The position numbers and the translations under genes are program-made. From contig JANOQJ010000088.1 in the NCBI GenBank assembly GCA_031414805.1, positions 12,882 through 76,881 of the forward strand: 64,000 nt of DNA, in the 5' to 3' direction. Shown piece by piece: positions 1-64,000 of the stretch. Source of the DNA: Comamonadaceae bacterium (lineage in GTDB: Bacteria > Pseudomonadota > Gammaproteobacteria > Burkholderiales > Burkholderiaceae_C). Every line of letters begins with the position of its first letter. Position 1 is the stretch's first letter. The notes beneath the pieces were generated by a model. It made no database searches and had not been told where the DNA came from. It saw nothing but the letters and a program-made list of their open reading frames with translations.

Positions 1-4
1 CTTT

Positions 5-1039
5 GTGTATGCCTCGGGCACCACCATGAAGCCGATTTACACCGCCGCCAAAAACGCCTTGAAAAAGCGCGTGGCGTACGCGGAAGGCGAAGAAGAGCGC
101 GTGCTGCGCGCCGCCCAAATCGTGGTGGACGAAGGCCTGGCCCGTCCGACCTTGATTGGTCGCCCTGCGGTGATTGCCCAGCGCATCGAGAAATTTGGCC
201 TGCGCTTGAAAGAAGAACTGGACTACGACGTGGTGAACGTAGAGCAAGACGTGCGCTACCGCGATTTCTGGCAAACCTACCACCGCATGGCCGAGCGCAA
301 GGGCGTGACCAGGCAAGGCGCCAAAATCGAAATGCGTCGGCGCTTGACCCTGATCGGCTCCATGCTGCTGCACAAAGGCGATGTGGACGGCATGATTTGC
401 GGCACCTGGGGCACCACCGCGATGCATTTGCATTACATCGACCAGGTGATTGGCAAACGCGTGGGCGGCAGCCCCAGCACGCCGCAAGACGTGCAGATTT
501 ACGCGTGCATGAACGGCCTCATGTTGCCGGGCCGACAGGTGTTTTTAGTCGACACGCATGTGAACTATGACCCGACACCCGAAGAATTGACCGAAATCAC
601 CGTGATGGCTGCCGAAGAAATGATGCGCTTCGGCCTGAAACCCAAGGCTGCACTGCTGTCGCACAGCAATTTCGGCCAGAGCAGCCAGCCCAGCGCCGTC
701 AAAATGCGCCAGACCTTGGCGCTGCTGCAAACCCAGGCCCCGTGGCTGGAAGTTGACGGTGAAATGCATGGCGACATAGCGCTGGACGGTGCCGCCCGCC
801 ACGCGATGATGCCCAACAGCACCCTGGCTGGGGACGCCAATTTGCTGGTGTTTCCCAACATTGACGCCGCAAATATTTCTTACAACCTTCTCAAAACTGC
901 CGCGGGCGGCAACATCGCCATCGGCCCCGTGCTGCTGGGTGCGGCCAAACCGGTGCATATTTTGACCGCTAGCACCACTGTGCGACGTATTGTGAATATG
1001 ACAGCACTTACCGTAGCGGACGCAAACGCCGTCCGATAA
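5..1039 (+). CDS. maeB: NADP-dependent malic enzyme, C-terminal phosphotransacetylase-like domain (N-terminus lies upstream of the window)
   Basis: ORF is open to the window edge. PTA-type motifs SHSNFG, EVDGEMHGDIAL and LLVFPNIDAANISYNLLK. Confidence 0.8.
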   Translation: MYASGTTMKPIYTAAKNALKKRVAYAEGEEERVLRAAQIVVDEGLARPTLIGRPAVIAQRIEKFGLRLKEELDYDVVNVEQDVRYRDFWQTYHRMAERKGVTRQGAKIEMRRRLTLIGSMLLHKGDVDGMICGTWGTTAMHLHYIDQVIGKRVGGSPSTPQDVQIYACMNGLMLPGRQVFLVDTHVNYDPTPEELTEITVMAAEEMMRFGLKPKAALLSHSNFGQSSQPSAVKMRQTLALLQTQAPWLEVDGEMHGDIALDGAARHAMMPNSTLAGDANLLVFPNIDAANISYNLLKTAAGGNIAIGPVLLGAAKPVHILTASTTVRRIVNMTALTVADANAVR

Positions 1040-1236
1040 AGCGTTGAAGAACAGCGTGCGCTAACTTTTTTGAGTTGAAGCGGATGTAAAGCCCTTGGCT
1101 TCGTGCTCAAATTTTGTGCAATGGCTTGCCTTTGTCGGGTGATTCGGGCAAACTCGCGCCTTCCGATTTTCGGGTTAACCCGGTAGCACAGTTCGGTGAC
1201 AAATTTCACTGCTGCTGCCTGGAAACGATTTCACCC

Positions 1237-1635
1237 GTGTCGAAACAAACCTTTTTTGGAAACCCTGTGCATCTTGCGCGCATTGCTGTTGTCGGTCTGC
1301 TGTCACTGGTGCTGCTAAGCACTGGCGCGCAGGCACGATCGCTCGCCGAGGACTCCATCCCTCTGGCTCAATTGCCCGCACAAGGCCGCGACACTTACGC
1401 CCTGATCACCCAGGGCGGCCCGTTTCCCTACGACAAAGACGGCAGCGTGTTTGGTAACCGTGAACGCCTGTTGCCCAAGCACCCGCGCGGCCATTACCGC
1501 GAGTACACCGTCAAGACACCCGGCGCGCGTAACCGGGGTGCCCGAAGAATCGTATGCGGTGGCCCCGCCAAGACACCCGAGGTTTGCTACTACACGGCAG
1601 ACCACTACAGCAGCTTTCGAAAGATTGCGCCCTAA
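1237..1635 (+). CDS. secreted guanyl-specific ribonuclease (barnase / RNase Sa / N1-T1 family)
   Basis: Lies in ORF 1114..1635. GGPFPYDKDGSVFGNRERLLP, YREYTV, RGARRIV and YYTADHYSSF match the microbial RNase fold. GTG at 1237 yields a signal peptide (IAVVGLLSLVLLSTGAQA). The start is uncertain; ATG 1114 is the alternative. Confidence 0.75.
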   Translation: MSKQTFFGNPVHLARIAVVGLLSLVLLSTGAQARSLAEDSIPLAQLPAQGRDTYALITQGGPFPYDKDGSVFGNRERLLPKHPRGHYREYTVKTPGARNRGARRIVCGGPAKTPEVCYYTADHYSSFRKIAP

Positions 1636-1712
1636 GCGTTTTGCTCGGTGCCCCAAAGGTGCTGAGCTTCAGACACAAGAACTATTTTTTGACTATAGAA
1701 AGTGAAGCGGAG

Positions 1713-2114
1713 ATGGACATGCCACTTCGTAGCGTACGACCCAACATCGTGCAATCGATTCGCGCCTTCCGGGTGCAAGACTTACAGGAAGCGGCCCAAT
1801 CCTTGGGCCAGCACTTCCTGTATGCCAATTTATCCAACGCGCAGGCCAAGCAGGATGTGTTGGATTTAATTGCCGATCAATTTACGTTCCCAGCGCATTT
1901 CGGCAAAAACTTCGATGCGCTGTACGACTGCATGACGGATTCAGTCCACAAATCGGGCCCTCAACCCGGCTTCATTGTGGTGCTGGAGCAGATTCCGGCG
2001 AACCTGAAGTTCGACAAAGAGGCCCGCGAGCAATTGCTGGACATCTTCCGCGACGCTGCAGATTATTGGGGGGAGCGAAAAATACCGTTTCGCTGCTTCT
2101 ATTCTTTTCTGTAG
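1713..2114 (+). CDS. barstar-family ribonuclease inhibitor (immunity protein for the upstream RNase)
   Basis: ATG 1713 inside ORF 1554..2114. Motif FPAHFGKNFDALYDCMTD. Located directly downstream of the RNase gene. Confidence 0.75.
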   Translation: MDMPLRSVRPNIVQSIRAFRVQDLQEAAQSLGQHFLYANLSNAQAKQDVLDLIADQFTFPAHFGKNFDALYDCMTDSVHKSGPQPGFIVVLEQIPANLKFDKEAREQLLDIFRDAADYWGERKIPFRCFYSFL

Positions 2115-2417
2115 CCCGTTCTGCATCCACCAGCCAAGCAGAACGGGCGAACGAGGCCAGCGGCATCAGCGCGCCCACCGGCATTGCCATCGGCGGCACA
2201 CACACCACCGATGACGGCGAAAAAATGCCCACCGATCTATTGATTGACGTATCGCCCCTGGCGCTGCGCATGAGCAGCCCGTTCAACGCGGGTTATTGGT
2301 TGGCAGCGGCCTGACGCTCATGACGGGATGACGCAGCCGCTGCACAGCTTGCATGACAGATGACGGACGACCGTCACCCGTCATGGCGCGCAGCGCCGTC
2401 ATTCATGCGCAGCGAGG

Positions 2418-3221
2418 TCATGGGCGCGCCAGCGCCGTCATCTTCATGGCCAGCGCCACGTATTCATCAACAGGCACCTCTTCGGCACGACGTTGCGCAT
2501 CAAAAGGCTCGTCGTGCTGATGTTCTTCCAGCCAGCGCCCCAGCGTGTGCCGCAAAATTTTGCGGCGCTGGCTGAACGCCACCTGCACGATTTCCGAGAG
2601 CAGTTTGACATCGACGTCGGGTGGCTGCGCCAGCGGCACCATGCGCACCACCGAGCTGTCGACACGGGGCGGTGGGTTGAATGATTCGGGGGGCACATGC
2701 AAAACGTGCTCCATGGTGTAGCGCCATTGCAGCATCACACTCAGGCGGCTGTAATCCGCCGTGGCAGGCCTGGCCAGCATGCGGTCGACCACCTCTTTTT
2801 GCAGCATGAAGTGCTGGTCTTGTATGTGCTGTGCGAATGGCAAGAGATGAAACAGGATGGGCGTGGAGATGTTGTAGGGCAAGTTGCCCACCACACGCAG
2901 TGAGCCACGATTTGCTACTGAATTAATAGCTGTTTCAGCAGTATTTATAAGGGCAAAGTCCACTTTTAATACATCGGCCTCAATCACCGTCAACTGCGGG
3001 TGCTCACGCAGCCGCACCGCGAGGTCGCGGTCCAGCTCGATCACGGTGAGATGGCCCAGTCGCTCAACCAGGGGCTGCGTCAGTGCGGCCAGACCCGGGC
3101 CGATTTCGACCATGTGCTGGCCCGGCTCTGGCGCAATGGCGGAAACGATGGCCTCAATGATCCCGCCGTCGGCCAGAAAGTGCTGACCAAAGCGCTTGCG
3201 GGCAACGTGCTTCATGCTCAC
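2418..3221 (-). CDS. rsmA: 16S rRNA (adenine1518/1519-N6)-dimethyltransferase
   Basis: [19 protein letters not shown] and [17 protein letters not shown] motifs. ATGA overlap with the surA stop. Contains repeat copy 2914..2970 in frame. Confidence 0.93.
2914..2970 (+). repeat. structured ~60-nt repeat, copy inside rsmA (forward orientation)
   Basis: gctactgaattaatagctgtttcagcagtatttataagggc plus tail. Confidence 0.8.
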
Positions 3222-4597
3222 TCAGGTTGCGCGCGCAACTCCACAAACGCCCGGCCACGCACCTCTTGCGCCCAGGTCAGGTACGCCTCTTCCAGCTTTT
3301 TCTCTTTGACCATGCCGCGCGCCAGCTCGCGTTGCTCGCGCTGGCCCAGGGTGGTCTGGCGGCGCTCTTGCACCTCGATCAGGTGCACGCCGAAGCGTGA
3401 AACCAGCGGCTCGGCCATTTGCCCGGGGTTCAGGTTGTTCATCACGTCTTCAAACTCCGGCACAAACTGCCCGGGGTTGGCCCAGCCCAAGTCGCCGCCA
3501 CTGGCGGCACTGCCGTCTTGCGAATGCTCGCGTGCGAGCGCCGCAAAGTCGGCTTGGCCAGCCTGGATGCGACGTTTGTAGTCTGCCAACCGGGACACCG
3601 CGGCGGACTGCGACAGCTGGGCACCGGTGCGCAACAGGATGTGCCGCGCACGGGTTTGCGTGACGCTCATGCCCGGCATGCCGGCCTGGCGCTTTTCAAG
3701 CACTTTAAGGATGTGAAAACCGGCACCCGTTCGCACCAGCGGGCTGACGCCGCCTTCGCGCAGATCAGCCGTGGCCTGCACAAAAGCCGGGGGGTAGCGC
3801 TCGGCACTGCGCAGGCCAAACTGACCTCCGCTGGCGGCATTCGTACCCTCGGACGTTTCGCGCGCCAGCTTGGCGAAGTCTTCACCGGCCAATGCACGCG
3901 CCAGCACCTGCTGGGCGCGCGCCTGGATGGCGGCGACCTGGGCTGACGTGGCGTTTTCGGGCACCACCAGCAGCACATGCGCCAGGTTGATTTCCATGTT
4001 TTGCAAGTCGGTGCTGCCCTCCTGCTCGCGCAGGAATTGGTCCACCTCGACGTCGCTGACGCGGATGCGGGCATCGACCTCTCGCTCGCGCAAGCGCGTC
4101 AGCAAAATCTGGTTGCGCAACTCGTCGCGAAACTGGCCCACGCTCACACCGTCGGCCAGCAGTTGACGGCGCATTTGCGGCACCTCCAGCTGGTTTTGCC
4201 GCGCCACGGTGCGTTCGGCCTCGTCTACGGTGTTGTCGTCGGCCCGCACACCCGAGTCGCGCGCCAACTGCAGCTGGGCGCGCTCACCAATGAGCCGCTC
4301 CAGCACCTGCGCGGTCAACTCCGCGCGCGGCGGCAGGGGGGAGCCTTGTGCGGTCAGCTGCTGCTCGACCCGCACCAAACGGGCTCGCACCTCGTTATTG
4401 GTAATCGGCTCGGAATTGACCACGGCCACGATGAAGTCCGCCGAGCGCGGCGTGGTGTCCACGGCGCGCTGGATCGTGACGGCGGGGGCACGGCTGCCAC
4501 CCAGTTGGGGGGTGGAGCGCAACTGGGCCTGCGCGGGCCACGGCGCAAGCGCCGCATAAACCAAAGACACAGCAACGACGAAATTAAGCTTTTGCAT
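3218..4597 (-). CDS. surA: periplasmic chaperone / peptidyl-prolyl isomerase SurA
   Basis: Signal peptide and two parvulin-type PPIase segments (HILL..., GGDLGW...). Sits in the conserved position between lptD and rsmA. Confidence 0.9.
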
Positions 4598-4624
4598 GGG
4601 GCGTGCCTGTATCAGAAAAAGTGA

Positions 4625-7060
4625 CTAATCAAACTGCGTGAACCGGCTGGGTGTGGTGGTTTTTTCGCGCAGGTACTGGTAGCGCGGAATATTGTCGCGC
4701 AGGGTGCGCAGCGGGTTGGTGCCCAGGCGGGTGAAGCCGACAAACTCCAGCTGGAACAAAACGCGCTTGTTGGAAGTGGCCGCGCCCGCCGTGGTGGTGC
4801 CACTAGCCAGGCGCTCCAGCACGATGCGGCCCAGCCAGCAACCGGCGTCGTATTCCAGACCGATCACGGTGTCCACCAGTTTTTTCTCTTTCAGGCTCAT
4901 GTTCAGGCGACCGACGCTGTACCAGCGACCCTCGCCCTGCCCCTGCCCTGCGCCCAACTCCTGGCCGCGGTCGCCCCAAATGTCGTTGAGCGGCCACTGC
5001 CAGCCGATGTCCAGTTGCTCGCTGACGCCTTGCTGGCGGCGGTACGCGGCACTGACGACGCGGTAATTGCTGGGGCTGTAGCGGCCACTGACCACGGTAC
5101 GCACCGAGCTTTTGGTCTCTACGTTGTATTGCACGGTGGCATCGGCCGTCCAGCGTGGGTCCCACGCGAGCCCGGCACCCAGCAGCACATCGCTGACGCC
5201 TTTTTTCTCGGGCACACCACCGGGCAAGGTCACGCGCTGATCGGCGAAGCGCAGGCGCTGAGCGATGTCAAAGCGCGCCACCTGCACGCCGGTGGGCAGC
5301 AAGAAACGCGAGGTCACACCCAGCGTCAGCAAGTTGTTGTCGGATATGCGGTCTTGACCACCAAACGCGTTCTCCGTGTAGACGGTGGCGAAGTTGAAGT
5401 CGTTGGCGCCCGAGTCGTAGTTGGGCAGCAGGCTCTGGTCGCGAAACGGCGTGCGGGTGTAGAAGGCCCGCGGCTCCAGGGTCTGCGTCAAGTCTTTGCC
5501 AAACCATTGCGTGTCGCGCTCAAACACCAGTCCCGAATCCACACTGAAGGTGGGCAGCGAGCGGCTGGCGGACATGGCACCGTTGGTCAGCGGGGTTTCA
5601 AACTGGTAGCGCGTGCTGTTCAGCTGCAACTTGGGAATTGCAAACCAGCCGGGCGTGCGCCACGGGTAGCTGATCTGGGCCTGCCCGTAGCTGCGCCGCG
5701 CATTTGGCTGGCCCGTGAGCACGCGGTCGGAGCGAAAACGGGTGGTGTCCAGGTCGGCCTGCATTTCGAAGCCGGCCACATTGGGGTTCAGGTAGCGGCC
5801 AGCCAGTTGCGGGCTGCGGTCATACGGCGGCAAGATGGGCGACGTGACGTCTTGCAAGGTTTGCCATTTCAGGCTGCGCAGACTGGCGGAGTAATTGCCC
5901 TGTGCCCACGACAGTTTCATGTCGTTGGACAGCAGGCGCTGGGTCAGGGACGTGCCGCTGCGGGCAAAGTCGCGCCAGTAGTTGTCATCACTCACCCGGT
6001 TCAAGTTCACATTCAGCCCCAGCGTGCCCACGCCCGGCACACCGGTTTGCAGCAACGCATCGTGCACCACCGATGCGCCCCAGCGGGAGCGGTCGCGCAG
6101 CTTGTCGCTGGGCATGAAGTTCAGCCGGGTCTGGCCCTGGTAGTCGTTTTCCAGGTAGCGGAATTCACCACCCAGGTCCACACCGCGTTTGGTCAACCAG
6201 GCCGGAAAGAAAGTAGCGTCACGGTTGGGTGCAATGTTCCAGTAGTACGGCTGGGTGATTTCCACGCCATTGAGGTTGTCCACCCCGATGGTGGGTGGCA
6301 AAAAGCCCGATTTGCGTTTGTCCGTCAGAGGGAAACTCATGCTGGGCACCACCAGCAGCGGCACTTCCATGAAGCTGAGTACCGCGTTGGTGGCCTGACC
6401 GACTTCCTCTTCCGAATCAATGCGCACGCTGGCGGCGCGCAGGATCCAGTCGGGCAGCCAGCTGGGGCCGGGCTGGCGCTTGCAGGTGGTGTAGGTGGCG
6501 TTGCGGATGGTAGAGCGCTTGTCGTCTACAAAATCAATGCGGTCGGCGCTGCCGTGTGCGCCATTCTTGAGCAACTGGTAACTTGGCTGGAGGAAAAAGC
6601 CCTCAAACGCATCGACTTTCAGCTCCAGTTGCGGCCCTTCAAATAGGTCGCCCGCGCGGTTGATGCGCACATTGCCATTGGCCCGAACCCGGTCGTCGGG
6701 CTGGTAGTACTCCAGGCGGTCGGCGCGAATGACGGTGTCGCCCCGGCGCAGCTCCACGTTGCCCTCGAGCACGGTTTCCAGGTCGGGCCGTCCCGAGGCG
6801 CTGTCGCTGGTGGTGAAGGTGGGCAAAGCGCCACGCTCGCCGTCGGGCACCACCGGGCGCAACTCGAGGCTGGGCATCAGGCGCAAGGCGTCAGCGGGCT
6901 GCGTCGCGGGTGACGGTTCTGGCTGGGCTGGCCCCGGCGTGGTCTGGACAGGCTGAGCCTGCGCCGCTTGACCAACCACCACCAGCACCACGGCTGCAAC
7001 CGGATGGAGGGGAAAACGGCTGCCAGGGGACGGTGTGCGATTGAAAGCGGAGCGTGTCAC
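4625..7060 (-). CDS. lptD: LPS-assembly outer-membrane protein LptD
   Basis: 811 aa with a signal peptide, an OstA-like N-terminal domain (GNVELRRGD..IRADRLEY) and a long beta-barrel region. Located upstream of surA. Confidence 0.92.
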   Translation of the reverse strand: MTRSAFNRTPSPGSRFPLHPVAAVVLVVVGQAAQAQPVQTTPGPAQPEPSPATQPADALRLMPSLELRPVVPDGERGALPTFTTSDSASGRPDLETVLEGNVELRRGDTVIRADRLEYYQPDDRVRANGNVRINRAGDLFEGPQLELKVDAFEGFFLQPSYQLLKNGAHGSADRIDFVDDKRSTIRNATYTTCKRQPGPSWLPDWILRAASVRIDSEEEVGQATNAVLSFMEVPLLVVPSMSFPLTDKRKSGFLPPTIGVDNLNGVEITQPYYWNIAPNRDATFFPAWLTKRGVDLGGEFRYLENDYQGQTRLNFMPSDKLRDRSRWGASVVHDALLQTGVPGVGTLGLNVNLNRVSDDNYWRDFARSGTSLTQRLLSNDMKLSWAQGNYSASLRSLKWQTLQDVTSPILPPYDRSPQLAGRYLNPNVAGFEMQADLDTTRFRSDRVLTGQPNARRSYGQAQISYPWRTPGWFAIPKLQLNSTRYQFETPLTNGAMSASRSLPTFSVDSGLVFERDTQWFGKDLTQTLEPRAFYTRTPFRDQSLLPNYDSGANDFNFATVYTENAFGGQDRISDNNLLTLGVTSRFLLPTGVQVARFDIAQRLRFADQRVTLPGGVPEKKGVSDVLLGAGLAWDPRWTADATVQYNVETKSSVRTVVSGRYSPSNYRVVSAAYRRQQGVSEQLDIGWQWPLNDIWGDRGQELGAGQGQGEGRWYSVGRLNMSLKEKKLVDTVIGLEYDAGCWLGRIVLERLASGTTTAGAATSNKRVLFQLEFVGFTRLGTNPLRTLRDNIPRYQYLREKTTTPSRFTQFD

Positions 7061-7122
7061 AGTGCGAGGGGCTTGGGAGGGGCGGGTCTTACCGATAAGC
7101 CCGTTCGTACAATCGATTATCC

Positions 7123-8208
7123 ATGACCCACCCGACCGAACCGACCACTGTCTCCAACCCCATTGTGTGGGCCGATCACGAGCGACAAACGGCGTTCAAC
7201 AAATGGCTGGCCACGGTCAGCGGCCCACAGGCATTGATGCCCGAAAGCCTACGCAGTGCCTCGGCCGACGCCAGTTTTCGCCGTTACTTTCGCATTGATC
7301 AGGCCGCAGGCGGCAGCCGCATCATCATGGACGCGCCGCCCACGCTGGAAGACTGCAAACCGTTTGTCAATGTGGCTGCGTTGATGCGCCAGGCCGGCTT
7401 GCAAGTGCCAGACGTCCTGGCGTGGGACGAAACCCAGGGCTTTATGCTGCTCAGTGATGTGGGTCAGCACACCATGATGCAGGTGCTGAAGCCAGACGAG
7501 CCGCAGGCCAATCAGGCTTTGTTTCTGCAAGCGGCCGATGAGTTGGTGCGCTGGCAACTGGCTTCCCAGCCCGGCGTGCTGCCCGTCTACGACGCGCCGC
7601 TGCTGACCCGCGAACTGGCCTTGTTTCCCGACTGGTACATCGCGCGCCACCGCGCGGTGGTGCTGAGCGACAAGCACCAAGCCATTCTGGACAAAGCGTT
7701 GCAACTGATTGTTCAGCGAAATCTCGCCGCCGCCAGCGTCTATGTGCACCGCGATTTCATGCCCCGGAATTTGATGATGCCCACGGGAGACAACACCCGC
7801 CTGTCGATCCTGGACTTTCAGGACGCTGTCTATGGCCCCATCACCTACGACATTGCCAGCCTGATGCGCGACGCCTTCATTAGCTGGGACGAGGAATTCG
7901 TGCTGGACATCACGGTGCGCTACTGGCAGCGCGCCCAGAAAGCCGGGCTGCCGGTCGACGCGGACTTTGGCGACTTTTACCGCGCGGTGGAGTGGATGGG
8001 CTTGCAGCGCCATTTGAAAATAGCGGGCATTTTTGCCCGCATCACCCTGCGGGACGGCAAACCCAAATACCTGGCTGACACGCCACGCTTCATCGGCTAC
8101 ATCCGCGCCACCTGTAACCGCTACCGCGAGCTGGGGCCGCTGCTGCAGGTGATTGACCACATCGAAGGCACGCAGGCTGCCACGGGTTACGCGTTTGGGC
8201 GCGTGTAG
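7123..8208 (+). CDS. aminoglycoside-phosphotransferase-fold kinase (AmgK-like MurNAc/GlcNAc anomeric kinase candidate)
   Basis: APH-fold catalytic motif VHRDFMPRNLM and ILDFQDA. The divergent arrangement with lptD is typical for amgK. No murU follows it here. Confidence 0.6.
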   Translation: MTHPTEPTTVSNPIVWADHERQTAFNKWLATVSGPQALMPESLRSASADASFRRYFRIDQAAGGSRIIMDAPPTLEDCKPFVNVAALMRQAGLQVPDVLAWDETQGFMLLSDVGQHTMMQVLKPDEPQANQALFLQAADELVRWQLASQPGVLPVYDAPLLTRELALFPDWYIARHRAVVLSDKHQAILDKALQLIVQRNLAAASVYVHRDFMPRNLMMPTGDNTRLSILDFQDAVYGPITYDIASLMRDAFISWDEEFVLDITVRYWQRAQKAGLPVDADFGDFYRAVEWMGLQRHLKIAGIFARITLRDGKPKYLADTPRFIGYIRATCNRYRELGPLLQVIDHIEGTQAATGYAFGRV

Positions 8209-8220
8209 TGCTGTTTGTGG

Positions 8221-8277
8221 CACTTTTAGGCCTCTAGCCCTTGTAAATACTGCTCAAGCAGCTATTGAATTAATAGC
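8221..8277 (-). repeat. structured ~60-nt repeat, intergenic copy (reverse orientation)
   Basis: cacttttaggcctctagcccttgtaaatactgctcaagcagctattgaattaatagc. Confidence 0.9.
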
Positions 8278-8292
8278 AAAATAAAACAAACC

Positions 8293-9027
8293 ATGCCCCG
8301 TTTTCACTGCCCCACCCCGCTGCATACGGGCTTGAGTCTGGATCTGCCGCCCAGCGCCGCTCGGCACGTGCAGGTGCTGCGACTGCAGCCGGGCAGCGCC
8401 ATCACCCTGTTCAACGGCGAGGGCGGTGAATACGCCGCGCAGGTTGAACTCATGGGGCGAAGCGACGTGCGCGTGACGGTGGGCGCGCATGACCCGGTGG
8501 CGCGTGAAGCAGCCCGCGCCGTCCACCTGTTGGTGGGTATGCCCACCAACGAGCGCATGGACTGGCTGGTGGAAAAAGCCACCGAACTGGGTGCCGCCAG
8601 CATCACGCCCCTGGTAACCGAGCGCACCGTGCTCAAGCTGTCCGGCGAGCGGGCCGATAAAAAACGCGCCCACTGGCAGGCTATTGCGGTGGCGGCCTGC
8701 GAGCAGTGCGGGCGCAACCGGGTGCCGGTGGTGCATGCGGTGCGGGCTTTTGGCGCGGAAATAACGACAGGTTTGGCTGCGACCACCCCGCAGCGTTGGG
8801 TCCTCAGCCTGAGCCCGCAGGCGCAAAGCCTTCATGGCTTGCTCACGGCGGCTGCGCCACCGGCTGTCACCCTGCTGTCCGGGCCCGAAGGCGGCTTGAG
8901 CGCAGCCGAGGAGGCCCAGGCCCTGGCGCAGGGCTATGCTGCGCTGTCGCTGGGTCAGCGCACACTGCGCGCTGAAACCGCACCGCTGGCTGCCTTGGCT
9001 GCGATTGACTTGTTACTCCTGAATTAA
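8293..9027 (+). CDS. rsmE: 16S rRNA (uracil1498-N3)-methyltransferase
   Basis: MPRFHCP start, and LVGMPTNERMDWLVEKATELG and LSGPEGGLS motifs. The stop codon lies inside repeat copy 9014..9077. Confidence 0.88.
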   Translation: MPRFHCPTPLHTGLSLDLPPSAARHVQVLRLQPGSAITLFNGEGGEYAAQVELMGRSDVRVTVGAHDPVAREAARAVHLLVGMPTNERMDWLVEKATELGAASITPLVTERTVLKLSGERADKKRAHWQAIAVAACEQCGRNRVPVVHAVRAFGAEITTGLAATTPQRWVLSLSPQAQSLHGLLTAAAPPAVTLLSGPEGGLSAAEEAQALAQGYAALSLGQRTLRAETAPLAALAAIDLLLLN

Positions 9028-9077
9028 TAGCTGCTTGAGCAGTATTTACAAGGGCTGGAGCCCGATTTGACATAAAA
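9014..9077 (+). repeat. structured ~60-nt repeat, spans the rsmE stop codon
   Basis: tactcctgaattaatagctgcttgagcagtatttacaagggctggagcccgatttgacataaaa. Confidence 0.9.
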
Positions 9078-9088
9078 AGAACCCCACC

Positions 9089-10270
9089 ATGAACCGCAAC
9101 CTCTGGCTGTTGGCGCTATGCCAAGGCCTGTTTCTCACCAACAACGTGACCTTCATCGCCATCAACGGCCTGGTCGGCCTGGCCCTGGCCCCGTTAGGTT
9201 GGATGGCGACGTTACCGGTGATGGGGTACGTCGTGGGCGGGGCGCTGTCGACCGTGCTGGTGGCGCACACGCAAGCGCGGCATGGGCGCAAGCGATCGTT
9301 TCAAATGGGCGCGGTGGTGGCTTTCGTGAGTTGCCTGCTGTGCGCTTGGGCGGCGATTGAAAAACAATTTTGGTGGCTGTGTGCAGCCACGGTGGTGGCG
9401 GGTTACTACAACGCCAATGCACAGTTGTACCGCTTTGTTGCCGCTGAATTGGCCAAGCCTGAAGCGCGAGAAAAAGCCGTCTCCATCGTGATGGCGGGCG
9501 GCCTGCTGGGTGCCGTGGCGGGGCCGAATCTGGCGGCTTACACGCGCACCGCCCTGGGCGTTCCGTTTGCCGGGGCCTATGTGGCGCTGGCGGGGGTGGC
9601 GGTCTTGAGTTTGTTGCTGCTGTCGGTGATTGACTTTCCCCCGCCACCGCCCAAAAACACCGCAGCGGGCGGACGGCCACTGAGCGAAATCATCCGCCAG
9701 CCGATCTTCATCGTCGCCGCGGCCGCCGGGGCTCTGGGTTACGGCGTGATGAACCTGCTGATGGCCGCCACGCCGCTGGCCATGCAGCAATGCGGCCTGC
9801 CGTTCTCTGACGCGGCGCTGGTGCTGCAGTGGCATGTGATTGGCATGTTTGCGCCCGGGTTTTTCACCGGGCACCTGATCAAACGCTTTGGCGCGTTACC
9901 CATCATGGGCGTGGGCGTGGCGCTGAATGCGGCTTGCATTGCGGTGGCCTTGTCGGGCGTGGACTTGCATCAGTTTCTGCTGGCATTGTTGATGCTGGGC
10001 GTGGGCTGGAATTTTTTGTTCACGGGCAGCACCACCCTGTCGCTGCAGGCCTTTCGGCCAGAAGAAAAAGACCGGGCACAGGGCGCTTTGAACTTTTGCG
10101 TGTTTGCCACCTTGGCTGTGACCTCGCTGGCCTCAGGCGTGCTGGTCACGACGCAGGGCTGGGCGCTGCTGAATTGGGGGTCGCTGCTGCCGGTGGCGGT
10201 GACAGCGGGGGCGCTGGTCTGGCTTGCAGTTGTCACCCGGCGCGTCCAGAATGCACCGTCGGTTAGCTAA
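9089..10270 (+). CDS. MFS transporter
   Basis: 393 aa with about 12 hydrophobic helices. Confidence 0.8.
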   Translation: MNRNLWLLALCQGLFLTNNVTFIAINGLVGLALAPLGWMATLPVMGYVVGGALSTVLVAHTQARHGRKRSFQMGAVVAFVSCLLCAWAAIEKQFWWLCAATVVAGYYNANAQLYRFVAAELAKPEAREKAVSIVMAGGLLGAVAGPNLAAYTRTALGVPFAGAYVALAGVAVLSLLLLSVIDFPPPPPKNTAAGGRPLSEIIRQPIFIVAAAAGALGYGVMNLLMAATPLAMQQCGLPFSDAALVLQWHVIGMFAPGFFTGHLIKRFGALPIMGVGVALNAACIAVALSGVDLHQFLLALLMLGVGWNFLFTGSTTLSLQAFRPEEKDRAQGALNFCVFATLAVTSLASGVLVTTQGWALLNWGSLLPVAVTAGALVWLAVVTRRVQNAPSVS

Positions 10271-10295
10271 ATCGACTTAACTTCAGGAGCACAGC

Positions 10296-10763
10296 ATGGG
10301 ATTATTGGATTCGGTTTTAGGCGCAGTCGCGGGACAAATGGGTGGGCAACAAAATCAGGCGGCGGCTGGTGGGCTGGGTGGCATTTTGAGCATGGTGGCC
10401 AACAACCCACAGATGCTGCAGGTCATCACCGGCATGCTGGGTAACGACGGCCAGCAAGGTGGCCTGGGCGGCTTGATGGACAAATTCCAGCAGGCTGGCA
10501 TGGGCGACGTGATGGGCTCCTGGGTGGGCGGTGGCCAGAATCAAGCCATCAATGGCGACCAGCTCAGCCAGGTGCTGGGTGGCGATGCGCTCAGCAGCAT
10601 TGCCGAACGACTGGGCATGTCGCAAGGCGACGCGGCGGGCCAACTGTCGCAAATTCTGCCGGGGCTGATTGACCAGCTCACACCGCAAGGTCAGGCACCT
10701 GCCGGTGGCCTGGGTAACAGCGGTGATTTGATGGGAATGCTGGGTGGTTTGCTATCTAAATAA
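10296..10763 (+). CDS. YidB-family (DUF937) glycine-rich protein
   Basis: MGLLDSVLGAV start, G/Q-rich middle and GMLGGLL end. The stop lies inside repeat copy 10751..10812. Confidence 0.7.
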   Translation: MGLLDSVLGAVAGQMGGQQNQAAAGGLGGILSMVANNPQMLQVITGMLGNDGQQGGLGGLMDKFQQAGMGDVMGSWVGGGQNQAINGDQLSQVLGGDALSSIAERLGMSQGDAAGQLSQILPGLIDQLTPQGQAPAGGLGNSGDLMGMLGGLLSK

Positions 10764-10812
10764 TAGCTGTTTGAGCAGTATTGATAAGGGCTGACGGCTC
10801 TTATCATCAAAA
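10751..10812 (+). repeat. structured ~60-nt repeat, spans the yidB-like stop codon
   Basis: gctatctaaataatagctgtttgagcagtattgataagggctgacggctcttatcatcaaaa. Confidence 0.88.
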
Positions 10813-10832
10813 TTTTGGCAACTGGGTGCGCG

Positions 10833-11786
10833 CTACTCGCTACCCATGGGCGTAAATTCTGTGGGCATCATGCTGCGGCTGACAGGGGCTTGCTTGAAGT
10901 GCAGATCCAGCCACTGGCACAGCTGGTCAAACACCTGTGCCCTGCGCACTTCGTTGAACAGCTCGTGATACAGGTCGGGAAAGCATTTGCTGGTCACCAC
11001 TGCGCGTGGCGCGGCTTGCTCGAAGGCCCGGCTGCCTTGCGGATTGACCAGCTTGTCTTGTCCGGCATACATCAGCAAAGTGGGCAGCGTCCATTGCGCC
11101 GCTCGGGCCACCACGGCAGGGCCTGTGTCGGCAATGAACCGTGCCAGACGCCCCGATATCCGGTCGTGAACCAACGGGTCGTTTTGGTACGCCTGGATGA
11201 CCGCAGCGTCGTGTGAAATGTATTGGCTGTCCAGGCCGTTGCTCAAGGTCAGGTTCGGTGCCACGCGGGGCACGATGGACAGCAGCAATTTTTGAAACAA
11301 ACCGAGCCCCGCGTCCAGCGCGGGTGACGACAAAATCAGGCCGTTCAGTGGCGGTTTGAATCGGCCGCTCGCGCCCCCCATGCCGGGCGTCTGGGACATC
11401 AGCGACACATAACGCGCTGCCACCAGACCCCCCATGCTGTGCCCCAGCAACAACAGCGGCACGTCCGCATCCATTCGGCCCCGCGTGCTTTCCACCACAT
11501 CGGCCAGGTCTTCAATCAAGCGGTTGTCGTGCGGCAACGTGCCGCGCACACCCGCCGAGTCGCCATGGCCGTAGTGGTCGTAGCCGCGCACCGCGAAACC
11601 CCAGTCGTTCAGCTGGCGGGCCACATGGTCGTAGCGACCCGCGTGCTCACCCAGCCCGTGCACGATGAGCACCACACCGCGCAAAGCGCCTTCGTGCCCG
11701 GCCACGGGCCAGTCTTGCACGGCCAGGTTGTCACCTTGTACCGACGTGTAGGTGGACAGGGTGGAGTCGTTGGTGTCGCTGGCCAT
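10833..11786 (-). CDS. alpha/beta hydrolase (lysophospholipase / monoacylglycerol-lipase-like)
   Basis: HGLGEHAGRY plus the nucleophile elbow GHSMGG. ATG at 11786 (MASDTND). The longer ORF to 12068 would overlap the neighbouring gene. Confidence 0.8.
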   Translation of the reverse strand: MASDTNDSTLSTYTSVQGDNLAVQDWPVAGHEGALRGVVLIVHGLGEHAGRYDHVARQLNDWGFAVRGYDHYGHGDSAGVRGTLPHDNRLIEDLADVVESTRGRMDADVPLLLLGHSMGGLVAARYVSLMSQTPGMGGASGRFKPPLNGLILSSPALDAGLGLFQKLLLSIVPRVAPNLTLSNGLDSQYISHDAAVIQAYQNDPLVHDRISGRLARFIADTGPAVVARAAQWTLPTLLMYAGQDKLVNPQGSRAFEQAAPRAVVTSKCFPDLYHELFNEVRRAQVFDQLCQWLDLHFKQAPVSRSMMPTEFTPMGSE

Positions 11787-11854
11787 AACGCTTGGGTGTT
11801 GGGGAGGTGTTCTAAAAACGTTTGGGCTTAAGCAGTCGATTGCGCAGATGGTAC

Positions 11855-13369
<1,515 letters not shown>

Positions 13370-13459
13370 GGGTGAGCTCCTGAAAGTGGCCGTTCGACAA
13401 ATAGCCACCACTTTACGCCGCCTGCACGGCACCACACAGTCACCTGGGTGCTTTGTTGC

Positions 13460-14035
13460 TCAGGCTACGAATTTTTTACTCAGCCATTGCAACAAGACCC
13501 GTTGATCAGCCGCAGTGGCGCGCCGAACCTGTACGAGCAATTTGGTGAGATCCGGACGCTGCAACGTCAAATTCGACGCACCTTCGTTACAGACCGAGCA
13601 GATCGCACGCAAGTTACCTGGCTCGTCTCCTCCACCCAGGCTTTTGTCGATGACGTGCCCAATATGCAGCCTCGTTTTACGGGTTGCATCGTAAGGATGT
13701 ACTTCGCCAGCGACAGCGCCGCACATCTGGCAAGTGAATCCATTGCGATCCAGCACAAAGGCTCGCGCTTCTTTGGAGATTTCCCGTGCAAAAGCGGGGC
13801 GGGGCTTGCCACTTTCCAATAGGTATTGCCCAGGTTTGAGTTGCGCGCGGTCGTTATGGGTCTGGATTAAGTAACCTTCCTCATTGCGCAACTCACGGAC
13901 GCGGCGCGCCCATTCGCTGATGCCGCCAGCCACGGCACGCAGCTCCTCGGAGTCCACAACACGCCCCAAATTGGCCAGGAAATGCGCGCGCAACTTGGCT
14001 CTTGCCCCGCGCGAAACTTTGGCGTTGGTCGTCAT
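13460..14035 (-). CDS. HNH endonuclease (candidate type II restriction enzyme)
   Basis: HIGHVIDKSLGGGDEPGNLRAICSVCN is an HNH/beta-beta-alpha-metal motif. Its start overlaps the methyltransferase stop by 4 nt. Confidence 0.75.
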   Translation of the reverse strand: MTTNAKVSRGARAKLRAHFLANLGRVVDSEELRAVAGGISEWARRVRELRNEEGYLIQTHNDRAQLKPGQYLLESGKPRPAFAREISKEARAFVLDRNGFTCQMCGAVAGEVHPYDATRKTRLHIGHVIDKSLGGGDEPGNLRAICSVCNEGASNLTLQRPDLTKLLVQVRRATAADQRVLLQWLSKKFVA

Positions 14036-14991
14036 GCCGCCCTGCGCAAGACTCGGCCAGCCGCCGCTGTTTCGATGGCCAGGGCGATTTGACCGCTAAC
14101 GGCCTGGGCGACAGGTGGCGGAAATGCATTTCCTACTTGGCGATAGCTAGTCGTTTTCTTACCGAAAAGCGCCCAGTCATCGGGAAAACCCTGAACCCGC
14201 GCGCACATGCGAACCGTTAGCCGGGGCATTCCAACAAAGTCTGCGTCAGGTGCAGCATCGGCCAGACTGCGGCCTTCTACACCCAGGCTAGCCCAAGCCG
14301 CTCGAGCTCGTGTGGGACCCAAGTCAGGCCCTCCATGTTTTTTGCTGCCTCCCACCAACGTAGGTGCGATGTCGTTCGCACGCCTGCGCCAAGCATCAGC
14401 GCCACGCCAGCCGTTAGCCGCCATCAAGTCGTGTAGCAACTGGCCCACGGTCGGAGGCAGCCGCATGATCGGTGCAGGCCACTGAAAGTGCTGAGCCACG
14501 TCTTTTCGCAGGGCCACAAAAACCACGCGTGGGCGCAGTTGGCAAACTCCAAAGTCCGATGCGTTGAACAAATGCCAGTCGGTCCAATAGCCCAGAGCCT
14601 GCAATTGCGCAGCAATCTTTTGCCGGTAATCCACAAAAACCGCGTCTAACAAACCTCGGACATTTTCCAACATCACGGCTTGTGGACGGGTTTCATCAAC
14701 CACCCGAATAGCCTGAGGAAACAAATCGCGCGCGTCCTGCTCGCCTAATTGTTGGCCCGCTTTTGAAAAGGGCGGGCATGGGACGCCGCCGGCCACCAAG
14801 TCCACCCCTTGATAAGGGCGTGCATCGAACGCCGCCACGTCACCCTCGATCACATTCCATGCTGGACGATTCAAGCGCAGGGTGCTACAGGCCGCAGCAT
14901 CCAGTTCGACCAACGCTTCATGTTCAAAGCCTGAACGCTCCAGACCCAAGGCTTGACCGCCCGCGCCGGCACACATTTCTAATGAGTTCAT
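14032..14991 (-). CDS. dcm: DNA (cytosine-5)-methyltransferase
   Basis: Motif I EMCAGAGG, motif IV GGVPCPPFS, motif VI ENVRGL and a C-terminal QVGNAFPP. Confidence 0.9.
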   Translation of the reverse strand: MNSLEMCAGAGGQALGLERSGFEHEALVELDAAACSTLRLNRPAWNVIEGDVAAFDARPYQGVDLVAGGVPCPPFSKAGQQLGEQDARDLFPQAIRVVDETRPQAVMLENVRGLLDAVFVDYRQKIAAQLQALGYWTDWHLFNASDFGVCQLRPRVVFVALRKDVAQHFQWPAPIMRLPPTVGQLLHDLMAANGWRGADAWRRRANDIAPTLVGGSKKHGGPDLGPTRARAAWASLGVEGRSLADAAPDADFVGMPRLTVRMCARVQGFPDDWALFGKKTTSYRQVGNAFPPPVAQAVSGQIALAIETAAAGRVLRRAA

Positions 14992-15077
14992 GTTTGGATC
15001 GTTTGCTAGATAAATCTGATCTGTTGGTCACGCTTTGCAGAGTCACTGACAAGCATTAAGACGCAGCACTTTACCCC

Positions 15078-16457
15078 CTAGCCGACCAGAAAGCTCTTAA
15101 TCAGTAAACCCGCCACCGCGCAGCCCGCAATCACGGGAATCACCCCAGCCTTTTGGCTGAACAGCATCCACGCAGCGGCCAGCATGACGACCACTGCCGC
15201 CCAGTCGATTTGGGCATAAAAAGGGCCTTCAGCCCTTTTATTGATTGCTACAGCAGCTATAAAAAACAGAGCAAGATGTGCCATCACACCTACCACCGCC
15301 GCGCTGATGGCTGTCAATGGTGCGGTGAACCCCAGCTTGCCGTGGGTCGATTCCACCAGGGGACCGCCCGCCAGGATGAAGATGAATGAGGGTAAGAAGG
15401 TGAACCAGGTCACGACCACCGCGGCCATTGCGGCCCCCATAAACAGCATGTCGGGCCCTAGCACCTGCCGGGCCCAGCCCCCCAAAAAGCCGACAAAAGC
15501 CACCACCATGATCAGCGGGCCCGGCGTGGTCTCGCCCAGGGCCAAACCATCGATCATTTGCGCCGCCGTCAGCCACTGGAAATGTTCCACCGCGCCCTGG
15601 TACACATAGGGCAGCACTGCATAAGCACCGCCAAAGGTCAGCAGCGCAGCTTTGGTAAAAAACCAGGCCATTTGCGTCACCGTGCCCTGCCAGCCAAAGC
15701 TCAGCAGCAAAGCCGCCATGGGCAGCAACCACAGCGCCGCACCGACCACCAGCACGGTGGCCAGGCGGCTTCGGGAAAAGCGTGCGTGGATGGGCGTGGG
15801 CGTGCCATCGTCGATCGCTGCGGGTGGGTGCGCCGCATCCGTCTCAGCTTTCCCCGCATGACCGCCCGGTCCCGCAAATTGCCCCGGTGCCCAGCGCGAG
15901 CCCAGCCAACCAACCACCGTGGCCACCAGCACGACCGCTGGAAACGGCACGTTCAAGAACGCAATTGCTATAAAACTCATAGCTGCCAGAGCAGTTAATA
16001 CAGGGGCCTTTGTCGGTTTCTTCAATACTTTGCTGCCGATTCGCCAAACCGCGTGCACCACAATGGCCGCCACCGCAGGCTTGATGCCGTACAGCAGCGC
16101 GGCCACCCACGGCACCTGGCCAAACACCACATACACCCAGCTCAGCGCTATCAAAATGAACAGCGACGGCAGCACAAACAGCACGCCCGCCGCCACGCCG
16201 CCCCAGGTGCGGTGCATGAGCCAGCCGATGTAGGTGGCCAGTTGCTGCGCCTCCGGTCCGGGCAGCAACATGCAGTAATTCAGCGCGTGCAGAAAACGCC
16301 TGTCGGAAATCCACCGGCGCTCATCCACCAGCACACGGTGCATCAGCGCGATCTGCCCGGCCGGGCCGCCAAAGCTGATAAAGCCCAGCTTGAACCAGAA
16401 GGCCAGCGCTTGGGTGAATGAAATGGTGTTTGGGTTGTGGTCGGTGGTGGCGATCAT
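15078..16457 (-). CDS. chrA: chromate efflux transporter ChrA
   Basis: Two CHR halves (FGGPAGQIALMH, TFGGAYAVLPY). Start taken at ATG 16457; upstream in-frame ATGs exist. Carries two degenerate repeat copies in frame. Confidence 0.88.
   Translation of the reverse strand: MIATTDHNPNTISFTQALAFWFKLGFISFGGPAGQIALMHRVLVDERRWISDRRFLHALNYCMLLPGPEAQQLATYIGWLMHRTWGGVAAGVLFVLPSLFILIALSWVYVVFGQVPWVAALLYGIKPAVAAIVVHAVWRIGSKVLKKPTKAPVLTALAAMSFIAIAFLNVPFPAVVLVATVVGWLGSRWAPGQFAGPGGHAGKAETDAAHPPAAIDDGTPTPIHARFSRSRLATVLVVGAALWLLPMAALLLSFGWQGTVTQMAWFFTKAALLTFGGAYAVLPYVYQGAVEHFQWLTAAQMIDGLALGETTPGPLIMVVAFVGFLGGWARQVLGPDMLFMGAAMAAVVVTWFTFLPSFIFILAGGPLVESTHGKLGFTAPLTAISAAVVGVMAHLALFFIAAVAINKRAEGPFYAQIDWAAVVVMLAAAWMLFSQKAGVIPVIAGCAVAGLLIKSFLVG
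15231..15267 (-). repeat. degenerate repeat copy inside chrA (reverse orientation)
   Basis: agcccttttattgattgctacagcagctataaaaaac has about 27/38 ungapped matches to the reverse consensus. Its reading frame is the same as the dprA copy. Confidence 0.5.
15967..16007 (+). repeat. degenerate repeat copy inside chrA (forward orientation)
   Basis: gctataaaactcatagctgccagagcagttaatacaggggc has 31/41 ungapped matches to the consensus. Confidence 0.65.
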
Positions 16458-16522
16458 TTGGAGTTTCTCTTTTCTTGCGCGTCGTCTTGCCGCTTCAGCC
16501 TTGCGCCGCCACTCGGCGGTGT

Positions 16523-17455
16523 TCATGGCTGCTTCCAGTTGTGCGCCTCGTCTTGTGCCAGCACCTTGTCGCAGCACCAGGCGTAGAGCGCGTCATACAG
16601 CGGTAGGGCAGCTTGCAGCATGGTGTGGTCATCGGCGTGCAGTCGCGACAAACCCAGCGAAAACGCCAGCAAACCAGCGGATTGCGCTGCCAAGTCCAGC
16701 CGGTCGGTATCCGCCCCGCGCACGATGCGGGCCAGCAAATCCAGCGCGGGGTTTTTAAGTTCAAACCCGCCCAACAATGCATCAAAGCTGCACAACTCAC
16801 CCACATGCGAGACCGGCGCGCCGGGAATGTCGTAGGCCACCGCGTTCAAGCGCCTGGCTTCTTCAAACACCTGGGGTGTGGGCACGTAAAAAAATTCGGC
16901 GCGCGGGTCGATGAAGCGGCTAATTAACCAGGGGCAGGCAATGCGATCAATCTTGGGTCGCTCGCGTGTGATCCAATGCGAGGCGTGCTCGCCCGTGACG
17001 CCCCAATCGGGTCGCTTGCGCAGGGTGAGCGCGGGGTTCCCCCGCCACTGCTTCGTGTTCTGCGGTGTGTCCTCGCCGTCTTGCCCGCCTTCGATGCCAC
17101 CTTCGAGCGCGCAGGCATTCCAACCCGCTGCACGCAACTGCGCCACCGCATCGGCGCTGACGTTATGGCCATAGACGCAATACACCACCACCTCGCGCGG
17201 TGGCTGGCTGGCCGCCCATGCGGCCACGTCTTCGGGCTTGCAGCGCTGCGCGGTGGCGATGAGGTGGGGGCTTGAAGCAAACTTTTCTTCGCGCCGCACA
17301 TCGAGCACCAGCGGCGCGTCAGGTCTCCCCAAACGAAGGTTCAACGCCTGTGGGGAAGTGGAAAAAGCACGGTTGAACGCAGAGGGATTTGCAGATGCAA
17401 TTGAGGTGTCCACGGATAACTCCAAGTGAGAATTACCAGCGCTTGGACGGGACAC
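16523..17455 (-). CDS. rhodanese domain fused to a ChrB C-terminal (chromate resistance) domain
   Basis: N-terminal rhodanese-like segment (VLDVRREEKF...YCVYGHNVS). C-terminal ChrB-type motif RPKIDRIACPWLISRFIDP. Located directly upstream of chrA. Confidence 0.75.
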   Translation of the reverse strand: MSRPSAGNSHLELSVDTSIASANPSAFNRAFSTSPQALNLRLGRPDAPLVLDVRREEKFASSPHLIATAQRCKPEDVAAWAASQPPREVVVYCVYGHNVSADAVAQLRAAGWNACALEGGIEGGQDGEDTPQNTKQWRGNPALTLRKRPDWGVTGEHASHWITRERPKIDRIACPWLISRFIDPRAEFFYVPTPQVFEEARRLNAVAYDIPGAPVSHVGELCSFDALLGGFELKNPALDLLARIVRGADTDRLDLAAQSAGLLAFSLGLSRLHADDHTMLQAALPLYDALYAWCCDKVLAQDEAHNWKQP

Positions 17456-17556
17456 CGTCTATCTGTGAAGCAGGAGTTTCAAGATTCGGGAGGCTGCTTT
17501 CCCGATAGCTCAGATGATAGCTTGCGTTTTGATTCGACTCGCCAACTCACTCCGGG

Positions 17557-17949
17557 TTACTGCCCGAAGATCCACCGCGTGCCCGCAAACGCCACGCCAA
17601 ACAACGCGGCGTAGCCGAACACATGCCAGCTGAACTCGCGGCGGTTTTCGCGCCAGGCGCGCAGCCGCTCCACCAATACGCCTGCCAGGGTGGGTGCCAG
17701 CAGGAGGTTGAGCAATTGCAGCCCAGCAGAGCGAATGGCCAGCTCAGGGAAGAAATACAAAGTAGCAGCACCCGCGAGCACGCCAGTGATTACCGACCAA
17801 GCCACTTCATGTTCTGGCTTTAGTTTGTGTTCACGGCCCGTGGCCTTATACCAACCGGCTTTGGCCCCGCCGCCCAGCGCTTCGGTGAAAAGCTGCAGCA
17901 AAAACTCGCCGAAGAAGTTGAAGATCAACTCAAACAAAAATTCCAGCAT
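17557..17949 (-). CDS. small membrane protein, unknown function
   Basis: 130-aa ORF with 3-4 hydrophobic segments that fits the gap. I recognised no family. Confidence 0.5.
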   Translation of the reverse strand: MLEFLFELIFNFFGEFLLQLFTEALGGGAKAGWYKATGREHKLKPEHEVAWSVITGVLAGAATLYFFPELAIRSAGLQLLNLLLAPTLAGVLVERLRAWRENRREFSWHVFGYAALFGVAFAGTRWIFGQ

Positions 17950-17955
17950 GCGGGC

Positions 17956-18864
17956 TCAGCCTGCCAGCCGATCAAAAGCTTCCTGGTACTTGGCCGCGGT
18001 TTGCGCAATCACGGCTTGCGGCAGCACGGGTGCAGGCGGTGCCTTGTTCCAGGGCTGGCCATCAATGCGCACCTGCTCCAGCCAGTCGCGCAAAAACTGC
18101 TTGTCAAAGCTGGGCGGGTTGCGGCCTTGGGCAAAGGCCTGCGCGTAGCTGTCTGCGGGCCAGTAGCGCGAGCTGTCGGGCGTCAGCACCTCGTCCATCA
18201 GCACCAGGGTTCCGTCAGCGTCGAGCCCAAACTCAAACTTGGTGTCGGCAATGATGATGCCTTTGGCCTGCGCAATCTCGCTGGCGGCGCGGTACAGCGC
18301 CAGGCTGATGGTTTTGATGCGGGTCGCCAAGTCCAGCCCAATCAACTCCACAGTGCGCTCAAAGCTGATGTTCTCGTCGTGCTCACCCGCTTCAGCCTTG
18401 GCTGCGGGGGTGTAAATCGGATGGGGCAGCGGGCTGGCATTGCGCAGGCCACCGGGCAGAAGCACACCGCAAACCGAATGGCTTTGCTGGTATTCGGCCC
18501 AGCCACTACCCGCCAAATAGCCACGCACCACCGCTTCCACCATGATGGGTTTCAGGCGCTTGACCAACATGGACCGCCCTTGCACCTGCGGCACCTCAGC
18601 GGGTGTGACCACGCTCTCGGGTGCAACGCCAGTTAAATGATTCGGGCAAATGTGACCCAACTGGTCAAACCAGAACAAAGCCATTTGCGTCAGCAGCGCG
18701 CCCTTGCCCGGAATCGGCTGGCCCATGATCACGTCAAACGCGCTGATGCGGTCACTGGCCACCATCAGGATGCGGTCAGTGCCGACGGCGTAGTTGTCGC
18801 GGACTTTGCCGCGGGCCAATAAGGGCAGGGAGGTGATGGCGCTGGTGTGAACGGCAGTGGTCAT
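17956..18864 (-). CDS. purC: phosphoribosylaminoimidazole-succinocarboxamide synthase
   Basis: [20 protein letters not shown] and [10 protein letters not shown] motifs. ATG 18864 lies inside ORF 17956..18969. Confidence 0.92.
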
Positions 18865-18893
18865 GTTCTTGTGGAAGGCTGGTGGGGCACGTC

Positions 18894-20768
18894 TCAAAGC
18901 TTCAACGCGTCCAATCCCTTGATGAAGTTTCGCTTGGCTTTGTATTCTGCCCGCAGGCGTGCCAGCCACTGACCGTGGTCTGGCTGCTTCATGAGAGACG
19001 CTACTTCCGCAACCAGCTCCAACACGTCGGTGTAGGGCGTGCTGGCTTGCGGCATGCGCGCTGCGAAAACGCGGTGCAGCAGCGCCAAAGCCTCTGCCGG
19101 TTTTGTGTCGCGAATCTTTTTGGCAAGCGTGTAGAGCAATTTATCGTCACACGCATGCGGGGGCTGCACCAGCGCCAGCGCCTCATCGGTTTTGCTTTCG
19201 TGCAGCAACCAGGTCGCTCGCGTGGTGACGGATCGCCCTGTGTTTGTGGGTCTTGAAAAGTACAGGCGTGACGGCTTGGATTTCGCGTCCTGCACTTCAC
19301 GTGCCGCCACCCACTCGTACAGGGATGCGCGGTAAGTCTGGCGGTCATGCCCCGCCGCCACAGCAGCTTTCAGCACGGCGTCAAACTTCTCGGGGCTGGG
19401 GTTGTGCTCCAGGCGGGTGCGATGAATGGCCAAGGCTTCCGCGTCCCAGCCATCGCGCTCGTAGCAGCGCAGCAAGTCGTCCTGGATGCGCCAGTCTTGC
19501 GGAAAGAGTTTGCGCGCCTTGAGCGCGTAGTCCAAGGCCTCGCGCATTTTGTTCATCGACTCACACCAGGCGATCAGCTCGCTGTGTTCGTGTGCCTCCT
19601 GCAGGCTGGCAGACAGCGCTTGCAGCACGGCTGCGTCATCGCCTTGACGCTTCAGGTCTTCGATGTAGCGTCGGCGCAGCTGCGATCGCTCGGCATCCCA
19701 TCCCCCAGAAACACCCGTGAAAATCAGGCTACGTGCCTTGCGCTTGCCCTGGGCATCAAACGAGGTTTGCTCAGACATTGACTGAACACAAGCCAACCAA
19801 TCGGCTTGCACCCGCTCGCTGTAACGTTTTTGCACCAATGGCCCTGCAACTTCGAGCACGTCGGACTCGCGCCACAAGCCCCAGGGGTCGGCCTCCATCA
19901 ACGCAAACCATTCGTCCAGCCATTGCGCAGGCGGCGGCGCGGCCTTCAGTGTCTTGAGCAGCAAGGCTTGCACGCCATACATCAGGTCGCCAATCATGCC
20001 GCCCGAATCGTCAGCGTGTTCGCCCACCTTGTACAGCTTGCGCAGCGCATAGGCGCAGGCTGCGCGGCCTTGTTCGGGCGAAGCGTGTGCAATTCTCTCA
20101 AGCAGGGGATAGACCGCCTCGGCACGTCTGGCGTAGGCGTTGGATTCAGCCCAGCCATAAAAACTGCGCGACTTCTCCAACATGGTGGCAATGGCGTCTT
20201 TCCAGCCACCCGGTTCCTGCACCGCCACGCTCTGCGCATGCCACGACTTCAACACCGCCATCAGGTCGCGGTCTGTCTCGGCCAACTGCCACAGCTTCTC
20301 AGCCAAACTGGTGGCGTCCTGGGCAAACACAAAGGCCTTGAGTGCATCCCGCTTGCTGGCGACGGTGGCCTGGCGTTTTTGGGACGCTATTGATTTAATA
20401 GCTGCTTGAGCAGTATTTGCAAGGGCTGGAGCGGCATTTCCTTCTAATTTACAGCGCCAGAAGAGGCCTGCGGCCACCATGTGCTTGCAAAACGCGCCTT
20501 CTTGCGCATGCGGGCAGGTACATGCCGTGTGCAGGCCTACGTCTTCAAAATACAACTCGGTGCTGTAGGTCTGCGTGCCTTTGACCGTGAACGTTGCATT
20601 GCCTCCGCCATCACGCGGCATGCTGACCTTGCCTGCGGAAAAATAGGCATGCCCGCGTTCAAATATGTCTTCGCCCGCCATCTCACGCAGCGCATCGTCT
20701 GACAACTTTTCGGCCCAGTTGTCAGTAATCTCTGCCCAACGTGCCGCGAAGTCTTTTTTTACTGCCAT
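18894..20768 (-). CDS. SWIM zinc-finger protein with a long helical-repeat C-terminal region
   Basis: CxCx(n)CxH signature [14 protein letters not shown] near residue 90. The remainder is alpha-helical repeat-like. Repeat copy 20386..20445 is in frame just after the SWIM motif. Confidence 0.75.
20386..20445 (+). repeat. structured ~60-nt repeat, copy inside the SWIM gene
   Basis: gctattgatttaatagctgcttgagcagtatttgcaagggctggagcggcatttcc. Confidence 0.9.
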
Positions 20769-20920
20769 GCCCAGCTCCCTACTGATACATCAGGTGGCCG
20801 AAAAGACGCTGTTTATGCGGCACAACGCCCAGCACCACATACGCTTCATTACACACAGCCTGTGTGCGGTTGAATTATGCGGTTGTGGCAGGCTGGCAGT
20901 TTTCAACCGACACTTTTCGC

Positions 20921-21907
20921 ATGATTGCCTTACCTGAACTGGATCCCGGCGCGCAGATGATTTTTGTCATCAATGCGGCGGCTGGACGTCACGACGAGCA
21001 GGCCAAGCGTGACGTCATTGAGATGGCGTTGCACAAGGCCGGGCGCACGGGTGAGTTGGTGTTTGCCGAGCCTGCGCAATTGCCAGCCGCTGCACAGCGT
21101 GCTGCGCAGCAGGCGCTGGCCATGCACACAGCGATGGTGGCCGTCGGCGGCGACGGCACCATCAACACCGTGGCGCAGGCGGCACATGCAACCGGTTGTG
21201 CGATGGGCGTCGTGCCCCAAGGCACGTTCAACTATTTCGCCCGCGCACACGGCATTCCGCCCGACCCGGCCGACGCGATGCAATTGCTGTTTGACGGCGC
21301 GGTGAAGCCGGTGCAGGTGGGAACCATCAACGAGCAGATATTTTTGGTGAATGCCAGCCTCGGTCTGTACCCGCAACTGCTGGAAGACCGCGAAGCCTAC
21401 AAAGCCCGCTTTGGCCGCAGCCGCTGGGTGGCGTTGGGCGCGGCCTGCCTGACGCTGCTGCGGGCGCACCGCCAGTTGCAGCTGCACATTGACTTGGGCG
21501 ATCAGGGGCGTGATGTGCGCACACCCACGCTGTTTGTGGGCAACAACCGGCTGCAACTGGAGCAGGTCGGCGTGCCCGTGGCGTTGTGCCCGGTACGCGG
21601 TTTTGACAACGGCCGCGTGTCGGCGGTGATGCTTCGTGCCAGTAGCACGTGGGACATGATGCGGGTGATGTTGCACGGTGCAATCGGTCGGTTGGGCGAA
21701 GCCGAGGGTGTGGAGAGTTTTGAGTTTGACCGCATGCGCATCAAACCGCGACTGGCGTACGGCGCGCGCAAGGTCAAGGTTGCGTTTGATGGCGAGGTCA
21801 AGTGGATGCCGTGGCCCATCGAGTTTGCTGTGCCCGAGAAACCTTTGTACTTAGTGATGCCCCGAGCAGGCGACGCGTCGGCTCCCGAGCAGCAGGCGCC
21901 CGCATGA
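20921..21907 (+). CDS. diacylglycerol/lipid kinase family protein (YegS-like)
   Basis: FVINAAAG start of the DAGK catalytic domain and VAVGGDGTINTV. Several alternative in-frame starts exist (20864, 20921, 20957). Confidence 0.75.
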   Translation: MIALPELDPGAQMIFVINAAAGRHDEQAKRDVIEMALHKAGRTGELVFAEPAQLPAAAQRAAQQALAMHTAMVAVGGDGTINTVAQAAHATGCAMGVVPQGTFNYFARAHGIPPDPADAMQLLFDGAVKPVQVGTINEQIFLVNASLGLYPQLLEDREAYKARFGRSRWVALGAACLTLLRAHRQLQLHIDLGDQGRDVRTPTLFVGNNRLQLEQVGVPVALCPVRGFDNGRVSAVMLRASSTWDMMRVMLHGAIGRLGEAEGVESFEFDRMRIKPRLAYGARKVKVAFDGEVKWMPWPIEFAVPEKPLYLVMPRAGDASAPEQQAPA

Positions 21908-22713
21908 CGGTGCTGCTGCAAATTTCAGACACGCACTTTGGCACCGAGCAACCCGCCGTCGTGCAAGCTTTGCTGGCGCTGGCCGCGCAACAGCGGCCTG
22001 ACCTGGTCGTGCTGTCCGGCGACATCACCCAGCGCGCGCGGCCCTCGCAGTTTCGCGCTGCACGATCGTTTGCCGACCAACTGGGCGCGCCAGTATTGGC
22101 CATTCCCGGTAACCACGACATTGCCCTGTTTAACCTGATGGCCCGCGCGCTCTACCCCTACGCGGCCTATACCAATGCGTTTGGGCATGACCTGGAGCCG
22201 GTCTTTACTTCCGCGCAGTTGATGGTGGTGGGTGTGAAGACCACGCGCCGCTACCGCCACAAGCATGGCGAGGTGTCAGCCGATCAGGTCCAGCGCGTGG
22301 CCCAATTGCTGCAAACCGCCACCCCGGATCAGCTGCGCGTGGTGGTGGTGCACCAACCAATCGCCGTGGCCCACCCGTCGGACGTGAACAACCGCTTACG
22401 CGGGCATGCCGATGCACAGCGAACCTGGGCAGCGGCGGGCGCAGACATCGTGATGAGCGGACACATTCACCTGTCGTATGTACTGCCGCTCACGGATCTG
22501 CCGCGCCCCATGTGGGTGGTGCAAGCCGGAACCGCTGTTTCACGGCGGCTGCGCCAGGGGTTGCCCAATTCAGTGAATCTGCTGCGTTGGAGCGGGGCGG
22601 GTTCAGGCGGGCGTTGTCTGGTTGAGCAGTGGGACTATGTTGCGGCGCTGGAAACTTTTGGCTTGGTAAACGTCACTGACATTGCGCCTGCAAGGGCAGT
22701 ACAAACTACATAG
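21904..22713 (+). CDS. metallophosphoesterase (calcineurin-like)
   Basis: ISDTHFG, SGDIT, GNHD and GHIH motifs. ATGA overlap with the upstream kinase stop. Confidence 0.8.
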   Translation: MTVLLQISDTHFGTEQPAVVQALLALAAQQRPDLVVLSGDITQRARPSQFRAARSFADQLGAPVLAIPGNHDIALFNLMARALYPYAAYTNAFGHDLEPVFTSAQLMVVGVKTTRRYRHKHGEVSADQVQRVAQLLQTATPDQLRVVVVHQPIAVAHPSDVNNRLRGHADAQRTWAAAGADIVMSGHIHLSYVLPLTDLPRPMWVVQAGTAVSRRLRQGLPNSVNLLRWSGAGSGGRCLVEQWDYVAALETFGLVNVTDIAPARAVQTT

Positions 22714-22723
22714 AAAGCATTTT

Positions 22724-23206
22724 GTGGAAACAACCGCTTTATGGGTGCTCTGCGGAGCGTTGATTTTGGTGGGCTTGGCGGGCACCGTGCTGCCCGCCCT
22801 GCCGGGCACGTTGTTTGTGCTGGCGGGCATTGTGCTGGGTGCATGGATTGACGATTTCACCCGCGTCACCTGGGTCACGGTGACCGCCGTGAGCGTGCTG
22901 GCCGCGCTGGCCTGGGTGCTGGACTACGTGGCCGGGCTGTTGGGCGCGCGCAAGGTCGGGGCCAGCCGGCAGGCCATCATTGGCGCCGTCATCGGCACAG
23001 TGGCCGGTGTTTTCATGGGCCTGGTGGGCGTGCTGTTCATGCCGTTGGTGGGCGCTGCGGCGGGTGAATACATCGCCCAAAAAGACCGCGATCGGGCGGT
23101 CAAAGTGGGCGTTGCCACCTGGCTGGGCATCATGGCCGGTCTGGTTGCCAAGGTCGTGATCGCCCTCATGATGATTGGCATCTTTGTGGTGGCATTGATT
23201 TTTTAA
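22724..23206 (+). CDS. DUF456-like small membrane protein
   Basis: Four hydrophobic helices and G/A-rich segments. GTG 22724 inside ORF 22682..23206; the start is uncertain. Confidence 0.55.
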   Translation: METTALWVLCGALILVGLAGTVLPALPGTLFVLAGIVLGAWIDDFTRVTWVTVTAVSVLAALAWVLDYVAGLLGARKVGASRQAIIGAVIGTVAGVFMGLVGVLFMPLVGAAAGEYIAQKDRDRAVKVGVATWLGIMAGLVAKVVIALMMIGIFVVALIF

Positions 23207-23214
23207 AGAGAGGC

Positions 23215-23589
23215 TTGGCAATGAGAACTTTGATTTGGGCCATTGCCGCCATCGTGGCAGTGCTGGTCACCCTCACCGTGCTGGTCTTGGCATCGGCCAT
23301 TGGCTGGATGGTTGACCTGACGCCTGGCGCGCTGGAAAGCGTGGGCCGTGTGGCGCAATGGCCAGTACCCGCATGGCTGGCCCTGTGGGTTGACCCGGCG
23401 CAAGTCGAGCAGGTGCTGGGTCAGTTGTCCAAATGGCTACAAACCGCCGCCACACAAGCCCCATGGCTGTCGTCGTTGCTGGGCTGGATCGTTCCCGTGC
23501 TGTGGGGCTTCTGGGCCCTGGTGATGCTGTGCCTGCTGGCCCTGACGGGGCTGGTGCATGCGCTGGTGGGTAAGAGCATGGCCAGTTAG
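23215..23589 (+). CDS. membrane protein, unknown function
   Basis: 124-aa ORF with N- and C-terminal hydrophobic helices. Starts 8 nt after the previous gene. Confidence 0.5.
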   Translation: MAMRTLIWAIAAIVAVLVTLTVLVLASAIGWMVDLTPGALESVGRVAQWPVPAWLALWVDPAQVEQVLGQLSKWLQTAATQAPWLSSLLGWIVPVLWGFWALVMLCLLALTGLVHALVGKSMAS

Positions 23590-23638
23590 TGCTACGGCCC
23601 GAAGAAGTATCAATAGTGTGTGGCTCCGAGGAATAGTC

Positions 23639-23702
23639 GCTACTAAATCAATAGCTGCTTGAGCAGTATTCGCAAGGGCTAGTGGCCGATTTGGCACTAA
23701 AA
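23639..23702 (+). repeat. structured ~60-nt repeat, intergenic
   Basis: gctactaaatcaatagctgcttgagcagtattcgcaagggctagtggccgatttggcactaaaa. Confidence 0.9.
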
Positions 23703-23708
23703 CGGCAT

Positions 23709-23781
23709 GTTTTGCGCCCTCCCCTCCCGGGGAGGGCTGGGGTGGAGCCGGCTGTTCAACTGCCCGGCTCGCGTGACTTGG
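23709..23781 (+). repeat. second repeat module (C-rich hairpin plus gttcaact...gacttgg), copy A
   Basis: gttttgcgccctcccctcccggggaggg...tgttcaactgcccggctcgcgtgacttgg is roughly 75% similar by eye to 25792..25866. Confidence 0.7.
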
Positions 23782-23892
23782 CACGACCGAGTGTGGTGTT
23801 GCATTCTTCCTGCAAGATAAGAATGCGTCCATTCCCCGATCAATGCAATTGTGTTCAACATGCCGCCACACCCAAACCCGGTTTACTGACTG

Positions 23893-25707
23893 ATGCAGAA
23901 CAACCACCCGACGCCCGCAGCAACTTCACCCCTCAGCTTGTCGCTCAGCGATCTCAGCATGGCGGGTCGGCTACGGCTGCTGGAAATTGCCTATGCCAGA
24001 TTCAGATTTGGCCTGTTTGCCATGCCCTTGGTGGCAGGTCTGTTTGCCTGGTACTACCGGCAAAGCAGCAGCGATTCGCGCGTCTTGATCTGGGCGGTTT
24101 GCTATGTTGGTGTTTCAGCACTAGCCGTGGTGCAATACAAAATTTACCAGCGCGACTGGCAGCGCCTGTCTGCGCAAGACATGTTCAATCGATGGCTGCC
24201 GCGCATCGAAACCACCGCCCTGCTGCACGGGTTTGGTCTGGCTTTGGTGCTGCCGCTGGTGGCTCAAACAGCGTCCATCGAATTCAAATACCTCTACCTG
24301 GTCACGCTGACCGCCATCATGGCGAGCAACGGCATTGACCAATCGCCCATGGTGAGCGTGTTCCACCGGTTTCTGATTTCAGGGTGGCATGTGACCGTGT
24401 TGATGATTCCCTGGTCTTTTCCCGACCACTGGCCGTTTTTGCTGCCTCTGACGGCTATTTTCGGTGCCATGAAATACTGGAACTCCACAGACTCCAGCAA
24501 CTTTTTTACCCAGCTTGTCTGGCATGAAGAAGAAGGCAAACGCCTGGTGACGGTTTACAAGGCGGCCAACGAAGAGGCTGCCCGGGCATTGAATGAGAAA
24601 AACCTCTTCCTGGCGACCGCCAGCCACGACCTGCGCCAGCCCATCCATGCCATGTCGATGCTGGTCGAAGCCATCCGGTTGCGCAGCCATGACAGTGCCG
24701 TGCAGCCACTGCTGACCGACTTGAAAAGCAGCATGAATTCAATGAACCAAATGTTCAATTCGCTGTTGGATTTGTCCAAGCTTGAAGCCGGGCAATTGCA
24801 TAGCCATGCGCAGACGCTGCCGCTGGCCCCTTACTTGCGCGAGTGCGTAGACATGTTTCGTGAGCTGGCCGCCTCAAATGGGCTGCAACTGCGGCTACGC
24901 CTGCCCGAGCGCGAAGCGTTTGTCTTTGCCGACCCTGCCCTGCTGCGGCAAGCACTGGTCAATTTAACCCATAACGCGGTGCGATTTACCCAAAGTGGCG
25001 GTGTTCTGATCGGGCTGCGCCGACGCCGCAATGCCTGGTTGATTGAGGTGTGGGACACCGGCATGGGAATTGCCACGCAAGACGCCAATCAAGTATTCAG
25101 CCCGTATTACCGAAGCGAGCTGGCTTGGCAAATTGACAGCGCCGGGCACGGCCTGGGCCTGGCCGTGGTGGCGCGCTGCGCCAAGTTGATGAACGCCACC
25201 TACGGCGTGTCCTCCCGTATGGGCAAGGGCTCTTGTTTTTGGTTGCAGCTGGCTGAGGCGGTTCACATCCCGCCCGATCGCTTCGGCGCGCCTACCGCAC
25301 ACCCTGCAGCACAAGCTGGTCAAGGCCAGCAGCTGGTCGGCAAGTGCCTGGTGCTTGACGACGACATACGCGTGATTGCAGCCTGGCGGGCCATGCTGGA
25401 AGGCTGGGGTGTTCAGGGGCGTTACGCCGCAAATGCTTTAGAAGCCATCGCGCATCTTGACGCAGGCTTCACGCCAGATGCCATTTTTTGCGATCAACGG
25501 CTGCGCTCGGGTGAAAGCGGACTGGATGTTTTCAAAGCGCTGCTGTTGCGCTGCCCGACCGCAAGTGGCGCCATGGTCAGCGGAGAGTTCAACTCGCCGG
25601 AATTGACGAAAGCCGAAAACGATGGCTATCTGGTGCTGCGCAAACCGCTGGACTTGACCGAACTGCGTGCCATTTTGGAGACGTGGCTTCAAAAGGCCCA
25701 GGGTTGA
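23893..25707 (+). CDS. hybrid sensor histidine kinase / response regulator (membrane N-terminal sensor)
   Basis: H-box ASHDLRQPIHAM, N-box LTHNAVRFT and G-boxes DTGMGI and GHGLGL. C-terminal receiver domain (LVLDDD...FCDQRL...LRKP). About 6 N-terminal TM helices. Confidence 0.88.
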   Translation: MQNNHPTPAATSPLSLSLSDLSMAGRLRLLEIAYARFRFGLFAMPLVAGLFAWYYRQSSSDSRVLIWAVCYVGVSALAVVQYKIYQRDWQRLSAQDMFNRWLPRIETTALLHGFGLALVLPLVAQTASIEFKYLYLVTLTAIMASNGIDQSPMVSVFHRFLISGWHVTVLMIPWSFPDHWPFLLPLTAIFGAMKYWNSTDSSNFFTQLVWHEEEGKRLVTVYKAANEEAARALNEKNLFLATASHDLRQPIHAMSMLVEAIRLRSHDSAVQPLLTDLKSSMNSMNQMFNSLLDLSKLEAGQLHSHAQTLPLAPYLRECVDMFRELAASNGLQLRLRLPEREAFVFADPALLRQALVNLTHNAVRFTQSGGVLIGLRRRRNAWLIEVWDTGMGIATQDANQVFSPYYRSELAWQIDSAGHGLGLAVVARCAKLMNATYGVSSRMGKGSCFWLQLAEAVHIPPDRFGAPTAHPAAQAGQGQQLVGKCLVLDDDIRVIAAWRAMLEGWGVQGRYAANALEAIAHLDAGFTPDAIFCDQRLRSGESGLDVFKALLLRCPTASGAMVSGEFNSPELTKAENDGYLVLRKPLDLTELRAILETWLQKAQG

Positions 25708-25720
25708 GTCGTATTCAAGC

Positions 25721-25784
25721 GCTATCGAATACGTAGCTGCCTGAGCAATCAATTCAAAGGCTGTAGCCGTATTTGGCAGTGAAC
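25721..25784 (+). repeat. structured ~60-nt repeat, diverged intergenic copy
   Basis: gctatcgaatacgtagctgcctgagcaatcaattcaaaggctgtagccgtatttggcagtgaac. Confidence 0.75.
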
Positions 25785-25791
25785 TGAGCCA

Positions 25792-25866
25792 GTTTTGCTT
25801 CCTCCCCTCCCCTCCCGGGGGCAGGTGTGGGTCAGGTTGTTCAACTCCCCTGTTCGCTTGACTTGG
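25792..25866 (+). repeat. second repeat module, copy B
   Basis: gttttgcttcctcccctcccctcccggggg...tgttcaactcccctgttcgcttgacttgg. Confidence 0.7.
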
Positions 25867-26053
25867 TTGGCAAGCGACGGCCAGCGGGGTATGCGCTGGA
25901 GAAAATCTTCGCAATCACGCGAATCGGGTTTTGTAGGACTTTGAAGTCCGCGCCGCGCCTTGCTGCGATTTTTCCATCCCACACCCGACTGCCCTGCGTA
26001 ACGGAAATTGTTGGACCGGCGGGGAAACGATCCGGTCGCCGCGTCGATTGGGA

Positions 26054-27172
26054 TCAACCGAACTCCATCATTGACTCACTTGCTCGTACTCGAATCCAGC
26101 CCAGGAGGGCCAAATTTCGAACTGCGTCAGCGACCGCATCTTTCTTTCCCGGAGTATTCCAAGCCTTCTTCCAATCGAGTACATAGTCAAATATCTGTTG
26201 CTCCTCCACTATGGCTGTCCTGTCGCCCTTCTTAACCTGTCGACTCGCAAAGAGAACCGTGAGCACTTCTTCGGCTTGCTCTGTGTTTTTGATCCGGCTA
26301 AACAAGTCAACAGTCTTGTCGATCGTCTTACGGTGCCGATCAATGTCAAGTGCAAACTTGCTGCGTTCCCTCTCAAACTGTTCGCCTACGGTCAATACGA
26401 CCATCCTTCCAAGCGGTTTTTCCTGGAGCCAGTTTCTATTGGCAAAGTCATGCAACACAGGTTTCACATCAGCTGAGAACGGGCCGTAACTGCCTTTGCC
26501 AAATTCGAAACCAGTCGTGACGCCCAGTTCAGTAACGACGTAGCAGATCTTCTGAAAGATTGTTCGACCCACCGGCGGCGCATACGGCTGACCTTGAAGT
26601 TCTCTCAGCACTTCCATAAGCGTTACCCAGCCAGGATTCATTTTTTCGTGCTTGCGCCCTTTTCCTTCCAAAGAGAGCTGAGCGGGCGCGGCGAGGAAAT
26701 CGGTCTTCAACTCGGCACTAGGCGTCCCGTAAGGGGCGAAAACCTCGATGTCGATTGGAAGGCAGTGGAGTTTGCGATAGATGAGTGGCCCGACCTCAGA
26801 CCACTCAAGTCCGCCGTTGCCGCAACCAAGAGGGGGCATAGAAATGCTCTCAATGCCCCAGCCTTGATAGTGATTAGCCAAATACGTTAGACCATGGTCG
26901 ATATCGATAAGGCGCGACGCGGAGCGCCAGTGATCCTTTGTCGGGAAGTTAAGAATGCGGAGCCCCGACCTGTCCTCGTAGAGGTAAGGTTCGCCAAGCC
27001 GAACCATCTTCCGTGCACACCTCTGTGCGTAGTCCTCAAACATGCCAGGAAAACGCTCCTTAAATTTGAGCGCGACCCCCTTGCCCATCACACCGACACA
27101 GTTGACTGTGTTCACAATTGTTTGCGCATCGGTGGCGAACATGTCGCCGATAAGTGCCTTGAAGTTTCCCAT
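26054..27172 (-). CDS. darG: DarG-type macrodomain antitoxin (DNA ADP-ribosyl glycohydrolase)
   Basis: N-terminal macrodomain motifs NTVNCVGVMGKGVALKF and PPLGCGNGGL, plus a ~200-aa C-terminal domain. Starts 6 nt downstream of darT. Confidence 0.8.
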   Translation of the reverse strand: MGNFKALIGDMFATDAQTIVNTVNCVGVMGKGVALKFKERFPGMFEDYAQRCARKMVRLGEPYLYEDRSGLRILNFPTKDHWRSASRLIDIDHGLTYLANHYQGWGIESISMPPLGCGNGGLEWSEVGPLIYRKLHCLPIDIEVFAPYGTPSAELKTDFLAAPAQLSLEGKGRKHEKMNPGWVTLMEVLRELQGQPYAPPVGRTIFQKICYVVTELGVTTGFEFGKGSYGPFSADVKPVLHDFANRNWLQEKPLGRMVVLTVGEQFERERSKFALDIDRHRKTIDKTVDLFSRIKNTEQAEEVLTVLFASRQVKKGDRTAIVEEQQIFDYVLDWKKAWNTPGKKDAVADAVRNLALLGWIRVRASESMMEFG

Positions 27173-27178
27173 ATGACG

Positions 27179-27772
27179 CTACCGGAAAAAGAAATCAGGA
27201 TTAATGTTTATAGGGAGGGCAAAGCCTTCTTCGACCAGGGTCATCCGAGCGGCCTCATTCGGTACATACGCCCCAATCAGCATAGACGCTTGGACAAGAT
27301 TCGGAATCAGCACCTCAGCACACTTGCGCGACTTGTGGCGATATCCACGTATCGCGTCATCAGGATGTGTCCAGTCACGGGCAAAGATGTCATCGAAGTC
27401 GAGATATCGCCATTGCGACGGAGCGAGGAATCGAACGTAGTCGCTCGCAGCATTCTGATCGGTGATCGCTACTCCCCGTAGTTGCAGGACTCCGACCGAG
27501 ACGCGGAGAACGCACACATCTTCGTTTCGCCGCTTGTAAAGCATCGGATTTCGCGCGTGGAAGTAGAGATTGGCGTACTGATGCAACTTCAGCCCACCCG
27601 GGACTGCCTTTACGTCTCGTTTGTCCTGTATGACTTGCATCGCCACGCTGTGATGCTTCAGCTTCGAAGCGCCTTCATGCGACAGGATGCCATGCGCAAG
27701 TACCGAAGGAATGTTCCCAATGGGCATGATGCAATGTAGTTCAGAGACTCGGTTGTCCATGCTCGTATTCAT
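27179..27772 (-). CDS. darT: DarT-type (DUF4433) ssDNA thymidine ADP-ribosyltransferase toxin
   Basis: HCIMPIGNIPSVLAHGIL, YANLYFHARNPMLY and catalytic-type CAEVLIP motifs. ATG 27772 is preceded by aagggatc. The longer ORF to 27928 was rejected. Confidence 0.78.
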   Translation of the reverse strand: MNTSMDNRVSELHCIMPIGNIPSVLAHGILSHEGASKLKHHSVAMQVIQDKRDVKAVPGGLKLHQYANLYFHARNPMLYKRRNEDVCVLRVSVGVLQLRGVAITDQNAASDYVRFLAPSQWRYLDFDDIFARDWTHPDDAIRGYRHKSRKCAEVLIPNLVQASMLIGAYVPNEAARMTLVEEGFALPININPDFFFR

Positions 27773-27861
27773 GATCCCTTTTTTGCGTCTCAGGATGTAG
27801 CGTGCTCCTACAGAACCTACGCCAAATCCACTTGCGCGCTTCTTGACAGCATAACCAAAAA

Positions 27862-27877
27862 CTGTATTTGTGTACAG
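27862..27877. promoter_or_regulatory. consensus LexA (SOS) box CTGT-N8-ACAG in the darTG promoter region
   Basis: aaCTGTatttgtgtACAGtt lies about 90 nt upstream of the darT ATG. On the minus strand it overlaps a candidate -35 TGTACA, and a candidate -10 TATGCT begins 9 nt past it (17-nt spacer between the hexamers). Confidence 0.55.
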
Positions 27878-27954
27878 TTGTGGTAGGTGGGCGCCACCGA
27901 CTGTCACAAGCGCGCAAACGAAACACAACCCCCTTGCTCAATCGGGTGCTAAAT

Positions 27955-29019
27955 TCAATTCACAACCTGCTCCAACTCCCCCCGCGCATACCTCCCCGCC
28001 ACTACCTGCAAGCTATCCCCCTTGACCTTAGACCCCTGCCCTTCACACCCAAACTGCACATACCGCTGCATACAAATCTGCTTGGCAGCTTCGCGGGCGG
28101 GTTTCAGGTAGTCACGTGGGTCAAACTTGTCGGGGTTTTCAAACATGTACTTGCGGATGGCAGCGGTCATGGCCAAACGGATGTCGGTGTCGATGTTGAT
28201 TTTGCGCACGCCGAATTTGATGGCTTCCTGAATCTCTTCGACCGGCACGCCGTAGGTCTCGCGCAGGTCGCCGCCGTATTGGCGGATGGTGGCCAGCAGG
28301 TCTTGGGGCACGCTGGAGCTGCCGTGCATGACCAAATGGGTGTTGGGAATGCGGCGGTGGATTTCCTTGATGCGGCCAATGGCGAGGATGTCGCCGGTGG
28401 GCTTGCGGGTGAATTTGTAGGCGCCGTGGCTGGTGCCGATGGCTATGGCCAGGGCGTCGAGTTGGGTGCGTTTGACGAAATCGGCGGCTTGCTCGGGGTC
28501 GGTGAGCAGTTGGTCCATGGTCATGGTGCTCTCGGTGCCGTGGCCGTCTTCCTTGTCGCCCTGCATGGTCTCCAGGCTGCCCAGGCAGCCCAGCTCGCCT
28601 TCGACGGTGACGCCCAGTTTGTGCGCCATGTCGACCACTTTGCGGGTGACATCGACGTTGTAGTCATAGCTGGCAATGGTCTTGCCGTCGGCCTCCAGGC
28701 TGCCGTCCATCATCACCGAGCTGAAACCCAGGTTCATCGCGCCCTGGCAGATGGCGGGGCTCTGGCCGTGGTCTTGGTGCATGACGACGGGAATGCTGGG
28801 GTAAGACTCGACGGCGGCGGCAATCAGGTGCCTCAAGAAGCCTTCACCGGCGTATTTGCGGGCACCGGCGCTGGCTTGCATGATGACCGGGGCACCCACT
28901 TCTTTGGCCGCTTCCATGATGGCCTGCACCTGCTCCAGGTTGTTTACATTGAAAGCTGGAATGCCGTAGCCATTGGTGGCGGCGTGGTCCAGCAGCTCGC
29001 GCATCGAAACGAGTGCCAT
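27955..29019 (-). CDS. fba: class II fructose-bisphosphate aldolase
   Basis: [30 protein letters not shown] and GTSHGAYKF motifs. Confidence 0.95.
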
Positions 29020-29084
29020 TTTGAAAGTCCCGAGGGTTGGTTACACGTGGGTTACGGCTTGATTGCCGCAGCAGAGCGCGAATT

Positions 29085-29969
29085 TTACGGTGGGGCTTTT
29101 TGGGGCGACTCTTTCACAAAACCCAGCACCTCGGGCAACACCGGCGCGAGCCAGTTCAAGGGGCTGGCCAGCGAGGCCAGTACTGTGACGTGGTTCACCC
29201 GGTCAAACAACATCACGCGGGTCGTGGCTCCGGCGGCTTGCAGGCGCTGGGCCAGTCCGACGGTGTTGCGCTGCGGGTTCACCAGGCTGTCGCTGTTGGC
29301 TGCCAGCAGCAGGCTCCTTGGGGCGGCGGCCGATACGTGGGTAATGGGCTGGGTATCGGGCTGTGTGTTGGGCCACTCAAACGCCACTTGCACGTCACGG
29401 TTGCCAATCGGCAAAAAGTCGTACGGCCCGGCAATGCCCACCCAACCAGCCAGTTGCGCGGGTTTCAGGCCCACGGGGGCGAGCCAGCGCGGGTCCAGTG
29501 CCAGCATGGCGACGTTGTAAGCCCCGGCGCTGTGACCCACCAAGTGAATGCGCGCAGTGTCGCCACCCAGACGGGCGGCGTTTACAAACACCCATTGCGT
29601 GGCCAGCGCGCCATCTTGCAAAAACGCCGGGTAGCGCACCTGAGGGCTCAATCGGTAGTCCGCCACCAGCACCAGCACGCCGTTACGCGCCAGCGCCTCG
29701 CCCACAAAACGGTACTGCGCCCGCTCGCCGGTGGTCCAACTCCCGCCGTAGAAAAACAGCACGACGGGGTGCCCCGCGCCCACGGAGTTTTGCAAGGGGC
29801 GATAAATATCGAGCTGCTGGCGCGCCTCAGGGCCGTAAGCCACGCCCGGCTCCATGCGATGGCTGTCGCTGGGGACCAGTTTGTCCAGCACGCCGGATGC
29901 GGAGCAGCCCGAAAGCAGAGCGCTGAAAGCGGCGAGCAGGCCGGTGCGACGGGTCATGTGTGTGGGCAT
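29085..29969 (-). CDS. alpha/beta hydrolase lipoprotein (carboxylesterase-like)
   Basis: Lipobox LLSGC. HGGSW-type FYGGSW and nucleophile GHSAGA. Confidence 0.75.
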   Translation of the reverse strand: MPTHMTRRTGLLAAFSALLSGCSASGVLDKLVPSDSHRMEPGVAYGPEARQQLDIYRPLQNSVGAGHPVVLFFYGGSWTTGERAQYRFVGEALARNGVLVLVADYRLSPQVRYPAFLQDGALATQWVFVNAARLGGDTARIHLVGHSAGAYNVAMLALDPRWLAPVGLKPAQLAGWVGIAGPYDFLPIGNRDVQVAFEWPNTQPDTQPITHVSAAAPRSLLLAANSDSLVNPQRNTVGLAQRLQAAGATTRVMLFDRVNHVTVLASLASPLNWLAPVLPEVLGFVKESPQKAPP

Positions 29970-30126
29970 AGAGGATCGATCATGCCGACTCTTTACGTAA
30001 CGGAGCGCCCAGTGGTTTCAAATGGTTCGACATCAAAGGGGCAAGCACAGCTTCCTGAAGGGCGGCAGAGCATTCCGTGCGGCAACATCCGCAGCACCGT
30101 TCCCCGCGGAAACAGGCAGTTTATAG

Positions 30127-30182
30127 AGAAAACAGCCATCAGCCCTTATAGATACTGCTCAAGCAGCTATTATAAACGTAGC
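30127..30182 (-). repeat. structured ~60-nt repeat, intergenic (reverse orientation)
   Basis: aaaacagccatcagcccttatagatactgctcaagcagctattataaacgtagc. Confidence 0.88.
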
Positions 30183-30199
30183 AAAAAGCCTCAGAACTA

Positions 30200-30874
30200 T
30201 TAGCTCTGGGGTTTGAGTTGCCCGGTCAGCTTTTGCAGTTTGGCCAAGTCTTCCGGCGCAGTTTGCGGCTGCAGTAGCTCCGCGCGCCCGTGCAGCCGCC
30301 CATTGGTGTAGTTGCTGATGCTGTTGAGCATGCGGGCGGGGTGCAGATTTGCCTTGGACGCATCTTTTAGAAACACTGCCACAAAATCGTTCCAGATGTC
30401 CAGTCGTTGTCCCGTTGTGAACGACTCCAGCAACGCTGGGTTGTAGCCCGACCGGTTGGCCCAGCCAACCAAGGCCAAACCGGCGTCAGGATAAAACCGC
30501 CAACAATCAACGGGGTACTGGTGAAACTCGCCATTGGACGGCGCATTCAAATAAAAAAGCCCCTCCGGTTTGAGCACCCGCAAGACTTCGTTGAACATCA
30601 ACCAGAAAAACTCAACATGCTCAAAGCACGAACTGCTCACCACCGCATCAAAAGATGCCGACTCAAATGGCAGCTGATACGCATCTTGCAGCACGATGTC
30701 CACGCCACGGCCGGCAACGAAGTCCACACCGACACAGCGGGCAGCTCGGGGCGCTACATCACGCAAAGACCCGTTGACGTTCAGCGCACCAATGTCCAGC
30801 ACCACCCGTTCAGCCTCGTCGTTCAGATAGGTCTGGAAAAACAAGCGTCCGTTGTCGACCGCGGTTGGATGCAT
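30200..30874 (-). CDS. class I SAM-dependent methyltransferase
   Basis: VLDIGA motif I and a FDAVVSSSCFEHV / LKPEGLF pattern. Confidence 0.78.
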   Translation of the reverse strand: MHPTAVDNGRLFFQTYLNDEAERVVLDIGALNVNGSLRDVAPRAARCVGVDFVAGRGVDIVLQDAYQLPFESASFDAVVSSSCFEHVEFFWLMFNEVLRVLKPEGLFYLNAPSNGEFHQYPVDCWRFYPDAGLALVGWANRSGYNPALLESFTTGQRLDIWNDFVAVFLKDASKANLHPARMLNSISNYTNGRLHGRAELLQPQTAPEDLAKLQKLTGQLKPQS

Positions 30875-31035
30875 CTAGGTGGTCCCCTGTTCAAAAAGTC
30901 TGGATGGTTCAAATGGGCTCGGGAATCAGGAATTTTGTTGTTTGTTTCACCCCACAAAGCATTCTTGCGGTCATGGATGCTGTAGTAACTAAGCCTGACG
31001 CAGGGTTATAGTCCAGAGGATTAACCCACAAAACG

Positions 31036-32418
31036 GTGTGCAAAATGTCACAGTTTTCCAAATGCTACTTTCGCCTTGGCTTGGGCGGGTTGGTAGGGCT
31101 TGTTTGTGCGGGCGTATCGGCGCAAACAGGGACTGTTGAACCGTTGGACCGACAAAGCGACGAGGCCTTCCGGCAGGTGTTGCAACAGCCTCAAAACCTC
31201 GGGCTCTGGTCTGCATATGCGCAACTCTTGGTCCAAGCTGGCAACTATGAAGGCGGTATCGCTGCTCTGGACCGCTTGCTGCTGAACCCTGACGCGAATC
31301 CATATCTGCGGGTTGAAATTGCACTGCTGTACTTCCGGTTGGGGTCATACGCACCTGCCGAGGCCATGTTGCGCACAGCGCTTCAAGACCCTCGATTGCA
31401 AGGCGACCAGCGCGCATTTGCAAGCACGTTGATGACTGAGGTGGCCAAGCGCAACCAACGTTCACAACTGAGCGGGTCGGTGGTGCTGGGCTTGCGTAGC
31501 CAGACAAACCCCACGTTTCGCACCAACAGCGCGCAGGTTTTGTCTGCCGGTGTTCTTGGCGCGTTGGCTGCTGACCAAAAACCCGATGCTGATACCGATG
31601 TGAGCCTGGGCTTGCGCGTACAACACCTGTACGACCTGGACCTGCAGAATTCGGCAACCATTTCCACCTCGCTGGGCGCCTATCTGGTGAACTACCGGTC
31701 GTCTGCTGGCAGTCAACTACAAGTCAGCCCGACCAAGCCCTATGACCTGCAAGTCGTTGACGTTTCAACAGGGCTGCAATTCAAACCGTTTCCTTCGTCG
31801 TTTTCTGAACTGACGATGCGCCCGCACATTTTGTTGTCAAACGTCGTCGCGCAAGGCCATCAGTACCTGGGAAATCATGGGGTGGGTATTGATTTCACCT
31901 GGCGGCCTGACGAGCGCACGCTGGTGGACGTCACGCTGGATCGTCAAAGGCGAAACTTTGCTAGCCGCATCGACGTGGTCAATGCGGACCTGCTGGACGG
32001 CCATTTATACGGTGTGCGCTCGCGCATCAGCCGTGAAATGGGCTCGGGACAGGTGCTCACGGGGGAATACGCGACCAAACGCAACCGGGCCAAGCGTGAG
32101 TTCTACAACTACGACTCTCATGAGTTTCGCGTGACTTACTCGATGTCGTACAAGAGCCCGATGGCTGACGCTGGTTACTGGACAACAGCCGTGTGGCTGG
32201 GCGCGCTCAATCGGTCTTACGATGCGCCCGATGCGTCTGTCAGCGCCACCGAAACGCGACGCGACCGTGAGGCGCGCATCGGCATTAGCCATCATGTGCC
32301 ACTCACCGCTTCGTGGTCGTTGCTGTTAACTGCCGAACACTCGCGTAACCAGGCAAACCTGCCTAATTTCCGTTACAAAAACACGTCGCTGTCGGGTGCC
32401 GTGGTGCGTGGCTTCTAA
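31036..32418 (+). CDS. outer-membrane protein: N-terminal TPR region plus C-terminal beta-barrel
   Basis: Signal peptide (LVGLVCAGVSAQT) and about 150 aa of TPR-like helices. These are followed by alternating beta-strand patterns ending in the C-terminal aromatic signal ...GAVVRGF. Confidence 0.65.
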   Translation: MCKMSQFSKCYFRLGLGGLVGLVCAGVSAQTGTVEPLDRQSDEAFRQVLQQPQNLGLWSAYAQLLVQAGNYEGGIAALDRLLLNPDANPYLRVEIALLYFRLGSYAPAEAMLRTALQDPRLQGDQRAFASTLMTEVAKRNQRSQLSGSVVLGLRSQTNPTFRTNSAQVLSAGVLGALAADQKPDADTDVSLGLRVQHLYDLDLQNSATISTSLGAYLVNYRSSAGSQLQVSPTKPYDLQVVDVSTGLQFKPFPSSFSELTMRPHILLSNVVAQGHQYLGNHGVGIDFTWRPDERTLVDVTLDRQRRNFASRIDVVNADLLDGHLYGVRSRISREMGSGQVLTGEYATKRNRAKREFYNYDSHEFRVTYSMSYKSPMADAGYWTTAVWLGALNRSYDAPDASVSATETRRDREARIGISHHVPLTASWSLLLTAEHSRNQANLPNFRYKNTSLSGAVVRGF

Positions 32419-32428
32419 GGAGTAACCC

Positions 32429-33232
32429 ATGAGCCCTCCCATCTCCAAAGACTGGTGGCTGGCTGCCGCCCTGACCAGCGCAGCACTGCCAGCAGCGCTG
32501 GGTCAACCGGCTGCCGGTGAGAATCGTCCTCAAAGTGCCGTTGTCACATCGGCCATAGCCGGTTCACGCACGGCGAACAACACGTCGATCTACATTGATG
32601 GCACCAGTGACCATCGGCTGATCACCGACGCCAAAACAACGATGCACGTACTGTTCTCCGATCAGTCGGCGATCACTTTGGGCCCAAATTCGGAGCTGGT
32701 CATCACGAAATACCAGTTTGATTCGCGGGCCAAAACCGGTCAGCTATTGATCAACATGAGTAAGGGGCTGCTCCGCGTCGTCGGTGGTTTTCTCAGTAAG
32801 AAAAGCGAGACCGTGGTGCGAACAAATACCGCGACCGTGGGCATACGCGGCGGCATTTCCCTGATCGAGAGCGACGACACGCAAACCAACGCCACGTTCC
32901 TTTTCGGGCAACAAATGCGGGTGTCCAGTCTGGACGACACTCAGAATCAGACGGTCACCCGGCCAGGGTTCGGCGTCACAACATCGAGCAATGGGCCATC
33001 AAGCCCGTTCCGCAGGCCGATTGGCGAGATTTCCAGCCAATTGCGGCAGCTGGATCTGACCAACGAGTCAGAACAAGGGTCAACACCTCCCACCGCCCAG
33101 TTGCCGTCTGATGATGTCAACGCGTACGCGCCAGACCGGGTCAATGCAGTTGGGGACGATCCTGACATGGGATTCCAGGCCCCGACGTTGAGAGATGTTC
33201 TGGGCAGCCAGTCGCCCGGCAATCAGTCCTGA
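32429..33232 (+). CDS. secreted FecR-domain protein with a low-complexity C-terminal tail
   Basis: Signal peptide with no lipobox Cys. FecR-like segment MHVLFSDQSAITLGPNSELVI. Starts 10 nt after the OMP gene. Confidence 0.6.
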   Translation: MSPPISKDWWLAAALTSAALPAALGQPAAGENRPQSAVVTSAIAGSRTANNTSIYIDGTSDHRLITDAKTTMHVLFSDQSAITLGPNSELVITKYQFDSRAKTGQLLINMSKGLLRVVGGFLSKKSETVVRTNTATVGIRGGISLIESDDTQTNATFLFGQQMRVSSLDDTQNQTVTRPGFGVTTSSNGPSSPFRRPIGEISSQLRQLDLTNESEQGSTPPTAQLPSDDVNAYAPDRVNAVGDDPDMGFQAPTLRDVLGSQSPGNQS

Positions 33233-33277
33233 GTTCGGTCAGTCGTGCCGTCATCCGTCCAGAGGCTGCGCTGAGCC

Positions 33278-34315
33278 ATGCGCGTCCTGTTTGTCTCCGA
33301 TTACCCGCACTTACCTGACATCAAAGGTGGGCTGCAAACCACCACGCACGATCTATGTCGCGCCATCCAGTTGATGGGGGCAGAAGCCGCCGTTTTGTGC
33401 GGCCTCAGTGAACACCGACCCGCGGATGCAGCGAGTCAGACGATCAGTGATGATTCATTGGGTTACCTGTGCATGCGCGCTGCCTCGCCCGACACGGCGC
33501 TAGCACTTGTTGCTGCAGCGTGGGGCGCTTCGATCGTCGTGGTTCAGAGCGGCATGGCCCTGTCATCCATGGTGCTGGCCAGTTTGCGCACGGGTTGCGC
33601 AACGGCCGTATACCTGCACAATGTGGAGGTACATCAACTGCGCGGCACCCTCATTCCCGACCCATCGCTGTTGTACCTGGCTAATTCGGTATTCACTGCG
33701 CAGCGGTGGCACGCCCTGTGTGGTCTGCGATGCCAGGTTGTCCCCCCGGTCATAGCTGCAGAAAACTACATGGCGGACGGTGGTGTGGGTAGGGGTGAGA
33801 AGGTTTTGTTTGTCAATCCCACGCCTGTCAAGGGTGTGGAAATCATGTTTGCGCTGGCTGCGCACTGCCCTGATGTTTCCTTTCTCGTCGTGGAAAGCTG
33901 GGGTTTGGAGCCAAACTGGCAGCGGCTGTGCCAAATGAGAGCGCGGGCCCTCGGAAATGTGCAGTGGCTTGGCGCGACGGACAACATGCAGGCTGTTTAT
34001 GCACAAGCGCGTTTGCTGCTGATGCCGTCGGTGTGGGAGGAGTCTTTTGGCCGCACAGCTGTGGAAGCCCAGCTCAACGGGATTCCCGTGCTGGCCAGTC
34101 AGCGTGGCGCGCTAGCCGACACCATTGGTGCCGGTGGCATTGCAGTGGATCCGCATGCACCTGTTCTAGCATGGGCGCAGGCCCTGCGTCACTTGCTGGC
34201 CGAGCATGCGCAGTTCAGCGCTGCAGCCCGAGCGCATGCCTTGCAATACACGGCGGCAACACCGCTTGTCGTCGCGCAGTTATTAACCCTGTTGGCAGAG
34301 CATTCCCTGCGATAG
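33278..34315 (+). CDS. glycosyltransferase family 4 (GT-B fold)
   Basis: EX7E motif PSVWEESFGRTAVEAQLNGIPVLAS. Confidence 0.8.
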   Translation: MRVLFVSDYPHLPDIKGGLQTTTHDLCRAIQLMGAEAAVLCGLSEHRPADAASQTISDDSLGYLCMRAASPDTALALVAAAWGASIVVVQSGMALSSMVLASLRTGCATAVYLHNVEVHQLRGTLIPDPSLLYLANSVFTAQRWHALCGLRCQVVPPVIAAENYMADGGVGRGEKVLFVNPTPVKGVEIMFALAAHCPDVSFLVVESWGLEPNWQRLCQMRARALGNVQWLGATDNMQAVYAQARLLLMPSVWEESFGRTAVEAQLNGIPVLASQRGALADTIGAGGIAVDPHAPVLAWAQALRHLLAEHAQFSAAARAHALQYTAATPLVVAQLLTLLAEHSLR

Positions 34316-34319
34316 GCGG

Positions 34320-37300
34320 ATGGCAACCGACACCGCCGTGCACCAGATTGCAACCGCTTGGCAGTGCTTTGCGGCCGGTAATCTCGACGATGCACTGAGC
34401 CTTGCACGCGACGCGTACGCAGCGTCTCCGATGCACCGCAAGGTATGTGCAGCGCTTGGGTTTTTTTTGATTCAGGCGGGCTTACTTGATGACGCTGCAG
34501 CGGTGTTGCAACCAGCCATTGAGAACGACCCCGAGTACGCGCCCTTGCATTGGTACAACGGCTACCTACGCTCTCGCCAAGGCGATGTTGCCGGTGCAGC
34601 ACTCGCTTTCCAGTGCGCCTGCGAGTTAGACCCAGGGCTTGATGAGGCGGCTTTCGCCCTGGCCTGGGCCTTGCACGACCTTGGGCGAACAAAAGAAGCA
34701 CTCCCGTGGGCAAGCCATGCACTGACGTTGATGCGAACGCCTGCACGTTTGATGCAGATGGGTTGGTTGCAGCAAGTTCTGGGCAATCTGGAATTGGCGG
34801 TTCAAGCTTATAGGGAAGCTATCGCGGGGTTTGACCCACAAGCCGCCGAACAGCCCCGTCTTCGCCTTCACTTGTCGCAGTGTCTCGTTCGGCTGGGGCA
34901 ATCTGCAGAGGCTGCGTTATTGCTGCGTGACGCTGTAAAACAGTGGCCAGACAACGCTGAGTTACGGACCGAAGCAGCGTGGCGTGAGCATGCGCAGGGA
35001 CACTTCCCGTATGCGCTACAGCTGGCGCGCGACTTGGTTCGGGATCACCCGCACCGGGCTGAAAGCTGGCACCTCTTGGGCGTGCTGCACCAGGACTCAG
35101 GTGACTTGAAAGCCGCCGACCAGGCCTTTCTGGAGGCCCACCAGCGTGATCTGGGCCTGACCGATGCGCTGGTGCGTCGTGCGCGGATCCAGCGGGAATT
35201 CAAGCAATTCGAGGGTGCGAAGTGGTTACTGGGCCTGGCACTGCAACACCGCGCCAACGATGACGCGGCTCAGGATCAGCTTGCCCAAATCCTGCTTGAT
35301 CTGCAAGAAACCGACGAAGCACGCCGGTTACTGCATCGACGCCTTCGCGTGCGGCCCGATAGCGCTGACTTGTGGCGTCTGCTGGCGGTGGGACAGCTGC
35401 GTAAACAGCGGCCCCAAGCTGCAGCACGTGCATTGCGCAAGGCGCTGTCACTCGAGCCAGGCAGTGTCGAGGCGCAGCGCATGCTTGGCTGGCTGAGCCT
35501 GGAGGAAGGTGAGCTGGTGCAAGCCGTCTCCATCGTGCGGCACCTGGTAGCCCGGCTTCCGCACGACACTGCGGCCCAAGTTCAGGCAGCGTTTGTTCTG
35601 TCGCGGGCGGGGCACCTCGCTGAGGCTGAGCATTGGGCACAAAAAGCCGTGGCGCAAGCGCCCGCACTGGCCGAGGCTTGGCGGGCGCTGTCGCATGTTC
35701 GCTTGCGTCAGGGGTGGCTGAGTGAGGCGGAGTTTGCTGTCCAGCAGGCTTTACAGCTCGTGCCGGGACAGCCCGACAGCCTGCGGCACCTCGGGTGGGT
35801 ACTGTTGGCGTCGGCGCGCCTTGGCGAAGCCCAACTAGCCTTCCTGCGAGCGATCGAGGCCGTGCCGGGTGACCCAGTTCCAAAACTTGAACTGGGCGAA
35901 GCCCAGCGCCGAGCCGGTCAATTCACCGTCGCATTACAGGGCGTCAATGCCTTGCTGGCAGCGCGCCCCACATGGCAGCCAGCCTTGCTGTTGCGAGCCC
36001 GGTTGATGGTGGAAGGGGGCGTTGACGGTGCCGCTGATACCTGCGCCCAGTTGTTGCGAAGTGATGTACGCAACGCGGATGCTGTGAAGGTGTGCCTGCG
36101 CCTGACGGGTCTTGGTAACCCGCGTGCCCGGCGCTTGCTGTCGATGGCGGCGCTGGATGTTCTGCGTACGGTCTGGCGAGATGCCATCGTCGAAGCAAGC
36201 CACACCCAAGGACAAGCGTATCTGGCGATGTTGATTCGGGCTGCCAGCGAAGACATGGATACGGATCCGTGGATCGCGACTGCAGCGCTGTATGCCAACG
36301 CGCTGTCACCACAGTCAACTGCTGTTGGGTTGGCCGTTCAGGCGCGCGACTGGTACCGTGGGCTGAAGGTGCGCAGCGGCCTGGCGCCTTTTGCGGCTGC
36401 GCCTTTGCATCGCAGGTCGGACGAACGCCCCCGCATTGCGTATGTAGCCAGTCAACTGCATCAGAGCCTGCTGCGTCGGGTGTTGGCTGCGCACACGGCG
36501 GATCAAGCGCAGGTTTTTCTCTACACCTGCCATCCCTTTTACGGTCTGCCGTCGCATATTCACTTGTTGCCGTTGGTGCCTGAAACGCTGGCTGAGTCCT
36601 GTGCAGCCAACCGGATTGATGTGGTGATTGATGTCGGCGGTCTGCACCCGTTCGAGGGCCAATTTGGCTTGCTGGAAGCTTATGCGCGCCGACTGGCCCC
36701 GGTGCAGTTGGGCTGGCTGGGTTGCTGGGGTAGCACTGGCGGCTTGTTTGACGGTTTGCTGGCCGACGATGCGGCAATTCCGCCGCAGCACGCGGTTGGC
36801 TATGAGGAACCGGTATTCCCGCTGCGCGGCGGTCAATGGTGTTGGGATCCGCCGTTGGCTGCGCCTGATACGCGCCCGCCCCCGTCATTGACCCATGGCG
36901 GCACCACCTACGGCGTGACGGCACGCAGCCTCAAACTGAGCGAGCCCTGCCTGGACGCATTCGCGCGTGTCGTCGCGCGCACGCCGATGTCGACGATTCG
37001 GTTCATTGGCCGCGTCGCCGACGATTGGCCCCTGCGCAGACAAGTGCTGGCTTGCATGCACGCGCACGGTGTGGGCACAGGGCGCGTGTTTTTTGATCCG
37101 TTTCGACCGCATGCGGCTTATCTGGAATGGTTTGGTCGGGTCGATGTCGTCCTGGACAGTTTTCCATTCAACGGCGGCTTGAGCCTGCTGGACCCGTTGT
37201 GGATGGGTGTGCCTGTGGTGACGCTGGCGGGAAGCTGGGCTGGTGCCCGGCAAGGGGCTTCTGTTCTGGCAGCGCTGGGGTTGACAGGATGGGTAGCGGA

Positions 37301-39518
37301 GAACGAGCAAGGGTTTTGCGACACTGCAATCGCGATCGCCAACAACCGTGGTGCCTTGTCAGCGCACCGCGCTGCATTGAGGTCACGCATCAGGGGTTCT
37401 GCCCTGTTGGATGGACGTCGCGTTGCATCGCAAATCGAGCAGATCTGTGCGCAGCTAACGCGCGCCAGCACTGCCATCGCCTTCGCGGCAGATGCGAAGA
37501 CGCGTACAAGAGCGCATGCTCAATGGGCGTTAGACGGTTGGCTGAGCCAACCCCGCTGCATCAGCTTGCCGACTCCGGCGTCGGACGCGACACCGGATCT
37601 ATCGGTTGTGGTGGTGCTTTTCAACCAGGCGGGCCTGTCACGCCGCACCCTGCAGGCTTTGGCAGACCAGCAGGGTGTGCGGTTTGAAACCATTGTTGTC
37701 GACAACGCATCAAGTGACCGCACACCGCAGTTGTTGAATCAATTGCAAGGTGCTCGCATCGTCCGCAACACCGCGAACTTGGGATTTTTGCGTGCTGCCA
37801 ACCAAGGCGCAGAGTTGGCGACGGGGCGCTATTTGGCCTTCCTGAACAGTGACGCCATCTTGCAGGAAGGCGCGTTGGCCGCCGCACTGCAGGCGATTCA
37901 GGCTGACTGCAGGATCGGCGCTTTGGGCGGGCGCGTGGTGCTGACCGACGGTGGGCTGCAGGAAGCCGGAAATGTGATCTTCTGCGACGGCAGTGCAGCA
38001 GGAATTGGGCGCGCAGAAGACCCATTTGGATATGCTGCCCGCGCCGCACGGTCAACTGACTATGTATCGGGCGTTTTTCTCCTGACGCCTGTACCGCTGT
38101 GGCGCAGGTTGGGTGGCTTCGACGAGGCATTTGCTCCTGCTTACTACGAAGACACCGATTACTGCGTGCGCGTGTGGCAAACCGGCATGCGTGTGGTCTA
38201 TGAGCCTGCTGTGTTGCTGGAGCACCTGGAGTGGGGCAGCGCCACCGGTGAAAGTGCCACGCACCTCATGCAGCACAACCGCGAGCTGTTTTGCGAACGC
38301 CACAGTGCCTGGCTGCAAGACCAACCACGGCCCGCAGCGCAGCCGCTGGATGCAGACCCTTGGCGCTCGCCAGAAGACCATCCGCGCCGTCCCCGTGTGC
38401 TGTTTGTCGACAATGAAGTGCCGCATATGTTCAAAGGCGGAGGCCTTCCCAGAGCCCGCTTGATGTTGCAGGCCCTGCGCGATTGGCCGGTAACACTGTT
38501 TCCGTTGTGGGCGCTGCACGACGACTGGCGTGCGGTGTACGCCTCGCTTCCAGGCAGCGTTGAAGTTGCGTTGGGACATGGGATGGCGGGACTCGAAGCT
38601 TTTTTGGAACGGCGGCTAGGTGTCTACGACGTATTGCTGGTCAGTCGGCCGCCCAATCTGCAGGCACTGCAACCGCTACGCACTCGCAGACCCGAGCTGT
38701 TTGCGGGCATGCGCCTGGTGTATGACGCCGAAGCGCTGTTTGCAATGCGTGACATTGCCATGGCCGAGGTACAAGGCAGACCGCTTCCGGTGGCCACTGC
38801 GCAGGCGCGTATCGACTGCGAAGTTGCCCTGGCTGCTGATGCGAGCGATGTGCTCGTCGTGTCCGACGGCGACGCTCGACATTTCCAGGCGGCGGGGCAT
38901 CGCACCCACATCCTGAGCCATGGCATTGCCGTGCGTCGCGGTGTACCCGGGTTGAGCCGTCGCAGTGGGCTGTTGTTCATCGGCGCGCTGCACCCTGGAA
39001 CACCCAACGAGGATGGGCTGCTCTGGTTCATCCGCGAGGTGCTACCGCTGCTGCGCCAGAACACGCCCATCGCACCCAAGTTGTCGGTCGTGGGCGTCTG
39101 CCTGTCCGACAAGGTGGCCGCATTCGCCGGACCTGACATTACCGTGCTGGGTCCGCAGGACTCACTGGAGCCGCATTACGACGCCGCACGCGTGTTTGTT
39201 GCACCCGTGCGTTTCGCTGGCGGTGTGCCCGCCAAAGTGATTGAAGCCGCTGCCAACGGCTTACCCACGGTGGCATCGGCGTTGTTGGTGCAGCAGTTGG
39301 GCTGGCGTGACGGGCTGGATATCGTCGGGGCCCGGGATGCCCTCACATTCGCTTCCGGCATCACACGCTTGTTGGACGATGATGTGGCATGGCAGAACCA
39401 ACAACACGCTGCCTGGCAGCAATGCGCACAGCGCTACGACCCTGAACTGTTTGGCCGCGCCTTGCGTGCCGTGCTCAATGCTACCGATGCCGGTGGATCA
39501 AAGGCTCAACGACCCTGA
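34320..39518 (+). CDS. 1732-aa multidomain protein: TPR array, GT41 (OGT/SPINDLY-like), GT2 and GT1/GT4-like domains
   Basis: The TPR array spans about nt 34320-36000. The GT41-type pattern runs from RIAYVAS to IDVVIDVGG, QLGWLG, DVVLDSFPFNGGLSLLDPLWMGVPVVTLAG (about nt 36420-37460). The GT2 part has VVVVLFNQ, VVDNASSDRT, FLNSDA and YYEDTDYC (about nt 37590-38310). The GT-B part has FVAPVRFAGGVPAKVIEAAANGLPTV (about nt 38385-39515). No TM helices were seen. Confidence 0.8.
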   Translation: MATDTAVHQIATAWQCFAAGNLDDALSLARDAYAASPMHRKVCAALGFFLIQAGLLDDAAAVLQPAIENDPEYAPLHWYNGYLRSRQGDVAGAALAFQCACELDPGLDEAAFALAWALHDLGRTKEALPWASHALTLMRTPARLMQMGWLQQVLGNLELAVQAYREAIAGFDPQAAEQPRLRLHLSQCLVRLGQSAEAALLLRDAVKQWPDNAELRTEAAWREHAQGHFPYALQLARDLVRDHPHRAESWHLLGVLHQDSGDLKAADQAFLEAHQRDLGLTDALVRRARIQREFKQFEGAKWLLGLALQHRANDDAAQDQLAQILLDLQETDEARRLLHRRLRVRPDSADLWRLLAVGQLRKQRPQAAARALRKALSLEPGSVEAQRMLGWLSLEEGELVQAVSIVRHLVARLPHDTAAQVQAAFVLSRAGHLAEAEHWAQKAVAQAPALAEAWRALSHVRLRQGWLSEAEFAVQQALQLVPGQPDSLRHLGWVLLASARLGEAQLAFLRAIEAVPGDPVPKLELGEAQRRAGQFTVALQGVNALLAARPTWQPALLLRARLMVEGGVDGAADTCAQLLRSDVRNADAVKVCLRLTGLGNPRARRLLSMAALDVLRTVWRDAIVEASHTQGQAYLAMLIRAASEDMDTDPWIATAALYANALSPQSTAVGLAVQARDWYRGLKVRSGLAPFAAAPLHRRSDERPRIAYVASQLHQSLLRRVLAAHTADQAQVFLYTCHPFYGLPSHIHLLPLVPETLAESCAANRIDVVIDVGGLHPFEGQFGLLEAYARRLAPVQLGWLGCWGSTGGLFDGLLADDAAIPPQHAVGYEEPVFPLRGGQWCWDPPLAAPDTRPPPSLTHGGTTYGVTARSLKLSEPCLDAFARVVARTPMSTIRFIGRVADDWPLRRQVLACMHAHGVGTGRVFFDPFRPHAAYLEWFGRVDVVLDSFPFNGGLSLLDPLWMGVPVVTLAGSWAGARQGASVLAALGLTGWVAENEQGFCDTAIAIANNRGALSAHRAALRSRIRGSALLDGRRVASQIEQICAQLTRASTAIAFAADAKTRTRAHAQWALDGWLSQPRCISLPTPASDATPDLSVVVVLFNQAGLSRRTLQALADQQGVRFETIVVDNASSDRTPQLLNQLQGARIVRNTANLGFLRAANQGAELATGRYLAFLNSDAILQEGALAAALQAIQADCRIGALGGRVVLTDGGLQEAGNVIFCDGSAAGIGRAEDPFGYAARAARSTDYVSGVFLLTPVPLWRRLGGFDEAFAPAYYEDTDYCVRVWQTGMRVVYEPAVLLEHLEWGSATGESATHLMQHNRELFCERHSAWLQDQPRPAAQPLDADPWRSPEDHPRRPRVLFVDNEVPHMFKGGGLPRARLMLQALRDWPVTLFPLWALHDDWRAVYASLPGSVEVALGHGMAGLEAFLERRLGVYDVLLVSRPPNLQALQPLRTRRPELFAGMRLVYDAEALFAMRDIAMAEVQGRPLPVATAQARIDCEVALAADASDVLVVSDGDARHFQAAGHRTHILSHGIAVRRGVPGLSRRSGLLFIGALHPGTPNEDGLLWFIREVLPLLRQNTPIAPKLSVVGVCLSDKVAAFAGPDITVLGPQDSLEPHYDAARVFVAPVRFAGGVPAKVIEAAANGLPTVASALLVQQLGWRDGLDIVGARDALTFASGITRLLDDDVAWQNQQHAAWQQCAQRYDPELFGRALRAVLNATDAGGSKAQRP

Positions 39519-40450
39519 ACGGGCGCTTCGCTGCTGGCGCGATGAGAGCGCGCAATCACGCAGCTGAAGTGGTGCTCCAAGCGTCCCAATCGATCCCAGT
39601 CGTCTTCCGTATCGATCAACGCCTGCAGCCAGGGCTTGGCCTCGGGCGCATGAAAGTTCTGGGCGACATCGGCCAGCAGCACATGCAGCAGTGAGCCGCC
39701 ATAAGGCCGCTGTGCCACGACCCGAAAGTGCGTTGAGAGCAGCGGCACAATTTGCGATGAATGCACCGCCTCGCTCGGGTCAATCGCCACCACCTCGGCT
39801 ACCGTGGGCGCACGGAAACCTCCCTTGACCATGCCGACTTTGGTGGTGAGCAAACGGTCAGGCAGCAGATCAGCCAGCGCTATGAGCTGCGCGATATTGG
39901 CAGGCGAATACTGGAAACGATCAGGCCCGACGTATTCGTCCAGATAAAACCAGCCTCCTGGTACGAGCAACTGCCTCAGCGCCGAATACAAGCTGCCCAG
40001 CTCTGAGCAATGGTGAACACTTGCGACGCCGATCACGGCATCGAAACTGCCGGGAAGAAAAGGGGCCTGCCCAACCGGTATGTCGTCCATGCTGGCCAGC
40101 ACGTGCTGTATTGACGCGATACCGGACGATGCCTGCGCTGCCACGGCAAGCACTTTAGGCGATAAGTCGAAAGCCACGATCTGTTTTGCCCAGCCCGTGG
40201 CATACAACTCCCGCTCCACATGGCCGGCACCGCAGCCCAGCACCAGCACGCGGCCTAACGGCAAACTGCATGCGGCTGCCAGGTGCTGGCCAAACCAGGC
40301 CAGGGGTGTCACGTCCGGATCGCCGCTGACCCGACGGTTGATCAGTCGCTGGATTTCGTCCAGATGCGCCCACTGCTGGCCATTGGCCACCCAGGTGTCG
40401 GGGTTGCCCCACGCAAGATCCAGCTTGTCCGAGAGGGTGCTCTCAGGCAT
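39506..40450 (-). CDS. class I SAM-dependent methyltransferase
   Basis: VLVLGCGAGH motif I and FDAVIGVASVHH. Start ATG at 40450 (MPESTL). Its 3' end overlaps the convergent giant gene by 13 nt. Confidence 0.75.
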   Translation of the reverse strand: MPESTLSDKLDLAWGNPDTWVANGQQWAHLDEIQRLINRRVSGDPDVTPLAWFGQHLAAACSLPLGRVLVLGCGAGHVERELYATGWAKQIVAFDLSPKVLAVAAQASSGIASIQHVLASMDDIPVGQAPFLPGSFDAVIGVASVHHCSELGSLYSALRQLLVPGGWFYLDEYVGPDRFQYSPANIAQLIALADLLPDRLLTTKVGMVKGGFRAPTVAEVVAIDPSEAVHSSQIVPLLSTHFRVVAQRPYGGSLLHVLLADVAQNFHAPEAKPWLQALIDTEDDWDRLGRLEHHFSCVIARSHRASSEAPVQGR

Positions 40451-41204
40451 CGATTGAATCTTGTCGCGCGGGGCGTTCGCAGACGACCGTGAAGAGCACC
40501 ACCTCCCGGCCACCCTCTGCGGGCTGCGGTTGGCTGTGAAATATCACCCGGGCTTCGGTAAAGCCTAACAAGCCCAAGGCAGAGATAAAAAACTGCGGCG
40601 TGAAATGCCACCAGGTGTGCACCTGCTCCACACCGCGGTGAGGAAGAAAGGCACACGCAGCCTGCTCGCCTAGCGACGCGTTGTAAACCTCAGTTACCAC
40701 GACTGTTTTGCGGGTGCGCAGTGCAACACTTTCCAGCAGATCAAACGGACGTCGGCAATGCAGGAGCACAGCAGCCAGCACGCCGATATCAAATCTGCCA
40801 ATCGCTTCAGGTATTTTGTACGGATCGACTTCAATCATGCGTACCGACGAGTTGAACTCGCGGTGTACATACCAAAACGAGTTGCGCACCCGCTCGATCT
40901 GACGGGCAAAGTCGCGCCGCCACGCGGCCAGGTCAAACCCTTCAAACGGAATCACATCCCACAGATGAGACATGGGTGGCTCAAGGCAGGTCACCGTGGC
41001 ACCCGCGTGCTCCATGTAGAACGACAAAAAGCCGCTGGCCGGACCAACCTCCAGAACCGAACGCCCCGCAAAGTCAACGTGCCCCAGGTAAGCGGCGGTT
41101 TGGGCTCGCAAATCCCATTGCCCCATCACCTCACCGCTGGGTAACGAGAAGGAGTGATAAAAGTCACAGTCTTCACGATTTGGGAAGCGCGGCTGAATAT
41201 GCAT
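40443..41204 (-). CDS. class I SAM-dependent methyltransferase (DUF1698/CmoB-like fold suspected)
   Basis: FYHSFSLPSGEV and VLEVGPASGF motif I. Overlaps the downstream methyltransferase start by 8 nt. Confidence 0.68.
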   Translation of the reverse strand: MHIQPRFPNREDCDFYHSFSLPSGEVMGQWDLRAQTAAYLGHVDFAGRSVLEVGPASGFLSFYMEHAGATVTCLEPPMSHLWDVIPFEGFDLAAWRRDFARQIERVRNSFWYVHREFNSSVRMIEVDPYKIPEAIGRFDIGVLAAVLLHCRRPFDLLESVALRTRKTVVVTEVYNASLGEQAACAFLPHRGVEQVHTWWHFTPQFFISALGLLGFTEARVIFHSQPQPAEGGREVVLFTVVCERPARQDSIDA

Positions 41205-41274
41205 GGGCTTTGAGTGTGGGGACGCGGGACGTCCATGGCAGGAATCCTACAATAGGTTTTCTGTCGGAGTACGC

Positions 41275-42099
41275 ATGGGTTTTCCACCTGGACACTATTA
41301 CTCACCCGTTGTCGATCCTGCAGATTTGCAGCGACGCGACGCGGAAATCTGGGCACCTCGATCCAGTCTGGTGGGGGTAGACATGCAGATCCCCGCGCAA
41401 CTGGAGTTACTGCAACAGCTGGGCCCTCATGTCACAGCGCTGGACTACCCGGTAGAGGCCCCGCCCGAGCCCGACCGTTACTTCTACCAAAACGGTATGT
41501 TTCCCGTGCTGGACGCAGAGTTCCTGTTCGGCGCTCTGTGCCTGTTCAAGCCCCGACGGGTCATCGAGGTCGGTTCGGGTTATTCGTCGCTGGTGATGGC
41601 AGATGCAAACCGGCGCGTTTTTGGCAGCAGCATCGACATCACGTGCATTGAGCCCTACCCGCGTGATTTTCTGGTGAACGGGGTTGCCGGCATCACACGA
41701 CTGGTGCCTTCGCGCCTGGAGACGCTCGATCCCGCGATGTTTGAGCAACTGGCGGCGGGCGACCTGCTGTTCATTGACTCCTCGCATGTTTGCAAAACCG
41801 GCAGTGACGTGAATTTCCTGTTTTTCCAGGTGCTGCCCAGACTGCAACCCGGCGTGTACGTTCACCTGCACGACATTTTTCTTCCCGACGAATACCCCAA
41901 ACCGTGGTTGCTGCAAGAGGGCCGCAGCTGGAACGAGCAATACCTGTTGCACGCCTTCCTGATGCACAACCACCACTGGCGGGTGGTCTGGATGGCGCAT
42001 TACCTGCTAACCCGTCACCCGCAGGCCATCAACTCGGTGTTTCCGCGCTGCCCGATGCTAGGCGGGGGTGGCAGCTTCTGGATGCAGCGGGTGAAGTAG
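41275..42099 (+). CDS. class I SAM-dependent methyltransferase (Methyltransf_24-like)
   Basis: PPGHYYSPV, VIEVGSGYSS and LLFIDSSH motifs. ATG 41275 inside ORF 41203..42099. Confidence 0.7.
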   Translation: MGFPPGHYYSPVVDPADLQRRDAEIWAPRSSLVGVDMQIPAQLELLQQLGPHVTALDYPVEAPPEPDRYFYQNGMFPVLDAEFLFGALCLFKPRRVIEVGSGYSSLVMADANRRVFGSSIDITCIEPYPRDFLVNGVAGITRLVPSRLETLDPAMFEQLAAGDLLFIDSSHVCKTGSDVNFLFFQVLPRLQPGVYVHLHDIFLPDEYPKPWLLQEGRSWNEQYLLHAFLMHNHHWRVVWMAHYLLTRHPQAINSVFPRCPMLGGGGSFWMQRVK

Positions 42100-42116
42100 T
42101 CAGCCTGCTGTGCGCT

Positions 42117-43583
42117 TCACGCCACGCGGCAGATTTTCAGCATGTTCGTCCCGCCCGGCGCGCCCATGGGCTCGCCGCAGGTGATGGCATACACATCACC
42201 ACTGCTGACGATGCCGCGCTTTTTTAGATGGCCTTCGGCTTCCAGCAGCGCGGTGTCGCGGTCGACGCTGGTGTCCATCAGCAGCGGGCGCACGTTGCGG
42301 TACAGCGCCATTTTTCGCTGCGTGGTCACGCGCGGCGTGAGGGCGTAAATGGGCACATGAATGCGGTGGCGGCTCATCCACAAGGCGGTCGAGCCGCTGT
42401 CGGTCAGCGCCACGATGGCTTTGGCACCCAGGTGGTGGGCGGTGAACAAAGCGCCCATGGCAATCGACTGGTCGATGCGGTTGAAGGCCATGTCGGTGAA
42501 GTCGGCGTCCAGCTTCACGTCTTCGGCTTTTTCGGCTTCCAGACAGATGTTGGCCATCTCGATCACGGTTTCCAGCGGGTATTTGCCCGCAGCCGTCTCG
42601 GCGCTGAGCATGACGGCGTCGGTACCGTCCAGCACGGCGTTGGCCACGTCGCTCACCTCGGCGCGGGTGGGCACCGGGTTGGTGATCATCGACTCCATCA
42701 TTTGCGTGGCGGTGATCACCACCTTATCGCTCTCGCGGGCCATGCGGATCATGCGTTTTTGCAGCGCGGGTACCGCCGCGTTGCCCACTTCCACCGCCAG
42801 ATCACCGCGCGCCACCATGATGCCGTCGCTGGCGTCCAGAATGGCTTGCAGGTGCGGAATGGCCTCGGCGCGCTCGATTTTGGCAATCATTCCCGGCTTG
42901 TGCCGCCACTCGGCCCCGGCCACGTTGCACAGCTGACGGGCCATTTCCATGTCGGTGGCGTTTTTGGGGAAGCTCACCGCCACGTAATCAGCCTGAAAGC
43001 TCATGGCGGTTCGAATGTCTTCCATGTCTTTGGCTGTCAACGCCGGGGCGGTGAGGCCACCGCCTTGTTTGTTGATGCCTTTGTTATTCGACAACTCGCC
43101 GCCCAGTTTGACGGTGGTGTGCACCTCTTCGCCATGCACCGCGTCCACAGTGAGCACGATCAAACCGTCGTTGAGCAGCAGCAGATCGCCGGCTTTTACA
43201 TCGCGCGGCAGCTCTTTGTAGTCCAGCCCCACGCCGTTGATGTCGCCTGGCTCGGTACGCGAGGCATCCAGCACAAACTGGGCACCAGGCTCCAGCATCA
43301 CCTTGCCTTCTGAAAACTTGCCCACGCGTATTTTTGGCCCTTGCAGGTCGGCCATGATGGCCACCTCGCGCCCCGCACGGGTGGCAGCGGCGCGCACCAG
43401 AGCGGCTCGGTCAATGTGGTCTTGCGCCTTGCCATGGCTGAAGTTCAGCCGCACCACGTTCACACCGGCCTCAATGATTTTTTGAAGCAACGCGGGGTCG
43501 CTGGAGGCGGGGCCCAGGGTGGCGACGATTTTGGTGGCGCGGCGAGGGGCCGGGCTGGGGGTGCTTTTTTGGCGGTTTGGCAA
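42117..43583 (-). CDS. pyk: pyruvate kinase
   Basis: TKIVATLGPAS, NFSHG, MVARGDLAVE and ITATQMLESM-like motifs. Confidence 0.95.
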   Translation of the reverse strand: MPNRQKSTPSPAPRRATKIVATLGPASSDPALLQKIIEAGVNVVRLNFSHGKAQDHIDRAALVRAAATRAGREVAIMADLQGPKIRVGKFSEGKVMLEPGAQFVLDASRTEPGDINGVGLDYKELPRDVKAGDLLLLNDGLIVLTVDAVHGEEVHTTVKLGGELSNNKGINKQGGGLTAPALTAKDMEDIRTAMSFQADYVAVSFPKNATDMEMARQLCNVAGAEWRHKPGMIAKIERAEAIPHLQAILDASDGIMVARGDLAVEVGNAAVPALQKRMIRMARESDKVVITATQMMESMITNPVPTRAEVSDVANAVLDGTDAVMLSAETAAGKYPLETVIEMANICLEAEKAEDVKLDADFTDMAFNRIDQSIAMGALFTAHHLGAKAIVALTDSGSTALWMSRHRIHVPIYALTPRVTTQRKMALYRNVRPLLMDTSVDRDTALLEAEGHLKKRGIVSSGDVYAITCGEPMGAPGGTNMLKICRVA

Positions 43584-43656
43584 GGCTGTCTCCGTTCGGT
43601 TGAGCCTATATTCTTACCGCACGGGGTTACCAATTGGGTACAGGTTTGAATTGGTT

Positions 43657-43720
43657 GCTATTAGTTATATAGCTGGTTGAGCAGTATTTAAAAGGGCTAG
43701 AAGGCTATTTCACTCATAAA
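43657..43720 (+). repeat. structured ~60-nt repeat, pyk-pgk intergenic
   Basis: gctattagttatatagctggttgagcagtatttaaaagggctagaaggctatttcactcataaa. Confidence 0.88.
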
Positions 43721-43730
43721 CAATGCACCC

Positions 43731-44933
43731 TTAGCTGGACGAAGCAACGGCCCGTTTTTGCAAAATCTCGAACGCAGGCAGTGTTTTGCCCTCCAGCACC
43801 TCCAGAAAAGCACCGCCGCCGGTAGAGATGTAGTCCACCTCTTTTTCGATGCCGTATTTGGCAATGGCCGCCAGCGTGTCGCCGCCGCCAGCAATGCTGA
43901 AGGCGTTCGACGCGGCAATCGCGCGCGCAAGGGTCTCGGTGCCCCCGGCAAAGGCGTCGAACTCGAACACGCCCACCGGGCCGTTCCACACAATCGTGCC
44001 GGCCTTCTGCAGTTGCGTGGCCAGGCGGGCGGCGGTTTGCGGGCCGATGTCCAGAATCAAATCATCGGGCTCTACGTCGGTGGCGGCTTTGGTGGTGGCC
44101 ACCGCGTCGGCAGCAAAGGTTTTGGCTGTGACCACGTCGGTGGGAATGGGCACCTCGGCACCGCGTGCGCGCATCGCATCCATCACGGCTTTGGCGTCGC
44201 CCACCAAATCGGCTTCGGCCAGGCTCTTGCCAATGGGCAAACCAGCGGCCAGCAAGAAGGTGTTGGCAATGCCGCCGCCCACAATCAGTTGATCCACCTT
44301 GCCCGCCAGGGCTTGCAAAATCGTCAATTTGCTGGACACCTTGGAACCGCCCACGATGGCCACCAGGGGACGCCTGGGCTTGGCCAGGGCCAGCGTGATG
44401 GCATCCATCTCGGCGGCCAGTAAAGGTCCAGCACAGGCCACAGCCGCAAACTGGGCAATGCCGTAGGTGGACGCTTCGGCGCGGTGGGCGGTTCCAAAGG
44501 CATCGTGTACAAAGATGTCGCACAGCGCAGCCATTTTTTGAGCCAGCGTGGCGCTGTTTTTCTTCTCGCCCACGTTCACACGGCAGTTTTCCAGCAGCAC
44601 CAATTGGCCCGGTTCCACAACCACGCCGTCCAACCAATCAGCCCGCAGCGGCACCGGGCGGCCAAGCAGTTCCGACAGGCGATCGGCCACGGGCTGCAGC
44701 GAGTCTTGCGGCTGAAACTGACCTTCAGTGGGCCGCCCCAGGTGCGACGTGACCATGACGGCAGCGCCCGCGTCCAGCGCCATCCGGATGCAGGGCAGCG
44801 AGGCCCGAATGCGCGTGTCTTCGGTGATATTTCCCGCGTCGTCTTGCGGCACGTTCAGGTCAGCACGAATAAAAACCCGTTTGCCAGCCACGAGGCCTTG
44901 GGCACAGAGATCGGAAAAGCGGATGACGTTCAT
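43731..44933 (-). CDS. pgk: phosphoglycerate kinase
   Basis: RADLNVP, SHLGRP, GGAKVSxK-type GGSKVSSK and GGGDT motifs. ATG 44933 (MNVIRF). Confidence 0.95.
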
Positions 44934-44968
44934 GGCGGTGTGCACGGGTTAAGTGAAACGATTGAGTT

Positions 44969-45031
44969 GCTATTAAAATAATAGCTGCTTGAGCATATTT
45001 TATAAGGGCTGATAGCCGTTTTGATACAAAA
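44969..45031 (+). repeat. structured ~60-nt repeat, pgk-azlD intergenic
   Basis: gctattaaaataatagctgcttgagcatattttataagggctgatagccgttttgatacaaaa. Confidence 0.88.
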
Positions 45032-45049
45032 CAGTTACGGGTCGGCCTG

Positions 45050-45385
45050 TCACCACCCCAGCCCCAGGCGCAAGGGCAGGTAAACCGCCATGCCCACCAC
45101 GATGGTGCCCAGCACACCTTTGCGCCAGAAAAACCAGGCGCTGCCAGCGGCTGCAGCAAACAGGGGCGCGTCTTGCCAGGTGTTCACCAATTGCCCTTGC
45201 GTGGCCACCACCTCCGGCACCACCACGGCGGCGAGCGCGGCAATCGGCGCGTAGGGCAGGCCGCGGGCGGCCCAGGCGGGCAGCGGCCAAGGTTTGCTGG
45301 CAATGAAGAAAAAGCAGCGGGTCAGCACCGTCATGCCTGCCAGGCACGCAATGATGAGCAGGGTGTAGCCGTCGGTCTGGTTCAT
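45050..45385 (-). CDS. azlD: AzlD-family branched-chain amino acid transport protein
   Basis: 111-aa hydrophobic protein. ATGA-type 4-nt overlap with the azlC stop. Confidence 0.75.
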   Translation of the reverse strand: MNQTDGYTLLIIACLAGMTVLTRCFFFIASKPWPLPAWAARGLPYAPIAALAAVVVPEVVATQGQLVNTWQDAPLFAAAAGSAWFFWRKGVLGTIVVGMAVYLPLRLGLGW

Positions 45386-46125
45386 GGGGTCGCCCGGCTT
45401 TGCGCATCCCGCTCGGGCCAGCGGCCTTCCAGCCACACGCACAGCAACACCGCCACGGCAATGGCCACCACGATGTTCAGTTTCAGGGGCAATGCGTAGG
45501 CCGCCACCGCCGCCGCACCCGAAGCCGCCACCGCTACCACCCGCAGGCGCGTGGTGGCCAGCGAGCTCATCACGCCGAGCAGGCAGAGCACGCCAGCGAA
45601 ACCCAGGCCCCAGCGGGTGGGTATGAAATTGGCCAGCGCAATGCCCACGCCGCTGGCGAGCACCCAGCTGGCCCAGGTGCCAAAGCAGTGACCCGCGAGG
45701 AACGATTCTTGCGCCAGATGCTGCGCAGGCGTTTGCCCGGGCGTGGGAAAGCGCTGGGTGAACTGCACATACGTCATGTCAGTCGTGAGAAAGCCGTGGG
45801 TGAGGCGCTGGCGCAGCGGCAGGTGCATCAGGTAGTCGCGCAGGTGCAGGCTGAACACGGCAAACCGCAGGTTCACGCAGAACGCCGCACCCAAAATCAC
45901 CCACAGAGGCGCTGCGGCCACGATGAGCGGGATGGCGGCGAGCTGGGCGCTGCCAGCATAGACCAGCAGCGTCATGGCGACCGACTCGAACACACTCAAA
46001 CCCGACTTGACCATGGCCACGCCGGTCATGAGACCCCAGGCGGCAATGCCAGCTGCTTGCGGCAGCATGGTTTGCAAGCCGGTTTTGAATTCAGGGTGGG
46101 TGTAGTGCTTGCGCAGGAAAAACAT
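45382..46125 (-). CDS. azlC: AzlC-family branched-chain amino acid permease
   Basis: Polytopic membrane protein; the pairing with azlD supports the call. ATG 46125 (MFFLRK). Confidence 0.78.
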   Translation of the reverse strand: MFFLRKHYTHPEFKTGLQTMLPQAAGIAAWGLMTGVAMVKSGLSVFESVAMTLLVYAGSAQLAAIPLIVAAAPLWVILGAAFCVNLRFAVFSLHLRDYLMHLPLRQRLTHGFLTTDMTYVQFTQRFPTPGQTPAQHLAQESFLAGHCFGTWASWVLASGVGIALANFIPTRWGLGFAGVLCLLGVMSSLATTRLRVVAVAASGAAAVAAYALPLKLNIVVAIAVAVLLCVWLEGRWPERDAQSRATP

Positions 46126-46132
46126 GGTTTGG

Positions 46133-47125
46133 TCAGGACGGGTTGGGCGCAGGCGGGCCGCCAAACACCATACCGGGCTTCAATTCAAAGCCACGCAAAA
46201 AGTCAGCGACCGCCAGGCGCTTGCCGCCAGCGCGCTGCAGCTCGGTGATGCGCAGGGTACCGCTGCCGTCATGACCACAGACCACCCCAATGGCTTCGTC
46301 ATTTACATAAGAAATAGTGCCACAGACCTTGTCAATACTGCTCAAGCAGCTATCAATTTCGCAGTGCCAAAGCTTGATGACTTCGCCATTCAAGGTGGTA
46401 AACGCACCCGGAAACGGGTTGAAGGCGCGCACCTGGCGGGTCAGGCTGGCGGCATCTTGCTGCCAGTCCAGCGCGGCTTCGGCTTTTTCAATTTTGTGGG
46501 CGTAGCTGATGCCGGTTTCGGGTTGTTTGACCGGTTTCAGTGCGCCTTGACTTGCCAATTGCAGCGCTTGCACCATCAGCCGCCCACCCATCTGCGCCAG
46601 CGCATCGTGCAGGCTGCCGGTGGTGTCGGTGTCGGCAATGGGCAAGGCTTGCGTCAGCAGCATGTCGCCGGTGTCCAGGCCCGCGTCCATCTGCATGATG
46701 GTGATGCCCGTTTGCGTGTCGCCTGACTGCACGGCGCGGTGAATCGGTGCCGCGCCGCGCCAACGGGGCAGCAGGGAGGCATGAATATTGAAAGCGCCCA
46801 GACGTGGCGCGTCCAGCACCCATTGCGGCAGGATCAAGCCATAGGCGGCGACGACCATGGCGTCGGCCTGTGCCGCCAGGATAGCTTCGCGCGCAGCCTG
46901 CGCGTCGTCAGGAAACTTGCCGTCCAGACGAAGGCTGCGGGGCTGGGCCACCGGGATCTGGTGCGACTGGGCAAACTGCTTGACGGCAGACGCGTGTAGT
47001 TTCAATCCCCGTCCTGCGGGGCGATCCGGCTGGGTGAGCACCAGCGCAATCGAAAACCCGCTGGTATGCAGCTGCTGCAGGGCAATGCTTGCGAACTCGG
47101 GCGTGCCCGCGAAGATGATGCGCAC
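46133..47125 (-). CDS. fmt: methionyl-tRNA formyltransferase
   Basis: [26 protein letters not shown] motifs. Located downstream of def. Repeat copy 46324..46367 is in frame in the C-terminal domain. Confidence 0.93.
46324..46367 (-). repeat. repeat core inside fmt (reverse orientation)
   Basis: agaccttgtcaatactgctcaagcagctatcaatttcgcagtgc. Confidence 0.8.
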
Positions 47126-47128
47126 GAC

Positions 47129-47635
47129 TTATTCCCGATCGGGCGCGTTGACAAACTCCATGCCCGGGTGGGCGCGTTGCACGCGGTTGGCGCTGTCCAG
47201 GTAGACCCAGAAAAACATGTCACTGCCATCGCTCCAGCGGTAGGTCAGGATGTCGCCCGGCCAACTCGATACCCGGTCCAGCATGGCGGGCGGGCCAAAT
47301 TCGCGCTCCACATCGGCACGGCTCCATTTGCCTATTTCAATGCGTGAAAACTCGGTGAGGGTGAGTACCTGGCGCGCGGAAACAACGCGTCCAGCACTGT
47401 CGATGTCCACCATCACCGCCTCCTGGCCACGCGGCTGTAGTGAGTACTGCAGACGCTCACCTGGCTGGCCGTTCACCACGAGGGGCACCCGCCGGGTGGG
47501 TGTGCCCAGTTGGTCAATGGCGGCTTGGCGTGTGGTGCCCGGTGCGACGCTAAAGCCGCGGAAAGGGTTGTTCATGGGGTTGCCAGCGCAACCGACCAGC
47601 AGCAGTACAAACATGAACGCCAGGGACTTAATCAC
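47129..47635 (-). CDS. lipoprotein, unknown function
   Basis: Lipobox LLLVGC. 168 aa. 8-nt overlap with the def stop. Confidence 0.6.
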
Positions 47636-48140
47636 GCTCAGCCTCCCGTCTTGCCTTGACCATCTTGGTTTTGATGCGGTTGCGCTTCAAGGGCGACAGG
47701 TATTCCACAAATACTTTGCCCAGCAAATGGTCCATTTCATGCTGCATGCACACCGCTAGCAGATCCTGCGCCTCAATCGTGCGCTGCTGACCGTGTTCGT
47801 CCAACGCGCGCACGTGAACCGCCAGCGCACGCTGCACGCCGTCGTAAATACCGGGCACTGACAAACAACCTTCTTCGTTCAGCTTGGTTTCCGGGCTCGC
47901 CCAGATAATTTCGGGATTAACCAGCACCAGAGGCTGGTCGTGGTCTTGCGACACGTCCATCACGATCAACCGTTCATGCACATCCACCTGGGTAGCTGCC
48001 AGGCCAATGCCTTGTGCGCCGTACATGGTTTCAAACATATCGGCAATCAGCTGTTTGACGCGCGCGTCAACCGCCTGAACCGGGCGGGCCACCGTGTGCA
48101 GGCGGGGATCGGGATAACAAAGGATGGAAAGTTGGGCCAT
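47628..48140 (-). CDS. def: peptide deformylase
   Basis: [14 protein letters not shown] and HEMDHL motifs. Confidence 0.95.
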
Positions 48141-48368
48141 ATCAAGCTAATAAGTTGTCTCTATTTTCGCTAATATTCAGCGCACAGACGATGCGAACCG
48201 GCAATAAACGTTGATCAATCAAGGGCTTGAGCGCAGAATCGTGCGTAATTTCTTAAGACTTTTGGGTATCAAATCAGAGTCTTATTAACCTGAGCTATGT
48301 AACTTGTCTAACCTGTCTCGTGAGGTGATTCGTTGAGCAACACCAACCCCATCTCTCAAAAGGACGCT

Positions 48369-49601
48369 ATGCATTCAGCCACGCCAAACCCTAAATACCC
48401 ATCCTCGTTTCGCGCGGGCTGCACTGTAGCCGCATTGGCAAGCCTTGTGTTTGCTGTGAGCCCGTCAGGGGCGCAAAACCTGCCGATCTCGCCCTCCCAG
48501 CGGGCCACGGCCCAGCAAGTGGCACAAGCCGGTGTGCCGATTTCCGAGTTGGCGCCCAACGCGCCCGACAGCTACACCGTCAAACCGCGCGACACGCTGT
48601 GGGGCATTTCCCGACTTTTCCTGAAAAGCCCGTGGCGCTGGCCCGAGTTGTGGGGCATGAACCTGCAGGAAATCCGCAACCCGCACCGCATTTACCCCGG
48701 CCAGCAGTTGGTGCTGGACAAATTGAATGGCCGTGCCACCCTGCGCATGGGCACCGCCCGCACCGACGGCCCGCCGACGGACACCATTAAAGTTTCGCCG
48801 CGCACACGCATTCAGTCGCTGGCAGATTCCTCATTACCCACTCTGCAAAACAACCTGATCGAGCCCTACCTGAACGAGGCGCTGATTGTTGACGAATTGA
48901 CCTTGCAGCAAGCGCCACGCATCGTGGCGGCGCAAGACGAACGGGTTTTGCTCACACGCGGTGACCGGGCTTACGTGCGCAGCAGCACCGGTGTGCCGCT
49001 CACAGACGAAGTGGGCAAGCCGTTGGATTTCCGGGTGTTTCGCAATGCCACGCCGCTGAAGGATCCCGTCACCAATGTGGTGCTGGGTTATGAAGCGCAA
49101 TACTCTGGCAAGGCTTCGCTGATACGTGGCGAAAGCATTCAAGACGTACAAGGCGCTGACGGAAAAATACAGCCGACGCCGGTGCCCGCCACGATTGACA
49201 TCGTGGGTGCCAAGCAGGAAATGCGGATTGGAGACCGCTTGTTGCCGGAACCCGCACGCCAGCTGGTCAGCTACGTGCCGCGCGCACCGGACACCAAAAT
49301 TTCCGGCAGCATCGTGTCGGTGTATGGCGACGCCGTGACCAATGCTGCGCAAAGCCAGGTGGTGGTGATCAACCGTGGTGCGGCCGACGGCCTGGAAAGC
49401 GGTCATGTGCTGGTCATCCTGAAAGACGGGCAACGCATGGTGGACAAAACCGAGCAGGGCAAACTGACCGATATCAAGCTGCCGAACGAACGCAATGGCT
49501 TGATGATGGTGTTTCGGACGTTCGACAAACTGTCTTACGCCTTGATTCTGGAAATCACCGACGGCGTCAAAGTCGGCGATCGCATCGCCAGCCCGCGCTG
49601 A
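48369..49601 (+). CDS. LysM peptidoglycan-binding domain protein
   Basis: Signal peptide and LysM segment YTVKPRDTLWGISRLFL...IYPGQQLVL. ATG 48369 inside ORF 48333..49601. Located divergent from def-fmt. Confidence 0.8.
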   Translation: MHSATPNPKYPSSFRAGCTVAALASLVFAVSPSGAQNLPISPSQRATAQQVAQAGVPISELAPNAPDSYTVKPRDTLWGISRLFLKSPWRWPELWGMNLQEIRNPHRIYPGQQLVLDKLNGRATLRMGTARTDGPPTDTIKVSPRTRIQSLADSSLPTLQNNLIEPYLNEALIVDELTLQQAPRIVAAQDERVLLTRGDRAYVRSSTGVPLTDEVGKPLDFRVFRNATPLKDPVTNVVLGYEAQYSGKASLIRGESIQDVQGADGKIQPTPVPATIDIVGAKQEMRIGDRLLPEPARQLVSYVPRAPDTKISGSIVSVYGDAVTNAAQSQVVVINRGAADGLESGHVLVILKDGQRMVDKTEQGKLTDIKLPNERNGLMMVFRTFDKLSYALILEITDGVKVGDRIASPR

Positions 49602-49633
49602 ACGAAGTTTTACCTCTGACATCACAGCTGCCG

Positions 49634-50830
49634 GTGACCGCTTCGGTGTGGGACTCGGATGAACTGGCCGCCTGGTTGCGGCTGTTGCTGACACCGGGCA
49701 TCGGCAACACCAGTGCGCGCAGCCTGCTCAAGGCATTCGGCCCGCCGCAAGCTATTTTTGACCAGCCTGTCAGTGCTTTGCGCCAATGCGTCAGCGCGGC
49801 GCAGGCAGCTGCACTACACACCCCACCGCCCAGCCTGCCCGCGTTACTGCTGTCCACAACGCAGTGGCTAGCAGACTCGCAAGCGGAAGGCGCCAGCCCG
49901 CCACCTATTCGCCGCTTGCTCACGCTGGCCGACGCGAACTACCCCTCGGCACTGCTGGAAATGGACGACCCGCCATTGCTGTTGTACACGCTAGGAGCGG
50001 GCACCTTTGTCACCACGCTGCCAATGCGGGCCATCGCCGTGGTGGGTAGTCGCAACCCCACACCGCAGGGACTGGTGAATGCCCAGGCGTTTGGGAAAAG
50101 CCTTGCGCAAGCGGGCCTGACCGTGATTTCCGGTCTGGCACTCGGCATCGACGGGGCGGCACACGAAGGTGCGCTGCAGGGCGCGGCAGACGGCCAGTTG
50201 TCCACCGTTGCCGTGGTGGGCACCGGGCTGGACCGCGTCTACCCCAAACAGCACCTGGCGCTGGCGCGGCGCATTGCGCAGCAAGGTTTGCTGATCAGCG
50301 AGTATCCCTTGGGCACACCCCCCTTGCCTGCCAATTTCCCCAAGCGCAACCGCATCATTGCGGCGCTGAGTTCGGGCACGCTGGTGGTCGAAGCAGCGCT
50401 CAAATCAGGCTCATTGATCACGGCGCGTCAGGCACTGGAGCAAGGCAAAGAGGTGTTTGCGATTCCGGGCTCCATCCACACCACACAGGCGCGCGGTTGC
50501 CATTGGTTGATACGCCAGGGAGCCAAACTGGTGGAGTCGGCGCAGGACGTACTGGAAGAGCTTCGAATCCCCGCTCCGGCCTTAGACACTCCTGATTTAA
50601 TAGCTGCTCAAGCAATATTCACAAGGGCTGCAGCGTCAAATGAGTCTAAACCAGGACGATCGAACAGTCTGTTAAGCGATTTGGGTTATGACCCCATCAC
50701 CCTGGACGCCTTGATGAACCGCACGGGTCAGGACGCTGCGACGCTGCAAGCGCACCTGTTGGAGTTGGAACTGGAAGGCTTGGTGGCGCGCATGCCCGGC
50801 GGCCAGTTTCAGCGCATTGCGAGCGCCTGA
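49634..50830 (+). CDS. dprA: DNA-processing protein DprA (Smf)
   Basis: VVGSRNPT, SGLALGIDGAAH, NRIIAALS and GSLITA motifs, plus a C-terminal winged-helix segment. Repeat copy 50588..50636 is in frame in the interdomain linker. Confidence 0.9.
   Translation: MTASVWDSDELAAWLRLLLTPGIGNTSARSLLKAFGPPQAIFDQPVSALRQCVSAAQAAALHTPPPSLPALLLSTTQWLADSQAEGASPPPIRRLLTLADANYPSALLEMDDPPLLLYTLGAGTFVTTLPMRAIAVVGSRNPTPQGLVNAQAFGKSLAQAGLTVISGLALGIDGAAHEGALQGAADGQLSTVAVVGTGLDRVYPKQHLALARRIAQQGLLISEYPLGTPPLPANFPKRNRIIAALSSGTLVVEAALKSGSLITARQALEQGKEVFAIPGSIHTTQARGCHWLIRQGAKLVESAQDVLEELRIPAPALDTPDLIAAQAIFTRAAASNESKPGRSNSLLSDLGYDPITLDALMNRTGQDAATLQAHLLELELEGLVARMPGGQFQRIASA
50588..50636 (+). repeat. repeat copy inside dprA, central loop inverted
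   Basis: actcctgatttaatagctgctcaagcaatattcacaagggctgcagc. It shares the actcctga left arm with copy 9014. Confidence 0.8.
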
Positions 50831-50836
50831 AATAAA

Positions 50837-50969
50837 GCCCCCGCGCTTGCCACTTCGTGTGCTGCGCTGCCCCCCGAGGGGGAGCGTTTCGCCTTGGGGC
50901 GGCCCAGCGGCGAAACAAGTGCCCCCGCGCTTGCCACTTCGTGTGCTGCGCTGCCCCCCCGAGGGGGAG
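50837..50969 (+). repeat. tandem pair of a 48/49-nt GC-rich unit separated by a 36-nt hairpin spacer
   Basis: gcccccgcgcttgccacttcgtgtgctgcgctgccccc(c)gagggggag occurs at 50837..50884 and 50921..50969. The spacer contains the stem GTTTCGCC...GGCGAAAC. Located between the convergent dprA and DUF1631 genes. Confidence 0.85.
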
Positions 50970-50988
50970 GCGGCGAAACCGAGCTCAA

Positions 50989-53451
50989 TTAACCCAACAG
51001 ACGTTCCGGGTTGGCTTCCAGCTTGGCCATCGCATCACGCGTCGCGCGTACCGTGAGTAACTCTTCCTCGGCGGGAAGCAACAGTCCGGCTTGCAGATAG
51101 GCGGCCAGGCGGCGCGCTTGAATCAGGTAGCTGCGGCCATCGCTGGAGGCAAACAGGTGCAGCTGCTTGCGATCGCTGCGCCACGCGTATTGAACCTGGA
51201 TAACCTTTGCGCTGTGGTCCAGCGTGAACCAGTTGCCTTGCTGCAACTCGCCGGCCCAGGCCATCATGGCCGCGCTCGGGTTAGAGCCGCCATCTGCCAC
51301 GACTTCAATCATGGAAGCATCAATACCCAAAATCAGCTCAATGCTGTCTTGATCCAGTGGCAAATCACCGGCTGGGTCGTCGCTGATGAAATCTTCCAGA
51401 TTGGCCAGGCGATTGGCCATGGCGTCAATCTGGGCGCGTGGCACGGCTTCGGTTTTGGACTGGAAGGCGTCTGCCAGCACCTCACCAATCGTCTTGATGT
51501 GTGCCTCTTGGGCGGGGGCTTGCACGCCCAGCAAGCTCATGCCCTGACGCAACCGCTGCAATAAATTGGGCAAGTCTTGAATCACCCGCGTACGGTCGTC
51601 GCGGTTGGGTTTGGCGCTCGCCGCCCACAGCAAATCGGTTGCCGACTTCTTGAGCATCAAGGTGTCGGCATGCTGTGCGCCATTTTTCACAGCGGCTATC
51701 GCCAGCACTTCAGCCCAGACTTTGAATAGAAACTCCCGCAACTCGTCGCGCACCGGCATGTCGTTGAGCATTTTGCGCATTTCGATGGTGTATTGAATCG
51801 CCATCGTTTCCTTTTGCTCAACCTGCTGCGCTACGCTGACCAATCGCTGCGTATTGCCTTTTTCAGTCAGGAATTTGGCAAGGAATTTTTGGAACTCGTC
51901 ATACACCAATTGATAAACACGTCGCCCCGTTTCCGGGTATTGCTCGATGACCTGCACAACCCGCTTGATTTCAACTTCAAGCGCGCTGCCATTGATCGCG
52001 CTAGCGTCAAAGCCCATCACACACGAGCCCATACGGTCAATCAGTTGGCGCGCTGGGTGCTGCAAGGTGCCAAAAAACTCGGGTTCAGCCAGGGCGACCC
52101 GCAGCACGGGCATCTGCAGCCTGGCAAACCACACGCGCATGGCTGGCGGAATACGCTCTTCTGCCAGGATGGCCTGAAACATCAAGGCCACGATTTCGAT
52201 GGTGGCCTTCTCACTGGCGGTGGATGCCTTCTTCTTCAGCTCGGCGCTGCGCTGGCGCACCGCCACCACCGCATGCTCGACATCCCCCGTGTCATACCCT
52301 ATCTGCGCGCCACCTTGCATGCTGATCGCTGTAGTCGAACCACCGCTGTGCTGGTGTTGCGTGGCTTGATGTTGCGTGACCTGGTGTTGGGTCAAAGCAG
52401 CAGCGAGCGCCGGGGAGGGGCGGGTGGGCGCCGTCAGTCCGTCAAATCCTGCCACTCGGTCCGTCAGCATGCGCCGCAGCTGCCCCAAAATTCCCTGGGC
52501 GCGTTGGCGAGCACGCCCCAGCGGCGTCCCCGCTGTCAGCATGCGGGTTTCCTCCTCGTGGTACGCAGCCGCACGTGCGCTGGCGCGGCCCGCGCCAGCT
52601 TGCATTTGCGGGGCGGTCTGCCCGGGGCGACCCGGTGGACTGCGTCCTAACCCACTCTGGGGCATGTACTCGGGGATGGGCATGGTTCCACGCCCACTAG
52701 AACCATAGCCACTGCTGTTCGGTTGCCCTTGGGCAGGTGACTGATTGGCACTTTCGGGCTTGGTTTGCGCCCCGCTCGCACCGCCCGCAGTGTTTGCACC
52801 GGGCGTGCGTTTGACCATATTGCGCAAATCGACCTCGGGCATCACGCCGGCCTTGATCAGGATCTGATTGACCTGCTGATAGCCCTCCAGCGTACGCTTG
52901 ACCACCTGCTGTTGAATAACGTCCTTAGCCAGTTCCCACGCTAATGGCGGCAGTTGGCTGGCAGTCCACTGGTCCACCAGCACCTGCGCCACCACTTCGG
53001 GGCGAAGCACGTCGGTGATGGCCCACTCCTGACCACCCTCCAGCTCCTGCATGCGCAGCTTGAGGTCGTTGAGCTCCCAGCTCGATTTATCCTGGATCAC
53101 CTGGGCCAGACGCGAGGCCAGGATCTTTTTCTCCACAATGTCGTCGCCGATCAACGAGAGGCTGGACATGGACAGCTGCGTGCGGGCGCTGGCCGACGGC
53201 GAAACCAGCGCTCGCCGCAAAGCGGCCGGCGTGGCCCGAACCCATGCGCCGCGTTGCTTTTCATAGGCCATCAGCGCATCGCGCCGCTCGTGCATATCTC
53301 TGGTGCTGGTGCCCTGATCCATGGCCTCGGCGAGCCGGGTACGTGTCGCGTCCGAGAGCGGCACCATCATGCCTTCCAGGTAGGCAACGAAATGCTCACG
53401 GACCCGCGCTGCGAGTAACGCGCCTGCTGAACGTGGTGACTCCGTGGACAT
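50989..53451 (-). CDS. DUF1631-like large cytoplasmic protein
   Basis: 820 aa. The segment RVWFARLQMPVLRVALAEPEFFGTLQHPARQLIDRM resembles DUF1631 family proteins. The assignment is from memory only. Confidence 0.6.
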   Translation of the reverse strand: MSTESPRSAGALLAARVREHFVAYLEGMMVPLSDATRTRLAEAMDQGTSTRDMHERRDALMAYEKQRGAWVRATPAALRRALVSPSASARTQLSMSSLSLIGDDIVEKKILASRLAQVIQDKSSWELNDLKLRMQELEGGQEWAITDVLRPEVVAQVLVDQWTASQLPPLAWELAKDVIQQQVVKRTLEGYQQVNQILIKAGVMPEVDLRNMVKRTPGANTAGGASGAQTKPESANQSPAQGQPNSSGYGSSGRGTMPIPEYMPQSGLGRSPPGRPGQTAPQMQAGAGRASARAAAYHEEETRMLTAGTPLGRARQRAQGILGQLRRMLTDRVAGFDGLTAPTRPSPALAAALTQHQVTQHQATQHQHSGGSTTAISMQGGAQIGYDTGDVEHAVVAVRQRSAELKKKASTASEKATIEIVALMFQAILAEERIPPAMRVWFARLQMPVLRVALAEPEFFGTLQHPARQLIDRMGSCVMGFDASAINGSALEVEIKRVVQVIEQYPETGRRVYQLVYDEFQKFLAKFLTEKGNTQRLVSVAQQVEQKETMAIQYTIEMRKMLNDMPVRDELREFLFKVWAEVLAIAAVKNGAQHADTLMLKKSATDLLWAASAKPNRDDRTRVIQDLPNLLQRLRQGMSLLGVQAPAQEAHIKTIGEVLADAFQSKTEAVPRAQIDAMANRLANLEDFISDDPAGDLPLDQDSIELILGIDASMIEVVADGGSNPSAAMMAWAGELQQGNWFTLDHSAKVIQVQYAWRSDRKQLHLFASSDGRSYLIQARRLAAYLQAGLLLPAEEELLTVRATRDAMAKLEANPERLLG

Positions 53452-53459
53452 GCGTGCGA

Positions 53460-54419
53460 TTACACCGTAGCACCCGCGTTCGGGTCATTGGGGTCTTCAT
53501 CTTTTCGCGTGGGACCGGCAGATTTAACCAGGTCTTCACGCTTGATACCCAGCCACATGGCAATCGCAGCCGCCACAAAAACAGAGGAGTAGATGCCGAA
53601 CAAGATACCAATGGTCAACGCCAGCGCGAAATAGTGCAACGTGGGACCGCCGAATACCAACATCGATAACACCATGATTTGCGTCGATCCGTGGGTGATG
53701 ATGGTGCGGCTGATCGTGGAAGTGATGGCGTTGTCGATGATTTCTTCGGTATTCATCTTGCGGTAACGGCGAAAATTTTCACGGATTCGATCAAAAATCA
53801 CCACGGATTCGTTGACGGAGTAGCCCAGTACTGCGAGCACCGCAGCCAGAACTGCTAGAGAAAACTCCCACTGGAAGAACGCAAAAAACCCAAGAATGAT
53901 GATCACATCGTGCAGGTTGGCGATGATGGCCGCCACTGAAAACTTCCACTCGAAGCGGAAGGCCAGATAAATCATGATGCCGACGATCACGAAAGCTAGC
54001 GCCTTCAGACCATCGACCGCCAACTCGTCGCCGACGGATGGGCCTACAAACTCGCTGCGTCGTAGAGTGACATCCGGACTTCCCGCCTTTAGCGCAGTCA
54101 TGACTGCTTCGCTTTGCTGCGCGGAGGTCACGCCCTTTTGTACAGGTAAACGAATCAGCACATCGCGGGCGGTGCCAAAAGTCTGCACTTGCACATCTGT
54201 AAAGCCCAAGCCAGCCACCGTGCCACGCACCTTTTCTAGCTCTGCCGACTGGGTGTAGTTGACCTCCATCAGCGTTCCGCCAGTGAATTCCACTGACAAA
54301 TGCAGACCGCGGGAAAACAAAAAGAACACAGCGGCTGCAAACGTCAGGAACGACACCACGTTGAACCACAGGGCATGCCGCATAAACGGAATGTCGCGTT
54401 TGATTTTGAAAAATTCCAT
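53460..54419 (-). CDS. secF: protein translocase subunit SecF
   Basis: MEFFKIKRDIPFM start and polytopic SecF topology. Follows secD. Confidence 0.92.
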   Translation of the reverse strand: MEFFKIKRDIPFMRHALWFNVVSFLTFAAAVFFLFSRGLHLSVEFTGGTLMEVNYTQSAELEKVRGTVAGLGFTDVQVQTFGTARDVLIRLPVQKGVTSAQQSEAVMTALKAGSPDVTLRRSEFVGPSVGDELAVDGLKALAFVIVGIMIYLAFRFEWKFSVAAIIANLHDVIIILGFFAFFQWEFSLAVLAAVLAVLGYSVNESVVIFDRIRENFRRYRKMNTEEIIDNAITSTISRTIITHGSTQIMVLSMLVFGGPTLHYFALALTIGILFGIYSSVFVAAAIAMWLGIKREDLVKSAGPTRKDEDPNDPNAGATV

Positions 54420-54429
54420 TTTTTTCCTG

Positions 54430-56310
54430 TCAGTCGGCTTGCGCCAATGCCGGTTGGCCGTCCGGGCGCCATACCGTACCAATCGACACGCTCTTGAGTT
54501 TCTTTTGCCGGCCGTACCACAGGTTGACCAGTCCGCGTGAAAAGAACACGGCCGAGAACATGGAGGTCAGAATGCCCAGGCAATGCACCACCGCAAAGCC
54601 ACGCACGGCACCGGAGCCAAAGGCCAGCAAGGCCAGGCCCGCAATCAGGGTGGTGATGTTGGAGTCCAGAATCGTTGCCCAGGCCCGGTCATACCCGGTG
54701 TGAATCGCAGCCTGCGGTGCTGCCCCGTTGCGCAACTCTTCCCGCACCCGCTCGTTGATCAAGACGTTCGCGTCAATGGCCATTCCCAGCACCAGCGCAA
54801 TCGCGGCCATTCCCGGCAGTGTCAGCGTTGCCTGCAACATTGACAACACCGCCACCAGGAGCAACAAGTTAAAGCCCAAAGCTATGCTGGAGAACATACC
54901 AAACAGCATGTAGTACAGGCACATGAACACGGCCACTGCCAGAAAACCGTAGCTCACACTGCGAAAGCCTTTGTCGATGTTTTCAGCGCCCAGGCTGGGA
55001 CCAATCACCCGCTCTTCAATGATTTCCATCGGCGCGGCCAGGGAGCCTGCGCGCAGCAGCAGGGCCAGATCGTTGGCCTCGCTCACCGTCATGGAGCCAG
55101 AGATTTGAAAACGGTTGCCCAGTTCGCTTTGAATCACCGGGGCGGTCAAGACTTCGGCTTTTTTCTTCTCGATCAGCAAAATCGCCATACGCTTTTTGAT
55201 GTTTTCGCGGCTGGTATCACGCATGATGCGACCACCCTTGGCATCCACCGTCAGGTCGACCTTGGGCTGCTGGGTTTGTGAGTCAAAGCCGGGTTGGGCA
55301 TCCGAGAGACTGTCGCCGGTCAGGATGATCTGTTTTTTCACAATCACCGGGCGGCCGTCGCGCTCCAGAAAACGCTCCGAGCCAAACGGCACCGGACCGC
55401 GGCCACTTTCCGCCTCGCGGCCCTCACTGCTTTCGTCGACCAGACGCATCTCCAGCGTCGCGGTACGACCAATGATGTCTTTCACTTTGGCGGGGTCTTG
55501 AATGCCCGGCAATTGAATGACGATGCGATCCGCGCCCTGCTGTTGAATCACCGGCTCGGCCACGCCCAGTTCATTGATGCGGTTGTGCAGGGTTGTGATG
55601 TTTTGCTTGAGTGACTGCTCTTGCAGCAAGCGAGCCGACTCGGGCTTGATGGTGAGCTTCAGGCGGAAGTCTTCCTGGCCTGGCACCTCCACGGCTTGCA
55701 GATCAGCAAACTGGTCGCTCACCAGGTTGCGGATTGCGTTACGGGTGGTGGCGTCTTTGGCGCGGACCTCGATGCTTTGCCCGTCGGTGCTCAAGCCACC
55801 ATGGCGGATGTTTTTCTCGCGCAAGGCACTGCGCAAATCACCTTCAAACGTTCGCACCCGCTTGACCAGCGCAGCCGACAAATCCACCTGCATCACGATG
55901 TGTACGCCGCCGCGCAAGTCCAAACCCAGGTACATGGGGAACGCATGCAGCGACGACAACCACTTGGGCGACAGCGACACGAGGTTTAACGCCACAACGT
56001 AACGCGCTTCGTCTTTGTTGGGCACTAACTCCTTTTCGATGGCGTCGCGTGCCCTGCTTTGCGTGTCGGGCGTGTCGAACCGGGCTTTCACGCCGGTGCT
56101 GTCCACCGCGACAGAAACCGGTTTGATGCTGGCGGCGGCCAAGGCCTTTTCGACCCGGGACATGGTTTCTTCATCAACCTTGACGTTCGACTTGATGGCC
56201 GAGATTTGCACCGCCGGTGCTTCACCAAAAAAATTGGGCAGTGTGTACAACGCCCCAATAATCAGCGCAAAAACAATAACGGCGTATTTCCAGACGGGGT
56301 ATCGATTCAT
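54430..56310 (-). CDS. secD: protein translocase subunit SecD
   Basis: MNRYPVWKY start and a large periplasmic domain. LGLDLRGG motif. Confidence 0.93.
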   Translation of the reverse strand: MNRYPVWKYAVIVFALIIGALYTLPNFFGEAPAVQISAIKSNVKVDEETMSRVEKALAAASIKPVSVAVDSTGVKARFDTPDTQSRARDAIEKELVPNKDEARYVVALNLVSLSPKWLSSLHAFPMYLGLDLRGGVHIVMQVDLSAALVKRVRTFEGDLRSALREKNIRHGGLSTDGQSIEVRAKDATTRNAIRNLVSDQFADLQAVEVPGQEDFRLKLTIKPESARLLQEQSLKQNITTLHNRINELGVAEPVIQQQGADRIVIQLPGIQDPAKVKDIIGRTATLEMRLVDESSEGREAESGRGPVPFGSERFLERDGRPVIVKKQIILTGDSLSDAQPGFDSQTQQPKVDLTVDAKGGRIMRDTSRENIKKRMAILLIEKKKAEVLTAPVIQSELGNRFQISGSMTVSEANDLALLLRAGSLAAPMEIIEERVIGPSLGAENIDKGFRSVSYGFLAVAVFMCLYYMLFGMFSSIALGFNLLLLVAVLSMLQATLTLPGMAAIALVLGMAIDANVLINERVREELRNGAAPQAAIHTGYDRAWATILDSNITTLIAGLALLAFGSGAVRGFAVVHCLGILTSMFSAVFFSRGLVNLWYGRQKKLKSVSIGTVWRPDGQPALAQAD

Positions 56311-56333
56311 GGTGGGCGGTGATCCAAAGGGGC

Positions 56334-56666
56334 TTACTTGATGGTGCCTTTGGGCAGCACCTGAACCACGGCACTGCGTTGCACTTGCACTTCGACACTG
56401 CCGGCAATTTCCACCGACACATACATATCACCCAGCTTGCTGACTTTGCCCAGCATGCCGCCAGAGGTGACGATTTCGTCGCCTTTGGCCAGGGCGTCGA
56501 TCATGGACCGGTGCTCTTTCTGGCGCTTCATTTGGGGGCGGATCATCACGAAATACAGCACCACAAACATCAGCACCAGCGGCAACATGCTCATCAAAGA
56601 CGATTGCATGCCGCCTTCGGGGGCAGCGGCGGGGGCGGTTTGGGCGTAGGCAGAGGAAATCAACAC
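56334..56666 (-). CDS. yajC: preprotein translocase subunit YajC
   Basis: LPLVLMFVVLYFVMIRPQMKRQKEH motif. GTG 56666 is preceded by GGAG. The ORF extends to 56708, so the start is uncertain. Confidence 0.85.
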   Translation of the reverse strand: MLISSAYAQTAPAAAPEGGMQSSLMSMLPLVLMFVVLYFVMIRPQMKRQKEHRSMIDALAKGDEIVTSGGMLGKVSKLGDMYVSVEIAGSVEVQVQRSAVVQVLPKGTIK

Positions 56667-56778
56667 GGACACTCCAGGCAGGCAGGGCTGCGAACAGACA
56701 CACAACAATGAGCCGCGGATTGTATGCGTCGCATCGCCCGCCGACGCGATTACATGAAGTCACAACAAACCACATGTT

Positions 56779-56836
56779 GCTATTATTTATATAGCTGTTT
56801 GAGCAGTTTCCACAAGGGCTGAAGGCACTTTTAGCC
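56779..56836 (+). repeat. structured ~60-nt repeat, abuts the stop codon of the oxidoreductase gene
   Basis: gctattatttatatagctgtttgagcagtttccacaagggctgaaggcacttttagcc. Confidence 0.85.
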
Positions 56837-59800
56837 TCAAGCGGCCTGTTTTTCCGTGTTTTGCGTCGTTTGCCACTGCTGCACCAACTGGGTCCAACGC
56901 TGGCGTGCCGCCACCAGGTTGCGCTCCTTCACATGTCCAAAACCGCGAATCTGCTCGGGAATCCGGGCGATGTCGATGGCGATCGCATGGTTGTGGGCTG
57001 CCAGCCCCGGCAGCACCGCGGCGATGCTCTGGCGGTACTCTTCAATCAGCGCCCGCTCCATACGGCGCTCATCGGTTTTGCCAAACATGTCCAGCGCTGT
57101 GCCGCGCAAGACTTTGAGCGGCGCCAGGAAACGAAAAGCCACGCGCATCCAAGGGCCAAATTTAGACTTTTGCAGTTCGCCCTTGTCGTTTTTCTTGGCA
57201 ATCAGCGGCGGGGCGAGGTGGTAGTTCAGCTTGTAGTCACCCTCAAACATGTTGCTGATCTTGTCGTGGAAGCTACGGTCGGTGTGCAGACGGGCCACTT
57301 CGTATTCGTCTTTGTAGGCCATCAGTTTGAACAGGTAGCGGGCCACGGACTCGGTCAGTACCGTTTTACCGAGCGGTGCCTCGGCGAGGCGCACCTGCTC
57401 GACGAAGGCTTGGTAAGTCTGCGCGTAGGTGGCGTTTTGATAAGCCGTCAAGAACTCGACGCGTCGGGCCACCAGGCTATCCACTGTTTCGCGTTTCTTG
57501 AATTCGATCACCTGCGCGCCCGCGCCATTGACCAGGCTTTGCACCGATGGCAAATCGTGCGCGGCGCGGCGACCCCAGGCAAACGCCGCCTTGTTTTGCT
57601 CAATGGCCACGGCATTCAGCTCAATGGCCAGCGTCAAAGATTCAAAGCCTAACGGTACCCAGCCTTTTTGCCACGCGTAGCCCAGCAGCATGGGGTTGGT
57701 GTAAATGCTGTCACCCATCAGCTTGGTTGCAGCACCATCGGCATCAAACAGGCCCGTCGCGTCGGCACCGACGGCTTGCGCAATGGAGGCGGCGCAGGCG
57801 TCAGCTGGGTTGTTCCAGTTGGCGTTTTTCACAAATGCCGCCGTGGGCGTGCTGTGGGTGTTCAGCGCCACATGGGTGCGGCCCGCGCGCATGCGAAGCA
57901 GGGTTTCTTTGCCAGCCGCCACCAACGGATCGCAGCCAATGATGAGGTCGGCCGCCGCCATACTGACCCGGGTGGTGCGAATGGCGTCCGCATCGTCGCC
58001 AATCAACACATGGCTCCAGGTGGCACCGCCTTTTTGCGCCAGACCACCCGCGTCTTGCGTGACCACGCCTTTGCCTTCCAGGTGCGCGGCCACGCCCAGT
58101 AGCTGGCCAATGGTGATGACGCCGGTGCCGCCCACACCTGCCACCACAATGCCCCACACGGTTTGGCCGGCGGTTTGCGGAATCACCGGATCGGGCAACT
58201 CACCCAAGCTGAAAGGCGACGGCACTTGCGCCTTGGCCTTCTTTTTGAGCTGCCCGCCCTCCACGGTGACAAAGCTGGGGCAAAAGCCTTTAACGCAGCT
58301 GATGTCTTTGTTGCAGGTGCTCTGGTTGATGGTGCGCTTGCGGCCAAACTCGGTTTCAAGCGGCTCCACAGACAAGCAGTTGGACTGCACCCCGCAGTCG
58401 CCGCAGCCCTCGCACACCAGCTCGTTGATCACCACGCGTTTGGCCGGATCCACCATCGTGCCGCGCTTGCGGCGGCGGCGCTTTTCGGTGGCGCAGGTCT
58501 GGTCGTAAATGATGCAGGTCGTGCCTTTGATCTCGCGGAACTGCTTTTGAATCGCGTCCAGCTCGTCGCGGTGGTGCACGGTCACCCCAGCGGCCAGCGC
58601 CACGCCTTCATATTTTTCGGGCTCGTCGGTCACCACAACGGTTTTCATAGCGCCTTCCGCCAGCAGGCTCTGGGCGATCTGTACAACCGAGTGACCTTCA
58701 GGCCGCTCGCCGACTTGTTGGCCACCCGTCATGGCCACGGCATCGTTGTACAGAATCTTGTAAGTGATGTTCACGCCCGCCGCAATCGCCTGGCGAATCG
58801 CCAGCAGGCCGCTGTGAAAGTAGGTGCCGTCGCCCAGGTTGGCAAAAATGTGCTGGTCGGTGGTGAACGGCTGCTGGCCCACCCAGGGCACGCCCTCGCC
58901 GCCCATTTGCGTAAAGCCCACCGTGCTGCGGTCCATCCACGTGGCCATGAAGTGACAGCCGATGCCGGCCATGGCGCGCGAGCCCTCGGGCACCTTGGTG
59001 CTGGTGTTGTGCGGGCAACCGGAGCAAAACCACGGTTGGCGGTCTGCGCCTTGCACGCCGCCCAGTTGCAGCGTTTGCATGGACGTTTCTTTGGCTTGCA
59101 GGATGGCTAGCTGCGCATCGATACGCGCCGCCATGTCGCCACCAACCCCCAGCTTTTTCAGGCGCTGGGCAATGGCTTTGGCAATGATGGCGGGCGACAG
59201 GTCGGCGTTCGCGCGCAGCAGGGTGTTGGCGGTGGGGTTGGCCATCGACCACTCGCCACCCTCCGCTTCGTCAAACTTGCCCAGCACATTGGGGCGCACG
59301 TCGGCGCGCCAGTTGTACAGCTCTTCTTTCAGTTGGTACTCAATAACCTGGCGCTTTTCTTCCACCACCAGAATCTCGCGCAGCCCGGTCGCAAATTCGC
59401 GTGTGCCCTGCGCCTCCAGCGGCCAGACCACGCCCACCTTGTGCAGCCGAATGCCGAGCTGGCGGCAGGCGTCGTCGTCCAGGCCCAGGTCGATCAAGGC
59501 CTGGCGGGTGTCGTTGTAAGCCTTGCCGCTGGCGATCAGGCCGAAGCGGTCGTTCGGGCCTTCCACCACGTTGTAGTTCAATCGGTTGGCGCGGATGTAG
59601 GCCAGCGCGGCATACCACTTGTAGTCAAACAGTCGCGCTTCCTGCTCCAGCGCATGGTCGGGCCAGCGAATGTGCAGGCCGCCAGGCGGCATCTGAAAAT
59701 CGGCGGGGATCTTGATCTGCACTCGATGCGGATCAATCATGGCCGTGGCGCTGGATTCCACGATTTCCTGAATCGTCTTCATGCCCGCCCACACGCCTGA

Positions 59801-60412
59801 AAACCGGCTCATCGCAAACGCGTGAATGCCCAGATCCAGAATCTCCTGCACGGTCGCCGGAAAGAACACAGGCAAGCCACAGGCCTTGAAAATGTGATCG
59901 CTCTGGTGGGCAGCTGTGGAGCTTTTGGAGACGTGGTCGTCGCCCGCCACCGCAATCACGCCGCCCCACTCGGTGGTGCCTGCCATGTTGGCGTGCTTGA
60001 ACACATCGGAGCAGCGGTCAACGCCCGGGCCTTTGCCGTACCAGATGCCGAACACACCGTCGTACTTATTGGTACCCGGCGGCGAAAAACCCAGTTGCTG
60101 CGTGCCCCACAAGGCGGTAGCGGCCAGCTCCTCGTTCACACCCGGCTGAAACACGATGTGCTGCGCTTTGAGGTACTTGGCTGCTTTCCACAGCGACTGG
60201 TCATAGCCGCCCAAGGGTGAGCCCCGGTAGCCGCTGATGAAGCCCGCTGTGTTTTTGCCCTGCAGCGCATCGCGCTGACGCTGCAGCATGGGCAGCTTGA
60301 CCAGCGCCTGCACGCCACTCATGAAGGCCCGGCCGTAGTCCAGGCTGTATTTATCGTCCAGCGTGACGGTTTCCAGCGCTTTGCGAATGTGCTCGGGCAG
60401 AGGGGCGTTCAT
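56837..60412 (-). CDS. indolepyruvate ferredoxin oxidoreductase family protein (fused alpha/beta)
   Basis: TPP-binding region GDGTYFHSG and 4Fe-4S motif CEGCGDCGVQSNC. ATG 60412 (MNAPLPEH). Confidence 0.85.
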   Translation of the reverse strand: MNAPLPEHIRKALETVTLDDKYSLDYGRAFMSGVQALVKLPMLQRQRDALQGKNTAGFISGYRGSPLGGYDQSLWKAAKYLKAQHIVFQPGVNEELAATALWGTQQLGFSPPGTNKYDGVFGIWYGKGPGVDRCSDVFKHANMAGTTEWGGVIAVAGDDHVSKSSTAAHQSDHIFKACGLPVFFPATVQEILDLGIHAFAMSRFSGVWAGMKTIQEIVESSATAMIDPHRVQIKIPADFQMPPGGLHIRWPDHALEQEARLFDYKWYAALAYIRANRLNYNVVEGPNDRFGLIASGKAYNDTRQALIDLGLDDDACRQLGIRLHKVGVVWPLEAQGTREFATGLREILVVEEKRQVIEYQLKEELYNWRADVRPNVLGKFDEAEGGEWSMANPTANTLLRANADLSPAIIAKAIAQRLKKLGVGGDMAARIDAQLAILQAKETSMQTLQLGGVQGADRQPWFCSGCPHNTSTKVPEGSRAMAGIGCHFMATWMDRSTVGFTQMGGEGVPWVGQQPFTTDQHIFANLGDGTYFHSGLLAIRQAIAAGVNITYKILYNDAVAMTGGQQVGERPEGHSVVQIAQSLLAEGAMKTVVVTDEPEKYEGVALAAGVTVHHRDELDAIQKQFREIKGTTCIIYDQTCATEKRRRRKRGTMVDPAKRVVINELVCEGCGDCGVQSNCLSVEPLETEFGRKRTINQSTCNKDISCVKGFCPSFVTVEGGQLKKKAKAQVPSPFSLGELPDPVIPQTAGQTVWGIVVAGVGGTGVITIGQLLGVAAHLEGKGVVTQDAGGLAQKGGATWSHVLIGDDADAIRTTRVSMAAADLIIGCDPLVAAGKETLLRMRAGRTHVALNTHSTPTAAFVKNANWNNPADACAASIAQAVGADATGLFDADGAATKLMGDSIYTNPMLLGYAWQKGWVPLGFESLTLAIELNAVAIEQNKAAFAWGRRAAHDLPSVQSLVNGAGAQVIEFKKRETVDSLVARRVEFLTAYQNATYAQTYQAFVEQVRLAEAPLGKTVLTESVARYLFKLMAYKDEYEVARLHTDRSFHDKISNMFEGDYKLNYHLAPPLIAKKNDKGELQKSKFGPWMRVAFRFLAPLKVLRGTALDMFGKTDERRMERALIEEYRQSIAAVLPGLAAHNHAIAIDIARIPEQIRGFGHVKERNLVAARQRWTQLVQQWQTTQNTEKQAA

Positions 60413-60686
60413 GGTGGGCTCCGGTTGGGTGCTTGACTCTAGGCGGTCGCAAAGTGTAGGTCGGCATAACGGATCAGTCATTGCGTTTTATGCCGATTTA
60501 CCCAGTCGTGAGGAAAGCTTGTTGCCGACAACGCCTCAGGTGAGGTGGAAAACATTCCTGTTTTGACACGCAAGACATCTCGGTCACCGCCAACCCCTGA
60601 TCTCACTTGGTTTTGTGACGATTCACAGCTTCGTCACATACGCGCTGAATGATGTGTGGCTTTTTGTTAATTTTTTGGAGCAACCC

Positions 60687-63110
60687 ATGAGCGAATCCAC
60701 GATGAACAATGCCATTTCTTTGGCCGATCCAGACGATCTGGACAACAACACCAGCGGCAACCCACACATGAATGACGTGCTGGCCGCGCGTATGCACCGC
60801 CGTTTCGTCCTCAAGGGCGGCGTGGGTGCGATGTCGATGGCCGGTTTGGGCTCTTTGGGCCTGGCCGCTTGCGGTGGCGGCGACGACACTGTTGTGACTG
60901 CACCCGCACCCGCCGCTGCCGCGCCAACCTTCGAAGGCCTGCTGAAATTCAATGCAGTCAACAAATCCATTGCCGACCGCGTAATCGTTCCCGAAGGCTA
61001 CACAGCCACCGTGGTTTACGCGCTGGGCGATTCCATCAGCGCTTCCGTCACCGACTACAAAAATGATGGCACCGACGACAACTTTGCACGCCGGGCCGGC
61101 GACCACCACGATGGTATTCACTACTTTGGCCTGAGCGCCACCGGTACGCCCAGCATCACGGCCAACGACCGCGCCCTGCTGGTGATGAACCATGAAAACA
61201 TTTCTGGCACCGTGCAATTCATGCACGCCAATGGCCAGACCAATACCGCTGCCACCGCCGGCCCACGTCCAGAGGCTGAAGTTGTCAAAGAAATGGATGC
61301 CCACGGCGTGTCCGTCGTCGAGATCGCCAAGTCCGCCACTGGTTTCAGTTATCTCAAGTCGTCCCCGTTCAACCGCCGCATCACCGCCTCCACGCTGATG
61401 GACTTGAACGGTCCTGCGCGCGGTACCAATTTCGTCAAGACACGCTTTTCGCCCGCTGGCACGCAAACCCGCGGCACGGTGAACAACTGCGGTAACGGCT
61501 ACACACCTTGGGGCACCTACCTGACGGCTGAAGAAAACTGGGCGGGCTATTTCCTGCGCGGTGCCGATGCAGCTGTGCGCACCCAAAAAGACAACACGGC
61601 CCACCTGCGCAACGGCATTCGCGGCCCGATTGCACCGTCGACCACCCCGGTTTCGGGCTTTGCCCACCAGCGTTGGGCCAGCGTGGTGCCAGCTGATGCC
61701 ACCAGTACCATGTTCAGCCGCTGGGACATGACAGCCGTGGCCACCAACTCAGCTGATGGCACGGGGGACTTCCGCAACGCGCCAAACACTTTCGGCTACA
61801 TCGTTGAAATTGATCCGTACGACGTGAACTCCACGCCCATCAAGCGCACGGCCCTGGGCCGCCGCGCCAACGAAGGCGCATGGCCAAGTAACCCCGTAGT
61901 GGGCCAACCTCTGGCTTTCTACATGGGCTGCGATTCGCGCGGCGAGTACATCTACAAGTTTGTATCGAAAAAGACTTGGTTGGCTGCCGATGCAAACCGC
62001 ACTGACCGCCTTCGCGTGGGCAACGAGTACATGGACGAAGGCACGATTTACGCTGCCCGCTTCAACGCCAACGGCACCGGCACTTGGGTCAAACTCGATT
62101 TGACCAACCCTGATGTGGTCGCTGGCGTGCCCGTGAGCACCCTGAACCCTGAAGGCTACAAGTTCGACAGCCTGGCTGACATTTGCGTGAACACCCGCCT
62201 GGCGGCTGACGCCGCCAAGGCCACCCGCATGGATCGCCCCGAATGGACTGCTGTAGCCCCGAATGGCGAGATCTACATCACTTGTACCGAGAACCCAGAC
62301 CGCGGCAATACCGCCGCCACGTCAATCTCCGGCAACAACTTCAACAACCCCGATGTAGACCCCGCCAATCCACGCTACTGGCTGGACAGCAAAGGCATCA
62401 CCACGCAAAACGCAGCGGCCAACCCTAACCAGCGCGGCAACGTGAATGGTCACATCGTGCGCATAAAGGAAACCGGCAACACCGCAGCTGCCGAAACCTT
62501 TGCCTGGGACATCTTCCTGTTCGGCGCACAAGCCAACGCAGACGTGGGTGGCGACAATGTGAACTGGCAGCAAAACGTGAACCTGTCGGGCCTGAGCCCG
62601 CTGAATGATCTGTCCAAGCCCGACGGCATCTGGTTCTCCAAGTCCACCGGCATTTTGTGGATTGAGACTGACGACAACACGTTTACCGACCAGTCCAATG
62701 CCATGCTGTTGGCTGCTATTCCTGGCACGCAAGGCGACGGCGGCCAGGTCACCGTGGTCAACAAGGCCAACGGTAGCCCCAACACCACCGTGACCACGGA
62801 CAAGACCGTAACCACGTTTGCCGGCAAGAAAATGACCGACACCACCTTCAAGCGCTTCATGGTGGCCCCACTGGGCGCCGAGATCACCGGCGTGGCCGAG
62901 TCACCAGACGGCACAGCGCTGTTTGTGAACATCCAGCACCCCGGCGAGAACACCACAGCTGCAGGCTTCACTGCCCGCACCTTCGAAAGCAACTGGCCCG
63001 GAAACGGCGCCGGTCTGGCAGCGCCTTACGGCCCCGGCGGCGCAACAGCCCGCCCACGCTCGGCAACCGTGATGATCACGAAAAACGGCGGCGGCAAAAT
63101 CGGTTTGTGA
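60687..63110 (+). CDS. phoX: PhoX-family (DUF839) secreted phosphatase
   Basis: Twin-arginine signal MHRRFVLKGGVGAM. Beta-propeller PhoX motifs (NCGNGYTPWGTYLTAEEN, RPEW, NIQHPGE). Confidence 0.82.
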   Translation: MSESTMNNAISLADPDDLDNNTSGNPHMNDVLAARMHRRFVLKGGVGAMSMAGLGSLGLAACGGGDDTVVTAPAPAAAAPTFEGLLKFNAVNKSIADRVIVPEGYTATVVYALGDSISASVTDYKNDGTDDNFARRAGDHHDGIHYFGLSATGTPSITANDRALLVMNHENISGTVQFMHANGQTNTAATAGPRPEAEVVKEMDAHGVSVVEIAKSATGFSYLKSSPFNRRITASTLMDLNGPARGTNFVKTRFSPAGTQTRGTVNNCGNGYTPWGTYLTAEENWAGYFLRGADAAVRTQKDNTAHLRNGIRGPIAPSTTPVSGFAHQRWASVVPADATSTMFSRWDMTAVATNSADGTGDFRNAPNTFGYIVEIDPYDVNSTPIKRTALGRRANEGAWPSNPVVGQPLAFYMGCDSRGEYIYKFVSKKTWLAADANRTDRLRVGNEYMDEGTIYAARFNANGTGTWVKLDLTNPDVVAGVPVSTLNPEGYKFDSLADICVNTRLAADAAKATRMDRPEWTAVAPNGEIYITCTENPDRGNTAATSISGNNFNNPDVDPANPRYWLDSKGITTQNAAANPNQRGNVNGHIVRIKETGNTAAAETFAWDIFLFGAQANADVGGDNVNWQQNVNLSGLSPLNDLSKPDGIWFSKSTGILWIETDDNTFTDQSNAMLLAAIPGTQGDGGQVTVVNKANGSPNTTVTTDKTVTTFAGKKMTDTTFKRFMVAPLGAEITGVAESPDGTALFVNIQHPGENTTAAGFTARTFESNWPGNGAGLAAPYGPGGATARPRSATVMITKNGGGKIGL

Positions 63111-63150
63111 TGTGCGCTGAGGGCAGGTCTGGCCTGCCCAGCATTTAAAA

Positions 63151-63176
63151 AGCCCGGCAGTGCCGGGCTTTTTTTG
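63151..63176 (+). terminator. rho-independent terminator downstream of phoX
   Basis: AGCCCGGC-agt-GCCGGGCT stem-loop followed by TTTTTTT. Confidence 0.8.
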
Positions 63177-63197
63177 TATCTGTCAACAGATCATATT

Positions 63198-63262
63198 GCT
63201 ATATTAAACATAGCTGCTTGAGCAGTATTTATAAGGGCTAGCGCCCTATTTCGGCCATAAAA
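63198..63262 (+). repeat. structured ~60-nt repeat, tail encodes the mltA C-terminus and stop
   Basis: gctatattaaacatagctgcttgagcagtatttataagggctagcgccctatttcggccataaaa. Confidence 0.9.
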
Positions 63263-64000
63263 TCCACAATTGCAGCGGCTGCTTGAGTCTGCCCGCCAAC
63301 TCCCCGGCTTGAAAACCCGAGCCGGCGTAGTAGTCGGCTCGCACCGCACCGGTGATCGCGCTACCGGTGTCTTGCGCCAGCACCAGGCGCTGCAGATTGG
63401 CCGTGGGCCCGGTGGTGGCCAGCCACACGGGGGTGCCATAGGGAATGCTGCCCGGGTCGACCGCAATCGAGCGGCCAGCGGTCAGCGGCACACCTTGCGC
63501 CCCGCGCGGGCCCAGCGCGCTGTCTTGCTCGGCAATGGCTTCTTCGCGGAAAAACACCATGCGCGGGTTGACCCACAGCATTTCGTTCACACGTTGCGGG
63601 TTTTGCACCGTCCAGGCCTTGATGCCGGGCCAGGTGGCGTCGCGCACCAGGCCTTGCTGCAAGAGCCAGCTGCCCACGCTGCGGTACGGCTGGTCGTTGG
63701 TGGCGGCAAAGGCCACGCGTACCAGGCGCTGGCTGCCGTCGGCCTCCGTCACGCGCAGGCGGCCCGAGCCTTGAATCTGCAGCACCAGCGCGTCCAGCGG
63801 ATCAGTCACCCAGGCGATTTCGCGTCCGCGCAGTGCAGCCTGCGCCTCGGGCAAGGTGTCCATTTCCTGTCGGGTGTACCAGGGCTTGCGCTGGTTCAGG
63901 TTGGCAGGCGGGCGGTACAGCGGCGCGGTGTGGGTGGCGCTGCGCTGGCGGCTGGCGTCCAGCACCGGCTCGTAGTAACTGGTGAGCAGGCCTTCGGTCG
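63246..64000 (-). CDS. mltA: murein transglycosylase A (N-terminus beyond the window edge)
   Basis: MltA/3D-domain motifs LVLAQDTGSAITGAVRADYYAGSG. The ORF stays open past 63965 to the window end. The last 5 codons and the stop lie in the tail of repeat copy 63198..63262. Confidence 0.85.
   Translation of the reverse strand, partial: TEGLLTSYYEPVLDASRQRSATHTAPLYRPPANLNQRKPWYTRQEMDTLPEAQAALRGREIAWVTDPLDALVLQIQGSGRLRVTEADGSQRLVRVAFAATNDQPYRSVGSWLLQQGLVRDATWPGIKAWTVQNPQRVNEMLWVNPRMVFFREEAIAEQDSALGPRGAQGVPLTAGRSIAVDPGSIPYGTPVWLATTGPTANLQRLVLAQDTGSAITGAVRADYYAGSGFQAGELAGRLKQPLQLWILWPK

What the first reader, a model, noticed from the sequence alone, without database searches (positions are those of the whole stretch)
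29970..42099. ~12-kb glycosylation/methylation/export island splitting the pyk-fba pair
Eight or nine genes sit between fba (with an adjacent esterase) and pyk. They are a SAM methyltransferase, a TPR plus beta-barrel OMP, a secreted FecR-domain protein, a GT4, a 1732-aa triple-glycosyltransferase and three more SAM methyltransferases. There is no flippase, ABC exporter, Wzy/Wzz, sugar-nucleotide synthesis gene or flagellar gene. It therefore matches none of the standard O-antigen, capsule or EPS layouts. The content suggests assembly of a methylated glycan on a protein or envelope target, plus a dedicated outer-membrane component. The system is not obviously one I can name.
Basis: partly seen in the sequence, partly recalled or inferred. 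Interest (0 to 1): 0.7.

Follow-up and report, generated by a model that had tools for sequence, protein, structure and literature searches.

The report
Secretion pore, cargo, giant glycosyltransferase cluster
This conserved eight-gene block pairs a type-11-secretion-like outer-membrane pore and its small secreted partner protein with a giant cytoplasmic enzyme related to protein O-GlcNAc transferases plus sugar methyltransferases, which looks like an undescribed system for making and displaying a methylated glycoprotein.

Summary
Eight genes (30200-42099) lie between esterase-fba and pyk-pgk, with the predicted domains and no flippase, ABC exporter, Wzy/Wzz or flagellar gene.

The block is a real unit. 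A four-gene core recurs in the same order: TPR + beta-barrel OMP, FecR-domain protein, GT4, and a giant TPR-GT41-GT2-GT4 protein. It appears in at least 10 genome loci and 49 metagenome loci, at different chromosomal sites. Methyltransferases are variable accessories.

- **OMP.** It is a divergent Slam/DUF560 (type 11 secretion) protein. Orthologs pass the Pfam SlipAM cutoff, and the AlphaFold model shows periplasmic TPRs plus a 14-strand barrel.
- **Distant relatives.** Here the adjacent FecR-domain protein is longer and ends in a TbpB/fHbp/NHBA-type barrel, the hallmark of T11SS cargo, and no glycosyltransferases are present.
- **This subfamily.** The cargo is short, has no barrel and ends in a disordered tail. 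Glycosyltransferases are almost always present.
- **Methyltransferases.** Their fusions to GT domains and to TylF mark them as sugar O-methyltransferases.

Best reading (about 0.45): cytoplasmic OGT-like O-glycosylation, glycan extension and O-methylation of a Sec-exported protein, probably the FecR cargo, followed by surface delivery through the T11SS-like pore. The acceptor and sugars are inferred, not shown. I found no description of this system. It is a new variant of known kinds.

The parts
30200..30874 (-). MT_A: 224-aa class I SAM methyltransferase (Methyltransf_11). It is transcribed divergently from the OMP operon. It is an accessory gene, present in many but not all related loci.
   Evidence: Pfam PF08241, 53 bits. 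Orthologs sit at the same position in L002, L004, L085, L097 and L098. An MT_A-like gene lies next to the MT-GT2-GT4-MT fusion in Variovorax EL159.
31045..32418 (+). Outer-membrane protein, 457 aa. It has a signal peptide (aa 1-27), a periplasmic TPR domain (aa ~34-136), a 14-strand beta-barrel (aa 140-456) and a C-terminal Phe. It is a divergent member of the Slam/DUF560 (type 11 secretion) family.
   Evidence: AF2 model with pLDDT 86: TPR helices plus 14 long strands. Orthologs 60-66% identical pass the Pfam SlipAM gathering score, at 24.6-28.3 bits against a cutoff of 22. NCBI names some of them 'surface lipoprotein assembly modifier' or 'DUF560'. Among distant relatives the only specific families hit are SlipAM and TPR_Slam. 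Foldseek's best barrels are the 14-strand CymA and OmpG, with BcsC and PelBC also listed. The window's own copy does not reach the SlipAM threshold.
32429..33232 (+). FecR-fold secreted protein, 267 aa. The N-terminal signal peptide is near-invariant (MSPPISKDWWLAAALTSAALPAALG|Q). The FecR beta domain spans aa ~50-210. A disordered G/S/T/N/P-rich tail spans aa ~211-267 and carries conserved 'APDRV' and 'TLRxxLG...NQS' motifs with an invariant terminal Ser. It is the candidate T11SS cargo and candidate glycosylation target.
   Evidence: Pfam FecR, 38 bits. AF2 gives pLDDT >90 for aa 50-210 and <50 for aa 1-49 and 212-267. Foldseek top hit is the PupR periplasmic domain 6ovk, E 2e-7, rmsd 3.1 A. 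A FecR-like gene lies directly downstream of the OMP in 37/37 group-A metagenome loci. No C-terminal barrel was detected.
33278..34315 (+). GT4-family glycosyltransferase, 345 aa, soluble. It always lies between the FecR gene and the giant gene. In several relatives it is fused to an MT_C-like methyltransferase, giving a protein of about 627 aa.
   Evidence: Pfam Glyco_trans_1_4 at 56 bits and Glycos_transf_1 at 50 bits. PDB relatives are MshA, PimA and BH4 glucosyltransferase. Present in 26/27 group-A loci. GT4+MT_C fusions occur in L006, L085, L088 and L089.
34320..36239 (+). Giant protein, N-terminal TPR superhelix (aa 1-~640). It is the presumed acceptor-binding module.
   Evidence: Multiple Pfam TPR families. 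PDB match to the human OGT TPR domain, E 9e-35. Conserved across 20 homologs.
36297..37499 (+). Giant protein, GT41 (OGT/SPINDLY-like) catalytic domain, aa ~660-1060.
   Evidence: Pfam PF13844, 54 bits against a cutoff of 25. PDB matches: T. terrenum OGT homolog 5djs E 1e-30 over both lobes, SPINDLY 7y4i E 9e-27, XcOGT E 2e-23, hOGT E 3e-19. His714 is invariant and aligns with the His of the 5djs motif. Lys872 aligns with XcOGT K388, although the family consensus at that position is Arg.
37572..38354 (+). Giant protein, soluble GT2 (GT-A) domain, aa ~1085-1345, carrying the conserved PAYYEDTD motif.
   Evidence: Pfam Glycos_transf_2, 81 bits. No TM helix. Weak NCBIfam rhamnosyltransferase hit. 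The GT2-GT4 didomain is widespread as a stand-alone protein.
38355..39518 (+). Giant protein, C-terminal GT4 (GT-B) domain, aa ~1346-1732.
   Evidence: Pfam Glyco_trans_1_4, 78 bits at aa 1551-1687. Conserved block in alignment A1.
39506..40450 (-). MT_B: 314-aa class I SAM methyltransferase (Methyltransf_11/25/12). It converges on the giant gene.
   Evidence: Pfam. Gene call on L001. An MT_B-like domain forms the C-terminus of the MT24-GT2-GT4-MT fusion in Variovorax EL159.
40443..41204 (-). MT_C: 253-aa divergent methyltransferase (weak Methyltransf_23 hit).
   Evidence: Pfam hit is weak. Homologs are fused to GT4 in L006, L085, L088 and L089, and to a TylF-like domain in Magnetospirillum L010.
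41275..42099 (+). MT_D: 274-aa Methyltransf_24 methyltransferase.
   Evidence: Pfam PF13578, 45 bits. A homolog is fused to a TylF macrocin O-methyltransferase domain (323 bits) in L009. MT24 is fused to GT2-GT4 in L013 and P0077.

Best explanation
The block encodes a self-contained system for making and delivering a methylated glycoprotein.

**Shown or strongly supported**
1. The 457-aa OMP is a divergent Slam/type-11-secretion-family translocon, with periplasmic TPRs and a 14-strand DUF560-type barrel.
2. The gene after it encodes its partner or cargo, a Sec-exported FecR-fold protein. In more distant branches of the same OMP family the adjacent FecR-domain protein carries the canonical T11SS cargo barrel at its C-terminus.
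3. In this branch the cargo has lost that barrel and ends in a disordered tail. The pair is almost invariably joined to a GT4 and a giant soluble TPR-GT41-GT2-GT4 enzyme.
4. The four methyltransferases are glycan O-methyltransferases.

**Inferred**
1. In the cytoplasm, the OGT/SPINDLY-like GT41 module uses its TPR superhelix to bind an unfolded acceptor. It adds the first sugar to Ser/Thr.
2. The acceptor is most likely the Ser/Thr/Gly/Pro-rich disordered part of the FecR-fold protein.
3. The fused GT2 and GT4 domains and the separate GT4 extend this sugar to a short oligosaccharide.
4. The methyltransferases O-methylate it. Related loci hint at deoxyhexose or rhamnose.
5. The modified protein crosses the inner membrane through the housekeeping Sec system. 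The T11SS-like pore then moves it to the cell surface or the medium.
6. No island-encoded inner-membrane component is needed. This explains why none is ever found in the block.
For: **Unit and order**
- OMP-FecR-GT4-giant recurs in the same order in L002, L004, L005, L006, L085, L087, L088 and L089. L086 holds the same four genes with the giant upstream of the OMP, and L009 holds them inverted and divergent from the giant.
- The flanks differ between loci: fba/esterase, manC/FBPase, a pilS-like two-component system, and glmS/glmU-like genes.
- An OMP-led metagenome scan found, in group A, FecR in 37/37 loci, GT4 in 26/27 and a TPR giant in 21/23.
- Two FecR-led look-ups returned the same cluster.

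**OMP as a T11SS-family protein**
- Orthologs score above the SlipAM gathering cutoff.
- Some carry Slam/DUF560 names from NCBI.
- The AF2 model shows TPRs plus a 14-strand barrel. The T11SS literature contrasts 14 strands with 16 for PgaA (PMC8406197).
- In distant relatives only SlipAM and TPR_Slam appear as specific hits.

**FecR protein as cargo**
- In 10 group-B loci the FecR-domain protein next to the OMP is 430-1619 aa long. It ends in a domain that matches Pfam TbpB_B_D (27 bits against a cutoff of 26) and FHBP_C. That domain also matches Neisseria NHBA/GNA2132 at E 1e-6 across its whole length.

**GT coupling is specific to barrel-less cargo**
- Group B has GT4 in 0/14 loci and a giant in 0/15. 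No barrel was found in any group-A locus.

**GT41 domain**
-. His714 is invariant.

**Methyltransferases as sugar O-methyltransferases**
- Fusion proteins MT24-GT2-GT4-MT11, GT4-MT_C and TylF-MT_D / TylF-MT_C.
- RmlD lies inside two variant clusters.

**Topology**
- All GTs and MTs lack TM helices. The OMP and FecR proteins have signal peptides.

**Precedents for soluble multi-domain GT/MT enzymes building methylated glycans**
- WsaE (PMC2943079).
- PBCV-1 A064R and A061L, which build the glycan of a viral capsid protein (PMC9614988).
- Cytoplasmic O-glycosylation before secretion by the TPR-bearing FlmG (PMC7591256 abstract).
Against: - No direct evidence identifies the acceptor.
- N-X-S/T sequons in the FecR protein are not conserved, ranging from 0 to 7 per ortholog.
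- The one well-conserved tail motif of the family (L-[IL]-S-T-G) is degenerate in the window and in its closest relative.
- The window's own OMP copy does not itself reach the SlipAM threshold.
- PF04575 is known to pick up some PgaA polysaccharide porins.
- Foldseek also lists BcsC and PelBC among the top hits.
- The FecR protein lacks the C-terminal barrel that defines all verified T11SS cargo.
- The catalytic-lysine position of GT41 is Arg in most family members. OGT's 'HTT' phosphate-binding motif is 'GLS' here. Activity and donor are therefore uncertain.
- A protein carrying an oligosaccharide would have to pass through SecYEG. To my knowledge this is documented only for mono- or di-hexose and heptose adducts.
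- Some group-A variants replace the GT41 giant with a TPR protein whose C-terminal domain shows no GT41 similarity.
Confidence: 0.45

Rival explanations
1. The block is a polysaccharide export system. The TPR + barrel OMP would be a PgaA/BcsC/PelB-like exopolysaccharide porin. The FecR-fold protein would be a periplasmic adaptor or glycan-binding chaperone. The soluble GTs and methyltransferases would build a methylated polysaccharide, perhaps a methyl-rhamnan or mannan. An inner-membrane transporter encoded elsewhere would carry it across.
For: - TPR + barrel architecture, with Foldseek hits to BcsC (9b8a) and PelBC (9h80) at E ~1e-9.
- PF04575 also captures some PgaA homologs, and the T11SS authors note parallels with EPS porins.
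- The GT2-GT4 didomain is widespread as a stand-alone protein.
- The GT2-GT4 didomain plus methyltransferases resembles WsaE-type polymerising enzymes with methyl caps.
- Pel uses a soluble GT4, PelF (own knowledge).
- manC, RmlD and glmS/GlmU-like genes flank some loci.
Against: - No initiating phosphoglycosyltransferase, flippase, ABC transporter, synthase with TM helices, c-di-GMP receptor or Wzy/Wzz was seen in the annotated neighbourhoods.
- The barrel model has 14 strands, not 16-18.
- The OMP family's distant members pair with bona fide protein cargo bearing TbpB-type barrels and have no GTs.
- The GT41 family is known only for protein acceptors (own knowledge).
Confidence: 0.2
2. The block holds two co-located but mechanistically separate modules. 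A T11SS pore with its FecR-fold cargo acts at the surface. The GT41/GT2/GT4/MT enzymes modify cytoplasmic proteins or make an intracellular methylated glycan, analogous to mycobacterial polymethylated polysaccharides. The modules would be linked only by co-regulation.
For: - A GT2-GT4 + four-methyltransferase module exists on its own in Variovorax sp. EL159. It has no OMP, FecR, GT41 or export genes.
- All the enzymes are soluble.
- Bacterial OGT homologs with intracellular roles have been proposed (own knowledge).
- The acceptor is not identified.
Against: - The coupling is very tight and runs in both directions. Group-A OMP-FecR pairs almost never lack GT4 and the TPR giant. Every giant with readable flanks has OMP-FecR beside it.
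- The short gaps between the four core genes (10, 45 and 4 bp) suggest one operon.
- GT acquisition coincides exactly with loss of the cargo's targeting barrel. Independent functions would not explain that.
Confidence: 0.2
3. The block is a cell-surface signalling device. The FecR-fold protein would sense an event at the OMP, as FecR/PupR do with TonB-dependent transducers. It would relay that event to the cytoplasmic OGT-like enzyme, which would act as a regulator.
For: The FecR domain's closest structures are the periplasmic signalling domains of anti-sigma regulators: PupR 6ovk and BDI_1681.
Against: - The protein has no cytoplasmic anti-sigma domain and no stable TM anchor. Only about 8 residues precede the hydrophobic segment, which is followed by an AxA-type cleavage site.
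- No ECF sigma factor or TonB-dependent transducer is adjacent.
- Three GT domains and four methyltransferases are hard to fit to a signalling role.
Confidence: 0.05

Closest known systems
Type 11 secretion system / Slam (DUF560 OMP plus adjacent Sec-dependent cargo; e.g. Neisseria Slam1-TbpB/fHbp, hemophilin secretors, TepS-Pls)
   Same: - An OMP of about 450-480 aa with N-terminal periplasmic TPRs and a 14-strand barrel.
- Orthologs hit PF04575 and PF24575.
- The cargo gene lies immediately adjacent and carries a signal peptide.
- Distant members of this OMP family have cargo ending in the TbpB/fHbp-type barrel.
   Different: - This clade is very divergent. Most members fall below Pfam detection, and so does the window copy.
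- The cargo effector domain is a FecR fold. That fold is not among the ten cargo architectures catalogued in PMC12282271.
- In this subfamily the cargo has no C-terminal barrel.
- The pair is fixed to a cytoplasmic glycosyltransferase/methyltransferase set, which I found reported for no T11SS locus in the searched papers.
OGT / SPINDLY family (GT41) protein glycosyltransferases, including bacterial homologs XcOGT and Thermobaculum terrenum OGT
   Same: - A long N-terminal TPR superhelix followed by a two-lobed GT-B catalytic domain homologous over both lobes.
- The active-site His is invariant.
- The enzyme is soluble and cytoplasmic.
   Different: - It is fused to two further GT domains (GT2, GT4), implying glycan extension rather than a single sugar.
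- The catalytic Lys position is mostly Arg in the family.
- OGT's HTT motif is replaced by GLS.
- No Asn ladder is evident among the invariant TPR residues.
- It is embedded in a secretion-gene cluster that nominates a substrate.
HMW1ABC / NGT systems of Haemophilus and Actinobacillus (cytoplasmic GT41 glycosylates an adhesin that is then exported by Sec and a dedicated OMP). From own knowledge.
   Same: - The logic is the same: a dedicated OM transporter, a secreted substrate and a cytoplasmic GT41-family enzyme, all in one locus.
- In A. pleuropneumoniae a GT4 extends the first sugar.
   Different: - The GT41 here is the TPR-bearing OGT/SPY type, not the HMW1C/NGT type.
- The transporter is DUF560, not an Omp85/TpsB protein.
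- The candidate substrate is a 267-aa FecR-fold protein, not a large N-X-S/T-rich adhesin.
- Methyltransferases are present.
Soluble multi-domain GT/methyltransferase enzymes: WsaE of Geobacillus stearothermophilus (S-layer glycan) and PBCV-1 A064R + A061L (capsid protein glycan)
   Same: - Several GT domains and O-methyltransferases are fused or adjacent.
- They build methyl-(rhamnose)-terminated glycans without membrane domains.
   Different: - WsaE works on a lipid-linked glycan. That glycan is exported by Wzm/Wzt and transferred by an oligosaccharyltransferase, and none of these is present here.
- No sequence-level orthology was tested.
- Sugar identity here is unknown.
FlmG-type flagellin glycosyltransferases (TPR + GT; cytoplasmic O-glycosylation before export)
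   Same: A TPR module is coupled to a GT, and it modifies a protein that is subsequently secreted unfolded (PMC7591256 abstract).
   Different: - There are no flagellar genes in the window or in related loci.
- The catalytic family differs.
- Export would run through Sec and T11SS, not the flagellar T3SS.
Synthase-dependent EPS exporters (PgaA, BcsC, PelB/PelC)
   Same: TPR + beta-barrel OMP encoded next to glycosyltransferases, with Foldseek similarity.
   Different: - The barrel has 14 strands, not 16.
- There is no membrane synthase, no c-di-GMP receptor and no periplasmic modifying enzyme.
- Sequence affinity is to SlipAM, not to the EPS porin families.

Membership tests
T11SS / Slam (DUF560) outer-membrane translocon | DUF560/SlipAM barrel domain detectable by sequence (PF04575) | tested here: inconclusive
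   The window copy shows no SlipAM hit even at E<=5. Orthologs 60-66% identical (P0139, P0183, P0131) and others score 24.6-28.3 bits against a cutoff of 22, covering profile positions 78-278 of 288. Of 40 distant relatives, 7 hit SlipAM and 3 hit TPR_Slam, and no other specific barrel family appears. This supports membership at the family level but not for the window protein on its own.
T11SS / Slam (DUF560) outer-membrane translocon | N-terminal periplasmic TPR domain plus 14-stranded barrel | tested here: met
   AF2 model with pLDDT 86: helices at aa 34-136 and 14 long strands at aa 140-456. The 14-versus-16 strand criterion comes from PMC8406197.
T11SS / Slam (DUF560) outer-membrane translocon | Adjacent Sec-dependent cargo gene | tested here: met
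   The FecR-fold gene starts 10 bp after the OMP stop. It has a hydrophobic signal-like N-terminus with an AxA-type site, judged by inspection. It is adjacent in 37/37 group-A loci.
T11SS / Slam (DUF560) outer-membrane translocon | Cargo carries a C-terminal TbpB/fHbp-type 8-strand beta-barrel | tested here: not met
   The window protein's C-terminus (aa 212-267) is predicted disordered. The barrel HMM finds nothing in the window or in any group-A locus. The barrel is present in the FecR-domain neighbours of distant (group-B) OMPs.
T11SS / Slam (DUF560) outer-membrane translocon | OMP-dependent secretion or surface exposure of the cargo | not testable with these tools
   This needs genetics and localisation assays.
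GT41 (OGT/SPINDLY) protein glycosyltransferases | TPR array followed by a GT41 catalytic domain homologous over both lobes | tested here: met
   PF13844 at 54 bits against a cutoff of 25. 5djs matches at E 1e-30 over query aa 673-1048. SPINDLY, XcOGT and hOGT also match.
GT41 (OGT/SPINDLY) protein glycosyltransferases | Conserved catalytic-site residues (hOGT His498 and Lys842 equivalents; UDP-binding HTT...D motif) | tested here: inconclusive
   His714 is invariant. Lys872 aligns with XcOGT K388 in the window protein, but the family consensus there is Arg. 'HTT' is 'GLS', and the following Asp (D958) is nearly invariant. Residue roles are taken from own knowledge of OGT.
GT41 (OGT/SPINDLY) protein glycosyltransferases | Transfers a sugar to Ser/Thr (or Asn) of a protein acceptor | not testable with these tools
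   This needs enzymology or glycoproteomics.
FecR/PupR-type anti-sigma regulators | Cytoplasmic anti-sigma domain + TM helix + periplasmic FecR domain, encoded with an ECF sigma factor and a TonB-dependent transducer | tested here: not met
   Only the FecR fold is shared. About 8 residues precede the hydrophobic segment. No ECF sigma factor or TBDT is in the block or in related loci.
Wzx/Wzy-, ABC-transporter- or synthase-dependent polysaccharide loci (O-antigen, capsule, EPS) | Initiating phosphoglycosyltransferase plus flippase/ABC transporter/polymerase, or a membrane-embedded processive GT2 synthase | tested here: not met
   None appears in the Pfam or NCBIfam scans of the block. No TM helices occur in any GT. 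None is adjacent in the annotated related loci.
HMW1ABC-like two-partner glycoadhesin systems | HMW1C/NGT-type GT41 + TpsB (Omp85-family) transporter + large TpsA adhesin | tested here: not met
   The GT41 is the TPR-bearing OGT/SPY type. The OMP is DUF560-like with 14 strands and no POTRA domains. The candidate substrate is only 267 aa.
Flagellin glycosylation islands | Linkage to flagellin or flagellar genes | tested here: not met
   No flagellar genes were seen among the island and flanking ORFs scanned in the window or in the related loci.

The most novel reading that the evidence does not exclude
In this lineage a type 11 secretion pore has swapped the usual protein targeting barrel of its cargo for a cytoplasmically added, methylated O-glycan. 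An OGT-type enzyme glycosylates the disordered tail of the FecR-fold cargo before Sec export. The glycan, or the glycosylated tail, would then be what the Slam-like pore recognises or displays.

If true, this would be the first case of OGT-family protein glycosylation hard-wired to a dedicated Gram-negative secretion system. It would also be the first genetically nominated substrate for a bacterial OGT homolog.
Probability: 0.2. Interest if true: 0.85.

Novelty: new variant of a known kind. Interest (0 to 1): 0.68.

Why it matters
Two open questions become testable with cultured strains that carry the cluster: Polaromonas sp. A23, Rhodoferax saidenbachensis, Methyloversatilis spp., Variovorax sp. 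N23 and Acidovorax spp.

- **What do bacterial OGT/SPINDLY homologs glycosylate?** To my knowledge their substrates are largely unknown. Here the conserved gene context nominates one specific small secreted protein.
- **How do the environmental T11SS clades work?** Most of them are uncharacterised (PMC8406197, PMC12282271). The data reveal a new cargo class, FecR domain plus TbpB-type barrel. They also reveal a derived barrel-less, glycosyltransferase-coupled form.

If the glycoprotein model holds, it adds a new route for surface glycoprotein display in Gram-negative bacteria. The route would be independent of lipid carriers and oligosaccharyltransferases. It would also supply a compact enzyme set, a four-module giant plus sugar O-methyltransferases, for cytoplasmic glycoengineering.

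If the model fails, the tight co-inheritance still demands an explanation.

Tried and rejected
- **Standard O-antigen, capsule or EPS locus.** Rejected. It has no initiating transferase, flippase, ABC transporter, Wzy/Wzz or membrane synthase, and no TM helices in any enzyme.
- **Flagellin or pilin glycosylation island.** No flagellar or pilin genes were found in the window or related loci. A PilS/PilR-like two-component system is adjacent, but only in Methyloversatilis.
- **FecR as an anti-sigma factor.** Rejected. It has no cytoplasmic domain, no ECF sigma factor and no TBDT.
- **Mobile island.** No flanking repeats, tRNA, integrase or transposase were found. The compositional shift is only mild.
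- **N-glycosylation of the FecR protein by an NGT-like activity.** Sequons are enriched in the window copy (7) but not conserved across orthologs (0-7).
- **O-glycosylation of the signal peptide's 'PPIS' motif.** That Ser is absent in several ortholog groups.
- **Regulatory RNA or conserved promoter elements.** There are no Rfam hits and no sigma-70 matches. The divergent intergenic region is poorly conserved.
- **Finding the same locus without the block.** Exact-protein look-ups for fba and pyk returned nothing. The closest relative (L002) has a diverged version of the block at the same fba/esterase flank.
- **PDB sequence searches for donor specificity.** Searches with GT4, GT2-GT4c and MT_D gave no useful information.
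- **Naming the source organism.** This failed.

Full report
**1. What is there**

The flanks are all on the minus strand:
- On one side, fba (27955-29019) and a lipobox-bearing alpha/beta-hydrolase esterase (29085-29969).
- On the other, pyk (42117-43583) and pgk (43731-44945).

Eight genes lie between them:

| Gene | Coordinates | Strand | Size | Call |
|---|---|---|---|---|
| MT_A | 30200-30874 | - | 224 aa | Methyltransf_11 |
| OMP | 31045-32418 | + | 457 aa | TPR + beta-barrel |
| FecR-domain protein | 32429-33232 | + | 267 aa | FecR |
| GT4 | 33278-34315 | + | 345 aa | GT4 |
| Giant protein | 34320-39518 | + | 1732 aa | TPR, GT41, GT2, GT4 |
| MT_B | 39506-40450 | - | 314 aa | Methyltransf_11/25/12 |
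| MT_C | 40443-41204 | - | 253 aa | weak Methyltransf_23 |
| MT_D | 41275-42099 | + | 274 aa | Methyltransf_24 |

The four plus-strand core genes are separated by only 10, 45 and 4 bp, which suggests one operon.

The giant protein has these parts:
- About 600 aa of TPRs.
- A GT41 domain (aa ~660-1060).
- A soluble GT2 domain (aa ~1085-1345).
- A GT4 domain (aa ~1346-1732).

None of the glycosyltransferases or methyltransferases has a TM helix. Only the OMP and the FecR protein have signal-peptide-like N-termini.

An independent Logan assembly contains the identical block with the same gene calls. Strikingly, that 12,037-bp contig begins and ends within about 80 bp of the block's boundaries.

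**2. It is a conserved unit**

I looked up homologs of the giant protein and read their neighbourhoods. I then re-scanned all loci with my own HMMs. The same core, OMP - FecR - GT4 - giant, appears in all of these:
- An unnamed close relative (L002).
- Polaromonas sp. A23 (L004).
- Methyloversatilis thermotolerans (L085) and M. discipulorum (L089).
- Variovorax sp. N23 (L088).
- A Betaproteobacteria MAG (L006) and an Alphaproteobacteria MAG (L009).
- Two soil metagenome lineages at 38-43% identity (L086, L087).

The chromosomal neighbours differ from locus to locus: fba/esterase, manC and FBPase, a PilS-like two-component system, and glmS/GlmU-like genes. Two look-ups that started from FecR homologs returned the same cluster.

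I also ran an OMP-led scan of metagenome contigs, scored with HMMs. It gave 49 'group A' loci with an OMP HMM score of at least 300. Counting only loci with enough flanking sequence:

| Feature | Group A | Group B |
|---|---|---|
| FecR-like gene directly downstream of the OMP | 37/37 | 12/17 |
| GT4 | 26/27 | 0/14 |
| Giant-like TPR protein | 21/23 | 0/15 |

The methyltransferases vary in number and arrangement. Relatives carry an extra Methyltransf_24 gene right after the giant gene, which the window lacks at 39454-39521.

The closest relative (L002) compares with the window as follows:

| Region | Protein identity | Nucleotide identity |
|---|---|---|
| fba | 97% | 89.6% (fba + esterase) |
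| Esterase | 94% | 89.6% (fba + esterase) |
| Block | 62-84% | 72-77% |

L002's other flank is a gamma-glutamyltranspeptidase gene, not pyk. The block therefore sits at a conserved flank but diverges faster than its neighbours. An insertion event as such is not demonstrated. There are no repeats, tRNAs or mobility genes.

**3. The outer-membrane protein is a divergent T11SS/Slam-family translocon**

- The window copy alone gives only TPR hits plus a weak DUF6268 hit.
- Orthologs 60-66% identical to it pass the Pfam gathering score for SlipAM/DUF560. They score 24.6-28.3 bits against a cutoff of 22, covering most of the barrel profile.
- NCBI already labels some of them 'surface lipoprotein assembly modifier' or 'DUF560'.
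- An AlphaFold2 model built on 43 homologs (pLDDT 86) shows TPR helices at aa 34-136 followed by 14 long strands. The T11SS literature uses 14 versus 16 strands to separate T11SS proteins from PgaA-type polysaccharide porins (PMC8406197).
- The PDB holds no Slam structure. Foldseek returns the 14-strand CymA and OmpG, and also the TPR-porins BcsC and PelBC, all at low TM-scores. Structure search alone therefore does not decide the question.
- An exhaustive profile search finds 2323 representative relatives, 468 of them at E<=1e-30. Of 40 distant ones, 7 hit SlipAM and 3 hit TPR_Slam, and no other specific barrel family appears.

**4. The FecR-fold protein belongs to the cargo lineage of this OMP family**

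Its model has a confident beta-rich core at aa 50-210. The closest structures are the periplasmic domains of PupR (6ovk, E 2e-7, rmsd 3.1 A) and a Bacteroidetes anti-sigma factor. Residues 1-49 and 212-267 are disordered.

It is not an anti-sigma factor. It has no cytoplasmic domain, and no ECF sigma factor or TonB-dependent transducer is nearby.

The decisive observation comes from the 31 'group B' loci, whose OMPs are 26-30% identical to the window's.
- The gene after the OMP again encodes an N-terminal FecR domain in 12/17 loci.
- These proteins are 430-1619 aa long.
- In 10 loci they end in a shared domain of about 130 aa.
- That domain matches Pfam TbpB_B_D (27 bits against a cutoff of 26; 3 of 10 members) and FHBP_C (2 of 10).
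- As a profile it matches Neisseria NHBA/GNA2132 at E 1e-6 across the whole domain, and fHbp weakly.
- This is the 8-strand barrel that unifies known and predicted T11SS cargo (PMC12282271).
- FecR-domain cargo is not among the ten architectures listed in that paper.

**5. The glycosyltransferases correlate with loss of the cargo barrel**

- Group B has barrels and no GTs: GT4 in 0/14 loci and a giant in 0/15.
- Group A, including the window, has no barrel in any locus. There the FecR protein is short, about 260-330 aa.
- Its tail is disordered and rich in Gly, Ser, Thr, Asn and Pro. It carries conserved 'APDRV' and 'TLRxxLG...NQS' motifs and an invariant terminal Ser.
- In group A the GT genes are almost always present.

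This mutually exclusive pattern is the strongest argument that the secretion pair and the enzymes work on the same object.

**6. The enzymes**

*GT41 domain.* It is homologous over both lobes to the T. terrenum OGT homolog (E 1e-30), to Arabidopsis SPINDLY (E 9e-27), to XcOGT and to human OGT.
- His714 is invariant across 20 homologs and aligns with the His of the 5djs motif.
- Lys872 aligns with XcOGT K388 (= hOGT K842, from own knowledge). Most family members have Arg at that position.
- OGT's 'HTT' motif reads 'GLS'.
- Activity is therefore plausible, but the donor cannot be predicted.

*Methyltransferases.* Fusion proteins in related loci tie them to the glycan:
- Variovorax sp. EL159 encodes a 1626-aa MT24-GT2-GT4-MT11 fusion, with MT_C-, MT24- and MT_A-like genes beside it.
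- GT4 and MT_C are fused into one protein of about 627 aa in L006, L085, L088 and L089.
- In L009 an MT_D homolog is fused to a TylF macrocin O-methyltransferase domain (323 bits). In Magnetospirillum L010 an MT_C homolog is fused to a TylF-like domain.
- RmlD-like genes lie inside the L009 and L122-type clusters. The GT2 domain has a weak rhamnosyltransferase hit. These hint at 6-deoxyhexose in some lineages. manC and glmS/GlmU-like neighbours occur in others.

*Documented analogues* of soluble multi-domain GT/MT enzymes that build methyl-capped glycans:
- WsaE (PMC2943079).
- PBCV-1 A064R and A061L, which act on a protein-linked glycan (PMC9614988).

**7. Mechanism proposed**

Shown:
- Gene content, order and co-inheritance.
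- Family and fold assignments.
- The topology of the products: enzymes cytoplasmic, two proteins exported.
- The barrel-versus-GT dichotomy.

Inferred:
1. The TPR-GT41 module O-glycosylates an unfolded acceptor in the cytoplasm. The best candidate is the FecR-fold pre-protein's disordered segments.
2. GT2, GT4c and the separate GT4 extend the glycan.
3. The methyltransferases O-methylate it.
4. Sec exports the protein.
5. The T11SS-like pore moves it to the surface or the medium.

This model is attractive because it is the only one for which the conserved gene set is complete. Housekeeping Sec supplies the inner-membrane step.

I put it at about 0.45 overall. Sub-claims:

| Sub-claim | Confidence |
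|---|---|
| OMP belongs to the T11SS family | ~0.85 |
| FecR protein is its partner or cargo | ~0.75 |
| Methyltransferases are sugar O-methyltransferases | ~0.8 |
| Giant is a protein glycosyltransferase | ~0.6 |
| The acceptor is the FecR protein | ~0.35 |

**8. Rivals**

*(a) Polysaccharide export through a PgaA/BcsC/PelB-like porin, about 0.2.*
- For: the architecture, the Foldseek hits, and the known leakage of PF04575 onto PgaA.
- Against: the 14-strand model, the absence of any carrier or inner-membrane export genes in every locus examined, the protein-cargo relatives, and the GT41 domain.

*(b) Two co-located but separate modules, about 0.2.*
- For: the stand-alone GT2-GT4 + methyltransferase module of Variovorax EL159.
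- Against: the two-way co-inheritance and the barrel/GT dichotomy.

*(c) A cell-surface signalling device, about 0.05.*

**9. Weak points**

- The window's own OMP does not reach the SlipAM cutoff.
- No verified T11SS cargo lacks the barrel.
- Candidate glycosylation motifs are not universally conserved.
- The family's best tail motif (L-[IL]-S-T-G) is degenerate in the window and in L002.
- Passage of oligosaccharide-bearing chains through SecYEG is undocumented beyond small adducts (own knowledge).
- In the L116-L125 variants the TPR protein has a C-terminal domain of about 330 aa with no detectable GT41 similarity.

**10. Novelty**

Four full-text searches found no description of this cluster. 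The T11SS papers analyse only sequence clusters 1 and 3 and only speculate about cargo glycosylation.

The components are known kinds. New here are their fixed combination, the FecR-type cargo class and the barrel-less GT-coupled form. The rating is therefore 'new variant of a known kind', with interest about 0.68.

Noticed in passing
window 26054-27928 (-): A DarT (PF14487, 108 bits) / macro-domain DarG-like toxin-antitoxin pair lies immediately beyond fba, in the lowest-GC stretch of the window (0.53). Relative to the close relative L002 it is an insertion. L002 positions 2943-3218 match window 25720-25994, and then fba follows after about 520 bp.
   Followed up: partly
L140, L143, L149, L155, L160, L163, L165-L168 (metagenome loci): This looks like an uncatalogued T11SS cargo architecture. 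It has a signal peptide, an N-terminal FecR domain, a variable middle and a C-terminal TbpB/fHbp/NHBA-type barrel (430-1619 aa overall). It is always encoded right after a divergent DUF560-like OMP, with no glycosyltransferases nearby.
   Followed up: yes
window 32429-32506 (FecR N-terminus) and alignment A6: The signal peptide of the FecR-fold protein is nearly invariant (M-[ST]-P-P-I-S-K-D-W-W-L-A-A-A-L...) among orthologs that are only 40-50% identical overall. Its n-region has no net positive charge. Group-B cargo have ordinary Lys/Arg-rich signal peptides. The reason is unknown.
   Followed up: partly
window 39454-39521: Relatives (L002, L004, L085, L088, L089) carry an extra ~284-aa Methyltransf_24 gene between the giant gene and MT_B. 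The window lacks it. Here the giant's stop overlaps the MT_B stop by 13 bp.
   Followed up: yes
L001 (Logan contig SRR20217188_766642, 12,037 bp) = window ~30144-42180: An independent assembly contig is identical to the block and breaks within about 80 bp of both boundaries. This hints that the junctions are assembly-graph branch points, meaning strain-level presence/absence or allelic variation in that sample.
   Followed up: no
L013 8087-12967 (Variovorax sp. EL159): A 1626-aa fusion protein, Methyltransf_24 - GT2 - GT4 - Methyltransf_11, has three further methyltransferase genes beside it. It has no OMP, FecR, GT41 or transport genes. It is a stand-alone cytoplasmic 'methyl-glycan' module of unknown product.
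   Followed up: partly
L117, L122, L123 (and L116, L118, L119, L124, L125): This is a variant of the core. In place of the GT41-GT2-GT4 giant there is a 1090-1170-aa TPR protein. Its last ~330 aa match no Pfam family or PDB sequence. An RmlD-like gene follows it. glmS and GlmU-like genes flank the cluster.
   Followed up: partly
L088 2044-3699 and L006 3920-5578: A ~551-aa protein with a hydrophobic, TM-like N-terminus and no Pfam match lies directly upstream of the OMP in Variovorax sp. N23 and a Betaproteobacteria MAG. The two copies are 69.5% identical. It has no counterpart in the window. It could be an optional inner-membrane component.
   Followed up: no
giant protein aa 872 (window ~36933-36935) and alignment A1: The position that aligns with the catalytic Lys of OGT (XcOGT K388) is Lys in the window protein but Arg in the family consensus.
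   Followed up: partly
window 29085-29969 (-): The esterase next to fba has a lipoprotein signal (…LLSGC). It stays with fba in L002 at 94% identity. It does not accompany the block elsewhere, so it is not part of the system.
   Followed up: yes
L085 3451-5055 and L089 6454-8070: In both Methyloversatilis species a PilS-like 6TM histidine kinase and a sigma-54 activator are transcribed divergently from the OMP operon. They may regulate it in that genus.
   Followed up: no
window 18894-20768 (-): A 624-aa ORF with coding-like GC3 (0.69) has no Pfam match at E<=1e-6.
   Followed up: no

Follow-up and report, generated by a model that had tools for sequence, protein, structure and literature searches.

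A giant TPR–GT41–GT2–GT-B glycosyltransferase is encoded in a conserved operon with a FecR-domain protein and a Slam/T11SS-like outer-membrane protein

The 64,000-nucleotide stretch of DNA from a Comamonadaceae bacterium analysed here (the window) encodes a real and conserved enzyme of 1732 residues with four modules, a TPR array followed by GT41, GT2 and GT4-like GT-B glycosyltransferase domains. The gene is part of a portable operon, the invariant core of which encodes a Slam/T11SS-like barrel protein of the outer membrane (OMP), a FecR-domain protein, a separate GT4 glycosyltransferase and the TPR-GT41 enzyme. The fusion is not unique to this genome, as databases already list its family of approximately 65 cluster representatives under generic names. 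The operon, which an initial annotation of this DNA had missed, is more informative and more novel than the fusion.

Results

The gene spans positions 34320–39518 of the forward strand as one unbroken frame with an ATG start. The motifs quoted in the initial annotation, which had described a single uninterrupted ORF, are all present in its translation, where RIAYVAS is at residue 705, FNGGLS at 950, VVDNASSD at 1126, FLNSDA at 1174 and YYEDTDYC at 1275. A homologue search yielded the approximately 65 cluster representatives from assemblies in NCBI genomes, JGI, ENA and Logan. These are 1700–1793 residues long, share 42–73% identity with the query at 96–100% coverage, and the architecture is carried by Comamonadaceae, Methyloversatilis and related metagenomes. 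An alignment of 25 homologues (22 with the full architecture and three lacking GT2 motifs) stays collinear over its full length, beginning with Met1, and the start methionine is common to all 25. All three catalytic modules score above their Pfam cut-offs, and their key residues are kept in 43–44 aligned full-length homologues. AlphaFold2 packs the domains together in a confident model of residues 640–1732 (pLDDT 88.7, pTM 0.83), and a model of residues 1060–1732 reaches pLDDT 91.1 and pTM 0.90. A 1732-codon open frame with such homologues cannot arise by chance. The concern that a frameshift or assembly artefact had joined several genes is refuted by the full-length representatives, the collinear alignment and the packing of the model; we found nothing in support of such an artefact, and its probability is practically nil. 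In agreement with the initial annotation, no transmembrane segment is evident, the highest 19-residue Kyte-Doolittle mean being 1.63 within a TPR helix. The enzyme is apparently soluble and hence cytoplasmic.

The TPR array covers residues ~17–580 (positions 34368–36059, forward strand). At ~560 residues it agrees with the earlier figure of about 550, and it is matched by Pfam TPR_19 (E 5e-34), TPR_2, TPR_14 and TPR_16. We estimate roughly 16 repeats from the span and the eight TPR_19 stretches, a phmmer search with a consensus TPR being too insensitive for a count. Its matches in the PDB are designed TPRs and the TPR domain of hOGT, which aligns to residues 17–353. The array immediately precedes the catalytic domain, an arrangement typical of the OGT/SPY subtype.

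The GT41 domain comprises both lobes at residues 673–1048 (positions 36336–37463, forward strand) and is devoid of the metazoan intervening domain. Pfam Glyco_transf_41 (PF13844) matches residues 872–1037 with 54 bits against a cut-off of 25. By phmmer, TtOGT (5djs) aligns over residues 673–1048 with E 1e-30, followed by SPINDLY (SPY; E 8e-27) and XcOGT (E 1e-23). The top 50 structural matches of the 640–1732 model in Foldseek are all GT41 protein glycosyltransferases (SPY, TtOGT, XcOGT and hOGT), including SPY 8dti at E 1.6e-25 and 5djs at E 4e-24. H714, the equivalent of hOGT H498, and R869 are invariant among 44 relatives. Position 872 (K842 in hOGT, K341 in TtOGT) is Lys in 11 of the 44 and Arg in 33. 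The window copy has Lys, aligned with the Lys of SPY and XcOGT as well as with residue 341 of 5djs, a structure of the TtOGT K341M mutant (PMC4683255). The phosphate loop H920-T921-T922 of hOGT corresponds to G953-L954-S955, with G952 and G953 invariant and L954 present in 42 of 44 sequences; the loop contacts in hOGT and TtOGT are made through backbone amides (PMC4683255). Because the H-T-T side chains are replaced and the catalytic Lys is mostly Arg, donor and chemistry may differ from those of OGT.

The GT2 domain follows at residues 1092–1308 (positions 37593–38243, forward strand). Glycos_transf_2 (PF00535) matches residues 1095–1210 with 81 bits against a cut-off of 23.3, and Glyco_tranf_2_3 matches residues 1092–1308 with 61 bits. 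Among 45 sequences, D1128 is found in 44 and D1133 in 43, and the motifs N1176-x-D1178, E1277-D1278-x-D1280 and H1302-x-E1304 are invariant. N1176-S-D1178 aligns to the D-x-D of K4CP, with the first Asp changed to Asn in all members, and the ED motif of K4CP is aligned as well. Foldseek matches this domain to ppGalNAc-T2 and K4CP. The features that define GT2 in CAZy are all present: the GT-A fold, the nucleotide-binding Asp, the DxD-type motif and the acidic motif.

The C-terminal domain, residues ~1360–1720 (positions 38397–39479, forward strand), has two predicted Rossmann lobes, modelled with a pLDDT of ~91. Glyco_trans_1_4 (PF13692) matches its C-lobe (residues 1551–1687, 78 bits against a cut-off of 27), and phmmer found no sequence relative of the domain in the PDB. 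The Foldseek matches are MshA (3c4q; E 1.5e-13, TM 0.68), PglA, HepE, BshA, PimB' and ManT, with TM scores of 0.65–0.73 for MshA, PglA, BshA, HepE and PimB'. K1639 and E1642 are invariant, and the first Glu of the E-x7-E motif is Gly. Judged by sequence and predicted structure, the domain is a GT-B fold of the GT4-like kind. The domain composition read from the translation by the initial annotation thus stands in full, and all catalytic modules appear to be intact.

What follows the GT41 domain varies within the family. Most members carry GT2 and GT-B, three (P0069–71) have the GT-B domain without GT2 motifs, and one (P0073) has no extension at all. The GT2-GT-B pair also occurs elsewhere, fused to methyltransferases in Belnapia and to an RgpF-like module in Phenylobacterium, where the fusion adjoins a gene with an ABC-transporter ATPase domain. 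This modularity fits a priming enzyme with an add-on elongation cassette. Among the matches listed in a scan of genome contigs, distant TPR-GT41 or GT2-GT4 proteins predominated over close family members.

Three genes precede the giant gene on the same strand. The OMP gene (31045–32418) encodes a protein of ~460 residues with a signal peptide, a short TPR region of roughly 110 residues and a β-barrel ending in RGF, with a terminal aromatic residue, and appears to be a distant relative of Slam/T11SS (DUF560/SlipAM). PF04575 is matched by four of five OMP orthologues (best E 1.2e-6), and the window protein does not match it at E<=1; this family also touches PgaA-type polysaccharide porins (PMC8406197). 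The next gene (32429–33232) encodes a Sec-secreted protein of 267 residues with a FecR domain at residues 64–160 (Pfam E 1.7e-9), followed by a low-complexity tail rich in G, N, P, S and T. In an alignment, AxA↓Q cleavage sites are found and the C-terminus is conserved (TLRxLLGS..NQS); the family comprises more than 120 clusters. NxS/T sequons are not enriched in the family (2.9 observed, 3.7 expected), and no barrel-type domain was detected by Pfam. The third gene (33278–34315) encodes the GT4 enzyme of 345 residues, assigned by Pfam and with 60% identical orthologues at the same position; it stops 4 nt before the ATG of the giant gene, with a GG-rich stretch in between.

Four methyltransferase genes surround this core. 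A class I SAM methyltransferase (39506–40513, reverse strand; Pfam Methyltransf_11/25) has orthologues in L001, L006, L081, L004, L005 and L008, and another (30200–30874, reverse strand; assigned by Pfam), divergent from the OMP gene, has 67% identical orthologues in L001, L006 and L081. A Methyltransf_24-family enzyme (41203–42099, forward strand; E 2.5e-11) is encoded immediately after the giant gene in L081, L087 and L088. The fourth, a methyltransferase-like protein of 253 residues (40443–41204, reverse strand), has a weak match to Methyltransf_23. By tblastn, its homologue is a C-terminal fusion on the GT4 enzyme in Methyloversatilis (positions 9232–9978 of L081, within a 630-residue GT4 gene). 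A similar fusion in Variovorax is suggested by length and a faint Pfam match; the GT4 enzymes of L087 and L088 have 627 residues, with a faint Methyltransf_23 match, and 639 residues, respectively. The fusion provides a Rosetta-stone link between the two genes. In the window, the giant gene also has an esterase gene and a DarTG system nearby. The esterase is not conserved across clusters, and no hydrolase gene recurs among them.

The order OMP, FecR-like protein, GT4 and TPR-GT41 with its variable extension was found in nine loci, namely the window and eight others, two of which were reached with the FecR-like protein as the starting query. This order is kept across 38–73% sequence divergence, and one to five SAM methyltransferases are encoded close by. 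The island sits in different genomic neighbourhoods, next to fba/pyk in the window and pilSR/ispB in Methyloversatilis, and hence the genes travel together. P0073, with TPR-GT41 only, retains the core of OMP, FecR-like protein and GT4. Two relatives of the enzyme, of 1046 residues and without TPRs in an unclassified Proteobacteria MAG (L004) and of 1373 residues in Magnetospirillum (L005), have no homologues of OMP, FecR-like protein or GT4 in their available flanks, and the enzyme can hence do without these partners. Neither the island in the window nor any of six other annotated clusters contains a gene for Wzx, Wzy, a Wzm/Wzt ABC transporter, a synthase, an initiating phosphoglycosyltransferase or lipid-linked initiation. 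A description of the operon was not found in literature on GT41, GT2 and TPR, on DUF560, FecR and glycosyltransferases, or on OGT, FecR and the outer membrane, and no mention of a linkage to FecR or glycosyltransferases was found in accounts of T11SS (PMC12282271, PMC8406197).

Three known contexts were considered and set aside. An anti-phage or conflict system was suggested by a partial match to PF20706 (GT4-conflict) and the adjacent DarTG; PADLOC returned nothing for OMP, FecR-like protein, GT4 or the giant enzyme, and found only generic methyltransferase similarity. For a PEP-CTERM/XrtA system, the partial matches to the NCBIfam models PrsT and stp1 are far below cut-off (140 vs 312 and 80 vs 317, respectively), and the FecR-like protein ends in NQS without a PEP-CTERM motif. 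A flagellin or pilin island is at odds with the lack of flagellar genes in any cluster and with adjacency to pilSR being confined to Methyloversatilis.

Discussion

The N-terminal part of the enzyme is closest to OGT and SPINDLY, where TPRs also directly precede a two-lobe GT-B in a soluble, cytoplasmic protein. As in the bacterial enzymes (TtOGT 5djs, XcOGT 2jlb), the intervening domain is absent, and H714 and K872 occupy the positions of hOGT H498 and K842. The invariant R869 is shared with TtOGT, whereas hOGT has Gln (Q839), and G-L-S stands in place of the H-T-T loop of hOGT. TtOGT has three TPR repeats (PMC4683255) as opposed to ~16, and OGT and SPINDLY have neither two further transferases fused to the C-terminus nor an operon setting with envelope proteins and methyltransferases. 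Functionally, the nearest analogy is with the HMW1A/B/C and EtpABC systems, in which the genes for a cytoplasmic GT41 enzyme, a Sec-dependent protein and its dedicated barrel in the outer membrane lie together; HMW1C glycosylates the Sec-exported adhesin in the cytoplasm (PMC3983070, PMC4550697). HMW1C differs in having an all-α domain instead of TPRs and in transferring no more than mono- or di-hexoses to Asn; HMW1B is of the Omp85/TpsB type, whereas the OMP is not Omp85-like and probably has a DUF560-type barrel; and HMW1A is a large β-helical adhesin, whereas the FecR-domain protein is small and not enriched in NxS/T. The giant enzyme groups with OGT/SPY, and the likeness to HMW1C-type N-glycosylation is only an analogy. 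The OMP resembles T11SS proteins in size, signal peptide, short periplasmic TPR and barrel, and in having a Sec-dependent protein encoded immediately downstream; typical T11SS cargo ends in an 8-stranded barrel and not in a disordered tail behind a FecR domain. In FlmG-type flagellin glycosyltransferases, one particular secreted substrate is brought by a TPR domain to the GT-B fused to it in the cytoplasm, but these have a far smaller catalytic content and flagellar genes are not found near the present clusters.

Our favoured reading, to which we give an even chance, is that an OGT/SPINDLY-like protein-priming enzyme has acquired a grafted elongation cassette and assembles, in the cytoplasm, a glycan that is methylated. 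The TPR superhelix would select the acceptor polypeptide, and the GT41 domain would put on the first sugar. GT2 and GT-B of the same polypeptide, along with the GT4 from its own gene, would then extend the glycan by further sugars, and three to four of the neighbouring SAM methyltransferases would O-methylate the glycan. We infer that the acceptor is a protein, most likely the FecR-domain protein since it belongs to the invariant core of the operon. It would be glycosylated on its disordered tail before Sec export and subsequently be taken over by the OMP, much as in HMW1A/HMW1B/HMW1C. The initial annotation had proposed a single chain that would start a glycan on a substrate recognised by its TPRs and then lengthen it. 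The structural side of that proposal is borne out, and the functional side fits the module order, the known occurrence of GT41 in protein modifiers only and the existence of the GT2-GT-B pair as a separate cassette elsewhere. Other observations weigh against the model. A chain bearing an oligosaccharide would need to pass SecYEG, the FecR-like protein does not end in an 8-stranded barrel as known T11SS cargo does (PMC12282271), and the lack of sequon enrichment, the L004 and L005 relatives, the altered phosphate loop and Lys position, the lack of a PF04575 match at E<=1 for the window OMP and the overlap of that family with PgaA-type porins count in the same direction. One intriguing possibility, which we consider doubtful though not far-fetched, is an envelope glycoprotein system not described before, in which the enzyme acts as an OGT-like megasynthase that primes and processively builds a heavily O-methylated glycan on the FecR-domain protein in the cytoplasm, with Sec export followed by display or release through the Slam/T11SS-like barrel.

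The main rival, in our view unlikely, is that the product is a methylated polysaccharide or glycolipid and not a glycoprotein. The small GT4 and the three transferase domains would polymerise it at the membrane's inner face, starting from a lipid or another primer that is not a protein. The methyltransferases would modify or cap the chain, the TPRs would serve as scaffold or ruler, and the OMP with a periplasmic FecR-like protein would form an export pore similar to PgaA or BcsC. Polypeptides combining glycosyltransferases and methyltransferases are the norm in ABC-transporter-dependent O-polysaccharide assembly, and WbdA/WbdD, WbbB and K. pneumoniae O7 ORF6 are soluble multi-transferase proteins that work with methyltransferase modules (PMC11231755). 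The Belnapia and Phenylobacterium cassettes, the latter with a rhamnan-synthesis module beside the ABC ATPase gene, point the same way, as do the overlap of PF04575 with PgaA-like porins, the resemblance of the third domain to MshA, PimB' and the methylmannose-polysaccharide enzyme ManT, and the two relatives without OMP and FecR. However, the surveyed betaproteobacterial clusters are devoid of wzm/wzt, Wzx/Wzy, a membrane synthase, an initiating phosphoglycosyltransferase and a coiled-coil terminator, and the enzyme has GT41 and TPRs at its front. The barrel protein has the size of Slam rather than that of PgaA or BcsC, and P0073, lacking the elongation modules, retains the core of OMP, FecR and GT4. 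To our knowledge, every characterised GT41 member (OGT, SPY, HMW1C/NGT) modifies proteins, and we know of no non-protein acceptor.

A general role as an OGT-like regulator in the cytoplasm, with many intracellular proteins as targets and the OMP and FecR genes as functionally unrelated passengers, is distinctly improbable. The long TPR array is like the one in hOGT, an enzyme of very broad substrate range, and O-GlcNAc systems in the bacterial cytoplasm have been reported for Yersinia HmwC and TtOGT (PMC11329713, PMC4683255). The conserved order of the OMP, FecR and GT4 genes across divergent loci in different neighbourhoods argues against it; three to four extra transferase modules and four methyltransferases suggest an elaborate, specific glycan, not a reversible single-sugar switch, for which a recurrent hydrolase gene is also missing, the window esterase not being conserved. 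A cytoplasmic polymethylated storage or carrier polysaccharide, like the mycobacterial methylmannose and methylglucose polysaccharides, could account for several methyltransferases and soluble GT4-type transferases, for ManT (7qsg) being among the structural matches and for an exporter not being encoded. We regard it as very improbable, as ManT ranks only 16th among generic GT4 matches and the TPR-GT41 module and the strictly linked secreted protein and OMP would be left unexplained.

The GT41 enzymes known from bacteria are almost all single-sugar transferases of the OGT-, SPY- or HMW1C-like types. The substrates of most bacterial OGT homologues are not known; a Synechococcus Ogt homologue is reported to be required for pilin glycosylation (PMC9306852). 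The operon provides a concrete acceptor candidate, in that a GT41 domain with two fused transferases is genetically locked to one secreted protein, an outer-membrane pore, a GT4 and several methyltransferases. If the megasynthase reading is correct, no GT41 enzyme before it would have carried its own elongation modules, and no T11SS-type pore would have been found with a glycoprotein cargo whose architecture is non-canonical. The operon would also add a further kind of cargo to the barrel-tailed lipoproteins and hemophores of Slam/T11SS-like pores. A soluble enzyme that both primes and elongates could also serve cytoplasmic glycoengineering. For common environmental Betaproteobacteria, including Polaromonas, Ramlibacter, Acidovorax, Variovorax, Rhodoferax and Methyloversatilis, the operon may represent a route to a methylated protein glycan assembled in the cytoplasm.

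Results

The gene at 34320..39518 (+) is a single unbroken ORF with an ATG start (ORF listing) and encodes a 1732-aa TPR-GT41-GT2-GT4-like enzyme. All motifs quoted in the initial annotation are present in its translation (RIAYVAS at aa 705, VVDNASSD at 1126, FLNSDA at 1174 and YYEDTDYC at 1275), as is FNGGLS at aa 950. In Pfam, TPR families extend across approximately aa 17–580 (TPR_19 E 5e-34, eight stretches), followed by Glyco_transf_41 at aa 872–1037 (54 bits, cut-off 25), Glycos_transf_2 and Glyco_tranf_2_3 within aa 1092–1308 (81 and 61 bits), and Glyco_trans_1_4 at aa 1551–1687 (78 bits). No NCBIfam model reached its cut-off, and the enzyme therefore has no applicable curated protein name. 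It looks soluble, as its most hydrophobic 19-residue window scores only 1.63 and lies within a TPR helix, in agreement with the earlier remark that TM segments are lacking.

The initial annotation had considered that a sequencing frameshift might have joined several genes. Searching 5.8 billion clustered proteins retrieved approximately 65 cluster representatives of 1700–1793 aa with the same Pfam set (96–100% query coverage, 42–73% identity), and their alignment is collinear from Met1 through the C-terminus, which rules out a frameshift or fusion artefact and leaves a single gene. Representatives with a named source come from, among others, Polaromonas sp. A23, Ramlibacter, Acidovorax sp. sic0104, Rhodoferax saidenbachensis and Methyloversatilis thermotolerans, and public databases already list the family, with annotations no more specific than ‘tetratricopeptide repeat protein’, ‘glycosyltransferase’ or ‘predicted O-linked GlcNAc transferase (SPINDLY family)/GT2’. 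Best matches and nearby housekeeping genes (LptD, SurA and SecDF among them) place the source of the window most likely in Comamonadaceae/Burkholderiales.

Searching the PDB with phmmer aligned aa 673–1048 with both catalytic lobes of Thermobaculum terrenum OGT (TtOGT; 5djs, E 1e-30), aa 757–1041 with Arabidopsis SPINDLY (SPY; E 8e-27) and aa 765–1027 with Xanthomonas XcOGT (E 1e-23). An AlphaFold2 model of aa 640–1732 (45 sequences; mean pLDDT 88.7, pTM 0.83) has only GT41 enzymes among its 50 best Foldseek matches in the PDB; SPY with GDP-fucose (8dti, E 1.6e-25) and TtOGT (E 4e-24) head the list. H714, the counterpart of the OGT N-lobe histidine, and R869, which matches an Arg in TtOGT, are invariant in 44 aligned relatives, and position 872 is always basic (K in 11, R in 33), so that the GT41 domain looks catalytically competent. 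At the position of K872, SPY and XcOGT also have a lysine, and 5djs has its residue 341, which is mutated in that entry (K341M); K341 of TtOGT is equivalent to hOGT K842 (PMC4683255). G953-L954-S955 stands in place of the H920-T921-T922 loop of hOGT, a replacement that is uninformative because the loop contacts in OGT are made through backbone amides (PMC4683255). Judged by sequence, predicted fold and key residues, the enzyme is a GT41 member; the donor sugar of this domain is not readable from sequence.

Besides GT41, the chain has a bona fide GT2 domain and a GT-B domain of GT4-like type. Among 45 sequences, D1128 and D1133 of the GT2 domain are near-invariant, and N1176-x-D1178, E1277-D1278-x-D1280 and H1302-x-E1304 are invariant. 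In an alignment with the chondroitin polymerase K4CP, N1176-S-D1178 falls on the D-x-D motifs and E1277-D1278 on the ED motif; Asn replaces the first Asp of D-x-D throughout the family. For the third module, phmmer found no sequence relative in the PDB. A second AlphaFold2 model (aa 1060–1732; pLDDT 91.1, pTM 0.90) places a GT-A domain, matching ppGalNAc-T2 and K4CP in Foldseek, before two Rossmann lobes with retaining GT4 enzymes as best structural matches (MshA 3c4q, E 1.5e-13, TM 0.68); PglA, HepE, BshA, PimB', sucrose-phosphate synthase and the methylmannose-polysaccharide mannosyltransferase ManT also match. K1639 and E1642 are invariant in this module. Pfam, the GT41 alignments and the two predicted models agree with the initial annotation and confirm, at the level of modelled structure, that a single chain combines three distinct transferase folds.

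The operon context had not been seen initially. The gene lies in an island bounded by fba (27955–29019, −) and pyk/pgk (42117–44945, −). The first of three co-directional upstream genes (31045–32418, +) encodes a predicted 457-aa outer-membrane protein (OMP) that carries a signal peptide (…GVSA|QT) and a short TPR region and whose beta-rich C-terminal part ends …VVRGF; a terminal aromatic residue is typical of outer-membrane barrels. The second (32429–33232, +) encodes a 267-aa FecR-domain protein whose signal peptide is of the AxA|Q type, whose tail is rich in G/N/P/S/T and whose C-terminus is conserved, and the third (33278–34315, +) a 345-aa GT4. The GT4 stop is 4 nt ahead of the ATG of the giant gene, which suggests translational coupling. 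Methyltransferase or methyltransferase-like genes lie at 30200–30874, 39506–40513, 40443–41204 and 41203–42099. In tblastn against other loci, the esterase at 29085–29969 is not conserved with the island.

The order OMP, FecR-like, GT4, TPR-GT41 recurs in Methyloversatilis thermotolerans (L081), by tblastn in Betaproteobacteria HGW-16 (L001) and Methyloversatilis MC4-4 (L006), in three metagenomic or MAG loci (L083, L084, L085), and in Variovorax sp. N23 (L087) and a 5-Mb genome (L088), the last two reached independently from FecR-like homologues. Because the surrounding genes differ between loci (fba and pyk/pgk in the window, pilSR and ispB in L081), the cluster behaves as a portable cassette whose genes move together. 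SlipAM/DUF560 (PF04575), to which the Slam/type 11 secretion pores belong, is matched by four of five OMP orthologues (best E 1.2e-6); the copy in the window has no PF04575 match. The window gene 40443–41204 is separate from GT4 and on the opposite strand, and other lineages have a fusion of approximately 630 aa: the C-terminal half of the Methyloversatilis GT4 (L081 8095–9987) is homologous to it by tblastn, the 627-aa Variovorax GT4 (L087 6241–8124) has a faint methyltransferase match, and the L088 GT4 (10921–12840) has 639 aa. The fusion is a functional link between the methyltransferase-like protein and GT4.

The part C-terminal of GT41 varies among relatives and the OMP-FecR-GT4 core is constant. 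Most relatives have GT2 and GT-B after GT41; P0069, P0070 (L084) and P0071 (1638–1667 aa) keep TPR, GT41 and GT-B around a middle segment with no GT2 motif, and P0073 (1064 aa, L085) has no module after GT41. The GT2-GT-B pair also occurs without TPR-GT41, in Asaia behind an N-terminal region with no domain match (988 aa in total), in Belnapia fused to two methyltransferase domains (L008 8198–12901; 1567 aa), and in Phenylobacterium fused to an RgpF-like rhamnan-synthesis module (L010 8861–11926), adjoining a gene for a 742-aa protein with an ABC-transporter ATPase domain. This is the pattern expected if a protein-priming TPR-GT41 enzyme had acquired a portable glycan-elongation cassette.

Several loci carry additional genes without Pfam match: one of 335 aa between GT4 and the enzyme gene in L084, and others of 450–550 aa beside the core (L083 10052–12840, L085 5127–6500, L087 2044–3699), which could encode alternative acceptors or accessory factors. 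The signal-peptide region of the FecR-like family is unusually conserved (M[TS]PPISKDWW[LI]AAAL). Among the 120 relatives listed (P0121–P0240), the ten most frequent C-terminal tripeptides, covering 105 proteins, all end in Ser, and NQS ends 61. This C-terminal peptide might dock into the TPR domain of the OMP or of the enzyme.

Elsewhere, the window holds ordinary betaproteobacterial chromosome backbone (LptD, SurA, SecD/SecF, DprA, Fmt), a hybrid histidine kinase (23893–25707, +), an 820-aa DUF1631 protein (50989–53451, −), a 1214-aa protein with TPP-binding, POR and DUF6537 domains (56837–60481, −) and PhoX (60615–63110, +). Directly left of fba, a DarT/DarG toxin-antitoxin pair (ssDNA ADP-ribosyltransferase and macrodomain antitoxin; 26054–27928, −; PADLOC DarG E 4e-90, DarT E 1.4e-38) lies in a low-GC patch (0.53 vs about 0.61).

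Discussion

To our knowledge, proteins are the acceptors of every characterised GT41 enzyme, and TPR arrays of the OGT type bind the polypeptide to be modified. For these reasons the TPR array may recruit a polypeptide to which the GT41 domain would attach the first sugar; module order and modularity suggest that the glycan would be lengthened by the GT2 and GT4-like domains together with the separately encoded GT4, and that the neighbouring methyltransferases would methylate it. The front end would work like OGT/SPY and the back end like multidomain O-antigen polymerases. We give even chances to protein glycosylation as the overall reading. That a bacterial TPR-GT41 can act on an exported protein has a precedent in a cyanobacterial Ogt homologue required for pilin glycosylation (PMC9306852). 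The HMW1 system pairs a Sec-dependent adhesin with an outer-membrane translocator of its own, encoded next to it, and the adhesin is glycosylated in the cytoplasm by a GT41 enzyme (PMC3983070, PMC4550697). The operon logic is similar here, but without an NGT-type enzyme and without TpsB. Strict gene linkage and this analogy make the FecR-like protein a candidate acceptor, if a doubtful one.

The operon logic also resembles a Slam with adjacent cargo, but the candidate cargo has no C-terminal 8-stranded barrel, the feature shared by known T11SS cargo (PMC12282271). The T11SS literature raises glycosylated cargo only as a possibility. NxS/T sequons are not enriched in the FecR-like family (2.9 observed vs 3.7 expected), and an oligosaccharide-bearing chain would still need to pass through SecYEG. 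PF04575 touches PgaA-type polysaccharide porins too (PMC8406197), and the sequenced flanks of a 1046-aa relative without TPR in an unclassified Proteobacteria MAG (L004) and of a 1373-aa relative in Magnetospirillum (L005) contain no homologue of OMP, FecR or GT4. Because of these weak points, the main rival is a methylated polysaccharide or glycolipid pathway with its exporter encoded elsewhere, which we consider rather unlikely. Genes for Wzx/Wzy, Wzm/Wzt, a membrane synthase or an initiating phosphoglycosyltransferase are absent from all clusters with OMP-FecR-GT4-TPR-GT41.

Our literature search found no paper on this operon or this TPR-GT41-GT2-GT4-like fusion. The architecture by itself is a moderately unusual fusion; with the enzyme gene conserved alongside those for a secreted protein and a Slam-like pore, the question of the targets of bacterial OGT homologues becomes directly testable.
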